This document shows, one piece after another, positions 1-64,000 of a DNA stretch of 64,000 nt. Position numbers and translations under genes: made by a program. Origin of the DNA: Macrostomum lignano (Eukaryota). Below the pieces are notes generated by a model. The model worked only from the letters and a program-made list of their open reading frames with translations, was not told where the DNA came from and did no database searches. The stretch lies in assembly GCA_002269645.1 (NCBI GenBank), contig NIVC01000829.1, positions 124,001 through 188,000 of the forward strand. The letters are read 5' to 3'. How positions within the stretch are numbered: the stretch's first letter is position 1; each line of letters starts with the position of its first letter.

Positions 1-1648
1 AAAAGGCCCACAAGTGAAGGCACTCGTGACCGTGGGACCGGAAAAACAGGACAGCACTCCAAATTTGGAGATGCCAAACAAGGAATGAAACAGAGGCAGG
101 CCAGACCAAGCTGTCTGGGCACAGCGAAACAAGAACACGAGGCAAACGGGGGCAAACGAGGACAAACAAACAGACAGGCAAACGGGCGAGGGACAGGCCA
201 GAGGACAGGCGGGAGGGACAGGCAACTGCCCAGCGGCAGACAGAAGCCCGGGGCGAGGGGCGAGGGCAACAGCTGACTAGTGCAGCGCCTAACTAAACTA
301 GCGACTCACTATAATTTCTACCTCAGTAACAGCACTACTGAACAAAATGAGCAAAAGTGTGCGCCTAATCCAGCTACTGAAACAGGGGACAGATAAGGGA
401 TCACCCAATCAAGCAAGTCTATGTAGCCTCTCACCCAACCAATCAGAAACTCAACAGCCGGAGACCAGGTAATCCACAGTGACCGAATCGGCTTAGTGCT
501 TCGCACTGTAGACCCGGGATGATGCTGATGTTTCAACCTTCGCAGATAGCTAGCAGGTGATGCTCTTATCTTTGACTTTCACTGCTGATGACCGGGGGAA
601 TTCGTACTTGATGATGACGGGGAAAGTCGCAATCCGGAGATCAAGAAACGACGGTCAGGCCAGAGAGAGAGAGAGCGAGTTCCTGGCCGGTGGAGCCAAG
701 TGTCACCCAGTTGCAGTTCGAGCGGGCCAAAAACACCGGTTTAAATAGCCGCCAACTGGACCGCAGTTTGTTATAATGGAACACGTCGATTCTGATTGGC
801 TGAGCCGATTTGTTATAACGCACGTCGAATTTTCTGATTGGCTGAGCTTGTTGCTACCCAAAGTTACGTGACCGGGAGATCCTATCAGTTCCCTCAAAGC
901 CATAAAAACATAACAGGTGCGGCCATAAATCACTCAAAATAGCTACATAATGATTTATGACTTTTCGCGTAGGAATGACAAAAATTAATGAAAGAATATA
1001 CATTAGAAGGCTCTTATTAAGTAGAAAGTGATGACAATGAAATGAAATTGCTAATTGCTAATCCTAAAGTACTTTTAGAGGTAAAACGCATAGCTGTCAA
1101 AGCTGTCACACGCTTGAGTGAATCCTAACAATAAGCCCTGACCTCATAAATCTGATGGCCTGTCAAAAATGATGAAAAAAAGTTATCATGCGCATCCCCT
1201 CAGACCATCCGGCGCCAGCCTCAGCACTGAGTGAGGCGCAGGTGGCTGTCAGACCAGCTTCACAAGCGATGATTTATGACCCAAAAAGCCGCGCCTATGT
1301 TATTATGTCTGCTAGTATGGCAAAATCATATATCTAGTATGAATTCTATGATAATTCGCATAAACAGGAGAAAAAATGCCCATAGCCTGCTGTTAGTAGG
1401 CTAGTTAGTTTGGAACCCATGTGCGAGCGTGGAATTCGGGAAAAAGTGCATCGTCATCAATATTTTTGTTGAGTTTTGCTAATTTAACATACATTCTGAT
1501 CTTCTAAAAGATGATAAATCCCAAAATACCAAACACACGCAAATTTTTGACCTTAATAGAATTACGTAATTCGGCTTTGATTATTACTACACTGTGACGA
1601 TTTTGCTAAGTTGATAAGTTTTGTAGCAGTCTATTATTATTTATTAGA

Positions 1649-1872
1649 CCCCCGTAAATCTAGCCGCATGCCATCCTCATAAAAAATTTAAATATTTGCG
1701 ACAGCTAAAAACCAGGGTATTTTGCAAAGACTTAGACACTTTATTTATGCAACAGAAGGTTCAAAGCATTACAAGCACTTGGCTTGTCTGTGGGGGGGCG
1801 TTAAAAATTCGTTACGTGCGGATTAGCATTTAAATTTTTATTGACGATGGCATGCGGCTAGATTTACGGGAG
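1649..1872. mobile_element. MITE-like element with long terminal inverted repeats
   Basis: cccgtaaatctagccgcatgccatc (1651-1675) is the exact reverse complement of gatggcatgcggctagatttacggg (1846-1870); imperfect complementarity continues inward; no coding capacity. Confidence 0.7.
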
Positions 1873-2839
1873 TAGTATTAGGTAGTATAGACAGTAAGCT
1901 TAGTCGAATTACTGGAAGCGGTAGAAATACTGTCGAAAACAACTGCGAATTATTTAATATATTTACATGTATCTACTGTATCAGAGCCAGCACAAAGCCG
2001 AGAGCGACGAGCCACAAACCAGACATCTTCGAGGGAGATTAAAAACGTTTTTATTGTCGTTTTAAACTTGAATATTAAGTAAGATTAAGATTAAGATCGT
2101 ATCTAGATTGAAACAAAATAGTGGGAAACTTTATCTGTTTAACAGGTCAATAAGTACGTGCAGCTATACATATAAGTAGAAGAATTAATTACCAAAAATG
2201 ACAAATATTTCGCTAAGACTTTCGCAACGACGAAAAACTAAACGGTGTACAAGAACTTAAGCTGCCACAACAGATTTATTTCGAATGCGCTGTTTGAAGC
2301 TGCGTTGAGAAAGCAGTAAAGTGAACTGGCAGAATGCTACGAGTAACAATTAACTACAGTCATCAACCTTAAATAAAATATTTCATACAGAAAAGATACA
2401 TTGTAAAGCATGAGAAGTTTTATATATAAAACAAAAATCGCAGTTTTAAGTTACAGAATGGAGTATTTGGATAATTAATTTGGATAATTAGATAATTGAA
2501 TAATTTATAATGGATTTTCATTTATAGGTATAGATAATTAGAAAATTTGCAAAAATCTTGGTTATGATGAAGAATCAGAGTAGCTACAATGTACGAGTAT
2601 GTAAAGCCATCTGAATGCATCAAAGCTATAATTATACATGTAGCTCGTAGAAATCGTTCATCATCATCTGGAAATGACTGTGGGGTCGTACTATAAAGCT
2701 GTCGTAGCGTAAGTTCGATCGTACGTCGGAACTTTTACACTGCAGAGATAGGAGCTAAGAATGATCTTATCTTACGATGGCTTTATAGAACGGGCCCTGT
2801 ATCCTGAAAATGACTGGTAGCTCGTCGATGGTAGCTGAT

Positions 2840-5800
2840 TTAGGTGACGTACACGCTGGCAACGTGGGAATCCTGTAAGGCAGATCTGCCCTAGTAGGTA
2901 GGCCGTATTTTAAATCTGTCCTTTAGTTTTTTAACTTACTGAGTTTTCGTAATCCTCGGTAACGTAGCGACTAAACCTGAATTTTGAAGCCGGTTGTCTC
3001 ATCGCAGTTTGAGCTGGAGTATTTCTGCGTCGTCTGCAGCATAGCGCGGTGATCGAAATTAGCAAAGCGATTATAATGATGACGAGGACACCAACTATTT
3101 TTGTAAATAATACCGTGGGCCTCTCCAAAATTTTCTTCCGCTCTGCTTCTGTAAATTGATGTTTATCGAGTCTGATCAGACAGTGAAGTGCAATTTAATG
3201 CTCTTAGTGATATGCACTTTGCACTCACCATGGTACGATTTCAGGATAAAACTTTCGGAGAGGCTTTCGTTTAACAAACGACAGCTAATAGCTGACACTG
3301 AGATAATTGATGGTTTAATAAACAGGGACAACAGAGACGTTAACGTTCCAATACACCGAGGAGCAACTGTGTTCGTTATTTCCTATAAAATATAACTTTA
3401 AAAAATGACGTCTAAACTGGTAATTATATCAACAGTTTTATTCAAAAAATAATGCCAACCTTTTTTATTAGCATTGCGGGAATTATGGTACCATTAGACG
3501 TCCTCAGCTCACATCGATGTGTTACACTAGGGCAGGAGTTCTCGGACATGGCACGGAATTGAATTATTCCAAATGACAGCAGTCTAGGTTGAACTAATTC
3601 GAGTTTCATATTCTCTGGGTTGGCTGGAATAAAACACATCTCAGATTAATTCATTTTTAAGATCAGATTATATGAGATTAAAAACTTTCTCTCACGTGAT
3701 GGTAATACTGTCTCCTGCTCGACCTTTCGTGGGAGTCCAATGGCCCATGTGACAGTGCAAGAGATTCTGCGAATGCAGAAATTTCCAATGGATTGAATTG
3801 CTGAAGAGTCGATTATAAATTCAGATTCGACTACGTTTTGGTACATAGTCTTTAGCTGCAAGGCATAAATATGACACAACATCGGCACATGTAATAAGCA
3901 AAGCACATCCGCAAACAATATAAAATTAACACAACAAATATGTTAAATATTACTTTAAAAGTAACAGGTTGCTCTGAGCACATAGAAAATATTGTGCAGC
4001 TGGTCTGAGCATCTGCAGTGGATGAATGAACGAGTACTCTGAGAGAGCTAAGACTTTCGGTTGAACCTGACCAGGTGTCAATGAGCGGCTTTACATTGCG
4101 ACCTGAAATAAAATGAAGACCGGAAACGAATCTGAGTAGCCATTCAAATTTGGATTGCTTAGTATGTACTGTACGAGGGCTTTTCCTCTACGATTATAAA
4201 TCCCACCAAGTGTTCTAGGGCTAATTTGTTTATACACTATATCCTAACGCTGCCACCAAGTTTTTGTAGGCCCTACTTCTAGCTATTCTACCCAGATTTT
4301 ACTACAAGTTAAGACTCCTTGCACAATGAAGTATTCGTGGTAGCAGTGTCAAGCGGCAAACACTGATCTAAATTTTTTAGCTTACTAAATTCCTACTCTC
4401 GTTTTTTCGAGTCCTGAACTAGGCTATCCTGGGATGGAGTTGCCCGACTGGCCGAAAGCTTTCTGTCCTCTTACGGTTTCTCTCTCTTTCCTTCTAGTGT
4501 CAATTCAGCTTCCCAGAGTACCAAGTCAGAGGGCGCTGCTTCAACAAGGTCAAAATTTCCCAACGTCGAAAAGTAAATTATTTCACAAGGTCGAAATTTG
4601 ACAACGTTAGAAAACTCAAATAGCAGCCACTTTCACAAGGTCGAAACTTCACAAGGTCGAAATTTCACATCGAAAACTCTAGCGAGAGATTTCATAAGGT
4701 CGAAGTTTCATAACATCGAAAACTCAAATAGCAGCCACTTTCACGAGGTCGAAACTTCATAAGCTCAAAATTTCACAACGTCAAAAACTTAATATAACAA
4801 GAACCATACAGTATAGTTTTTGATGTTGTGAAATTTCGACCTTGTGAAAGTGGCTGCTATTTGAGTTTTCGATGTCATGAAATTTAGACCTTGTGAAAGA
4901 AGGTGCTTTCGACGTTGCGAAATTTCGAGTTTTAAAACCCCCAACCCCTAAGTCAGAACGCTTTGCTTTCTTAAACCGAATTAAAGAAACGGGAAACGGC
5001 GGGCGAAACTCCGCGGCTAAAATCACTTTTTATTTATAGTATGCAGAGGGAGATTAGGGTACGTGGGATGTGAAGAAACAAAATTTATGTATCACTTTAA
5101 CAAAAATAATTTTTCCGACTATAACGAAATTATTTCACTAAAACAAATGCTTCATTTAAAAAAATACGTAGCTAGACATAACAGACGGAAATTTGAAATA
5201 AGTTCTTTCAAAGGTGAATAAGGAGAATATTAAAATAGGGCCTGCCTCAGTACTTTTGCTAAAGAATGGTCGGAAACTTGCTTGCTAGGCGCGTTATTAT
5301 TTTATAAAATACCAATATGGAATACTTATAAGCCTTTCAAGCCTACTGCAAGAAGTTATAAATGGCTTCGGATCTATGCAAAATATGAAACGTAGCCGTA
5401 CTCACCAACGCTAAACTCCATTATTTTCGAACACGACGTACTCCAAGACTTTGTTCGATGTCATGCTCATGTTAATTCGGTTTTACTAGTTTTGTAAAAC
5501 CAGAAATTACAAGTAAGGTAGACAAATCAAAGTCTTCAGTAAATTTGCTCAGCCGTAAATTCACCACTTTGTTATTCATAGCTTCTATCTTCCATATTTG
5601 AAGCATATTTTTGTATCCAAATGAGCCGTAAGCGGGTGGGCTTTTTCGAATCCCCTGTTGGGATCTAATAAGCTCTCTAAAAGTTCCAATACCTGAAAAT
5701 TGATACAGAATAAGCGTTAAAATTTACCTAAACCTGTTTAAACTTAACGTACTTCTTTTCATCGGGTCCATTGCGGCAAAGATTTTTAATAGGAAATTTA

Positions 5801-7215
5801 ATTTTAGAAACTATATTACCTGGAATATTGTTGACACCGAGGAAGCCAGCTGAAATCGAATTAAACATTCTATACATGAAGGCTAGAGTTTTCCCGCCGG
5901 ACTTTCTTGAACTGGCTTTCAATCGCAACAATACTGTTCCGGTAAGCCAGAACTCAGACAGGGTAGCACTGCTTTTCGTGTTACCGTAAATGTAAACGGC
6001 GTCACTAGAAGACAAAAAATTTAGCTCCTGAAAATAAATTTTCACGGACAGAAGGGTATTTAGTACCCAGCAATGATCCCATTGGTCAGAGTTCATTGAG
6101 ATGGCTCCCTTCGTGTTGCTTTCGCTGCTCACAGTGCCTTCTGTTTGAATCAAATCAATTTTCTGCGAGCAGGCATCTAAAAATATAAAGCGAATGCCAT
6201 AACTCATAGCTTATGAGGTCATAGAAAAAATATTTCTTACATCATTGCTTCATTGCTTCATTAATATATACTAATTGATTTGTTACTGAAGCCAAGTTCA
6301 AACCCACAGTTTTCTTTTTTCTCATTCGAATAATAGATAAAAAGATGGCAGTTCTACATTTTTTAATAATTATTAACCGATCTACCATCATTTATAACTT
6401 TTTTATAAATAATTAAAATAAAACTATTTCTCACTTTCTTCAGTAATGAAAAACTTAAAGTGGAATCCGATGCTGGTTATCCAGCTGTTAGTCGAGAATA
6501 CCAGCGTGACACTGTGACGAAACTGGCGCACTTGAATACTTCGATCACCCGAGAACTTCACCAAGATGCGGCTTCCTGCGTCTGGAAGCATACCTTCATA
6601 GATTTTCAGGCAGTCATGGGCTAACTCCGTTTAAAATAATACGAAACTTATCTTTATAACGTATCCGGGCTGAACATAAAAGCTCCAAGCCGTATTAAAA
6701 TTGTTTGGGTACATGGTTTTTCCGAAGGTTGGATGACTTGATCGAATTCCGCTTCAATGCTTGATTATCTCTGTTGCGGCTGATTGGTGAGTAGAATTTG
6801 GAAAAGCGGTTATAATTTTGTGTTATGATTAGTTCAAAATTCAAGCAACTCACCCGAAAGTAAAACCTGTTGTTTAACTCAAATATAAATTGAATGCCTT
6901 TCTTTTGCACTGAACCGTCAGTTGTGAATCGAATAAGAGTTGTTCCAGTCACCCAAAACTCGGACATTACGTCGGCTCTGTGAGTCAGTCTAAATCTTTC
7001 ATAATCAGTATCGTTGGTGTCGGTGCCGACGAATATTTGTATTTTGTCGCAGCATTTTTCTAGATCCAGTTTCGAAAAGCGAATAACTTTAGTTCCCGAG
7101 GTTCGGATTACCCAGCGTACATCCAAGTTGCCCGCTTAAAGACTGCTGGAGTTTGCACTGTCAGGACAGGCAATAGCTCCTGTTGAAGTATAGAAGTCTG
7201 CGTTCGGGCAGGAAT
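2840..7215 (-). pseudogene. CUB-array paralogue 1: CUBx4 + stalk module + TM, pseudogene
   Basis: CUB1 exon starts at 7215 (SCPNADFYTSTGAIACPDSANSSSL*...WVIR...CCDKIQIF...GSVQKKGIQF). CUB2 about 6440-6780, CUB3 about 5730-6180, CUB4 about 5400-5690. Stalk exons 3954-4102, 3696-3855, 3460-3623, 3229-3382; TM exon 2940-3148; terminal exon 2840-2872 (DSHVASVYVT*). In-frame stops: TAA 7136-7138, TGA 6754-6756, TAA 6631-6633; frameshift and stops in CUB4. Confidence 0.85.
4545..4935. repeat. Foldback/MITE-like element made of TTCACAAGGTCGAAA subrepeats in both orientations, in an intron of paralogue 1
   Basis: 36-bp perfect inverted pair 4611-4646 / 4834-4869, plus several direct copies of ttcacaaggtcgaaa. 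Confidence 0.65.
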
Positions 7216-7469
7216 CTGAAATAACATCGGACATAGAATTTTGAGTAAATACGAGCGTATGCATGCACAATAATTTTTATGTTCATCAACATAGTTGCTA
7301 CACATTTCAGTATTACTCAAATTACTTCGATGCCATATTTCACGATACAACATATTTCATTGTTACTGACATCGCAGTAGGTTTGTTTTTACGCTCGTAT
7401 TTCCGTTTTTCAGTTAGTAAACGAAAATTGATTTACATGTAAATACACTATAGTACACGTAGATATATT

Positions 7470-7745
7470 GGGTCGCCTTCACAAGCGCTAATTTTCATAA
7501 CCGCTAGCGACATTGACTTTCACATGCGCTAAATTTCACAAGCGCTAAACTTCAGTATAGCGAAAGCACCTACTTTTACAAGCGCTAAACTTCACAAGCG
7601 CTAAACTTCACAAACGCTAAACTTCACAAGCGCAAAACTTCACAAGCGCTAAACTTCACAAACGCTAACCTTTACAATCCAAGTTTAGTACAAGTTAAGC
7701 GCTTGTGAAAGTAGCCGACATTCGTATTTTAGCGGTTTTTAACGT
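7470..7745. repeat. Related foldback-like element with 16-bp CTTCACAAGCGCTAAA subrepeats
   Basis: About 6 tandem 16-mers at 7570-7675 and an inverted copy at 7698-7711; shares a gaaagcacct-cttt-acaag motif with the reverse complement of 4889-4909. Confidence 0.55.
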
Positions 7746-10332
7746 AAACAAAACTTCTCGAAAGTGAATTCGCTAATTCTAGACGTACAGTTAGTGGGAA
7801 AAGTATTACAAAACTTACAGCAATGTATTCGGCATTTCATGCTTTCTTACCTGCCACTGTAATCCAATATCTGATTATTAAAGTTAGTACTACGATATTC
7901 ATCTGTCAGGATTTTAGATTCTTATTAGCAATTTCAATTTAAGATGATAATCAATCGAATCTCGAATGGTAGAGCAAAGATAGTTTGGCGATATTAGTGG
8001 CTTTATATTTAGTGGCTTAATTATTTATTCATATCGCATATACATCCTCCGTAAACATTTATTAGCGTTTTGTTAGATAACAGTTCGAAATCTAACTTCT
8101 AAACTACGAGCTCTTAACTATAAATTACACGTGAACCTGTTATTTCTGACTCTCTGAAATACAAAATTGGTTCTGAAATCTATATCCTTTTCTAATAATT
8201 GTAGCATTAATTGATAATGTTTATTGTATTTATGGAAACTTTACAAACGAATGTATCAAAATGATTTGAATTTCAACTTAAGTACACGTTAGTTCGCGAT
8301 TGCGATTGTACCGCCACCCACAGGGTCGGTCAGAAATAAGGTATACATTATTGTGAAAGATTGCAATAAAAGGACCACACAGAATATAAAGGATCGGGTC
8401 TGGCTTATATTTTTAAATTGAAGTAGAGAGCCACCCAAAAAATTACCTAGTCTTTCAGTTCAGAGAAATCAAGAGTGCCGCTGGGAAAGTACGTTCAAAT
8501 AAGATCATAACGAGCATTTCAATAAAGTTGCATGTAGTTATTAACATTTTGCATACATGTAGCTCCTTGCTCGTCGGTGCGCGCAGCTCGTTGAAAGCCT
8601 TGGTCTGGGATGAAAAACTCTATCTGGATCTTCCGCAGCTCGCACTTGTCCTTGCTGGCGGTGAGGCCGGCGTACTCCAGTCGCTTCAGAAGAGCTCGCA
8701 GTCTCAAGTCGTGTTCGGCCTCAGTTGCTCCGAAGACGATGAAGGAATCCAATATGTGCTCCACTACGGGCAGATGGGGTCACCAGGTCGTCCAGCATCT
8801 TCAGGAAAGCCGCCGGAGCAGGCGCTAGACCAAACGGCACGCGGCAGTAACAGTATGAGCACTGGTGCGTAATGAAGGTCGTTATGCCACCTGATGACTC
8901 GTGTAGCTGCATCTGCTTGTAGCCCGCCTTGAGGTCGATCTTGGAGAACATGCGGCTGCCGGCCGCCTTGATCTTTGCGAATATCTCGTCCAGCTGCGGC
9001 ATCGAATGTCGGTCGCTGATCAGTGACTTATTTGGTTCGCGCACGTCGACCAGATTGGAAATCCATGAGCTCGAGTTGACCCGCTCGATGATGCCTGCTG
9101 CCTCCAGACAGTCGAGCTCCTCGCCTACCTGTTCCTGCTTGACGAGTGGCAGGCTGCGCAGCGGCTGCTAAACCGAAGGCACGGCCGTGTTAATTCTTGG
9201 TTGGCTGCAGAGAAAGAGACCAATTGATCCGTTCAGACAGCTGAGAACTCGCTGGCGACGTCCAATCCAGATGTTGCAATCGTGCGGCTGGAGTTGCACT
9301 TGGATAACTAGTTTCTGCATCAAATCGCGGGCCTACGATATTTTTGCCCGATCTAGTGACGTGAAAGTCGTGTTGCAGTTCTTGGCCGTGGTACTTAACG
9401 CCGATCTCCTTCCCGCCATAAGCTCGTAGCTGCACTGCCGATGTCTTTAGATCGATGTCGCTCAGACTTTTCACCGTAGCCTCGTTGACAGAGAAACTTT
9501 GGCGCCGCAGTTGACTATCAGGCTGAAAGTCTTCGAGCAGCCGCCCAGCTGCAGTTTGACTCTGATCTCGTCGCCGCCAAGGACCGCGTAGATCGTGACA
9601 GTCTCGTCTGCGCTGACTTGGATTGCCTTGCTGCGGCAGCATTAACTGAAGTGGTTCAATTTCCCGCAACTGTTGCATTTCTTGCCGTGCGTGGGACACT
9701 TTGCCTTGACCTCGCGGCTCCGTCCGCATCGGATGCGTTGCCGGGGCCCTGTTGCCTTGCTGCCTGCCGCCGCGTCCTCGATCGTGGTCTCGATGACAAC
9801 TACTTGCTCTAGTGTCAGTCTGGCGGCGTCCTCCGTCAGAAGACGCTCGCGAATCCGAGTTCTGCTGGTCTTATGGGCAAGCTGGTCGCGGATCATTTCG
9901 TCTGCCAGAGTTCCGTCGCTACACGTGGCTGATAGCTCTCGTAGCGCTGCGACCAACGTGACACTGTCTTCGCCCGGCAGCTGCTGTCGCTCCCTGAATC
10001 GATGACGCACCAACATCACATTTGGTCGGTCGCCAAATACCGTCGCCAGCTGATCGCGAGTTTGCTAGAAGGTATGACCATCGACAATCGCATTTCGGGC
10101 GATCCGCTGCCCCTCGAAGCCGAGAAGGTGCAGTAGATGGTTCCTGCACACCGTCGCCAGTCGCCTAGCCTCAACTGTCGGGGCTTTTTCACCCGCCGGT
10201 CGGGGTGTCCAGATTTGGGCTCTTGGCAATAGAAGTCGAATGCGTCCAGCCATCTGTTCCATGAGACCGCCGGTGATCCGCTTGCTGACAGAAATGGTGC
10301 AGGTGAGCTAAAATTGAGAGCCATCTTTGTCA

Positions 10333-10345
10333 ATCCTCGTCGCCA
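10333..10345 (-). promoter_or_regulatory. Primer-binding site complementary to the tRNA-Ser(GCU) 3' end
   Basis: Minus strand TGGCGACGAGGAT matches the animal tRNA-Ser(GCU) end ...AUCCUCGUCGCCA as recalled from known tRNA sequences. Confidence 0.75.
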
Positions 10346-10347
10346 GT

Positions 10348-10549
10348 TGTTGTGTAGCCAAGACTTGAGGAGCCTTGAGTTGCAAAGTAAAGGCCAGGTG
10401 CGCACAGTTGCTTTATTTATATTGGTCACCTTAGAAAAACTTCACGATCGATATTCTATCCGCACTAGAAATACCACCATGCTTATAGTACAAATATCAG
10501 CGTAACAATATTATCATTAAGTTGACAGGACAAGTTACACGACACAACA
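10348..10549 (-). repeat. Probable 5' LTR (202 bp) of the Mag-like element
   Basis: Terminal inverted repeats TGTTGTGT (10348-10355) and ACACAACA (10542-10549); on the minus strand the PBS follows after 2 nt. Confidence 0.7.
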
Positions 10550-11921
10550 GTAATAATAGATAGTGCTGTCGGAGGAAAACGAGGAAGAAATATCAGAACT
10601 CGGAACGCATCATGCATTCGAATAGTTTACAGAACTGTTTATTCTTTTATATGGCAAAACAGTTTACTCTCCCTAAATTTTTTACTAAATTTAGCGACGT
10701 TTTAAATTACAGACTTACATCTTTAGCAGCTTTTGTTAGAATTTCATGTCATTTTTTCTATATTTAAAGCTTCTAGTACTACGGCTCAAAACACATGCGG
10801 ACTCGATAGTAGAAGAATAATTTAAATTAAAAGGTATGAGACTCAGTATAGATTTCTGGAAGCATGATAAAAATAAGATGATTCGGACAATGATTTCGGT
10901 CGTCTCGGACAATCAAGTCCAGCAATTTCACATATTAATAGGTCAAGGCCTACTCTTGCAAAATGAGACACTGATTTCATATCTTGAAATTTTGCGTTCA
11001 GTACGACAGTGAATGAGCATACTTGTCAGGTTTTGAAGTTCGACAAATTTAGTGATGCTCCATTTATCCGACTGGTTAAGAGCAATTTTATTTTCTGAAC
11101 AATTGGAGGCTTGGCCTTAGGCGAAGTTATAAAAACGGAAACAAAGCAAATGTGGAGGATAGCAAGTATAAAGCAACGAGCAGGGGATCACCGTACGATA
11201 AATTATATATTTGGCATGAAGTGGTTAAAAGCTACGAGGAATACACAAAATACGAGAATACAATTAAAAAGGAATTGAACAGGTCAAGGATACCATAGCT
11301 GACTGACAGAACACAGGCTAAGCCGCCAACCCAGCCTCCTATGGCCGACGACTTCACCGATAGCCGCTCACAAAGCACACAAAACTATTACCACTAGTTA
11401 GGCATCAAAAGAATTTAATAGTTATTTTAGAATATTTAATAAACAAGTAAAGAAAATTGTACAAAACAATGACGACAGAACATAAAAATGGACACTCTGA
11501 CAATACATTTTTGCTATTGTTACAATCCGATGTTCAACGTTTTTGATGTTTCGCTGCTGGGTGCAATTTTCTTGTTAACACTTACTAGCGCGAAATGAAA
11601 ACGAATATTAAAAATTGAATTAATTTTTGGTGATTGAGCTCAGATTAGTCGATTTTAATGATAAATATGAGTGACAACAGTCTCGTGGCTCACGCTTTAC
11701 AAGCGTATTAATAGTTCTAAAATTCTGGATTAGAAATTTCTAAATTAAGAATGACAACTGCTAATTTAAGCATTTATGAATATTTACTTCGGTTTAACAC
11801 TCAAAATAGTACGCTGGAATCAACAGAATTTTTATAGATTCCAAATCCATGCGCTGGCTGCTGAACAAGCTGACTAAAAAACTGCATAGATTGCTGTTTA
11901 ATCGCCCCAGAAGTTCTCATC

Positions 11922-14900
11922 TCAGGTGACATAAACACCGGTAAGACTGATGCCCTGAAAATTTAAACAGTTTTTAGCATGATTCTATTGATATTTTGTC
12001 ATTATCATGTTAAAATAAGCAGGGTAATGTACAGGCCCCATAATGTATATAGTCTCTTGCCGTCAAGAGTTTTTTAAACCATTCTCTTCTTGAAGAAGTC
12101 TTTCAAGTTGCAGTTGATTGTAAGGTAACCTATCTTTGCTCCCATTAGTAGAGCTATACAGACATTGCATAATCTCCCTTATGATTTGAATTATGTCACC
12201 TACACACAGGACTCTGGCAGGAATCTCTAATTCATCTTTCAGGGCGAGCTTGCGGGTTCCTGCCAAAGCTAGAACGTATCGCTGTCGACTCTAATTTAGC
12301 TCGTAAGCTCAGTCTACTCCAGGGACCGTACTGGCTGATCGTTGTCTTAGCTAGCTGGGTACTATAACAGTTCGGTATACATCGACTGCAGTATCAACAC
12401 CTTCATCAAACCCGCAGAAATAGCTTCAATCCAACGCCAACTTCTGTCTCTGCTAGTCTATCTCCCAATTTGGACACTATATCATAAATAATCCTGAAAA
12501 ACCGCAGATTACATACCGAGTTTTCATATTCCCCAGTTTGATAATGACTGAACCTCGATGCTGAAACCGTGCTTCTGTTCACAGTCCTATGAGACCTATA
12601 TTTCTTTCGCCTGAAAAGCAGCGCAAGCGAGAGAGCTGACAAAGCAATGATGACGATGACTGCTACTGTGGATGAAGCTACAAGAGCCCATCTCTTCCAG
12701 AGTCCTGGAAGCTTAGCTGATTTTGGTGTCAAAGCAGCAGTTTGAATTTCGCCACATAGGTGCGACACAGAACGCTCCAAAAAGTTTCCTTTAAAGAGGC
12801 GACACTTAATGATTGATCCTTTGATGACTGCTTGATGAGCGAACGCTGAGAACTGTGACGTCACTGTGCTGCGAAACTCTGGTAGAACTGGGTCTGACAC
12901 GGTCTGTGAAAAAAATGTGCGATTGAGATTAAATGATGAAGTGAAATTGTTTGTGAAGTCATTTGTTTGGATGCGAACCTTTTTGATCAGTATAGCGGGA
13001 ATATTGCTTCCATTGGCCGTTTTCAGCCCACACCGGTGTATCACTCTTGGGCAGGAGTTCTCCGAAATCACACGGAACTGAAGGATGCCGAAGGACAACA
13101 ACTTGGGTTGAACTAACGTGACTGTTGCATTTTCTGGATCAGCTGAAGAGACGCATTCGATTTTAGGATTTATGACTAAATAAATCACGCAACTAATTGG
13201 CTAATTTTTCTCTCACCTGGGAGTAGAGCAACAATCTGTTCAACCTTCCTAGGCAAACCAAACGCCCAGGTAGCTATGCAAGTCACTCGATGGATGCAGA
13301 CATTGTGGATGCTTTGAATAGCTGAGGAGCCGATAACAAACTCTGATTCGACAACGTTTGGTTCCACCTGAGTTAGCTGAAAGTATGAGTCGTATCTAGA
13401 ATCTTTAGCTTTTTTTGGCGGGACTTTTACGTTTAATTTTGCTAACAAAAAGAGCTGCCATACCTGTACGAAGACATCTTCCTGGGAAAACTTCGGCTGA
13501 AATTTACAGTAGACCTGAATATCGGCTGTTGCGGATCTCACGAGCAATCTTAATGAGGATAAACTTAAAGCAGTTCCTGACCAAACTGGCACAACGGGCA
13601 ATAGTGTTCTTCCTGCAGAATTTAGGTGGTACGGTTTGTGTAATTTTACGCTTAGTATAGTGATTAGCCTTAGAAGCCAAGCATTTTTCCTATATCTCTT
13701 GTTGAACAAGATACTAAAGAACCATCGTATGCTTCAATACATGCATAGACTGTTAAAATTAGGAAATGATTACAGCATTTTACTTATGATACCTGTGGTT
13801 TATTGGTACAAAATTTTTGCCTCGCAACCTTAAAGCCCCACAATAACTCTTATCATTCCGCCTTTTTTAGATATTAGTACTAGATAAATTGAATTCGAAA
13901 ACGCACCGACACTAAACTCAAACACGAAGCTCGATAGTAGTGCAATACGGTTGATAACAAAGACAATATTGACAGCTTCCGGGAAGACAAACTCAATAGT
14001 ATGATTCGTTGCTGAATGTTGTTCAGTGCTGAGCTAAAAAACTGGAGACGATTCAGAGTGTACATGCAGATCATGCTCATCGAATTGTCTTGAAAAATTG
14101 CTAATTCGAACATTAACAACTTGATTTTGCGTCGCTTCAATATTCCAAATTTGAATCATTTGATCAAATCCAAATGTTCCAAATGCAGCCGGACTCTTTC
14201 TGAAGCCTCTACGCGATTTTATATATTCCCTGGATTCACCTCTATTACCTAAAATAAAGGATTGGTAGAAAAATACTAGAAAATTAGTTAAAATAACAGA
14301 AAAGTAAACAATTTTAATAAAAAATATTTCGTATTTAACCTAGCAATGATGTAGTCTTTAAAAGGCCTTTATTCAACACCGAAAAGTTCATTGTTTCTAC
14401 TTTTGCCAAAATGGAAGGAAAATTAATGAAATCTAATAAATTACACACACACCTATGTCAGCATGTTAGCACACAATAATGTTTAATATTTTTACAGCCA
14501 GTGCTTCATGTTCTAACTTGCAATCAACTTTTAAAAATATTTTTTTCGAGTCAGTTTCTGTGATAAAAATGCTAAATAAATAAATAGACATCTCTATAGA
14601 TATGTTTATGTTGTTATATCGTGACATTATAATAACGTGGAGCAGACCTAATCAAAACAAATTGTTCAACTTCGCTCCTGTACTTACCATTCAGAAACAA
14701 TATTCTTCTTATGCTTTGCCTTCTGAATGAAAACTCAAGCGAAGCTTTCTTGTATCCAGTTGCGTTTGCTTTGAATCGGATAAGCGTCGCACTATGGAGC
14801 TGAAACTCAGACTCTGTAGCGTTACTTGCACTTGTAAGTCGATACAGCATCCTGTCTTCCAATGGAACATCTGTGTTCCCATAAATGTAAATGAAACCGC

Positions 14901-16444
14901 AGTATGGCTCCAAGACCAGACCATGGAAGTGAATGATTGCAATTTCGCTCTGACTGGAGTTAATTAACCAGCACCGGTCTATTTTTAAATTTTCGGTTTG
15001 ATTTACTACTGATAATGATTTATTATTATTTTCAGTACTGCCACTGATCACGGTACCTTCTTGATCTGAAAACAGCAGTTTTTCAGAACACGAGTCTGAA
15101 AATTTCAGGAGCTGGGCGCTGTGTCAAGTAGAATACAATTGTACGAGTATATTTTCAGACACCTACTTGGTTGAAAAAAAATAAATATTTTTATGGTTCT
15201 ATTGTTGTCTCACCTATAGAGCGGCTGCTGTCTAAAACTATTTTTGCATTATATTTGGGCGTTCTATATATTTTATTTTCTAAAGATGTGCAAATGAAAA
15301 TCCATATTCACGTATAAATGTGCGGTTATAAATTTTTCGTAAGCACAAAGCTTTCTAAATACCATGCAAAAAATTCAGACTAATACGAGCGTATTTCTAC
15401 CAAGGCTGTTTAGTAGAAATATTCTTATAGAAGCCTCCATTTATGTGGAAGAATTAATTGATTTTTTGCTAATACACCTACTGTATAAACAAAGAATCAA
15501 ATGCTCACTTTCTTCGATGACAGTAAACTCAAAAATAAATCCTGTGCTAGTTGACCAGCTGTTAGTCGTAAAGACGAGAGTTACGCTGTGCCGAAGCTTT
15601 AGTGTTTTGATTGTTCGATTTCCCGAAAATTCGTTCAAAACATAGCTTGATACGTTTGGTACAGTGCCAGAATACAATCTAAGATAGTCGTAGCTGGATT
15701 GGGTTTCAAATTTAAGGAACTTTAACGTCATATAATATCCACTTGGAATGTTGATACTCCAACTTAGTTTAAAGTCATTCGGATATAACTGTGCCCCAAA
15801 GCTTGTATGGCTTTTCCGATATCCACTCCGTTGCTTAATGAGCTCTGTAGCAGCTGGCAAATGGAGTAATAATATAAAACGGGGATTAGGGGTGATATTA
15901 AATTGATGTTTTCAACTTAGCTAGCATGTACATGTATATATCATTAGTACAGTGAGAAGAGCCAACTAGGTATGAAATACAATCTATTTATTAAGGGTTA
16001 ATGTGTCCAACCTCTTAGCTTTGAACCCTCTAGAAGCGTCGTATCGAACTGAAGTCGAAAGCCAGTCCTCACAATCGATCTGTCAGATGTAAAGCGAATA
16101 ATAGTTGTCCCTGTCACCCAGAACTCCGAGCTAGCGTCAGCTCTGTGTGAAAGCCTGAACCGTTCATAGTCTGTTATATTCATGTCGGTGCCATCATATA
16201 TACGAATTTTGTCGCAGCATTCTTCTAGGTCTAATTTTAAAAAGCGAATAACCTTAATTCCAGGTGTTCGTATCACCCAGCGAGCGTCCAGGTTGCTCGA
16301 GTACAGACTACTGGAGTTCGCGCTGTCTGGGCAGGCTACAACCCCAGTTGATGAAAATAATTCTCTGCTCGGACAGGTACCTGAAGGGAATTCAAAGGTA
16401 TTTTGTCTGTCACAAAAAGCTAAAAGATTAAGCAAGGTGAACAT
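11922..16444 (-). CDS. CUB-array paralogue 2: CUBx4 + stalk module + TM + Tyr tail; one in-frame TAG in CUB4 (possible null allele or truncated form)
   Basis: Exons: 16027-16380 CUB1, 15509-15853 CUB2, 14688-15095 CUB3, 13907-14248 CUB4 (TAG 14034-14036), 13464-13612, 13217-13376, 12979-13142, 12756-12903 stalk, 12517-12716 TM (WALVASSTVAVIVIIALSALSLALLF-RRKK...YQTGEYENS), 11922-11954 terminal (GISLTGVYVT*). Splice phases are compatible. Start uncertain (in-frame ATG at 16444). Confidence 0.8.
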
Positions 16445-18183
16445 CCCAGGCAGTACAGTAATATAATGATATCACAGCGAGAAACATCTAATATGGATGT
16501 GATTAGTATTGTGGTAATCTTAATAAATAATTAAATCTATAAATTAAAAATTCTTTAGTCTGCTATATGATTTTCGTGATGTGTACTGTTACTACAAAAC
16601 TATGAGGCCCGTTTAATAGCTAGCCTAGCTATAAACTAAACAATAAGTTAAATAATAATTTGCTTTTCTGACTGAACTAGAAGCTCATGACGCTGTTAAA
16701 TATGTGGCACAAATAAATTAGTATCCCGGTAGCTCAAATCTTTTCGCAAATGTCGATTTAATTATATGAATCAATCTACAATAATAGTATATTAATCGAG
16801 CTTTATTTAATTGTTGAGCATAGCCTACTATTCAATTAAAATTATTAGAGTTTAACTTAAAGTCAAAGAGTCGCAAATGCTAAAAAAGTACGCATAGACG
16901 ATATGTTTTATGACAACTTACCAGTGACCCGGACAGTTTTGGAGAAAAGGATAGCAATTACCGACACTATCTTAGTGACGATTTGAAAATTCATGCTGTA
17001 GCGCGCTTTAGAAAATGTTCTGCCACACTTCCCGTGGTGAAGCAGAGGCAACTTCGTGCAAATATAGGCGCAAATTTTTGGTAAACAACGTAACAGTTAG
17101 TTCAGTTTCAAGAAAATAATTTCTGTATTAGAACTTCGAGGTTCATGAAACAGTTAAAATAAAGTTTACTATTCATATTAGCTCGTATTTTATAGTAAAT
17201 TAATAATAATATTATTATCACTACTTATAAACTATAGGTGTTCAATAGGTATTAGAGGACCCGCAGCCTAAATATACTTTCTGTGCCGCCTAGAATATCA
17301 ATCAGAAGTTGATGTAAAAACTTTGCTGTATGTTAGTCGATACTTGACGAATTCGATACCGGAATTTTTTTTAATTAGCCACTCAGAAGTCAATACTGAG
17401 CTAGAATTTACTGCGCACTCTCAAAGGTGGCGACTTTTTTAATGTTGTTGAGTATGTACAACGTTTCTAAAAACAAATTTTCCAGAATTTTGTAAACTAT
17501 TGAGAGAGGCAAGTAGTTTTGAATTTTTGTTAGAACCCTTAGGAAACGAAATTATCAAGACTTTGGTTTGAATGCGCCCCATCCCCAACCCCATTTTTTG
17601 CTATAAATACAAGCCGTTTTGCGCCCTAGAGGCCCACCGAATTTTGGTTCAAACCCACTTTTCTAATAAAGAAACTGAATAAACAGAGTTTGTTTAAGTC
17701 TTTCCTTATTTGCCAGAAGCTAAGAGCGAATGCTCATTGGACAGGAAGAGAGAAAGCCAAGAGCACGAGACGATTAGTCTAAGAGCCAATAGCGTAAGAG
17801 CAAAGAGTAAAGGCGTAATTGGCCAAGCTAAGAGGGAGAAATATCCCAATAGAAACATTCGAATTGAAACAGCCAATGGGAAGTCGTAATTGACACAAAC
17901 CAATCCGTAAGAGGAAAGAGAATTCACCAAAAATACGCTCGTAAAAATCCATATAGTAAAAATAGTTTGTCGGTAGGCAGGTATGTGTGTGATAGCTTTC
18001 AAAAAAACAGCTCAACCGATTTTCTTCGAACTTGCACCATTCGATCAAAATAACTACTGCAAAAAGAAGACAATCTACTACGTGTGTGCGTGATCTTTAA
18101 GACAAAGACCCAGACTAAACTATATTAAATTAAATGACTATTAGTCGAAGCTTCTTCCTTTAAATTCCAGCCAAAATAATTAC

Positions 18184-19708
18184 GTGAGGAGGAGTCAGGC
18201 CAAGGAGTCAGGCGTGGACAGGGAGTCCCGGCTGCAGGCTGGTCGCCAGCGCGAAGCTGAGCGTCTGGCCAAGGAATCTGACGGAGACACTGAAGCCCGA
18301 CGGATGCGTTGGAGAAACCTTTCAGAAAAGAGAAAGGCTTCTGAGCCCAAAAGATTTCAAATGTGCCCGGGAAGGTAAATGTATTTTTACGTATTAAGCT
18401 CTAGCTCATTGCTAGGAGGATTAAATATTCGAAAAACTGTATTTTCCCTATCTAATTAGTGTATTTTTCTAGTAGTGAGAGCTCAATATGTCTATGGCCA
18501 TAGACTAAACTTTAATTTCTTGAGCTGATGCTACGAGATGTAAATAATTAAATATTCGAAAACATGCTTTTTTGCATAAGGGAGCGATATCAGCCAGTGC
18601 ACTTTAAAAGTATTGAAGTATTGCGCCACTTTATAGTATATGCAAGGGAGAGAGAAATGCTCAGTGGCTGCGTGCTGTTGGGGGGATGCTTGCTGTCTGG
18701 GGGATGCTTGCTGTCGAGGGATGCTTGCTGTCTAGATCTGGGGGATTGCTTGCTGTCTAGATCTGGGGGATTGCTTGCTGTCTAGATCTGGGGGATTGCT
18801 TGCTGTCTAGATCTGGGGGATTGCTTGCTGTCTAGATCTGGGGGATTGCTTGCTGTCTAGATCTGGGGGATTGCTTGCTGTCTAGATCTGGGGGATTGCT
18901 TGCTGTCTAGATCTGGGGGATTGCTTGCTGTCTAGATCTGGGGGATTGCTTGCTGTCTAGATCTGGGGGATTGCTTGCTGTCTAGATCTGGGGGATTGCT
19001 TGCTGTCTAGATCTGGGGGATTGCTTGCTGTCTAGATCTGGGGGATTGCTTGCTGTCTAGATCTGGGGGATTGCTTGCTGTCTAGATCTGGGGGATTGCT
19101 TGCTGTCTAGATCTGGGGGATTGCTTGCTGTCTAGATCTGGGGGATTGCTTGCTGTCTAGATCTGGGGGATTGCTTGCTGTCTAGATCTGGGGGATTGCT
19201 TGCTGTCTAGATCTGGGGGATTGCTTGCTGTCTAGATCTGGGGGATTGCTTGCTGTCTAGATCTGGGGGATTGCTTGCTATCTATAGGATGCTTGCTGTC
19301 TGGGGGATTGCTTGCTTTCTATGGGATGCTTGCTGTTTGGGGGGATGTTTGCTGTCTGGGGGATGCTTGCTGTCTGGGGGATGCTTGCTGTCTGGGGGAT
19401 GCTTGCTGTCTGGGGGATGTTTGCTGTCTGGGGGATTTCTTGCTTTCTATGAATGCTTGCTGTCTGGGGGATGCTTGCTGTATGATGATGCTTTCTGTCT
19501 GAGGTATGCTTGCTGTCTGAGGAATGCTTGCTGTCTGAGGAATGCTTGCTGTCTGAGGAATGCTTGCTGTCTGGGGCATCGCTTGCTGTCTGGGGGATGC
19601 TTGCTGTCTGGGGGATCGCTTGCTATCTGGGGGATCGCTTGCTAAATTACATCAATATTAAAATTATTACATTTTTTTGCTCCCCAACGGGGGACGCAGA
19701 TTGCTAGT
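18184..19708 (+). mobile_element. Non-autonomous Helitron-like element carrying an internal minisatellite (5' boundary approximate)
   Basis: 3' GC hairpin gctcccc-aac-gggggacgc (19679-19697) followed by CTAG|T (19704-19708). ORF 18184-18378 (ESGVDRESRLQAGRQREAERLAKESDGDTEARR) resembles charged N-terminal repeats of Rep-Hel proteins. Confidence 0.5.
18674..19644. repeat. Minisatellite GGGGGATGCTTGCTGTCT (about 18 bp) with a central homogeneous 25-bp variant TCTAGATCTGGGGGATTGCTTGCTG (about 22 copies)
   Basis: Direct reading of the tandem array. Confidence 0.97.
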
Positions 19709-20806
19709 GCCAAACTAAGTTATTTCTCGTCATAGATACAATCAAATACACGCTCGTACGTCTTCGAGCAGTTGGAAGATTAGATTCGGATATGCTATGT
19801 TAGATAGCTCTAATAAAACCTGGTCTTTGGTATGATCTAAATTGTCAAATAAATAAGCTCGAACGTAAAAAACTATCAGGTTCGTCACCTTAAATTCAAA
19901 TTACTGGCGCACGTATTCAGAGGTTCTTTCACATTTGCCAGAATTGCAAAACTAATGCGCATATATTGGAGGGCCGAAGGAACCAGCTTGCAGACGAATA
20001 GTCTAAGGAACCAATTGTGGGAGAAGAATTGATGCTATATTTACCAAGTAGGTAGATAGGTAAAATATTATAACATTTCTTTCACAATTGAATTTTAAAT
20101 GACGAGTCCTAAATTGACATAGCTATGAGCCAATCCTGAAAAAGTAAATAAGGCGATGGAAACAACCGGACAAACTCGATCCAGTAGAAACCCCGCTTCA
20201 GGAATTAGAGGCGACATGGTAGTAAAATTAGTGAATTGCCGTTCGGGCAGTGTAGCCTACTGGGACTATCCGTATTTACGAGAAAAAGTCCGGTCAATCT
20301 TAAAATAATACTTAGACTACAGAGCTTAAGTCGTATTACTATAGAAATATTGGATAAAAGCTCAGAACCTGGGACATCGTCTATCGAAACGATACATAGC
20401 TCGTATATACATGTATGCTTTAAAAATATACATTTTGTATGGATACTAATATGCACAGGTTTTACGAATATTTTAATCAGCGCATTTTCAAAAGGCGTGT
20501 GAACCAGAACCAAAATGAAAAAAGCACATAGTCAATCAATATCGGAACAATTAAGTTGGAGATTAACTATTAAAAGTTGGAACAATTAACTTTAGAAAAC
20601 TTAATTTCTATATGCTTACAGCTGAGTGCAATTAACAAACTTTTAGAGAATATCAGTGTAGATTAAGGTACTCAATACTCAGTTTTAATACTCAGGAACT
20701 AACTACTCAGTATTGAGTAGTGTCTGGTAGATTACTGATTGACAAAATCAAAGGTAGACAAGGATAAAAATGGAATAAAAATCGGCATGGAAAGTCAAGT
20801 ACTACA

Positions 20807-22156
20807 TTAGTTCAAATAGACTTCACTGGCGGGCTGAAAGCGTAAAACGAAAGTGCAAGGCTGAATTAGATTGCGGTTTGAAAGATACGAGTAAATACCC
20901 ACTTAGTCTAGGCTTACTTACATGCTTTTTATAAGGATTTGGCTTTGGCTGTGGACGAATATTCATTTCAATTGATTTGGATCGTTTGGCTTTCAAACTT
21001 TTGAATAGAACGTAGCTAACAGCTGAGAGTGCTATTAGAGAGATGACAGCTATTGTTGATGAAGAAATGAGCAGCGGCAGCTCCCAGACTCCTGGCAACC
21101 GTGCATCTGCAAAGATCAAGCAACTCTTTACCATTAAACACAATCAGTTGGATTTTTCTTGCGGCACCACAACGCGCAGCCCAGAGTTAGTGCACATAAA
21201 GTTTTGGAGGCTGTCTCTGCAAAAAACGCTTCTGAAAATCAAATTCTCATGTTTACGAGCTCTCTAAACCAATTGCACCCCTTGCTTATGTGAACAAAAC
21301 TATATGTTTTTTTATAAAAAGGTGTGGCACTTCCAGGACATTTTTATAAGTCCCAAATATAGGCACCGAGGAAATAACAGCTCAATTGGTTTCCAGTCTA
21401 ATTTTCTATTGCTATCGCTGCAAAGTGCACTCTAACATGACGTAGTTTATTTTCTCACACTAAGCATGATTTGCAAGTAAGTGCCACACTTTATACTAGG
21501 CAGTAGACGATCTCAAAATTCCATCTCGCAAAAACCAGCATTGGTACCTAGCCTCATATCTATGGGCTGGGTATGCTCAGAGATAAACAGATTAGGGAAA
21601 ACTGCTTGCTCCTCGCTTGCTGCGGGTTCATTGACGCCGCGATGTGCGGCAGTACCAAAAATTAAATTTAAAGAAAATTTGCGAATAAGTACTACTTACT
21701 AGTGGTCTGTTGTGGCAGCTTGAGACGCTCAAAGCTACCGTCAAACAGGCGGCACCTGATGACGGCGCCTGTGATGACAGATGGTTGAGCAACCGCTACA
21801 AACTGCGACGTCACCAAGCTGAGGCACTGTGGCTCTGTTGGCTCTGTGATATTCTAGAAAATAGCAGTTGCACAGGTTATTTAGGAATCTGCTGACAAAT
21901 ATTTTCTAAATAAATTACGTCTTTACCTTTTTGATTAGTTGAGCAGTGATAGATTTGCCATCGGTTGTCTGCAGCTCGCACCGATGCTTCACACTGGGAC
22001 AGGCAAGTCTGGATATCGCCCGAAACTGCACTGCTCCAGTCACTGAGGCAAACTGTGGCTGCTTCAGATCGATGATTACTGTTTCCGGGTCAGCTGCAAG
22101 GTTATTAATGCATTCATTATTAATGCATGCATTATTAATAGCCTAACTAACTAACG

Positions 22157-22210
<54 letters not shown>

Positions 22211-22243
22211 ATAACTAACTAAATAAATAAATAAATAACTAAA

Positions 22244-22341
<98 letters not shown>

Positions 22342-22342
22342 G

Positions 22343-22379
<37 letters not shown>

Positions 22380-23282
22380 AAACAAACAAACAAACAAACA
22401 AACTAACTAACTAACTAACTGACTAACTAACTAACTAACTAGTTATCTATAGCCAGGACCTGCACCGGAGCGGTTACGAAAATTAGATTTCTCGGTAGTT
22501 GCACGTACTCTTTTGCACTACTTAAGTAGTCTGATTTTCGTTCGGCATGGCTGGTTCCAGCAGGTAGTTCCTCTGGATAAAAGCGCTTACCGCGCCCATT
22601 GGCTTTCCAGCTGCCTTAATCGTTTCCGGTGATCTTGTGTGCGTGCTTTCAGCTTGATTGGCTGCGGCAAGCAAGCTCGAAAGAGCTCGCTTCGCTCGCT
22701 CTTTCTCGCTATCTACTATCTATAGCCAGGACCTGCACCGGAGCGGTTACGAAAATTAGATTTCTCGGTAGTTGCACGTACTCTTTTGCACTACTTAAGT
22801 AGTCTGATTTTCGTTCGGCATGGCTGGTTCCAGCAGGTAGTTCCTCTGGATAAAAGCGCTTACCGCGCCCATTGGCTTTCCAGCTGCCTTAATCGTTTCC
22901 GGTGATCTTGTGTGCGTGCTTTCAGCTTGATTGGCTGCGGCAAGCAAGCTCGAAAGAGCTCGCTTCGCTCGCTCTTTCTCGCTATCTACTATCTATAGCC
23001 AGGACCTGCACCGGAGCGGTTACGAAAATTAGATTTCTCGGTAGTTGCACGTACTCTTTTGCACTACTTAAGTAGTCTGATTTTCGTTCGGCATGGCTGG
23101 TTCCAGCAGGTAGTTCCTCTGGATAAAAGCGCTTACCGCGCCCATTGGCTTTCCAGCTGCCTTAATCGTTTCCGGTGATCTTGTGTGCGTGCTTTCAGCT
23201 TGATTGGCTGCGGCAAGCAAGCTCGAAAGAGCTCGCTTCGCTCGCTCTTTCTCGCTATCTACTAACTAACAAACAAACAAAC

Positions 23283-23322
<40 letters not shown>

Positions 23323-26154
23323 CAAATAACTAACTAACTAAATAATTAACTAACTAAATAACTAACTAATTAACCAACTAACGGTCTAGTTTCGACGCTT
23401 ACGTTCTAGGAATTTAGCTTCGTGCTTCAACTCTTCCGTAGTCACTCCAAATGGCCGAATGAATCCGCACTGTGCATCCCTTGCGCAAAACTCGAAAGAA
23501 GGAAGGTTCGACGAATAAACAGAATACACAGCCCTTAAACATTGCTCATTGGAGTGGATCATCTGAAGATTGTTAAGGCATTTGCGTTAATGCTTGCTTA
23601 AAACTATCCATACTAGACAGTGATATGAATTTTCCTTGATTTACAGTGACATCGAATGATCGATTCCCGCACGCAGGCCTGAGACGGCATTGAATTGAAT
23701 AATTCGCAACTGAAGATTGAACAATTAGTTTTGTAGAGCTATTTCGAGATACTTTCCCAGACCAATGCTCAAATATTGGGTAGATCCTATGACCTAAAAT
23801 TGAATGAAATCGAAAAATTTGTTTTTGATGTCGATTACAATTGCATTCAAAGCCACGAATACTAAATGGACTGCTTCAATAAACTTCTGTCTAGATAGAG
23901 CGAAAGTCATACGACGTAAAGGTAGTATTTAGTACAACAAAAGTACAACAAAATAGTCACCCCGGCTGCAACATCCTGCCAACGTGTTACAAAGATCGAC
24001 CACCCTTGGACAAAAAATCCCAGGATCCCTTTTTGAACTTCTCTTGTTGGCTAACTTTTTGTGGGAGAAAAATCGTTAAGGGATAAAAATAAAATATTGT
24101 ATATTCGCAATGGAAATAAGCTGCATGTGGCAATACGTCCAGCCCACAGCTGCAGTATAGCTGCTGAACTGCCGAATTTAAATTTATAGAGCAAAAAAGC
24201 AGAAATTTTGAATTCTTGTGGGTTGACTTTTACAGCTGGTGAATATAGCTAAAATATGAATTCAAATGTGCAATATAATACATTCATATTTATAAATATT
24301 GAAGCACAGTCAAAGTTATTAGCTGAAAAATAACTTTCGGGATAATTTTGGGATGGTCTGGGCTATAAGAAGTATCGTAGTCTAATAAATGAGAAAAAAG
24401 AAATTCTTACCTATATTGAATTCAAAGTCGAATCCAGAATGCTTGGCCGAAACGTCTGAGCTGTACACAATCATTGCTCCACCAAGAAGTTGGTATTCCA
24501 CTTCCTTTTTCGAACTGGCCAACACATTCCGCCTGGTGCTGCCGTCCATTGTTTCATACGGGCCAGCAAATACCTGCAACTGGCCTTGGTTAAACTTGGT
24601 TGACAGATTGCCGAATCTGATCGTCACAGTTTCCGTCAGCTTTGCATTAATTACCCATATTTGGGTAAAGAACTTTGAGAAGTCATAATGTGCGTTGAGC
24701 AGTCCGTACGATCGGTACCCGTACGATCGGTACCCAGAAATGCTGCTTCTTGAGCCACTTTCTGAGTTTATTTTTTCCATGACCAACACGTACGGCAGTA
24801 TTCCTAAAATGATTATTTCATGAGAACTAGCTACCGCTTAAAGTTGCAGGATGCATGCACTTATGCAGAAAACATTTCTATAATTACCACGATGGCGCCT
24901 GGTTATAAGCAGGGGATTCATTGATCTCTGCTGCGTACTATTGGTCCTGTACGAAAACTCAACTGTCGGTATTTTAGTTGCTCTGAGCCTGATGAGAACT
25001 GACCAGGATGTGGCCAACCAGAATTCCGACGTCAATGCATCGGAATTGGAAAGCTGAAGCACCTCCTTCTCCTTGTTGGGCACATCGGTGTTGACATAGA
25101 TAAACACTTTGCCGCTGGAGTCCAGTGAGTCCAAGTCCAGTCTGTGGAAATTGATCCCAATGAACTCTCTAGCAGTGAAGAGCCAACAGATTTCTTTTTT
25201 ACCTTGACTAACTTCGTTATCGAAGGTAGGACTGCGGACTCTTCCATTACTAGCTTTTAAAACTATCGTCCGCAAGCAAGCGGCTGAAACAATACGTTGG
25301 TAATACAGAACTTTTGAAACATGTGAGAGAGTTTGTCCGGAATAGAAATTATTGATTTTACTCACACGCCTCTATAATACTAAATGAAAATTCAAATCCA
25401 TCGGTTGAATTAGTAGAATAACCACCAGTTGTAAATAGCAACGTTACACTTTCATTGAACTCCATCTCCGAGATAGCACTCTTCCCCGAAAACTCATACC
25501 GTGCTTCGCTTCCGATATTAGGCACTGTGCCCCGATAAATCCTCAGAAAGTCACGACCGGCCTGCGTCTTGAAGGTGATCAATCTAATAGTCAATAAATG
25601 ACTAGCTGGAACTTGGATGCTCCAGGCCAGCTTCATGTAGCTCGGGTAGCGGCTACTTCCAAACCCAGGGTGACTGTACCGGTTGCCACTTCGCTGTCTG
25701 ATTACTTCTGTGGCAGCTGTGTTACAAAGGCAAATTACTGTTTTAACTTAAGAAATAATGAACAGTGCAAATCATATAAACTTCTTCTTACCTGGTATGC
25801 TAATGTTGCTTTTGCGTTCAAAGGTAAACTTAAAGCCAGTCCGAAAAATGCTTCCGTCAGTGCTAAAGCGCACCAGAGTTGTGCCAGAGAGCCAGAACTC
25901 GGAGCTGACTGCATCTGCATCATTAATTCTGAATCTCATTTGGTCAGGATCGTTGGCGCCTGTATTCTCAAACAGGAGAATATTGTCTAACTTTGGTTCT
26001 ACGTCCACTTTAATAAATCTGATAATTTTTACACCTGTAGTATTGATGATCCATCGACTGTCTAAACCAGATCCATATCTGCTGCCCGACTCCTGATCGG
26101 GAGGACACGAGACCGCACCGCTATCGGCGGTTAGAATTTCACTTTTGCACGCCT
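20807..26154 (-). CDS. CUB-array paralogue 3: CUBx4 + stalk module + TM + Tyr tail, apparently intact (signal-peptide exon not located)
   Basis: Exons 25792-26154, 25366-25716, 24888-25283, 24411-24803 (CUB1-4), 23645-23793, 23403-23562, 21927-22093, 21700-21853 (stalk), 20922-21106 (TM: WELPLLISSSTIAVISLIALSAVSYVLF-KSLK), 20807-20833 (PASEVYLN*). All GT-AG, phase-compatible, no stops found. Confidence 0.8.
22143..23380. repeat. (CTAA)n/(CAAA)n microsatellite interrupted by three tandem copies of a 273-bp unit (22444-23262), inside an intron of paralogue 3
   Basis: Unit anchor ctatagccagg recurs at 22447, 22720 and 22993 (period 273); copies appear identical; CTAA arrays flank both sides. 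Confidence 0.95.
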
Positions 26155-26735
26155 CTTAAAAGGTAGTTTAAAAAAAATAAATATCTAGTGCATAAAATCA
26201 TAAATGATAAATGTCAAGTTGAGCTCCGGAATCAAGCCTCTGGATCAAGTCGGCTACAATCGATAATTTGCCAGACTAATCGACTTGAAGCGCGCCTTCT
26301 TGAAAATGCGGTTACAACGAGAAATAGTTTTTGACACAAAAATATTCTCTATGCAAAAACTTTAGGAATACAGAATGCAGGGGCTGGGACACTTAGCACC
26401 AACAATGGTGAAAGTATAGATAATTAATTTTTTGGCCAAATCTGGCATTCCTATTTCAAAGATTAGTTTCTGTTGTGGCCTTAGAATGCACATCGGTCAA
26501 GCCAAACTTAAAAAACCTATTTTACGAGCTATTAGCAACGAAGCGAGGCAACGTTTCTTAGAGACAGGGAAGGCTAGAAGGAGAGGACCTTAGAAGCAAC
26601 TATTCAACTAACACGTAAGTTCCTGTGACTAACACAGCGAGTGGAGTTGAAGACACGGGGGGCTTAATCATAGACAAAATATGCTTGGACTCGAACATGA
26701 CTTCTCACACTATAACAGTTTCTAAGAATGACAAT

Positions 26736-26935
26736 GGTAGTAGCTTAGTGGTTAGAGCGTCAGACTTAAAGGTTGGGGGTTCGATTCCCGATCCCACTGG
26801 AACAATTTGTGCCCTTGAGCAAGACACTTAACTCTGTATTGCTTCAGTTCACCCAGCTGTAAAATCAGCACCAGCATCAGCTGATGTAATTAAGAGTGTA
26901 TGTGGCGACCTCCAGCCCATGGACTAAACAGCCGT
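26736..26935 (+). mobile_element. tRNA-derived SINE with a CORE/Meta-like central domain
   Basis: A box TAGCTTAGTGG (26741-26751), B box GGTTCGATTCC (26778-26788), then tgtgcccttgagcaagacacttaactc...cttcagttcacccagctgtaaaat, similar to the conserved central domain of CORE-type SINEs. Confidence 0.75.
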
Positions 26936-29900
26936 ACGCAGCCTTCAGATGCGCTGCACAATAGCTGCGGCTGAGCTGCGCTGCACATATGCAACCGGTG
27001 TAATGACAAAGGCAAGCAACCATTTCTTAAGCGATGTTTGCCTAATATTCTAAGAAATTCAGCTAAAATTTGGTTGCATTCTATAGTCTTGATAGATATA
27101 ATATTTCTGTGGTTCTAGTCGAATTTTCTGGCAAGTTATCCATTACAGTTGGTTTGGTTTTGTCGTTGAATTTTGAGCTCCATTTCAGAGATTTAAAAAA
27201 CTGACATTAACTTTGTAACTCGTAAAAACAGAAAATCGCAACTTGCTCACCAACTGGTTGCAGTGCTGAGCGTGACAAAATTAGCAGCGCGACGCCAAGT
27301 AGCAAGCCGTTGATTGATCTGCAGCCCATCTGATGCAGAAATTGATTTAATATGAGCATACTTTCAACAAACTGCAAGTTGCAATGAATAGTTCAAAGTT
27401 TAATAAATCAGCAAGTTTCTAAGTTTGGACTGCCGCTAATGCGCTTCAGTGACGCGTTTTAAATAAACAAGGACGGGTGCAAGTGAAAATCACCAGACAG
27501 CAGCCAACTGCAGCCTTTAAGACGCTAACATTTTTCAGCCTTCCCCGAATGTGCTGGAGGTTGCACTACGAATATGTGCGGATAGAAGCGGCAAGTAAAC
27601 GTTTTTCATTCCAGCATGATTTTAATTTACTGCTCTCGTTGATAAACTTTCAATCTGGACCTATAGCGTTTCAAAAGTTTATTCATATAATGAAGCTTTT
27701 ATACATGTACTATAAGAGTAAATTTTTTTTGGACTCTGACATTTTGGTCAGAGCAAGAAGAAAGTTTCTCTTAGAGATTAAATCTGTTAAAACACTTTCA
27801 TTGCTTGCTTTTCTAGCAAAGTTTTAATTATACAAGCCTTTCATCACATGACCAAACTGTAAAAATAGCAGTAACTACGATAACAACGAGCTTGGGCGAA
27901 GTCTTTAACATTGATACAGATCTTTTGGCAAAAGAAAGCTGATGGCTACGGAAACACTACTAGGTAAATGTAGTCGTGGTTTAAGGTTAAATATTTAGCA
28001 GATTTTTCTTTGCGATTTCTATTTACGTGTAGCACTTTCATGTAGGTAGCTTTGGTTAGCAGTAAAAAACTTCGAACCTAATTGTGTAAATCCATGTAAG
28101 TTCTCATGGTGACATCAATACAGCAGCATGTTCTCATGGCTTACGCTCTTAAAGGAAATTAATAAGAGTGTGCACAGCCATTGTGTATTTTTTATTCAAC
28201 AACCTTTTAATATTTTCAATAGAATCTGTATTTGGCGATGCCTCTCAGAAAATGGTCATCTCCAGAATTAGACTTGATCTTCAATAGACTTTTAATCTTT
28301 TGAGTTGCATTTACAAAAACATTGCAGATATTATCAATAGAAGCTATACTAGGAACAAATTTGCTGTTGTTACTAACATTTTTAAATTAACACAGCCAAG
28401 TGATAATATGAAGTGAAATAATTGCTTGAGTTTTCACGGGTCATTTGCAATTTTCGGACCAGTTTGTAAACTTTATTAAACCTTAGCAATTTCAAGTTGA
28501 ACTTTCTTTACATTTATATATTTAGACCTAAAATTCCAAAAATATTAAGCTGAAGTTACGCGTAAGAAATAATACATCTGCATGTATTTAAAATAAGAAA
28601 CGGCCTTTCAATCTATGCCAGCGTCCATCAAGTGTTTCCCGAACGGAAACCATAGACAAGATAACTACTCTCGTAGAGCGAACTTCACCGGTAGACGAAT
28701 CACAAGGATTAGCAGGAATGTAAATATTGAAGGCTTCTGCAAGCGAATATAATTGGTTATTACTCGTAAGTTTTCCGATTCAATAGATGTATATAAACAC
28801 TGAATCGGAGAACTTCAATTCTAACCATATGTAACTTTAAATGAACCTGCCATTTTCCTTACTTAGTCGGGGCACGGGCAACTAAAGCAGAAGGAACCTA
28901 CACTCAAGATTTCAAGATTTAAGTTTTTTAGCACAACATCCACCGCAGTCTCGCACCTTCTGGAACTCATAGGAAATCGGGAGTGTCTCATACTGTGTAT
29001 TTTGTGCGAAAATTTATTTCCAGAAATCGGCCTCACGATTTGCCAGTATAGCGTTTGTCTTCTTTATCCATGAGTACGTAGAACGTACACAAAGCCAGTG
29101 CGCATAAATGAAAGCATTTTAGCATTATTGAATAGATGGATTGAGCTCTCAGTAAAACCAAATCAACCGACACATCGATATACTATGCAATACACAACAT
29201 AGCTGCAAGGCTTCCTGGAGTATACTGGGTGCAGATGGGAGGTGTTGCCGCCCATTCCACAGACCCATGGCAATCACGGGCAGCTGGTGCTACGATGTCG
29301 CGCAGGAAGATCCGGTGGTGCCGTCGTTCGCAGTTCTGTCCCTCTCTAGAAAGTGGGTGATCGGTCGCCCGGTAGCCCATAGGCATGGATGAGGTGGCAG
29401 AAATTCCCGTGCTTAAAAATATCGGAGAGATCCGGGTTAAAGGAGACATTTAAACATTAAATGCTTCCTTGAACTGACTAGCCATGACTTGAGATTAGCC
29501 GTGGCCACCGCCTTGATGCCCATACGGTTGAGTCCTGCGGAGGGCGGGGGAGAGGAACAGAGGACGACAGAGCTGAAATACCAGTCATCCTTACCTCTCC
29601 CTGAGCTGCGTTGCCACCCAGTGGTTAATCTAGACTGGTAGCGACAGCAGTATGATGGAGGCCACATGCAGGGGGTCAAAGAATATAAAGTGTTGCACAT
29701 CATCTCGAAATAATGATAATGAATTTCGCAAAAATCAGTATTTTATGGTATGTTGTGTTGATAATTTTGTTTAAATTCGTTCATCCTTACAAGAAATGAA
29801 GTTTTTTCACAGTTTTTTCAGAAGTTTGTGAAATTGCACAAAATAAAGAACAAGTACTGTAAACAACTAATCAGATCGAAGGCTAAAATGATTGCGCGGT

Positions 29901-30331
29901 GGGTCTGACAATTCCACGACAAAGCTACGATCGTACTTCATTTTCTCCGGGCTTAGACTAGATAGCTTGGAGCTGTCTCGCTGTCGTTTCTGATTTTTAT
30001 AGTACGCTCGTACAAATGGTATGCTAACAGATATCAGCTACTAATAAGTAGTAGGAAAGGAATACGAAAAAACTCTTATCACATGTGCAATACGAGTGAG
30101 GTAAAAATTATACGCTCGTAGCTTCATCACACAACCAGCGAGAGACATTACTGCCCATTCCCACGACTCCCCTGATCACAACACAATCATACGCACCGGC
30201 ACTCTCACGTACAGAAGTGTACAGCAGCCTTAAATTTATTAATTTATCGTTCGGAATGTACACTTCACCGTGCCTTGGGGTTGGCCCTCAAGGCCTTTAA
30301 TAGCATGAGCAGAGCCAAGCCTCAAATAAAT

Positions 30332-30565
30332 GTGACTGCACTTGGATTCGAGCCTGAGCCACAGACACTACCTCGCTAGATCACTAGGCTACGGACCCGG
30401 GGTAATACTTTTTTATTGCATGAGCCTTCAAGGGAAATTAGAATGCCTTGTGTTAGGTACGGGCGTACATTTTCCTGTTTATATTTGCAGTTTATAAGCC
30501 CTGCCTGAAGTTCCCTTGCACTGCGGCTTTTCTTTCATATGATAAGCATTAGCCAAAGTTTTGTT
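30332..30565. repeat. Dispersed repeat with tRNA-like A/B boxes; second copy at about 38590-38852
   Basis: 30424-30563 aligns by eye with 38721-38850 (gcctt-aag-gaa...tttataagccctg...atgataa...caaagttttgtt); B-box-like ggctcgaatcc on the minus strand. Confidence 0.55.
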
Positions 30566-30628
30566 GGCAAAGAAGAGACGCGCAGCATTTTTACGCACTA
30601 GCAATATAGTGCATAAACTAGTTGATAT

Positions 30629-30960
30629 ACTAGCAATCTAGTGCTCCCCTTCGGGGCGCCGAATAAGCAAGGAGAAAAAATTATTCAAGGAAAAAATTAA
30701 AATCAAATTTTCTTAAGACCCAACTCCGTCTTCAGTTTTAAAAGTCATCCTAATCAAGTAAAATTGTCACGGACAAAAATGTTTCCTACGAATCTCTTTT
30801 TTCTAAAATCGACAAAGATAACAAAATAAAGCTTTCATAAAGATAACAGACATTCCCTTTGAATAGAAAAATCCCCAAGAAATAAAGCATCCCCCGATAG
30901 CAAGCATCTCCCAGATAGCAAGCACCCCTAAATAGCAAGCATCCCCGGATAGAAAGAGTC
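30629..30960 (-). mobile_element. 3' end of a second Helitron-like copy related to 18184-19708
   Basis: Minus strand gcgccccgaaggggagc hairpin (30643-30659), then actagattg, then CTAG|T; 30885-30950 carries the reverse complement of the GGGGGATGCTTGCT minisatellite unit. Confidence 0.5.
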
Positions 30961-31015
30961 CCATACGTGAATTAATAAACTTTGTCACTAGACTCAACCC
31001 AAAGGCTGACACCGA

Positions 31016-31869
31016 CTAACTAACTAACTAAATAAGTGCTTCCGGCGCCTCAGCCATTGAAATAGGCTCTTACGCCACTAGATATAAAAAGTTTCCTAAT
31101 AGGGAGTGTACTAATGTACACTAAAAGCCAAGTTAGACTATAAAGGACTGTACAGGGCAGTATCAAAAAAACCAAACCTCCCCGGGGGACAGTGACAGCG
31201 GAACGACATACCAGTCAGGAAGCCCGTGCCCAAAAACCAGGTTAGATAGACCCAAGCCTATTAGGGATGGCCCGAAGGCCTAGAGCCGTGGCTACCATGC
31301 TGGGGCCGACCGCCCACCACCCCCGGGTACAAATCATAAACCTCCCCGAGGCCAGAGGGGGTAGAGAGAACCATTCAGGGGAGCCCGTGCCTTCTCCTGG
31401 GTTAGAAAGGCCAAAACACCGGTCATAAGACCGCCCCCACGGCCGTGGCAACCCGAAGGAGCCTCCCCCCCCCCAACTAAACCCCGGGTACTCTTGCCAA
31501 CAGACAGTCTCTTATCTTTGAAGCGGCAGGAGGGCTAATCGCCGGGACTGTTTCACCCTTTGCTTCGCCAACCCGCCATTTCTATTATGACCGTGCCAAC
31601 GGTCTCGTCCTGCTCAGACTCAGTCCTGGTTCTGGCACACTCCAGCTTTAATAGGGTCGCTGGCTGTACGCTCAGAGGGCGCCTGAGGGATACCGTCAGA
31701 GCACCTTGGTACAGGTATAGGCCTGCCTTCCTATACAGCTACCCACAGCCCCTCCCGATCCACTATTACCCTCCAACCCAGCCTACTCACTCATTACAAG
31801 CTTTCAGCCAGGCAGAGACAAGTTTCACAGAAGTGACTGCGGTTAGGCGTCTCTATGCGAGACAAAACC
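31016..31869 (-). mobile_element. Probable 5'-truncated retroposon with a (TTAG)n tail and 26-bp flanking direct repeats
   Basis: agactcaacccaaaggctgacaccga at 30990-31015 and 31870-31895; GC-rich body; minus-strand 3' end ...aagcacttatttagttagttagttag. Confidence 0.5.
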
Positions 31870-32657
31870 AGACTCAACCCAAAGGCTGACACCGAGAATT
31901 GTAAAATTTTATGCCGTTTTAATGAATACTTGAGTCCAAGCGAGTTAAGTTTAACACTTTTCTTAGCTAGTGCTACTACTAGTAGGCTTTTACGGCTGCA
32001 AAGACAAAAAACTGCTACAAATAAAATAACTGGCAATAGGAAACTGAAAAAGCTATAAAGAATTCATTATTGATGAAATTTAAAAACTTATTTATTTGAA
32101 ATCTGAATATTACTTTAATTAATCGCACGATAACTTCAAACTCAAAAAATCAACCCCGACGGAAGACAACAGTGGAAATTAATTGACATGCTGATACTCC
32201 TTATTAAATATTTGAGACTGTTCCGAAGTCTACATGCTCAAAAATCGTTGCTTCGCAAGTTCAAATTGTCAAGGTAGTAAACAGAATTTAATTAATAATT
32301 TTGAACATGAGACTTCAAAGTAATTCAATTATGATAAATGTTGTTTTTTAAGCGCTACACCATACCACCTTGAGTAAATTGCAAAACAATGGTTATAGTT
32401 TATACTGTATAAAGCATCAGGACCATCAGGAATACAGGAGAACCTAATACGTATAGGGTCAATATTTAAATATCAGATACTTATAAAGCTAATATTGTAA
32501 GTAATTACTGACTTTTAAACGAAGTAAAACTATAGCAGAAATGGGGCTGAGTTTTTCAAAGCTTTTAGAAAAAAGTACTTGCCTTATATTTATAAGTGCA
32601 TTACGGTCGTTATCTCTCGTCTACTCGAGAAAGAAGTTAATCATACTCTGGGCTCTT

Positions 32658-35600
32658 TCACGTGACGTAAACTCCGGTTGAGTCATCAGGCTGAAAGTCG
32701 GATGCAAGCATGATTAATAATTTGACATTGCTGAAAATATGATGAAGTCTGGTGCCTCAAATCACATTAAAGCTGCTTACAATGCCTGCTGATTCGCCAT
32801 AGTATTGGTTACTGACTGTCGTTTGCATCTTCATTGACTCATTCACTACTGACGCATCCGGCGATTCTTTCCAAGGTGGCCACCGACCAGATCTCATCAG
32901 CACAAAGCAGGCCACCACTGCTACCAGTGCAATGATGGCGAGAACAGCCGTAGTTGATGAAGCTGCTAGCAGTGGCCGCTCCCAGACTTCGGCCAGTCTC
33001 GTCTCTTCTGTTGATGGAGTCGATATTTAAAGCAGGGCTGCTTCTTCGTGGAATAACATCTGAAATCAGCTGCGAAACTCACCAAAACCCAGTTCGGGCA
33101 GCACGAGCAGCGCAGAGCTGCCGTTGAGCAGGCGGCACCTCACGGTAGAACCCGCTACGTCTGATGGCTGAGCGAACGCTAAGAACTGCGACATTACCGA
33201 GCTGAAGCACTGCGTCCCGGTGGGCTTCGAGACATCCTGAATTTAAGCAAAACATACTATCTTGCACAAATAGCGAGCTACATAATGCTGCCAACAGCCA
33301 AAAACAACCTTCTTTATTAGCGTCGCGGGAATCGAATAATTAGTAGCCGTCCTCAGCTCACAGCGATGCCTCACACTGGGACAGGCGTGTTCGGAAACCG
33401 CACGGAACTGAATCGCTCCATTGAGTAGCCACAGCTTTGGATTAATCAACTCAAGCTGTAAGTCATTTGGTTCAACTGAAATCAATTAAAAAAGCGCAGA
33501 AACGGGCTTTGATTACATAGTTTGTTTTAAATGAATCAAGGGCCTTGCTTTTTATGCGCTGTTATGAAGGAAACTATTAGCCAGAGAGTTCAAAAGCGAT
33601 ACCTGGAGGCAATTCGCTGAATTCAATCGAATCGAGCATTCCTGGCACAGAGAATATGCAAGACACATTGCGGCTGCACACTTGACGCTGCCACTGCCCG
33701 AAGAAGTGGAATACTTTGCCCAAAGACGTCGGGACAATTCGATCCTGTGGTAGCAGGTGAAGCGACGACTGAGCTTAATAATTGATGGTGTGTGAATAAC
33801 GTGAGCAATATTGACTAGAACAAAACTATTATGAAAAAAAGTATCAACTTTAATAGGCATTCATCTGATAAAACTGTGCAAAATGGCAAATACTTTGGAT
33901 TTATCTTACAACACGCATTGGGATTTCGATGGTTCCAGTCCCACACTCCTGGTGCAGCCGACATTTCGCTGACAGGCCTCGGATGTTTGCAGCTGTTGTA
34001 AACAAAATGCGCACTGCAGCACCCGCGGTGATTCCAGCAGAATCTGGGAATCTCCATTGAATTTCTCGAACAGCTGGGATAAGAGAATGATTATTGCAAG
34101 GAGCTGAGAATCTTTTCTTTTATTTTCAATTTTTAGCATTGAATAAATCAGCTGTACATAAGACATATTTTTTCACCTGATTAGAACTCTCAAAATTCCC
34201 GCCAATTTCACATGTTTATTTGAAAACAGAGTCAGAAACGCCTAATATTCGAATAAAGTATTTCTTATTTTAGAATCAACTTTACGATGAAGAAAGTAAT
34301 AGCATGTTAGATTGCTATTTTTCGTTCAATTTCGATTCAAGTGACGTTATGCGAATATATATACTTCTTGTTCTAATGAAGTTCTTTATACTAAATTCCT
34401 ATTTTTTGTATTCATCTATGCATTGATTTCATAATCTTAACTCAACTCACGCAGTTGCATAACCGGCAGAGAATAGTTGACTGTTCCGGCTTGCTTGTAA
34501 CAAAGTATCGTGGAATTGACTGTGTCGATGAGCTCAGCCACCACAGCAAAGTCTGTCTGAACTCTGCTCACACACTGAGAAGTACGTGGCTGTGATGCTT
34601 GCTGAAGTTTTTATGCCGCAATTGTATCAGAATGAAAATACGCTAGCTGGGTATTGTAAATTGAAGGAAAATACAATTGCGTATATCTGCATATCAGTAC
34701 GGGCCTACAGTACATCGTTTAGTTGTACACGCCTATCATAGCAATTACTCTAAGTATATTATATTATGCTAAATATTTTAACTACGCATTATTACATTAT
34801 TCTTACCCGCTTCACTTGCGCAGCAGTGACTGCGCTTCCATTGAAAAGCCTCAGCTCGCAGCGATGCCTCACTCGCCGACACTCGGCTTGAGACACAGCT
34901 CGAAACCGAATCAAACCATCTGAGAGGCTCCACAGCTCAGGCTTTATCAGGCTGATTTCAAGTGAAACTGGCTCAACTGAAAGTTATTTATATGTATGAA
35001 GGAAACTAGAGCAGGATAATCATTAATCTGATACAGTTATTGTATGGCTTTGCTAATTGTCGAATTCAGACACTTTCACCTATTCAAAAATTTTTTGCAG
35101 ATCTACAGTCTCAGAAAATGATTAAATACGTTTTACCATCAGGTGCTGGTGTCGATTCAACCAGTTCATTCCTACCGCTGCCACGGAGTCTGCACGTGAT
35201 GTTTCGAATGCAGACAGCAGTATCTGAGACGATTCCAGAAAATAAGAACAATTTTTTAGCTGATCTTCGCTGTGAGTAGATCGTCTGAGGCAATGGCAAA
35301 CAATTCAGATAATTTAAGACCTCCGTAAATTTGGTTTTGATTTCAAATTAAAACATTAAAAGGTCGAAAAAGATTACATTCGCTATGCAAGATTATAAGA
35401 AAAACTTAAACCAGTAAATATAAGCAACTTTTTTCGAAAATTTAATGCACGAAAATGCACGGCTTACGGAATTCATTGCCATCTCCGAAGTTCGGCTTCC
35501 ACATTCAAGATTTAAGTAACACCTGGCTGATACATTTTGATCCAGGGAAATCAGTGAAACACTGAATTTCGAGCCGCCTATAGCCATTCTGGTCCATTTT

Positions 35601-36979
35601 GAAAAGATCAGCTTAAATTCAGGATAATCTGTAAATATAGTATCATGCTGAGTAAATATAGCGCTGTAAAAAAATTTGTGTATTTCAATTTTTTATGTAA
35701 TTGAAAGGAAATTTCTGGAAGTACTTATTATTGCTTAAAACGGTAATTCATTATACGAATAATCGATAATCCTATGGCGCATAATCCGGAGTAGAAATCA
35801 GCTGTCTCACATCAACAATGTTGACACTCGTGTGTTCTTGAAGTTACGAGTACGAGTAAATACGGGAAAAATGTTCTTCTCCTCTGCCCGTATCTGGCCA
35901 AGAAAATACATTTTATACAAAAATACATAAACTTAGTCTAGATTTTCTGCACAGGACAATTAGTGACTTAACTTCTGAACTTTCTAACTAGATCCAAAAT
36001 ATAAAAACTGAAAAAACTGAAAGATACTGTAGACTTATTGTAACACTCACAGACACCGAACTCAAATTCGAACCCTTCGTGGACAGTGCCGCTGTCAGTT
36101 GTAAAAATAAGTGTGACGCTATGCGAAAATGTGTATGATGGATGAAAACTTGTTTGCCCGCCCGATATCTCTTGCAGAGCCGTGCGCTGATATCCCGGAA
36201 CAAGTCCTGCATATATTCTAAGATAGTCGCAGCCAGATTCCGTGTCAAACTTTGTGAATCGAATGAAAACACTGAGATTTCTGGGAACGTATATACTCCA
36301 AGCCTTTTTGTAGTTATTGCTGTAGGAGCCCACATCTGCACGATGGCTCCGTCTGACACCGCTTCTCTGCCGAATGACCTCAGTAGCAGCTGAAATTCCA
36401 TTTGTCATCCGAGATCAAAATCAATCAGCAAAAGTGAACCAGAGTGTTAGCTGTTATAAACGTAAGGCATAAAATTCACCTGGAATCGATACCGACCGGC
36501 GTTCGTAAGAAAGCCGAAATCCGGATCTCGTGACAGAGCCGTCACTTCGAAACCTCACAACAAAGGGCGCATTCAGCCAGAACTCAGACTCAGTCACGTT
36601 TGCATGCACAAGTCGAAACCTCTCTGAGCTGTTTGAGGCTGAGGTCGCGTTTTCATAAATGAGCACTTTGTCGCAGCATGGCTCCACATCCAGCTTGCTG
36701 AATCGGATTCGGCTGACACCACGTGGTCGAATAGACCAGGAAACGTCCAAATTGTTTGAATACTGGCCTCCGTAGGAGGGGCACGCGATCGTTCCAGATG
36801 ACGAGGAAAGCGTCCCACCGGAGCAGCATTCTGTTTAGTAACCGAGCGTCGTTATAACAAGAGCGACTTATTTTGACTCTGATTAAAAAAGAATAAAACC
36901 TACCTGAAAATGGAAACCAACATAGCAAGCCAAAGACAGAGAGTTGAATGTAATGGAAAAATCTGGTGTCTGTTTTCAT
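32658..36979 (-). CDS. CUB-array paralogue 4: signal peptide + CUBx2 + two stalk modules + TM + Tyr tail, complete 13-exon model, 760 aa
   Basis: Exons 36904-36979 (MKTDTRFFHYIQLSVFGLLCWFPFS), 36480-36830, 36051-36389 (CUB1-2), 35468-35628, 35137-35284, 34807-34976, 34451-34601 (stalk 1), 33910-34073, 33603-33744, 33309-33475, 33083-33236 (stalk 2), 32781-33007 (TM: WERPLLAASSTTAVLAIIALVAVVACFVLM), 32658-32690 (PDDSTGVYVT*). Total 2283 nt; all phases compatible; no stops found. Confidence 0.85.
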
Positions 36980-38078
36980 CGCAGGCTGCTGGTAGAGCTG
37001 AAAGGCTCAGCAGAGTAACCTGAAAACTGCGGTTTCGATGTTCCTTTTCATATTTAAGCGCCAAAATCTTCTTTCTACTGAAGTAAAGCAAGTTCCAGTA
37101 AACAGGACATTAACTTTAGCTTGATTCTAATTGGAGTAAATAAAACCAGATCTGAATTCCATATGCTAATTTTGACTCAAGACTCCCAATTTTCGCTTAT
37201 TTGGTTGCTATAGTTTATGAATTTAAATTTAAATTTAATTTGAATTGCAAATCTTGAAATCACAGAATACTATCAAGGTGAAATTTTGCTGTTTCACAAC
37301 ACTGCATCTCAGAAACAAAACCCATTGAAACAGTTTCTGGTGTTTCTATGATGAAGATATGATATTTTTGCTATCAAAAAATTTTGAGTTGTAATCGATG
37401 TGGACTGTTGCGCTTATCTAATCAACTGGTAATTAACTGGTAATTAACTGGTGTTAATCTAAATTTTGAACGGACGAACGGTTCAAATTTCGTAAAAATT
37501 GTTCGAGCCGTTTTTTTCCAAAACCAATTACATATTTATCTAAGAGCTACCTACAGACTAACAAATCATTCTTTGGAATATAACTTAAGGCTCACTCATA
37601 CAAGCGCAAGGTTTTTTAAGCTCTGAGTAGGAAAGAGTTTACTCACAATTCCGAACCTTACGAATTTTTAAGTTTTATGATTGTACAGATGTCTTTACGG
37701 GAATTCTCTCTGTAATAAAAACCGTTTGGATGCAAAAATTATGCATGTATGACATTTAACAGCATCGTCTGTTTATCTTTCTTCGTTTAACTTTCCATTC
37801 CATTCTTGTTGCCTGAAGCCTGCAGCCTGTACACTCAGCCACCAACTTATGGTGTATAATTTTTTCCAAGAAGTTTGTAGCCTCTCGGCGACTTTATGCT
37901 AGACTACCACGTCATTCGCAGTGTAAACTTTTAATTGCGAAAAGTTACGAATAACAACTGATGCATGTATAGTGTCATTTGTTTATTTAGGCATTATTTA
38001 GGCATTTTTATTTAGGCGTTTTTTTAAAGAAGGGTTGAAATCTCGGTACAAGAATGTCTACTGAACAAACTAACTAAC

Positions 38079-38504
38079 CAAGATTCGGCAGGTGCAGCTG
38101 TAGCACAGAAGTACTGCTATTTAGCAGTGAGCATTCAATGACCGATCGTCCAATGAGCGATAGCTGAGCAACACCGAGAACTGTGAAATCACTGTGCCAA
38201 CGCACTTTGAGTTGGTGCTCGTGTTTTCCATCACCTGCGGGTGAGTTTCAAATGTAATTTTGCAGTAAGCTATATTTTGCATCGTCTAAAATGCAATCAA
38301 GGATCACTAAAAGTTACTGCCGCACAACTGAATCTTCTAGAGGTCCTTGAATGTGTTTCACCAACTCAACCGTTTAATCGGGGACGCAGGAGTGCTCACA
38401 TTATCAATGGAATATAATTTTGTATTTGGCTGGATAATATTGGCTTGAAAACCCAGAATGGCTGGTTCGAACACCGCTACGCTGTCGCAATATTTCCGTT
38501 GATT
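38079..38504 (-). pseudogene. CUB-array paralogue 5 relic
   Basis: 38404-38504: start of a CUB2-type exon (STEILRQRSGVRTSHSGFSSQYYPAKYK) ending in a stop. 38079-38234: stalk exon D homologue (KCVGTVISQFS / VAQLSLIGRSVIECSLLN) with a 1-nt frameshift. Confidence 0.7.
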
Positions 38505-40289
38505 CTAAGAAACAGAAAATGTACTTTTGAATACAGTATTCGTATGATTGATTGAAAAGCGAATTTTTATGCAATTTCATGCATCGTGAAGATGGCAGTA
38601 GCCTGGTCAGTGGCCCAGGCTCGATTCCAGGTGCAGTCGCCTGGCCGTGGCACATCAGAGCGCCGCGCTAGACCACTGGACGACCACTTCCGTTGCAGTA
38701 AATGTATTTATAGTGCTTTAGCCTTTAAGCGAATTCGAATGCTGGGTGTCAGGTACAATTTCCTGCCTATATTTGAAGTTTATAAGCCCTGGTGTTTCCT
38801 TGAACTGCAGCTTTTCTTTCTCATGATAAAGATTGGGCAAAGTTTTGTTTGATAAAATTGCAGAATCTGAACGTTTTAAAAAGCCATGCAGTTAAACATA
38901 TCAGTTGATATATTTCGGTAAAAATATTATGATTTCTGTATAACAACCTGTATAATCTGTATAACTGTTACTATTCGTTAATAAATTAATAGGCTTCATT
39001 CACTAGACTCATCATTAAGGGCTGACACAGAATCGTAGAAGTTTATGCCGATTGCTAAAAAGTTTTCTATGGGTTTAGGCAATTTGATGAAGACAGAAAC
39101 AGCAGAACGTGGATGACGGAGAATACATGTATAAATTTAATGAGCAAGGAGCAATCCAAACTCTAAGAAAGCAGGCGAATCAAAGGAAAGAAGGAGCAAG
39201 AGAAGAACGGTACGAGTAAAGGCAAGCAGACATAGACCGAAGAGCTGCTAGGTTAACGGCACTGTCATCAGAGATGTACCCGCGTAATCGCCGAGCTGCG
39301 CCCATCTCCCAGCATTGAGAGCAAACGTCGCTCCACCACGTCGGAGCGATCGCGTAGAGAAGCTGAAGATTCCAGTCTTGCAAAAAAACGCTGCAGGCGG
39401 TGGCGAACTTCCACTGAGTCAGAGGGCCACCAAAAAGGCGGCTCTGACGGACTAAGAATACGGGAAAGCTCTGAGACGTATCGAGAATTTGATTCAGCTG
39501 CCAGTGATGTCGGGGCGCAGCCACGGGGCGCAATTTGAGAGCAGCTGCTGAGGCTCGGATCCCTGATCGGGAGCTGGAGATGCTGTGGATGCGCTCACCG
39601 ATCTGCACTGTCTTTGAAGAACGAGCTACATAGATGGCCCGATTTCGGGTCATCCCGCCAGCCCCGAAGCAAACGGCTGCGCGTTTGCAAAAGTCCATAG
39701 CAAATCAACCATCATCTCAGCACACCCGTTCCCGACGGGAATGGCCCGATTTCGGGTCAGTGTCTAACAATGTTGCAAAGAGTAGATTACGCAAAAAAAT
39801 ATTATTAGCTTAGAGATGTCATACCTGTAATTATAATAACTCGTTTATAATAAAAATACTGCGGCAGTTTTCAACAAAACTGTAAAAATTGCTTTTACGA
39901 AGTAAGCTTGTTCCCAATGAAGCCGGAATAGTCTAATTACATGACTTATTAGGGACAGTTTTAAAGAGGGAAATGATTTACAGACTGAAGCATCTGCAAG
40001 ATACGAGTAAGCAGGCTGGTACAATGGGTAGGTATTTAGGTAGGTAGATAGGTAGGTAGATAGGTAGGTACATGCGGGTAGAGGATGAAATGAACGGCCA
40101 GTTAAGGGATTTGCCTGATTAGGAGACTCAGAACTGTGTTAGATGTACTTAAACGACTGTATTTAAGTCGAAAAAAGTTCATACACGAATGCAATGCATA
40201 ATAAACAGCAAATAACGAATAGACCTTAACATCAACAAATATCCGATTACGTAATGACGTTTTTGATTTGTCTAATGGTTTAAAGGTAA

Positions 40290-41600
40290 AAAATCTAATA
40301 GCTAGGCAAATTGCTGGGACTCCCGGGCAGGCTTTGCAAACAAAAACGGTCTTCTTGACCTGGCCAGCTGCATGGCACACACGACATCTTTCGCCTGGTC
40401 GGACCTGGTCTCCGATTCTTGGAGCCTTGCTTGGTGAATGGGCGTCGGCACCATCTCCTCCACCAATAGCAAGAGCACCAGCATCACCTGGTGCAGGGCC
40501 GCGTCTTCTGGCAGCCCCAGTGTCCTTGTCCTTCACAAGACTCTTTATTGCCATGCAGCCTCAAAATGCAGAAAAGTCTTTGTGCCACCTGACTGTCGGT
40601 AGATCACCCATGAGTTCCGCGCAGTCATCACAAGAAGATGAAATCCCAGCGTGTGGAACCAGCTCATGCTCTTTCGGTTCGCGAGGTACGGGTGCATTGA
40701 GACGTTTTTTTATACGCCAGGAGGTCACCTGAATGTGCGAATGAAGATGAAATTGGATGTTTGGTGACAGCCTGCAAATGCCGCGATCCTTCTGCACCGT
40801 CCCGGTCAGTAGCGTATAGTGTTGCAGCAACCAATCGGCCAGCTGGCGAGATGTGAACTAACCATCAGTGAATGCATGATGTCCAAGATGGAGGAGACTG
40901 CTTGCAGCACAGCTCTGCAACAACTCTCTCGCTCATACTCAAGCCTTGACATCCGAATTCTTCACCAAACTGTTGATTAACCTCAGGAGACGTGAGTATG
41001 ACGAAGTTCCATAAATATGAACTCTCAGTCTTGCAGAGGCAGTACAGCTCTATGCCATACTTGCTTCGCTTAGACGGGATATATTGCTTGAAAGCAACTC
41101 TCCCTTTGTAAAGCACCAGCGTCTCATCAATTGTAAGTCGCTGCCGGGGCATGTAGTCTTGCTGCAAAGACTTAGAAACGGAGGCAAGACAGGGGCTGCT
41201 TAAATCTGTCTCTTGATAGAGAGAAATGCTTGAAAAGAAACAGGTCAGGTCGGTGATCAGGTCGGTGGACCATTAGCTGGCTATTTCTGTCTCCTTGTCG
41301 ACTCCCATGAGCAGCGCAATACCCACCAACTTTCGAGCTTCATCAGTTGAGCAATCACGCCAGTTTAACACCAGCTTCGGTACAGCATCCCGGGTCTCTG
41401 CCTCCTGAAAGATCTTACAAGCTTTTACGATGGCTAATATCTTCAAACAGTTGATGGACAAAAATAGCTTCAGGAAAGCTCCTCCTTCGTTTCCATCCGC
41501 AGCATGTGGAGAATGCCAGTCAGGTTGTGCACTTGGGGTACCGAGAAATTCAAGTATCCATTATCTAGAAAATAACTATTTTCCATTATCTATTCGAATA
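40290..41600 (-). mobile_element. Degenerate piggyBac-family transposase
   Basis: LTIDETLVLYKGRVAFKQYIPSKRSKYGIELYCLC, GHHAFTDG*FTSRQLADWLL...LTGTVQKDRG, and a C-terminal Cys-rich CRVCH...TVFVCKACPGVPAIC, split by stops and frameshifts; TIRs not identified. Confidence 0.9.
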
Positions 41601-44600
41601 GAATGGACCGCTATCTAGAAAATGGGATTTTTGTCAGTACGATTGTATAGATAATGGGCTTGTTGGCATATATACATTGGGCCGTAGGAAATGTAAAATA
41701 AAAGTGTCTTCACGAAAGCAATCATATAATAATTACAAAAAAGCAAATAAACAAGAAAATAGCAAATAACAGTTTCATCAATTGGCTTCAATCAAAGTTC
41801 AAAATGTTTACTACAATCACTTGAAAAACACCACAACCCTCTCACCCCGTCAATCTCCACCTTGTCGACAGAACGTTTGTTTTTTCTCAGCAGGTGATGC
41901 AGTATCCTGACCTGTCGATCCAAGAGGTTCTACGCGAATGTCAATCTGTTGAGAGCTCGAGACAGCCAGAGACTAATTAGTTCTAGGGGCAGTGCCATCA
42001 CTGAGGAGTCTCAGCCATAACTCGACTCTGCGAACGAGATGCCTTGCAGATGTCCAGTTGTCGTAGATCTTCAGCCATCAGTATTATTATCAAGCGGTCT
42101 CCTAGGTGTGTCATCGCTCTTAACTCTTGTTACATTTTGAACTGGCTCCATATCCAGACCGGTTCATAATTGGTCGAACGACAAATCAATTTCGTGAAGA
42201 TCGACGTATAGCACGAGTTGCAAAGGTTAAAGCCTGCTTGGAACGGTCTCAAAGAAGACTTTGAAGAAGAATAGAAGGAGACCAGTCTCCGAGGGTCGAA
42301 ACTTGTTCAATTGGTAAGTGTTTAACAGATTAAGTTCTCTGTTGCTAGCGTTAATAAGTTTATTGATTTGCGCTGCAAATCGAGAGCCGCTGTTGTCGAC
42401 ACATCTGAGAAAGACCTTGTTATATCCTAGGATAATATTGATTAATTTGAGTTACCCGTTGCGTTTCGGACCCCACGAAGAAGACGCCCTTCAAGAGGAC
42501 CTATTACAGAAACTCTGAGAATTAAATTGCTCATTTGGACGCACGTTCTATTGTTAATTCCGAGCTTGAGGACGTCAAGACTTCTCATTCCCTATCGTTT
42601 TTGGTCGACTCACAGATAAAGTTAAGAACTCACGGAAGCAACCGTTCACCGGAGCCGGCCGCCGCTAGCGCTCAACAAAGCCAGCTACCCTCCAAACTAC
42701 AAGTTTCAGACGTCTGAAACCACAATAGGATCCGCTACAGTGAGATATTTGATTTTGCACATACATGTACCTATAGGCACTTGTTCTACAGTGTCTAGAA
42801 GTAGGAGCTTTCGAGTGAGTGATCACTATTTTTAAACTCTTCACCTGCAGATGAAGTTGTACACTGTTGAACGAAAGCAAATAGAGACATCGGAGAGGCA
42901 GAGTACGAGAGACTCTCCGTTGGCTGCTCAGAATTGCTTATTGTATGTTGATATGATAATAGTTTAGCCAAGACAAATTGGACTCTGGATTAAATCCGCC
43001 ATGCGACCCATATCGTCTCTGACAGGCGCGCACTGAGACGCTTCTAAAGACCCTTTGCTAGACCTTAGAATCCACCTCGCCCGCTTGAGGCCACTTCCTG
43101 CCCCTCTCTGAGCTTTTTCAGATAAGCGCTAAAAGTCTTTCTACAGCATCTTTTTATCTATGTACTAGCTATCTACATGTATATATATTCTTTATTGGGA
43201 CTTGTTATACTTAATCTTGCTGCTTAACTTAGTGCCGCCTAATAATAATAATTACCTAGTTTTCGGCCAAATATTTATACCGGCCCATTTAGTTCTATGT
43301 GTGAAACGGTATCTTAACTTCGTGACCTCGGAAGCACTTTATTTTGACCCTTAGAGGTCTATATCGAGAAGCGCTAGAGCAAACTCGAGCTAATTTCCAG
43401 CTTTAGAGCTTTTCCCGCGTAAAATCGCGGTGGTGGCAGCGACCTACTACTATTAGTAACACTCTCGAGAAACTTTAGTTTATTTTGAAGTGCCCCTCAT
43501 CGGCTACAAATCTCTGCATTCGGCCTCCTGAACGTCGGCATACTAGACCGCTCAGCCGCGACCACAGCTACCCTCCTCCTGAGCCTGAGAGGAACTCAGC
43601 AGCGGAGCTCCCCGTCATCTACAAGCCGAAATCTTCGTTAAGTTTGTTTGAAACGACAAAGCGCACCGATTCGAACGGACGAGAACGAACGAATTTCAAG
43701 AAGCCCAGTCAGAGAATAGTTTTCAACCCCCCCCCCCCGACCTCAAAATTTTTTACCTACTAGTTCCAGTTCGTAAAATGAATTTTGAAGAAGGCTAGTA
43801 GGAAGGAGCCTATTTGCAGTATTCTTCTTTACAAAGTTTCTACATACATTCTACTTAATTTTTACTTGGCAATTTTTATACTTAATAGCCTGTATAGCCA
43901 ATTGTGTAATTTTTATAGGGCCTACTTAAACTGTAGAAAAAGTATAACAAAGATTTAATATAATTTTTTAAAATAATAATTTTTATGTAGGCCTAATTAA
44001 GTACTATACAATGTATTATGCAAAAATATTACAATAGCTGATAGCTCTACAAATAATGTAAATATTAGCCTAATAATTTAACCATTTATAAATTCACAAG
44101 GTGTTGTTATGAACTTGTAAATGCATATAATAGGCTATTGCTATACCGCCTATACAATAGTGAGGCCAACATATATGATGATATGGCAATTCTACAGTTT
44201 TCCGCTTTTAATTATTTTTCAGCTTTTTCAAAAAATAACGGCATAGCAAGAATAAGAAATGATGATAAACTTATATAATAGTCACTCATGATGGTCACAA
44301 CAGTTTACATGGATAATAATGGCATATCCAATACAATGTGTTCCTGAATTGACACTCTTGGAACAGCCGGCGCCATAAAAACTCTTGGAGGTATATCTCC
44401 AATACCAGCTCCCAAAGACTGACATCTAAGGCAGCCAATGCATTGGCAGGTTCAATTTCTGCAGGTGGGATGACTGTCTTTGGTGCAGGTGCAGGACTAG
44501 CCGTTGCAGCTTAGCTAAAATGTAGAAAAAAAGCCAAAAATAATTAAAAGTGGAAAACTGTAGGATCGCTAATGATGCAACATGTTCAATGAAAAGACCC

Positions 44601-45857
44601 TTGCAAAAATGAATTATGTATAACATTTACAATGGCTAGCCTTAGTATATTCTACAAAAGAAACTTTTTTATATACCCATCTTGCACTATAGATTAAAAT
44701 AAAGTCACTCTTCAAAGGCATTCTTATTCAAAAGCATTTGCATTGATATTAATCTATACTTTAGAAAATGCTATATAGGCATAGGCCTAAACTAGAATTA
44801 TTTGGTATGCATTCTAAAACTTGAGTAGTTTCCTATTAGTTCTTATTAGTAGTTCCTAATAGTAGTTCCCTAAAACATTAGGGAAGTCTATCTTGAATCT
44901 AGGCTTCATTGATTTAAATTATCTTCTCAAAGAAAAATTCTTATTAATACTACTATGATTAAGCATATAGTCAAGCAAAGCACAAGTCAATTGTCTAATG
45001 TTACAATACAATACATATATGTATTGGTATAAAAAGACTTAAGGGCAGCCACTTCATTTAGTGCAACCTTGATAATGGAGTCATTTTTCTTTGTAACAGT
45101 CAGTGAGCCAGGTCTTAAAGTTGGCCGCGTGTTGTGTTTTGACAATACTAAGACACTAAAAGGTGCTCTTATTGTAATAAGAGCCATTATAGCTATCCCA
45201 CCTTTCTTCAAGATAAAAAAATCTGTCAATATATAATGCAGATATTTTTGCATGCATTTCTACTTGCATTAGTTTACTTTCAGTGGTCTGCTTATTATTG
45301 ACATTAGAATATACTAAAAATACAAAAATTATAAAAATTAAAAAGAAAATTTGAATTATTATGGCTTAACCTTAAGTTTAGAGCTTATTTATTGCTCAAG
45401 CTCTTGTTCACTTATTGTAGTCTACAATTTTCAAACTTCACTATAGACAAGCTATAGCAATAAGAAAAATGCCAAAATATACAACAGCAATAGGAAAATA
45501 TAGAAATAATACATTATATACAAAACAATAGACAAGCAATAAAAGTCTAGACTTTAATGAGAATAATGAGATGTTGAGTTGGAACTTTTTGATAAAAATT
45601 AAATAGTTCTAAGTATGTAATATGTGGGATATACTTTTAATCTTTTTTTCAAATGCCAAATGCTGCAACATGCTGTACACAAGATATATAGTATTGTCAG
45701 AGATCTGTACCCATGGATACATATGTTGCTTTATTTTCTTTTATTGATTATTGTATTTAGTTTTTCCCTTGCCTTTGTACCTCATAATGTAACAAAAAAA
45801 TAATAAAATTTCTTAAAAAATTATTTATTACAAGCAATGCTCTCAGTTCCAGAAATC

Positions 45858-48054
45858 ATGTTGAATTTGCACAAGAAGTCACAGGAGAACAAAAATTCTA
45901 ACAAATCTACATCAAAAAGTTCCCCAGCTTATTTGCGAGTGCAAAAAGGTAATAATGAAGACAATCATACACCAAATCTTGCTAAAAATAGCAGTAAACC
46001 CTTAAAGCTTTAAAAGAGGTAGCAATGGATATCCAAATGTCTTAAGATGAGTAGCAGTGGAACTCTACCCTGATATTCCTGAAGATAAGTGCCAGTGGAA
46101 CCTGAAGTTCGTGAAGATAAGTGCCAGTGGAACCTGAAGTTCCTGGAGATAAGTGCCAGCAAAACCCTGCCATGAAGTTTCTGAAAAGAAATGTCTGTGG
46201 AACCACCAAGTGTCTAAAGATAAGTTTGTGTGGAACCCTGAATTTTATTTGACAGACTTCTGACCATTTACGAAAGTTGATCGAAACTAAAAACTATTCT
46301 ATAATACGGCACTATATGATGTACTCATTTGATTGTAAATAATATTTCACCTCACCCTCAAGACCTGTCGGACATTGACACCAAGAACCACTGCACCCGC
46401 CTGACCTATCCAAATCCAAATGACCTCATGAACTTCAAATTGGCCATCGCACCAGACGAAGGCTTCTACAAAGGCGGTTTGTTTATCTTTAACTTTCACG
46501 TCACCGATCAGTATCCTCACGAGGCGCCCAAAGTGAAATGCGAAACTAAAGTCTATCATCCCAATATCGACTTGGAGGGCAATGTGTGTCTCAATGTGCT
46601 GCGCGAAGACTGGAAACCAGTGCTGTCAATCAACTCTGTCATCTACGGCCTGCAACTGCTGTTCCAGGTGACTTTTTGTCGGCCTGTTCCAGATCCCCAG
46701 TTTTAAATATCATATTTCAGTTCCTTAATTTTTAGATCCATGTTTCAGATCCCTGGTTTTAGATCCCAGATTTTGTTCCCATTTCAGATCCCAGATTTTG
46801 ATCCCATTTTAGGTCCCTAATTTTAGATCCCATGTTTAGATCCCTTTTTCTAGATCCCATGTTTCAGATCCCTGATTTTGATCCCATGTTTCAGACCCCA
46901 GATTTTGATCCTATTTCAGATCCCTGATTTTGATCCCATTTCAGATCCCTGATTTTGATCCCATTTCAGATCCCTGATTTGGATCCCATTTCAGATCCCT
47001 GATTTGGATCCCATTTCAGATCCCTGATTTTGATCCCATTTCAGATCCGAGATTTTGATCCCATGTTCAGATTCCTGATTTTAGATCCTATGTTCAGATC
47101 CCTGATTTTGATCCCATGTTCAGATTCCTGATTTTAGATCCTATGTTCAGATCCCTGATTTTGATCCCATGTTCAGATTCCTGATTTTAGATCCTATGTT
47201 CAGATCCCTGATTTTGATCCCATGTTCAGATTCCTGATTTTAGATCCTATGTTCAGATCCCTGATTCTAGATCCCATGTTTCAGATCCCTGATTTTGATC
47301 CCATGTTCAGATCCCTGATTCTAGATCCCATGTTTCAGACCCCATTTTAGATCCCATGTTCAGATCCCATTTTAGATCCCATTTTAGATCTTATTTTAGA
47401 TCCCATGTTCAGATCCCATTTTAGATCCCATTTTAGATCTTATTTTAGATCCCATGTTTAGATCCCATTTTATATCCCATTTTAGATCTTATTTTAGATC
47501 CCATGTTCAGATCCCATTTTAGATCCCATTTTAAATCTTATTTTAGATCCCATGTTCAGATCCCATTTTAGTTCTCATTTTGGATCCCTTTTTAGATCAC
47601 ACGTTCAAATCCTGGACTTTAAATCCCATTTTATATCCCATGTTCAGATCTCTGATTCTAGATCCCATTATCCCATGGTTGGATCCCATATTTTAAATGC
47701 CATGCGTCAGGTTCCAAATTTCAAATCCCTTATATTAGATCCCTTTAGTTAAGATCCCCACCGTGAGAGGCTCACATCAAATTCCCTATTTAACAGGCTT
47801 CCTGAAATTCTAAAAAGTAGAAATATATAAAAACCTTCACGTCAGACTACTTTAAGTAGACAAATTCAGCAGAAATAGTTTAGTATGCAACAATTCAATG
47901 TCTCCTACAGGAGCCAAATCCTGACGACCCACTAAATCGAGAGGCGGCCGAGGTGTTGAAGTCAAATAGGCGACTGTTTGAGCAGAATGTGCTCAGATCT
48001 ATGCGAGGCGGCTACGTTGGCGAAGAGTACTTTGAGAAGTGTCTGCTCAAATGA
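45858..48054 (+). CDS. UBE2M: NEDD8-conjugating enzyme Ubc12 (three exons)
   Basis: Exons 45858-45948 (…[10 protein letters not shown]; alternative in-frame ATG at 45837), 46363-46667 ([19 protein letters not shown]...[24 protein letters not shown]), 47911-48054 ([16 protein letters not shown]...RSMRGGYVG...CLLK*). Catalytic Cys present; closely matches the known Ubc12 sequence. Confidence 0.97.
46700..47750. repeat. GATCCC-based minisatellite (for example GATCCCATTTCAGATCCCTGATTTT) filling UBE2M intron 2
   Basis: Direct reading of the tandem array. Confidence 0.95.
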
Positions 48055-48445
48055 TTTCTAAAAGCAAACAGATTATATAAACCGAATGCTTTTGTAGTTG
48101 TAAATGTCAGTCCATCTTGGACTAGGGCTATCTGTATGCCTCGTTTATTTTTCTACTCAATAATTATGGCAAATGTGTGTTTCGGAAATATGCATCTGGC
48201 TTCGAAACTGCTTACTAATAATGTGTGTTTTGGTGCCTTTTTAATGTTATGGATGATAAAATATATGTATTATGCTGCCTGTTAATTCTGTGCTGTGTGT
48301 CATTTGTTGTTCAAAATTAAAGATTTGCCCAAGGCTTGTGATTTTTATTATTATAATAGTAAAAGTACATCGTAAATAGTTGCATAGTTAGTAAATCAAA
48401 TTGTCTTTCTTGCTTTGCTTGCTTAAATATTCATTTATGGCTTCT

Positions 48446-49106
48446 TCACTCTCTAATCACTCTTTCTGGTCACTATTATCATCCTCTGGTCACTCTATTA
48501 TCATCCTCTGGTCACTCTAATATCACTTTCCGATCACTATATTATCACTCTATTATCACTCTAATATCACTCTCTGGTCTCTCTAATATCACTCTTTCCG
48601 ATCACTCTAATATCACTCTCTGGTCACTATTCTCACTCTTTCTGATTACTCTAATATCACTCTCTGGTCACTCTAATATCACTCTTTCTAATCACTTTAT
48701 TATCACCCTCTGATCACCCTCTGATCACCCTATTATCACTCTCTTATCACTCTCTGATCACTCTAATATCACTCTCTGATCACTCTAATATGACTCTTTC
48801 TGATCACTCTATTATTACTCTATTATCACTCTCTGATCACTCTAATATCACTCTCTGGTCACTCTAATATCACTCTTTCTAATCACTTTATTATCACCCT
48901 CTGATCACCCTATTATCACTCTCTTATCACTCTCTGATCACTCTAATATCACTCTCTGGTCACTCCAATATCACTCTCTGGTCACTCCAATATCACTCTT
49001 TCTGATCACTCTTTTATCACCCTCTGATCACTCTAATCACTGCTGATCACTCTAATATGACTCTTTATGATCACTCTATTATCACTCTCTGATCACTCTA
49101 TCGTCA
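48446..49106. repeat. Degenerate ATCACTCT-based minisatellite
   Basis: Repeated tcactctctgatcactctaatatcac variants. Confidence 0.93.
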
Positions 49107-49774
49107 CTTTAATTTTCACTGCAGCCCTATTTAAACAGTTTTTAAGTAAATCTAATTTGGTCATATAATTACTATTGCTCCCAAGAAATTATCAACTGCA
49201 AGTTTTGCAAAGCGCAACTTATCGAGTAAGAGTTGTTAATCTGTCTGCATTATTAAAGTTTGCCTAGCGCTGCAGACAGGCAGTCAGTTATCGCATTTAA
49301 TATCTGAATCCCTTTAGCCTGTAACCCCATCTTCTCAATGCATGACCCGCCCATTTATGCCCACTGCTCTTATCTTTGTTCTATACAGTAATTAGTATAA
49401 TTGTTTAAACCTGATGTATTCAGTAATTGGTTGCGCCTATTTAAAATCCATCTAATTGTTAATAGAAATTTATATATAATTGAAATAACGTTTTTTTCTC
49501 GCACTTTCATGTTTGATTCGTAGACTAATTATTATGCTGTCTTATCTCATTAATATACAGAATATGAATAAGAAAACATGAAATATGACAGCGTTCGCTG
49601 CTGTGCGTTCTTTTGCTAATATTGATGATGCTTAAGCCGCTAAGTAACATTATCGCTGCTCAAGTATATTGCTGTCTTTATTTGTTTCTCTGTGTGGGCT
49701 TACTAGAGTAGATAATAGGTTTAGATAAGTAGAGTAGATCGGGTAAAGCTAGAAGTAGACATAGAGAATTAAAA

Positions 49775-50070
49775 AGTAGACTGGGTAGAGTAAAGATAGA
49801 AGAGTAGAGTAGACTGGGTAGAGTAAAGTAGAAAAGTATACTGGGTAGAGTGGAATAGAAGAATAGACTGGGTAGAGTAGAGTAGAAAAGTAGACTGGGT
49901 AGAGTAGAGATAGAAGAGTAGAGTAGACTGGGTAGAGTGAAGTGGAAGAGTAGACTGGGTAGAGTAGAGTAGAAGAGTAGACTGGGTATAGTGAAGTGGA
50001 AGAGTAGACTGGGTAGAGTAGAGTAGAAGAGTAGACTGGGTAGACTTAAGTAGAAGAGTAGACTGGGTAT
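49775..50070. repeat. GTAGAG/GTAGACTGG purine-rich minisatellite
   Basis: Repeated gtagactgggtagagtagagtagaaga variants. Confidence 0.92.
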
Positions 50071-50143
50071 GAATAAACATCGTCTGAGTAGATTAGTCGA
50101 GGTGGTTAGAGTAGAATAAATAGGAAGGCGAAAATCAACATTT

Positions 50144-50189
50144 AATTAACGACGCCTTTCGCACGATATTGTGCATCTTCAGGTTTATT
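50144..50189 (-). ncRNA. Minimal type I hammerhead ribozyme motif (one helix III mismatch)
   Basis: Minus strand: aataaac CTGAAGA T gcac-aatatc-gtgc GAAA GGC GTC gttaatt. Core, stem II and stem I (one mismatch) are present; lies 3' of the GIY-YIG ORF. Confidence 0.6.
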
Positions 50190-50382
50190 TTTGAGCGAAA
50201 AAAACGAGTGAGATCGGCAAGAAATAAATACAAAATTTTGGGTTGTAAATTCAATCAATATTTTACTCGTATATATAAAGTACATGTTTGTTGGTTCAGA
50301 AGTCGAGAGGCAAAGTCCAGGGACGGGGAATGATCGTCGAAATAGTTAGAAGTATAATAATGTACATCCATTGCCCCTTCCC

Positions 50383-50718
50383 TCAGAACACACGGAGGAC
50401 ATGTCCCTCGCCACTGTGTTGGAGTTGAGTGTTGAGGTTGGGGGAATGCGCTTTAATGTACAGCGCTTCAAGGATCTGGAGTTTGGAGTCAAATGAGCAT
50501 TGATCAATGGCTTTGAAGCGCTTTTCGGGTTTGCAGTTGGAGCAACTATTACACCCTAAGAGATGGTTTTGGATAGCCGACGGTTTGAGCCAGTGCTCCC
50601 TGATTCTAGTGTGAAGGTGCCTTTTTGTCTTCCCCACGTAGGAGACGCTCTGGTCATCAGAGCAGTTGAACTGATAAACGACACCAGCACGAAGAGCACA
50701 GGGAACACGTGACTCCAA
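50383..50718 (-). mobile_element. Penelope-like element GIY-YIG endonuclease C-terminal segment
   Basis: GVVYQFNC...YVGKTKRHLHTRIREH...SAIQNHL...LQILEALYIKAHSPNLNTQ. Confidence 0.9.
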
Positions 50719-50879
50719 CCGACCGACAAAGTTGCCAACCTTAGCAGAACGAAAGATGACACGGACGGAGTTGCAAGTGTTGAGGTGGGGGAATGCTCTT
50801 TAATGTACAGCGCTGGTGTCGTTTATCAGTTCAACAAGACTTCTATACAAGACTTGTATAGGACAGTGCTCACTGAAAA

Positions 50880-51504
50880 CGTATCTACAGGCAGTGAGGA
50901 CTGTCCTATACAAGTTCCTTTTAGTGAGGATATTTTCCGTAAGCTGCTCAAGTTTAGTACCAATGGCCTGTTCATGTACCGAGAGCACCTCTACCGGCAG
51001 ATAGACGGTTGTGCTATGGGTAGTCCCCTTGCGCCAACCCTTGCCAACCTCTGCCTTGCCCACTGGGAAGCTGAATGGCTGAAGTGCCCATGTGCCCCAC
51101 TGGTGTACCACCGCTATGTGGACGACACGTTCACTATCTTCAACACCAAAGGGAGCCCATACACGGAAGTCCTGAACGTCATTAACAGCACCCATCCTAA
51201 CATTAAATTCACTGCTGAGATTGGTGATAAAATTTTAAACTTTCTCGATGTCACTGCTCGCCACAATGGCCGCAACCTCGAAACGTCTGTTTACCGCAAG
51301 AAAACGCTTACTGGGCTCATGCTCAACTACCGTGTCATTTGCCCCAACTCTTGGAAGGTTGGTTTGATTCGCGAAACCATGGAAAATGTTAAGAACGACA
51401 GAGTTTCCCGTTCCAATATCATTCAAGTGCCACACATTGGGCTGCCTAGCCTTAGGTTCTGCCGTAAAATAACGGCCATCTGTCATAACCCACATGAACA
51501 CTAA
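50880..51504 (+). mobile_element. Penelope-like element reverse transcriptase fragment, inverted relative to the endonuclease segment
   Basis: YRQIDGCAMGSPLAPTLANL, YHRYVDDTF, HPNIKFTAE, NFLDV, SVYRKKT, LNY motifs typical of PLE RT. Confidence 0.9.
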
Positions 51505-51975
51505 GGTCTTCCCTGTGTTCTATACTACGAAGGTGTCGCAATGCGTGCAAACACTCAAGTGCAGTGTACCGAAAACCTTGTGTGCGGGAGTTAGGCACAA
51601 ATTCTCGTGCGTTGCTGACCAACGCCGGTTTTACATAGGTAAAGGGTAAAGGAGCATCGTACAAGAGCTAGCGCTGTGTACGACCACCTCCCGATGTGCA
51701 ATCAATGTGCTAAAGTTAGAAATGCTTAGAAATTTTAAATTATCGATCGTAATCGCCAGAGTTTGAAGTTGTCTACTCTTGAGGCGTTGGTACATTAAAA
51801 AGCTAAAGCCCACCATGAACATCCAGCTTGGTGGTAGAGGGGCGAGTTTCCATCTAAGGGTGTTCTGACCCCATGCGCTTGCCTCTTATTTAGGGCCATC
51901 TAACTCGGTTACCCATACTTACAATCTTTTTGGCCTACTAGACTTTAAAAAAATTACCGTCTCTCTGAAACTATA

Positions 51976-52028
51976 TTCTTGCCTTGCCTGAAGATGCCGA
52001 TTGTTCGGCGAAACATGTCGCGCGAAGA
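51976..52028 (+). ncRNA. Minimal type I hammerhead ribozyme motif
   Basis: CTGAAGA (51988-51994) T gccga-ttgt-tcggc GAAA C AT GTC with palindromic CATG; predicted cleavage after 52019; imperfect stem I; followed by AATAAA. Confidence 0.7.
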
Positions 52029-52583
52029 TTGATTAATAAATTGTAATTTCGTAATTTCGTATTATCTCTACAAATAAAATGCGAATGTTCGCCTTTGCTT
52101 TCATTTTCCTGAGAACTGAGGCTAGTCGGGAGTCGAGTAGGTAAATATTTCAGAATATGGAGAATGCATATAGAGTACATGCATATGCATGATTTACGTA
52201 GGCCACCAGAGCCAAGTAATATTTATACTGGTCCTTGCATACATAAAGCATGTATGCAAATTTGCGCCAATCTGTATAATGCAGCCAGTCAAATATGCAT
52301 ATGTACGAATTATTTATGCATCATTAGTATCGCTGTGGCTTGATACGAGTATATATACAGTATGAATCAGAAATGGGGCCCAGAAAATCGTAAATCCATC
52401 TTTCATCCTTCCTTTATACTGCGGATCCCTCTCCCTCAGCATTCTCACATGTGGAAGTGACCGCGTTGGATATCGATTATTCATGCATATACTGCATGTG
52501 TATCAATGTGTATATATGTTATACATGTAAGCTGGCTGGTTTCACTTTCGGCGTTTTGTTTAGCTAAATTAGATGCATAAAAT

Positions 52584-53575
52584 TTGTAATTGATGGAGTG
52601 ACAGAACTGTAATTGATTGAGTGACAGATCTGTAATTGATTGAGTGACAGATCTGTAATTGATGGAGTGACAGATTTGTAATTGATGGAGTGACAGATCT
52701 GTAATTGATGGAGTGACAGATCTGTAATTGATGGAGTGACAAATTTGTAATTGATGGAGTGACAGAACTGTAATTGATTGAGTGACAGATCTGTAATTGA
52801 TTGAGTGACAGATCTGTAATTGATGGAGTGACAGATCTGTAATTGATGGAGTGACAGATCTGTAATTGATGGAGTGACAGATCTGTAATTGATGGAGTGA
52901 CAGATCTGTAATTGATGGAGTGACAGATCTGTAATTGATGGAGTGACAGATCTGTAATTGATGGAGTGACAGATTTGTAATTAATGGAGTGACAGATCTG
53001 TAATTGATGGAGTGACAGATCTGTAATTGATGGAGTGACAGATCTGTAATTGATGGAGTGACAGATCTGTAATTGATGGAGTGACAAATTTGTAATTGAT
53101 GGAGTGACAGATCTGTAATTGATGGAGTGACAAATTTGTAATTGATGGAGTGACAAATTTGTAATTGATTGAGTGACAGATCTGTAATTGATGGAGTGAC
53201 AGATCTGTAATTGATGGAGTGACAGAACTGTAATTGATTGAGTGACAGATCTGTAATTGATTGAGTGACAGATCTGTAATTGATGGAGTGACAGAACTGT
53301 AATTGATTGAGTGACAGATCTGTAATTGATTGAGTGACAGATCTGTAATTGATGGAGTGACAGATCTGTAATTGATTGAGTGACAGATCTGTAATTGATT
53401 GAGTGACAGATCTGTAATTGATTGAGTGACAGATCTGTAATTGATGGAGTGACAGATCTGTAATTGATGGAGTGACAGATCTGTAATTGATTGAGTGACA
53501 GATCTGTAATTGATTGAGTGACAGATCTGTAATTGATGGAGTGACAGATCTGTAATTGATGGAGTGACAGATCTG
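52584..53575. repeat. 23-bp minisatellite GAT(G/T)GAGTGACAGATCTGTAATT, about 43 copies
   Basis: Direct reading; 23-aa periodicity in the spurious ORF 52569-53156. Confidence 0.97.
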
Positions 53576-53688
53576 CTTACCTAAGAACAGGTTATCCGTG
53601 TAATAATTAATTTATACTTAAATAAAAATTATCGATGCAATAAATAAATTATCAGATTCAGCTCTAGACTCCAAATTCCGAAATGTCG

Positions 53689-60361
<6,673 letters not shown>

Positions 60362-61129
60362 CTGAAATACCCAGTTGCTACAGCAGTGAACTGCATTCAT
60401 CGTATTCATAACAAGAGGCAAGGCACATCCCATAGCCAATCAGCCTCCTGGACCAATGGACGCACATAGCGTTCAGGTTTACAAAACATAGCAATTTTTG
60501 ACGTATTACACAAAGTTGGACAATCGATAGAGAAGTTCTTGAAATCCCAAGAATCTCAATAACAAAAATTATAAAACTGTGAAAGATTTACAAATATATG
60601 AAAAACTTACGCTATAGTAAATTAAGAAAAAAGAGCCATTTTAAATTGAAGTTCAATTTAGCTACTACGTAGGGAAACAGCTACAATATGAATGTAGCGA
60701 TTTCTATAATTCGAAGAACCTCTCTGTAGGGGATAGAGTTTGTGCAGTACAGTTTTCGAATGGGTAAACAAGCTGGCTTAAACTGAATATCCACTTTATC
60801 TAAACATCTTGCTGGGGACAATGGAAGATGCTGGTTACTGGGAGCTTAATTTTATTGAATAGTCTGTATCCAATGTTTCTCATTTTCCATGGCCGCCCAA
60901 GGGTGCAACACAATAAAAAGACAAGTTATTAATTTTGAAATATTTTGTGGACACGTTGATAAACTAAAATGGAACGGAAAAAGAGTAAATTAGCTAAACT
61001 GTCTACTAACAGTAGATGGGTCTAAAGTATTTAAAGAAAAAATAATTTCTTCTTTCAAATTGAAATGATGAGCTCGGTTTTCTGTTGGAATCCGACTAAG
61101 CTGTAAAAATATTTTACAATCAGGGCCAT

Positions 61130-61787
61130 TTACCGATCAATCATCGCCACTTCCTTATCAATCATTGCCAGTTCCTTATCAATCATTATCATTTCCTTAT
61201 CAATCATTGTCATTTTCTTATAAATCATTGCCACTTCCTTATCAATCATTGTCAGTTACTTATCAATCATTGCCAGTCCCTTATCAATCATTGCCAGTCC
61301 CTTATCAATCATTGCCACTTCCTTATCAATCATTGTCATTTCCTTATCAATCATTGCCAGTCCCTTATCAATCATTGCCACTTCCTTATCAATCATTGCC
61401 AGTTCTTATCAATCATTGCCAGTCCCTTATCAATCATTGCCAGTTCTTATCAATCATTGCCAGTCCCTTATCAATCATTGCCACTTCCTTATCAATCATT
61501 GTCATTTCCTTATCAATCATTGCCAGTCCCTTATCAATCATTGCCACTTCCTTATCAATCATTGCCAGTTCTTATCAATCATTGCCAGTCCCTTATCAAT
61601 CATTGCCAGTCCCTTATCAATCATTGTCATTTCCTTATCAATCATTGTCACTTCCTTATCAATCATAGCCAGTTCCTTATCAATCATTGTCATTTCCTTA
61701 TCAATCATTGCCAGTTCCTTATCAATCATTGCCAGTTCCTTATCAATCATTGCCAGTTCCTTATCAATCATTGTCATTTCCTTATCA
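61130..61787. repeat. 21-bp minisatellite CCTTATCAATCATTGCCAGT(T/C), about 31 copies
   Basis: Direct reading; 7-aa periodicity in spurious ORFs. Confidence 0.97.
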
Positions 61788-62242
61788 GTGGAGCTAGTCA
61801 CGTCATTTTTCAGCCATATTTCATATTTATAAAGTTGTTACTGATCCCAATTTTCCAAACTTAGAGCCAATGTCATATTTAGTAAGCTAGTTTTCAGTAA
61901 AATCATAGTCAAGCAAGATATTTCTATCTCAGCTCCAATCCTCATCAGTTCGAACTAATTATCGAGTCAGAGCTGTCAGAAGAAATTAGTAAGTTGGATA
62001 AATTAATTGTCACGGAAACAATATCCGCGTGTTCGCAAAGAATTTTTTTCCGATTTAATCCAAGTCACGCGCTCCAGGCGGCTATTCGAAATTTTTATCA
62101 ATTTTATCCTGTTCGACCTTAACCGATACAACCGCCCCCTCTGCCCTCCCGCTGTCCCACGCAATAATACAAGACGACAACTAGTCCTTAAAATGTCTAA
62201 TTTGAGGTTTACATGCAAAATAGACTCACACAGACTGCGTAT

Positions 62243-63375
62243 TTGAGCATCTGACAGAGTCGTATTTGAGCAGCTACAGACTCGTATTTGAGCATCTGAC
62301 AGAGTCGTATTTCAGCATCTGACAGACTCGTATTTCAGCATCTGACAGACTCGTATTTGAGCAGCTACAGACTCGTATTTGAGCAGCTACAGACTCGTAT
62401 TTGGGTAGCTACAGACTCGTATTTGAGCAGCTACAGACTCGTATTTGAGCATCTGACAGACTCTTATTTGAGCAGCTACAGACTCGTATTTGAGCAGCTA
62501 CAGACTCATATTTGAGCATCTGACAGACTCTTATTTGAGCAGCTACAGACTCTTATTTGAGCAGCTACAGACTCATATTTGAGCATCTGACAGACTCTTA
62601 TTTGAGCATCTGACAGACTCGTATTTGAGCAGCTACAGACTCGTATTTGAGCAGCTACAGACTCGTATTTGAGCAGCTACAGACTCATATTTGAGCAGCT
62701 ACAGACTCGTATTTGAGCAGCTACAGACTCGTATTTGAGCATCTGACAGACTCGTATTTGAGCAGCTACAGACTCGTATTTGAGCAGCTACAGACTCGTA
62801 TTTGAGCAGCTACAGACTCGTATTTAGGTAGCTACAGACTCGTATTTGAGCAGCTACAGACTCATATTTGAGCAGCTACAGACTCGTATTTGAGCAGCTA
62901 CAGACTCGTATTTGAGCAGCTACAGACTCATATTTGAGCAGCTGACAGACTCATATTTGAGCAGCTGACAGACTAATATTTGAGCAGCTGACAGACTCAT
63001 ATTTGAGCAGCTGACAGACTCATATTTGAGCAGCTGACAGACTAATATTTGAGCAGCTGACAGACTCATATTTGAGCAGCTGACAGACTCATATTTGAGC
63101 AGCTGACAGACTAATATTTGAGCAGCTGACAGACTCATATTTGAGCAGCTGACAGACTCATATTTGAGCAGCTGACAGACTAATATTTGAGCAGCTGACA
63201 GACTCATATTTGAGCAGCTACAGACTCATATTTGAGCAGCTGACAGACTAATATTTGAGCAGCTGACAGACTCATATTTGAGCAGCTACAGACTCATATT
63301 TGAGCAGCTGACAGGCTAATATTTGAGCAGCTGACAGACTCATATTTGAGCAGCTGACAGACTCGTATTTGAGCA
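62243..63375. repeat. 22/23-bp minisatellite (G)ACAGACTCGTATTTGAGCAGCT, about 50 copies
   Basis: Direct reading; the 22-bp variant dominates the middle and the 23-bp variant the right part. Confidence 0.97.
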
Positions 63376-63810
63376 TCATGAGCTTTGCTGCTCTAGAAAA
63401 TTCAAAAGAAAAAGACTGTCACAAACATGTGGCTAAGACGCTACTGAAATCATAAAAATTTGCAATCATAAATCGGTGCTGAAGCAAAGCCAATTACAAT
63501 TAGTTACATTATATCAATAGATAACCTTGCTGTTTGACATCGGAACAAACAAAACATGTATTATGTAAAGTTGATTATTTTAGAAGCAAAACAATAACAA
63601 AATATTGCATTGGGTTTCCATTTATGGATTATCAATAACAATAGTTCATGCAGCTAATAATAATAATATTTACACAGCTTGTATGCTTTGCATAAATATG
63701 GGAAAAATCTGGAGATTTTTTAAACTAATATTTCTTATCTTAGATAGATATGCTCATTTTCAGGGAGAATCTGCGAATTCAATAAAGATGCATAACGGTA
63801 TCGAGTACAA

Positions 63811-64000
63811 GACGGTCAGGTGGTGAGACAGTCAGGTGGTGAGACAGTCAGGGGGTGAGACAGTCAGGTGGTTAGACAGTCAGGGGTGAAACAGTCAGGG
63901 GGTGAGACAGTCAGGGGGTGAGATAGTCAGGGGTAAGACAGTCAGGGGGTGAGACAGTCAGGGGGTGAGACAGTCAGGGGTAAGACAGTCAGGGGGTGAG
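63811..64000. repeat. 16-17-bp minisatellite GGTGAGACAGTCAGGG, running off the window end
   Basis: Direct reading. Confidence 0.95.

What the first reader, a model, noticed from the sequence alone, without database searches (positions are those of the whole stretch)
2840..38504. Tandem birth-and-death cluster of CUB-domain membrane receptors with shuffled ectodomain architecture
Seen in sequence: five paralogues on one strand over about 36 kb. Copies 1-3 are CUBx4 + one stalk module + TM; copy 4 is CUBx2 + two stalk modules + TM; copy 5 is a relic. The CUB exons I mapped fully (copies 2-4) are phase 1-1, so they can be gained or lost in frame. The paralogues are strongly diverged in the ectodomain but keep exon lengths and the C-terminus, and intact, stop-containing and decayed copies sit side by side. 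Established: tandem, fast-turnover clusters of single-pass receptors with Tyr tails are typical of invertebrate immune and allorecognition loci, and CUB domains mediate protein and carbohydrate recognition. Inference: this may be an undescribed lineage-specific recognition-receptor family. I do not recognise this architecture in neuropilin, cubilin, CDCP1, DCBLD or tolloid families.
Basis: partly seen in the sequence, partly recalled or inferred. Interest (0 to 1): 0.85.

Follow-up and report, generated by a model that had tools for sequence, protein, structure and literature searches.

The report
Flatworm CUB–Ig membrane receptor gene cluster
This is a real tandem cluster in the flatworm Macrostomum lignano: four old paralogues plus one relic of a flatworm-only family of single-pass membrane proteins, built from CUB domain pairs and hidden Ig-like domain pairs; it is an uncharacterised receptor family, and nothing here shows immune or self-recognition behaviour.

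Summary
On the minus strand between 2840 and 38502 lie four full-length paralogues and one relic, with phase 1-1 CUB exons, one transmembrane segment and a conserved C-terminus, (S/T)xVY(V/L)(T/N).

AlphaFold and Foldseek place both as Ig-like beta-sandwiches with no Pfam match.
- Copies 1-3 are CUBx4-(B-A)-TM. Copy 4 is CUBx2-(B-A)x2-TM.

The window is Macrostomum lignano Mlig_3_7, contig NIVC01000829.1.
- Copy 4 is the RNA-seq-derived gene BOX15_Mlig014562g1 (exact match).
- Copy 3 is an intact 817-aa ORF.
- Copy 2 has one nonsense change (TAG; GAG in a sister contig).
- Copy 1 has three stops and a frameshift.

An exhaustive profile search of 1.84 billion proteins found relatives only in M. 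lignano.

The "fast-turnover recognition locus" reading is not supported. Paralogues are old (synonymous sites saturated). The cluster exists in three colinear copies, matching the known subgenomes. Between those copies pN/pS is a uniform 0.31-0.35 across CUB, Ig-like and tail regions.

Function is unknown. The best guess is a cell-surface binding receptor. Novelty is moderate.

The parts
32658..36979 (-). Copy 4: intact, annotated gene BOX15_Mlig014562g1 (PAA76314.1, 759 aa). Architecture: signal peptide, CUB1, CUB2, B1, A1, B2, A2, TM, tail. 13 exons: 36979-36904; 36830-36480; 36389-36051; 35628-35468; 35284-35137; 34976-34807; 34601-34451; 34073-33910; 33744-33603; 33475-33309; 33236-33083; 33004-32781; 32690-32658 (PDDSTGVYVT*).
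   Evidence: The spliced translation is identical to P0012. The locus L002 is 100% identical to the window. Pfam finds two CUB domains.
20807..27359 (-). Copy 3: intact 817-aa ORF, not annotated at this locus. Architecture: SP, CUB1-4, B, A, TM, tail. Exons: 27359-27251; 26154-25792; 25716-25366; 25283-24888; 24803-24411; 23793-23645; 23562-23403; 22093-21927; 21853-21700; 21106-20922; 20833-20807 (PASEVYLN*).
   Evidence: Splice sites are; the translation has no stop. Exons are 97-100% identical to the annotated sister genes P0017 and P0013 on contigs NIVC01000293.1 and NIVC01000254.1.
11922..16994 (-). Copy 2: CUBx4-B-A-TM with one in-frame stop. Exons: 16994-16922 (putative signal-peptide exon); 16380-16027; 15853-15509; 15095-14688; 14248-13907; 13612-13464; 13367-13217; 13142-12979; 12903-12774; 12704-12517; 11954-11922 (GISLTGVYVT*).
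   Evidence: The signal-peptide exon is inferred only. No protein of this type is annotated in either M. lignano gene set.
14034..14036 (-). Nonsense codon TAG in CUB4 of copy 2. The sister contig (L003) has GAG, a single-base difference at window position 14036.
2840..7902 (-). Copy 1: pseudogene, CUBx4-B-A-TM. Stops at 7138-7136, 6756-6754 and 6633-6631, and a frameshift in CUB4 (exon 5692-5406, 287 nt). The 3' half (B, A, TM, tail; 4102-2840) is still open with good splice sites and ends in ..SVYVT*. Exons: 7902-7851 (putative); 7215-6850; 6779-6435; 6176-5820; 5692-5406; 4102-3954; 3855-3696; 3623-3460; 3382-3229; 3148-2940; 2890-2840.
38077..38502 (-). Copy 5: relic. A CUB2 N-terminal fragment lies at 38502-38416 (STEILRQRSGVRTSHSGFSSQYYPAKYKI). 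A possible A-module fragment lies at 38178-38077.
   Evidence: tblastn gives E 2e-5 to 7e-5 for the CUB2 piece and only E 0.3 for the A piece.
22143..23382 (.). Repeat block inside the copy-3 intron between the B and A exons: (CTAA)75, a 273-bp unit x3, and (ACTA)30. About 820 bp of it (window 22438-23261) has no counterpart in the sister contig.

Best explanation
This is a tandem array of an orphan, Macrostomum-restricted family of type I membrane glycoproteins.

Architecture. Each protein has a signal peptide, one or two CUB1-CUB2 pairs, one or two pairs of highly diverged Ig-like domains (B then A), a transmembrane helix, and a 35-60 residue cytoplasmic tail. The tail contains Tyr residues and ends in a separately encoded, conserved (S/T)xVY(V/L)(T/N) C-terminus.

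Shown: the architecture, the exon phases, transcript-derived annotation of copy 4, and the restriction to M. lignano.

Inferred from what CUB and Ig domains do elsewhere: the membrane-distal CUB pairs bind an extracellular protein or glycan ligand; the Ig-like pairs act as spacer or a second binding surface; the conserved C-terminal Tyr motif couples the protein to sorting or to an adaptor.

Evolution. Every domain unit is bounded by phase-1 introns. Whole domain pairs could therefore be duplicated in frame: (CUB1-CUB2)x2 in copies 1-3 and (B-A)x2 in copy 4. The tandem duplicates are old. The whole cluster was then triplicated with the M. lignano subgenomes. Individual copies are now being lost independently under moderate purifying selection.
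For: - Exon and paralogue maps.
- Exact match of copy 4 to PAA76314.1. The GenBank annotation is built from RNA-seq and transcriptome assemblies (PMC5730564).
- CUB by Pfam. CUB by fold: pLDDT 76, Foldseek E 1e-9 to 1e-7 to PCPE-1, neuropilin, MASP, cubilin and Neto2.
- B-A unit: pLDDT 83, pTM 0.78, all-beta two-domain model. Top Foldseek hits are Fab light chains, TCR and butyrophilin, E about 1e-5, probability 1.0.
- Hydrophobic 23-25 residue segment followed by R/K-rich residues in all four copies; conserved last exon.
- CUB3 aligns with CUB1 and CUB4 with CUB2.
- Only M. lignano proteins were found in 1.84e9 representatives and in two word-indexed searches.
- Three colinear copies at 91-99% nucleotide identity match the S/L1/L2 subgenomes (PMC10733133).
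- Omega is 0.30-0.45 between sister copies and uniform across domains.
- Different copies are broken in different sister contigs.
Against: - No ligand, expression site or phenotype is known. I found none of the gene identifiers in the text-held supplements of five M. lignano transcriptome papers.
- The Ig-like assignment is at fold level only, with TM 0.39-0.46 and about 10% identity.
- Signal-peptide exons of copies 1 and 2 are inferred from sequence alone.
- Copy 3 at this locus and every copy-2-type gene lack an annotated transcript.
- The substitution counts behind omega are small (11-30 per class).
Confidence: 0.6

Rival explanations
1. One reading: a fast-evolving recognition-receptor locus (innate immunity or allorecognition) under birth-and-death evolution and diversifying selection.
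For: - A tandem multigene cluster with pseudogenes and shuffled ectodomains.
- Ectodomains are strongly diverged: B is 20-26% and CUB 27-65% amino-acid identical between paralogues. The tail end is conserved.
- The family is lineage-restricted.
- The cryptic Ig-like domains recall other invertebrate recognition families (the analogy is from my own knowledge).
Against: - Paralogues are old (dS saturated).
- The family is small.
- pN/pS is a uniform 0.31-0.35 in all regions between sister copies.
- Pseudogenisation differs between sister copies, as expected after genome duplication.
- No canonical ITAM or ITIM is seen in the tails (read from the sequences).
Confidence: 0.12
2. Auxiliary or clustering subunits of ligand-gated ion channels, working like SOL-1 (4 CUB + TM), Neto/SOL-2 (2 CUB + LDLa + TM) or LEV-10 (5 CUB + LDLa + TM).
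For: - The overall plan of N-terminal CUB repeats, a single TM helix and a short tail matches these proteins (PMC9083331).
- Neto2 is among the fold hits of the CUB pair.
Against: - No sequence relationship beyond the generic CUB fold.
- There is no LDLa domain, and there are extra Ig-like pairs.
- Those families are conserved neuronal genes, not tandem arrays with pseudogenes (own knowledge).
- The copies have diverged strongly from each other.
Confidence: 0.12
3. Reproduction-related surface proteins (gamete, mating or seminal-fluid interaction) in this hermaphrodite, a gene class reported to evolve fast in Macrostomum.
For: - The family is lineage-restricted and its paralogues are divergent.
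- Rapid evolution of reproduction-related genes in the genus is reported (title and abstract of PMC7336406).
Against: - I found none of the gene identifiers in the held supplements of the germline/neoblast and positional data sets searched. Stored files can be truncated, so this is weak evidence.
- Omega of about 0.3 is not elevated.
Confidence: 0.1
4. A decaying, functionless remnant cluster in which even the open copies are transcribed relics.
For: Three of five units in the window are broken. Sister copies of copy 3 and copy 4 carry stops or indels.
Against: - ORFs of 759 and 817 aa remain open across 11-13 exons.
- pN/pS of 0.3 is well below 1 in every region.
- The last exon is 100% identical at nucleotide level between sister copies of copies 3 and 4.
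- The copy-4 model is transcript-derived.
Confidence: 0.05

Closest known systems
SOL-1 / dSol-1 (four CUB domains + TM)
   Same: A type I membrane protein with four N-terminal CUB domains, a single TM helix and a short tail, as in copies 1-3 (PMC9083331).
   Different: There is no detectable sequence relationship beyond the CUB fold. The flatworm proteins add two Ig-like domains between CUB4 and the membrane. They occur as a tandem array with pseudogenes and have a different conserved C-terminus.
Neto1/2, SOL-2 and LEV-10 (CUB + LDLa + TM)
   Same: Two membrane-distal CUB domains plus a membrane-proximal module and a TM helix, as in copy 4. Neto2 appears among the fold hits.
   Different: No LDLa domain is present. 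Four Ig-like modules stand in its place. There is no orthology.
Neuropilins (CUBx2 - FV/VIIIx2 - MAM - TM - short tail with conserved C-terminal motif)
   Same: A CUB pair at the tip, spacer domains, a single TM helix and a short tail whose extreme C-terminus is conserved. Neuropilin a1a2 is a strong fold hit for the CUB pair.
   Different: The spacer domains are Ig-like, not discoidin or MAM. The C-terminus is VYVT rather than the neuropilin SEA (own knowledge).
Invertebrate recognition families with sequence-cryptic Ig-like domains in gene clusters (for example the Hydractinia Alr family; own knowledge, not tested here)
   Same: A clustered family with pseudogenes, type I membrane proteins, and Ig-like domains visible only by structure prediction.
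   Different: The Macrostomum proteins carry CUB pairs at the tip. The family is small and old, and I found no sign of hypervariability or diversifying selection.

Membership tests
CUB domain (Pfam PF00431) | A significant match to the CUB profile | tested here: met
   CUB1 and CUB2 of copies 2 and 4 score 25-39 bits against a cutoff of 21.4. P0012 has two stretches, E 2.8e-18. CUB3 and CUB4 fall below the cutoff on their own.
CUB domain (Pfam PF00431) | Jelly-roll beta-sandwich fold like solved CUB domains, tested for CUB3-CUB4 | tested here: met
   The AF2 model has pLDDT 76 and pTM 0.76. Foldseek matches PCPE-1, neuropilin-1/2 a1a2, MASP-1/2, cubilin, Neto2 and C1r/C1s at E 1e-9 to 1e-6. 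Botulinum HA70 jelly-rolls score equally well, so the fold match alone is not specific.
Immunoglobulin-like fold (modules B and A) | A roughly 100-residue, 7-9-strand beta-sandwich matching solved Ig domains | tested here: met
   The AF2 model has pLDDT 83, with module A above 90. Foldseek top hits are Fab light chains, TCR and butyrophilin, E about 1e-5, probability 1.0, TM 0.39-0.46.
Immunoglobulin superfamily (sequence level) | A match to an Ig, I-set, V-set or fn3 profile, or the canonical Cys...Trp...Cys pattern | tested here: not met
   No Pfam hit even at E 10. Conserved Cys residues spaced 58 apart in A are compatible with a B-F disulfide, but there is no conserved core Trp. Disulfide geometry could not be inspected.
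SOL-1 family | Sequence orthology to SOL-1/dSol-1 | tested here: not met
   Profile and single-sequence searches recover only M. lignano proteins plus generic multi-CUB proteins.
SOL-1 family | Modulation of AMPA-type glutamate receptor gating | not testable with these tools
   This needs electrophysiology.
Neto / SOL-2 / LEV-10 | An LDLa domain between the CUB domains and the membrane | tested here: not met
   No LDLa hit in any model. The membrane-proximal region folds as Ig-like domains.
Polymorphic recognition or allorecognition locus | Elevated nonsynonymous variation concentrated in the ligand-binding domains | tested here: inconclusive
   Between sister copies pN/pS is 0.35 (CUB), 0.31 (Ig-like) and 0.34 (TM and tail). 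This is uniform and below 1, but it is not population data and the counts are small.
Polymorphic recognition or allorecognition locus | Recent, ongoing gene duplication (young paralogues) | tested here: not met
   All paralogue pairs in the window have pS 0.55-0.94, that is dS of about 1 or saturated.

The most novel reading that the evidence does not exclude
The family is a flatworm-specific self/non-self or mate-recognition system. Variable CUB-pair tips are presented on cryptic Ig-like stalks and signal through the conserved VYV(T) tyrosine tail. It would be an independent invention of a CUB-plus-Ig recognition receptor outside the known invertebrate systems.
Probability: 0.1. Interest if true: 0.75.

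Novelty: new variant of a known kind. Interest (0 to 1): 0.35.

Why it matters
M. lignano is a transgenic, RNAi-amenable flatworm model. A taxon-restricted surface-receptor family could mark a lineage-specific cell-cell or cell-environment interaction there, and can be tested directly by ISH, RNAi or tagging.

The family has a domain plan I did not find in other CUB-domain membrane protein families: CUB pairs on sequence-cryptic Ig-like pairs, with a conserved tyrosine C-terminus.

The locus also illustrates two general processes:
- In-frame duplication of whole domain pairs through phase-1 introns.
- Independent loss of different paralogues in the three subgenomes of a young polyploid.

As it stands, it is an uncharacterised gene family, not a demonstrated recognition system.

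Tried and rejected
1. A full-length copy-2 query against the 5.8-billion-protein index returned only generic multi-CUB proteins. The word prefilter was swamped by CUB words. Querying the non-CUB half found the M. lignano relatives.
2. tblastx and blastn between the regions upstream and downstream of the copies found no conserved 5' exon. At first they found no 3' exon either. A more permissive run exposed the 10-codon last exon.
3. I first modelled copy 3 as lacking the second half of module B and skipping the first half. Mapping the sister protein P0017 showed the exon is present at 23562-23403.
4. M. lignano proteins and PAA76314.1 revealed two further B modules.
5. Pfam at E 10 on modules A and B gave nothing. 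phmmer of P0017 against PDB sequences gave nothing.
6. Rfam on the whole window gave no family.
7. Searches for the gene identifiers in paper texts and in the held supplements of five M. lignano transcriptome papers gave no hits. No expression class could be assigned.
8. dN/dS between paralogues within the window is uninformative because synonymous sites are saturated.
I replaced them with single-exon window references or substrings of session proteins.

Full report
**Checking the observation**

The window is eukaryotic, about 40% GC and rich in repeats. An all-against-all comparison of stop-to-stop ORFs showed two large groups of related ORFs. All are on the minus strand and recur at about 3-7, 12-16, 21-26 and 33-37 kb, with one fragment at 38.4-38.7 kb.

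Pfam finds CUB domains in the first two exon types. tblastn with the exon peptides of copy 2 maps the same exon series in every copy, with E 1e-10 to 1e-50 in a 64-kb search space. The repeat is real and far beyond chance.

**Gene models**

I mapped splice sites copy by copy.
- All CUB exons start after two bases that complete a split codon and end one base into a codon.
- The transmembrane exon ends at a strong phase-0 donor (GTAAGT, GTATGT or GTAAGC) in all four copies.
- A tiny last exon follows 49-560 nt downstream and encodes ..TGVYVT*..SVYVT* or ..EVYLN*.
- Candidate signal-peptide exons lie upstream.

**Identity of the window**

The non-CUB half of copy 4 hit only Macrostomum lignano proteins. 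An exhaustive HMMER search with a profile of module A plus TM and tail covered 1.84 billion representative proteins. It returned nine proteins, all from M. lignano.

One of them, PAA76314.1 (BOX15_Mlig014562g1, 759 aa), maps to the window with 13 exons and no mismatch. It equals my spliced copy 4 once two extra modules are included. Its locus on contig NIVC01000829.1 of assembly GCA_002269645.1 (Mlig_3_7) is 100% identical to window 22658-46979. Record coordinate therefore equals window coordinate plus 124000.

The GenBank annotation of this assembly derives from RNA-seq and transcriptome assemblies (PMC5730564). Copy 4 therefore has transcript support.

**Corrected architecture**

It is always preceded by a second two-exon module, B, with the same phase pattern. 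B is much more divergent.
- Copies 1-3: SP-CUB1-CUB2-CUB3-CUB4-B-A-TM-tail.
- Copy 4: SP-CUB1-CUB2-B-A-B-A-TM-tail.

CUB3 aligns with CUB1 and CUB4 with CUB2. The long forms therefore carry a duplicated CUB pair, and copy 4 carries a duplicated B-A pair. Every unit is bounded by phase-1 introns, so such duplications stay in frame.

**What the modules are**

Neither A nor B matches any Pfam family, even at E 10.

An AlphaFold2 model of a B-A unit, built on an alignment of 13 paralogous sequences, has pLDDT 83 and pTM 0.78. It is all-beta with two domains. Foldseek against the PDB returns Fab light chains, T-cell receptors and butyrophilins, at E about 1e-5, probability 1.0 and about 10% identity. 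Both modules are therefore Ig-like beta-sandwiches at fold level. Sequence-level membership of the Ig superfamily is not shown.

A model of CUB3-CUB4 (pLDDT 76) matches the tandem CUB domains of PCPE-1, neuropilins, MASPs, cubilin and Neto2.

**State of each copy**

- Copy 4 is intact and annotated.
- Copy 3 is an intact 817-aa ORF, but no gene is called there in the record.
- Copy 2 is open except for one TAG at 14036-14034. The sister contig has GAG there, and that is the only difference in the exon.
- Copy 1 has three in-frame stops and a frameshift in its CUB exons. Its 3' half remains open.
- Copy 5 is a CUB2 fragment, with a doubtful A fragment nearby.

**Sister copies of the cluster**

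Two other contigs of the same assembly carry colinear copies of the cluster at 91-99% nucleotide identity: NIVC01000293.1 (L003) and NIVC01000254.1 (L004). This fits the three subgenomes (S, L1, L2), about 2-2.5% diverged, described for this neopolyploid (PMC10733133).

Different genes are broken in different copies:
- Copy 3 has a stop in L004.
- Copy 4 has a stop and an indel in L003 and a deletion in L004.
- Copy 2 has its stop in the window only.

Nei-Gojobori estimates between sister copies:

| Gene | dS | dN/dS |
|---|---|---|
| Copies 2 and 3 | 0.014-0.022 | 0.30-0.45 |
| Copy 4 | 0.089 | 0.33 |

. Pooled by region, pN/pS is 0.35 for CUB, 0.31 for Ig-like and 0.34 for TM plus tail.

In contrast, paralogues within the window are 20-65% identical at protein level, with synonymous sites saturated. 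The tandem duplications are ancient. The visible "death" events are largely recent and specific to one sister copy.

**Family size**

The annotated relatives fall into three types:
- the copy-4 type;
- the copy-3 type;
- a third, unlinked type (P0019, 592 aa, SP-CUBx2-B-A-TM, ending ..SEVYVTLPN), which sits alone at its locus.

With copies 1 and 2 that makes five types, each present in up to three sister copies. This is a small family.

**Interpretation**

The structural description is well supported. Function is not.

By analogy with other CUB and Ig surface proteins, I take these to be cell-surface binding receptors. The CUB pairs would contact a ligand, and the conserved tyrosine C-terminus would engage sorting or adaptor proteins. 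This step is inference.

The tails carry YEN (copies 1, 2) and a C-terminal YLN (copy 3). These fit the pYxN consensus known for Grb2-type SH2 domains (own knowledge). The third type has YVTL, a YxxPhi-type motif. None of this is tested.

The closest architectural analogues are SOL-1, Neto/SOL-2 and LEV-10 (PMC9083331) and the neuropilins. The family fails the sequence-orthology and LDLa tests for membership in the SOL-1 and Neto/LEV-10 groups.

**Literature**

No paper in the searched library links M. lignano with these CUB proteins or mentions their identifiers. I found no entry in the held supplements of five transcriptome studies.

**Verdict**

This is a real, correctly located gene cluster. 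Its domain plan needed correction: cryptic Ig-like pairs, and twice as many membrane-proximal modules as reported. It represents an undescribed, lineage-restricted variant of the CUB-domain membrane receptor theme. Interest is moderate. The exciting functional reading remains speculative.

Noticed in passing
window 55165-59876 (+): A compact Ty3/gypsy LTR retrotransposon. The two 221-nt LTR segments (55165-55385 and 59656-59876) are 99% identical. ORFs at 55408-59500 carry zf-CCHC, aspartyl protease, RT, RNase H and integrase domains, so the insertion is probably young.
   Followed up: partly
window ~46440-46680 (+), gene extends from 45855 beyond 46979: An exon of a ubiquitin-conjugating enzyme (UQ_con), ..[24 protein letters not shown]... 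By my recollection it resembles UBE2M/UBC12. It is an annotated neighbour of copy 4 in the GenBank record and lies next to a 25/49-bp satellite at 46731-47669.
   Followed up: partly
window 22143-23382: The intron of copy 3 holds (CTAA)75, a 273-bp unit x3 and (ACTA)30. About 820 bp of this block has no counterpart in the sister contig L003. It is an example of the indel-dominated divergence between subgenomes.
   Followed up: partly
window 18718-19643; 52585-53575; 61136-61787; 62230-63375; 48446-49108; 63810-64000: Several long satellite arrays with 11-25 bp units and up to 51 copies. They fill much of the intergenic space.
   Followed up: no
window 8724-9167 (-), 50785-51504 (+), 40102-40554 (-): Fragments of reverse-transcriptase ORFs, and a weak match (below the Pfam cutoff) to a DDE_Tnp_1-like transposase zinc finger. 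These are transposon debris between and beside the receptor genes.
   Followed up: no
L003 (NIVC01000293.1:19708-45313) and L004 (NIVC01000254.1:47303-71166): Sister copies of the cluster. Copy 2 is an uninterrupted ORF in L003 yet has no annotated protein in either M. lignano gene set. Copy 4 is more diverged between sister copies (dS 0.089) than copies 2 and 3 (0.014-0.022), which is unexplained.
   Followed up: partly
L005 (NIVC01000900.1:334590-359410): A third, unlinked family type (P0019, 592 aa) occurs as a solitary gene. Its tail extends three residues past the conserved VYVT, giving YVTL.
   Followed up: partly

Follow-up and report, generated by a model that had tools for sequence, protein, structure and literature searches.

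Tyrosine residues in the cytoplasmic tail are known from receptors of the Ig-superfamily and CUB type, both as ITIM, ITSM and ITAM motifs and as the tail tyrosines of CDCP1 and DCBLD2. In receptor families, conserved tail motifs centred on a Tyr are familiar. The motif described here has an unusual consensus, and the family that carries it is lineage-restricted. It was found in Macrostomum lignano, at the ends of four genes (g1 to g4) on a 64-kb stretch of contig NIVC01000829.1. This whole stretch is referred to below as the window.

Like CDCP1, DCBLD2 and other receptors of this type, the Macrostomum proteins are predicted type-I proteins with CUB and/or Ig-like domains outside the membrane and a short unstructured tail. 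Conservation in the tail is confined to the surroundings of a Tyr, another Tyr precedes it by a few residues, and the genes form a tandem cluster that includes pseudogenes. Unlike ITIM, ITSM and ITAM tails and those of CDCP1 and DCBLD2, however, the Macrostomum tails are without [ILVS]xYxx[ILV], TxYxx[VI] or YxxP, and in most members only two residues come after their Tyr. The sequence relationship to these receptors is limited to generic CUB similarity.

Ephrin-B ends in ...YYKV-COOH and syndecan in ...EFYA-COOH. Both have a hydrophobic last residue and bind PDZ domains. The Macrostomum family is similar to them in having an invariant Tyr among the last four residues of a single-pass protein whose remaining tail is less conserved, but it ends in Thr or Asn and, in one paralogue, has three extra residues. 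The extreme C-terminus of neuropilin carries SEA-COOH. The family resembles CUB transmembrane co-receptors of the neuropilin, NETO, LEV-10 and SOL-1 type in its CUB domains at the N-terminus, its single TM helix and its short tail with a conserved element at the extreme C-terminus. In contrast to these proteins, it has a different tail motif, no orthology to them, and an Ig-like pair that was found in M. lignano only among 1.84 billion representative proteins.

Splice layout and state of the four gene endings

The V-Y-[VL]-[TN]-stop codon pattern has four matches on both strands of the window, located exclusively at the four gene ends. First-order Markov simulations of the window (200 runs) gave 0.28 matches on average and never more than 2. 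The terminal motif in all four genes is confirmed as real and far above chance. The coordinates of the four endings and of related features are listed in the table.

Table. Features of the four genes in the window (positions count from the first letter of the window).
Feature	Position	Strand	Basis or remark
g1 terminal coding segment, DSHVASVYVT-stop	2840..2872	-	translation
g1 last intron, phase 0, 67 nt, inferred	2873..2939	-	sequence
g1 TM/tail coding region, 3' end ...YVTEDYENS	2940..3125	-	approximate 5' limit
g1 in-frame TAA, CUB2 exon	6631..6633	-	homologous exon check
g1 in-frame TGA, start of CUB2 exon	6754..6756	-	homologous exon check
g1 in-frame TAA, CUB1 exon	7136..7138	-	homologous exon check
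g2 terminal coding segment, GISLTGVYVT-stop	11922..11954	-	translation
g2 last intron, phase 0, 562 nt, inferred	11955..12516	-	sequence
g2 last intron, cryptic second terminal-exon-like ORF, SCV-stop-VT-stop	12191..12211	-	sequence
g2 TM/tail exon, 3' end ...HYQTGEYENS	12517..12716	-	5' boundary inferred from sequence
g2 in-frame TAG, CUB4 exon	14034..14036	-	GAG in homeologous copy on L003
g3 terminal coding segment, PASEVYLN-stop, 27 nt	20807..20833	-	same ending annotated in homeologues P0015, P0009
g3 last intron, phase 0, 88 nt	20834..20921	-	exon transfer from P0015
g3 TM/tail exon, 3' end ...KPNPYKKH	20922..21106	-	exon transfer from P0015
g3 whole CDS, 11 coding exons, 817 aa, intact	20807..27359	-	exon transfer from P0015
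g4 terminal coding segment, PDDSTGVYVT-stop	32658..32690	-	same as GenBank P0001 end
g4 last intron, phase 0, 90 nt (GTAAGC...TTTCAG)	32691..32780	-	spliced mapping
g4 TM/tail exon, 3' end ...NQYYGESAGI	32781..33004	-	spliced mapping
g4 whole CDS, 13 coding exons, 759 aa, BOX15_Mlig014562g1	32658..36979	-	exact spliced mapping

Each of the four terminal segments is preceded by a pyrimidine-rich acceptor ending in ...cag. The donors of the TM exons are all in phase 0 (g1 YENS/GTAAGT, g2 YENS/GTATGT, g3 YKKH/GTAAGT and g4 SAGI/GTAAGC). Downstream of the stops, only weak variants of the poly(A) hexamer were observed. An internal micro-exon was rejected, as the segment holds a stop codon and is followed by no downstream donor in the annotated models. 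Rather, the segment is the coding start of a 3'-terminal exon, which must continue into the 3'UTR.

An earlier note on this DNA had given translations for all four sites, and these were found to be exact, all on the minus strand. It had further described a tiny phase-0 exon after the TM exon in four full-length paralogues, three of these exons being exactly 33 nt. The phase-0 donor and the AG acceptor were indeed present, but the term exon has to give way to the coding start of the 3'-terminal exon, and 33 nt is the length of the coding segments of g1, g2 and g4 rather than of exons. The description as full-length is true of the exon complement, but not of the reading frames, which are interrupted by three in-frame stops in g1, all of them in conserved CUB exons, and by one in g2. 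Only g3 and g4 are intact in the window.

A composite of the g4 exons retrieved the GenBank protein BOX15_Mlig014562g1 (P0001, 759 aa), which is encoded on the contig of the window in assembly GCA_002269645.1 and has the C-terminus ...NQYYGESAGIPDDSTGVYVT. Exact spliced mapping of P0001 was used to rebuild g4. The last of its coding exons reads CCT GAT GAC TCA ACC GGA GTT TAC GTC ACG TGA, and the protein end (...SAGI/PDDSTGVYVT) is in exact agreement with it. Four UniProt models of g4 homeologues, nearly identical duplicates located elsewhere in the assembly, also terminate in PDDSTGVYVT. Transcripts assembled de novo or guided by RNA-seq, together with TransDecoder, were the sole basis of the GenBank annotation (PMC5730564). 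Therefore, the g4 junction rests on transcripts.

The g3 gene is absent from the annotation of contig NIVC01000829.1. Two annotated homeologues of it, P0015 and P0009, were found with the C-terminus ...KPNPYKKHPASEVYLN (PASEVYLN). The g3 copy in the window is collinear with P0015 and keeps all splice sites, and the 27-nt terminal segment of P0015 is likewise preceded by a phase-0 intron. Endings of the g4 and g3 types are already in public protein records. The contig of P0015 and P0009 (L003) carries a collinear copy of the window cluster with 92-97% identity. Between the two copies, the terminal segments are identical for g3 and g4 and differ by one synonymous change in g2, and this homeologue comparison is too close to inform on the terminal segments.

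The g1 and g2 genes were assessed by homologous exon segments only. No g1- or g2-type protein was found in any database searched, including the profile search of 1.84 billion representative proteins, so the junctions of these two genes lack transcript support. A concatenated g1, g2 and g3 query matched only generic CUB proteins in the databases and no M. lignano relatives.

Domain architecture and the wider family

From the N-terminus onwards, the family layout consists of a putative signal peptide, two to four CUB domains, Ig-like pairs in one or two copies, a TM helix and, in the cytoplasm, a short tail. There are two CUB domains in g4 and in the paralogue P0017 (see below), and four in g1, g2 and g3. 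P0001 has a putative signal peptide, two CUB domains, two Ig-like pairs, one TM helix and the tail. Pfam (PF00431) recognised its CUB domains as two stretches, at 66.7 bits (cut-off 21.4) and E=2.8e-18. In a PDB search the nearest solved relatives were the CUB domains of cubilin and PCPE-1, with generic similarity.

Four exons encode a module of about 210 residues that separates the CUB domains from the TM helix. In g4 this module is present twice, with exons of 161, 148, 170 and 151 nt in one copy and 164, 142, 167 and 154 nt in the other. The AlphaFold model of the 210-aa module (pLDDT 79, pTM 0.67) is all-beta and consists of two beta-sandwich domains. A Foldseek search of the PDB gave two-Ig-domain Fab chains as best matches (E ~4e-6, TM 0.40-0.48). 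Pfam gave no Ig match in the module, and the predicted Ig-like assignment is fold-level similarity only.

A single hydrophobic 19-mer (KD 2.2-3.0) lies close to the C-terminus, and the sequence after it is rich in R/K. P0001 has a hydrophobic N-terminus, and each protein has 8-14 N-glycosylation sequons (NxS/T). With these features the proteins are predicted to be type-I single-pass proteins, and the C-terminal tail is placed in the cytoplasm by the basic residues after the single TM helix. Tail length ranges from about 36 to 62 residues, with 48 residues in g4.

A profile of the Ig-pair module, which is membrane-proximal, was searched against the 1.84 billion representative proteins. It gave 10 matches, all of them from M. 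lignano, and no relative outside this species. Orthology to neuropilin, NETO or CDCP1 was rejected on this result and on the generic CUB similarity in the PDB search. The matches include the g3 homeologues and two further paralogue types.

One of these is P0017 (BOX15_Mlig034133g1), an unlinked fifth paralogue on contig NIVC01000900.1. It follows the same plan, with a TM exon ending in phase 0 and then a 39-nt terminal coding segment, NQVSEVYVTLPN followed by a stop (...EVYVTLPN). Its end codons are GTT TAC GTC ACG TTA CCT AAC TAA. The TTA occupies the position of the stop TGA in g4 and g2, so a single base change explains the three extra residues of P0017. The sixth paralogue type is represented by the UniProt models P0014 and P0023, whose C-terminus is ...NPVYTDNIEVYVT (...NIEVYVT). 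A look-up of P0014 gave no recorded locus.

The phase-0 intron is inherited at the same position by the whole lineage-restricted family, and sets off the last 8-12 codons. Judged from the sequences of the members, the family core is [S/T/I]-[G/E/S]-V-Y-[V/L]-[T/N], which is mostly, but not always, at the extreme C-terminus. The residues before the motif Tyr are small, hydroxyl or acidic. In every member a second Tyr is present 7-15 residues upstream of the terminal one, in the contexts EDYENS, GEYENS, NQYYGES, NPYKKH, NNSYLT and NPVYTD.

Conservation of the tail motif

In an alignment of five tails, Val and Tyr of the motif were the only invariant cytoplasmic columns. The motif is kept in six paralogue types, and elsewhere in the tail identity is only about 20-45%. 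The codons of these two residues vary synonymously only (GTG, GTT or GTC for Val and TAC or TAT for Tyr), and those of the Thr (ACC or ACG) likewise vary at third positions. When the 3' regions of g2 and g4 were compared, the best local nucleotide alignment (ACCGGTGTTTATGTCACCTGA vs ACCGGAGTTTACGTCACGTGA) was exactly the motif. In this alignment 18 out of 21 positions are identical, and all three differences are synonymous and at the third codon position. The flanks gave another picture. In the 60 nt past the stops, the paralogues aligned no better than shuffled sequence, and in the 60 nt upstream of the segments a weak similarity was confined to the surroundings of the acceptor.

Since the motif codons vary synonymously, the UTR is unalignable and the intron is weakly similar, selection appears to act on the peptide. 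The pattern, drawn throughout from paralogues within a single species, points to purifying selection. It is at odds with recent gene conversion and with a signal at the nucleotide level. Three claims of the earlier note bear on this. That the tails otherwise barely align agrees with the invariant Val and Tyr columns, and that the motif is selected is supported at the peptide level by the codon variation and the unalignable UTR. The claim that the Tyr is always third from the C-terminus fails in P0017.

Candidate readings of the Val-Tyr ending

PDZ ligands of classes I-III have a hydrophobic last residue (V/I/L/F/A/C) and a class-specific residue at -2. The last residue here is T in g1, g2, g4 and P0014 and N in g3 and P0017, and a PDZ ligand was therefore rejected. 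14-3-3 mode III ligands have a pS or pT with one or two further residues before the C-terminus. This class was rejected too, as the Thr is the very last residue and is missing from that place in g3. ITIM is defined as [ILVS]-x-Y-x-x-[ILV] and ITSM as T-x-Y-x-x-[VI]. Neither was accepted, as Y-2 is G, S or E and Y+3 is present in P0017 only, where Y-2 is E.

The YxxPhi signal has a bulky hydrophobic residue at Y+3. The Macrostomum motif is like YxxPhi and NPxY signals in being Tyr-centred and cytoplasmic, with YVTL in P0017 and an upstream NPVY in P0014. However, P0014 and all four window copies have only two residues past the Tyr and therefore no Y+3. The YxxPhi rule fits P0017 alone and was rejected for the family, and the terminal motif is never NPxY. 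The Grb2-type SH2 ligand pY-x-N has Asn at Y+2. The terminal Tyr fits pY-x-N in g3 only (YLN) and the upstream Tyr fits it in g1 and g2 (YEN), the others having YVT.

A docking or sorting role of the Val-Tyr tail is plausible. The reading that we favour, and which we hold to be somewhat better than an even bet, is a selected tail motif in a type-I receptor family that would most likely serve as a phosphotyrosine contact for a shared adaptor of the SH2 or PTB type. The cytoplasmic Tyr, most likely after phosphorylation, would contact this shared cytosolic partner, and purifying selection on the peptide would maintain the Val-Tyr ending that is set off by the inherited phase-0 intron. Its phosphorylation, partner and signalling output are what we infer here. 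For a short cytoplasmic tail that is conserved around a Tyr alone, a short linear motif recruiting a partner from the cytosol is the simplest reading, and the acidic or hydroxyl residues before the Tyr and the second Tyr upstream in every member speak for it. Against phosphotyrosine docking stand the mere two residues past the Tyr in most members, where the majority of SH2 domains read +3 as well, and the absence of a fit to any curated motif class, with L-N replacing V-T in g3. A further point against it is that g1 and g2 retain the motif alongside premature stops, so its presence alone is no proof of current function. The LPN extension tolerated in P0017 speaks against any reader for which the free carboxylate must lie at a set distance.

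The main rival to phosphotyrosine docking is a phosphorylation-independent sorting signal, either endocytic, basolateral or for ER export, that is read by coat adaptors. The motif lies at the distal end of a short and otherwise unconserved tail, the extension in P0017 turns it into a canonical YxxPhi, and the upstream Tyr is NPxY- or NxxY-like in some members (NPVY in P0014, NNSY in P0017), as might be expected of such a signal. The Y+3 hydrophobic position, however, does not exist in five of the six paralogue types, and a C-terminal T or N is unlike the known hydrophobic C-terminal export signals, which leaves sorting unlikely in our estimate. We give about half as much credit to an ending that was merely inherited or homogenised, through common descent or gene conversion, and has no present function. 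All copies are paralogues within one genome, few residues are concerned, and the motif persists in g1 and g2, half of the window copies, although both carry nonsense codons. But outside the motif the tail has diverged past alignment, as has the UTR flank, motif-codon differences that are solely synonymous are unexpected under recent conversion, and the motif is also retained in P0017, which is unlinked and far more divergent.

Two other explanations concern the transcript rather than the protein. The junction could be an annotation artefact, with real mRNAs entering the intron and ending, for example, in ...SAGIVSSFNVI-stop in g4 or ...YENSVS-stop in g1. Read-through of the intron does yield such short alternative endings, and ab initio UniProt models differ in their upstream donors. 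Yet the GenBank models of the assembly were built from StringTie, TACO and de novo transcripts (PMC5730564), and the same terminal segment is found in independent models of the g4 homeologues, the g3 homeologues and P0017, which makes an artefact very unlikely. Least probable of all, and scarcely credible to us, is a constraint on the nucleotides instead of the peptide, in the form of a splicing enhancer, a stop-codon context or a 3'-end processing signal. It is true that the segment adjoins a splice acceptor and contains the stop codon. But third codon positions are free to vary while the amino acids stay constant, the stops vary between TGA and TAA with one lost in P0017, and scans of the window for Rfam families and tRNAs found none.

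Returning to phosphotyrosine docking, a much stronger form of it would be that VYVT-COOH is a new extreme-C-terminal docking class, carried by Macrostomum-restricted CUB-Ig receptors that expand in tandem by birth and death and would work, in a basal flatworm, in the manner of immunoreceptors or recognition receptors. This we consider decidedly doubtful, less probable than the sorting signal and only slightly more so than a merely inherited ending. A literature search on the six gene identifiers, CUB proteins of M. lignano or the motif found nothing relevant.

Conserved receptor tail motifs are common and the feature is partly in public annotation, so its significance beyond M. lignano is modest. 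Should the Val-Tyr ending serve in docking or sorting, a receptor family that is undescribed and lineage-restricted would become directly accessible to experiment, in a flatworm model with transgenesis and RNAi already in place. The cluster also shows how such a family evolves: exon duplication changes the domain number (CUB domains are two or four, Ig pairs one or two), nonsense mutations soon disable copies, and the tail grows longer when a single base of the stop is changed. The cryptic ORF in the last intron of g2 has a counterpart on L003 (24550-24570), which reads SCVYVT-stop behind an in-phase AG.

Exon duplication and domain number

Exon duplication changes the number of domains across this family of CUB/Ig-like receptor paralogues (g1-g4). 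In g4, a four-exon unit is tandemly duplicated, the exons of the two units measuring 161/148/170/151 nt and 164/142/167/154 nt, and each unit encodes one pair of Ig-like domains. Instead of this duplicated Ig-like unit, g1-g3 possess two extra CUB exons. An isolated fragment upstream of g4 (...STEILRQRSGVRTSHSGF...) resembles the start of the CUB2 exon and probably represents what is left of a fifth copy.

Coordinates of the features in the window, unless another locus is named (L003, the homeologous copy of the cluster; L002, the locus of the unlinked paralogue P0017)
Feature	Position	Strand	Basis
g1 in-frame stops	7136-7138, 6754-6756, 6631-6633	-	
Cryptic g2 ORF end	12191-12211; L003 24550-24570	- (window)	
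g2 TAG nonsense codon	14034-14036; L003 about 22728-22730	- (window)	
g2-g3 minisatellite	18718-19643		
273-bp repeats, g3 intron	22143-23382		
Candidate upstream donor in g4 TM exon	32838-32846	-	TM exon sequence
Tandem duplication of g4 four-exon unit	33083-35628	-	
CUB2-like fragment	38407-38667	-	Resemblance to CUB2 exon start
Ubiquitin-conjugating enzyme gene, one exon	46329-46706	+	UQ_con, E=1.5e-29
Ty3/gypsy-type LTR retroelement	about 55150-59880	+	Domain content
Other mobile-element remnants	40102-41167 (-); 50383-51504; 8500-10430 (-)		
P0017 terminal segment	L002 14783-14821		

Premature stops in g1 and g2

Despite its three in-frame stops, g1 has otherwise well-conserved CUB exons and retains its splice sites and terminal motif, and it looks like a recent pseudogene. 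At the position of the TAG nonsense codon of g2, the homeologue, which is 97-99% identical, has GAG. This difference could mean that g2 is a null allele or a pseudogene of recent origin, or it could stem from an error in the assembly.

The last intron of g2 is unusually long (562 nt) and contains a second, cryptic ORF end, SCVYVT*, preceded by an in-phase AG. This ending is intact in the homeologous copy, and its Tyr codon is TAG in the window. One possibility is that it is left over from a terminal exon that was duplicated or used alternatively.

Variant tails of the receptors

In P0017 (BOX15_Mlig034133g1), the TGA stop of g4 and g2 is replaced by TTA. This single base change adds Leu-Pro-Asn, and the C-terminal YVT thereby becomes YVTL, a canonical YxxPhi. 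In the UniProt models of the g4 homeologues, PDDSTGVYVT is joined straight onto ...KKSPDASV. From the sequence of the TM exon, we infer that these models splice from a GTGAAT donor further upstream; in that case 22 tail residues, YY among them, would be lost. The junction could be either alternative splicing or a prediction artefact.

Neighbouring gene, mobile elements and tandem repeats

Apart from the ubiquitin-conjugating enzyme gene, the GenBank record calls no gene within 10 kb of g4. The Ty3/gypsy-type element contains gag zinc knuckle, aspartyl protease, reverse transcriptase (RT), RNase H and integrase domains. The same ORF text recurs at both of its ends (about 55151-55426 and 59660-59881), which suggests that these are LTRs. 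The window also contains a piggyBac-like transposase fragment, whose adjoining zinc-finger match is weak and sub-threshold. Further remnants are a pairing of GIY-YIG with RT that is typical of Penelope-like elements, and a fragment of an RT located between g1 and g2.

Between g2 and g3 lies a long minisatellite with 22.7 copies of a 25-nt unit (99% identity), followed by 21 copies of an 18-nt unit. Three 273-bp tandem repeats, 99% identical and with (CTAA)n and (ACTA)n microsatellites at their flanks, are found inside the g3 intron that separates its Ig-like exons.
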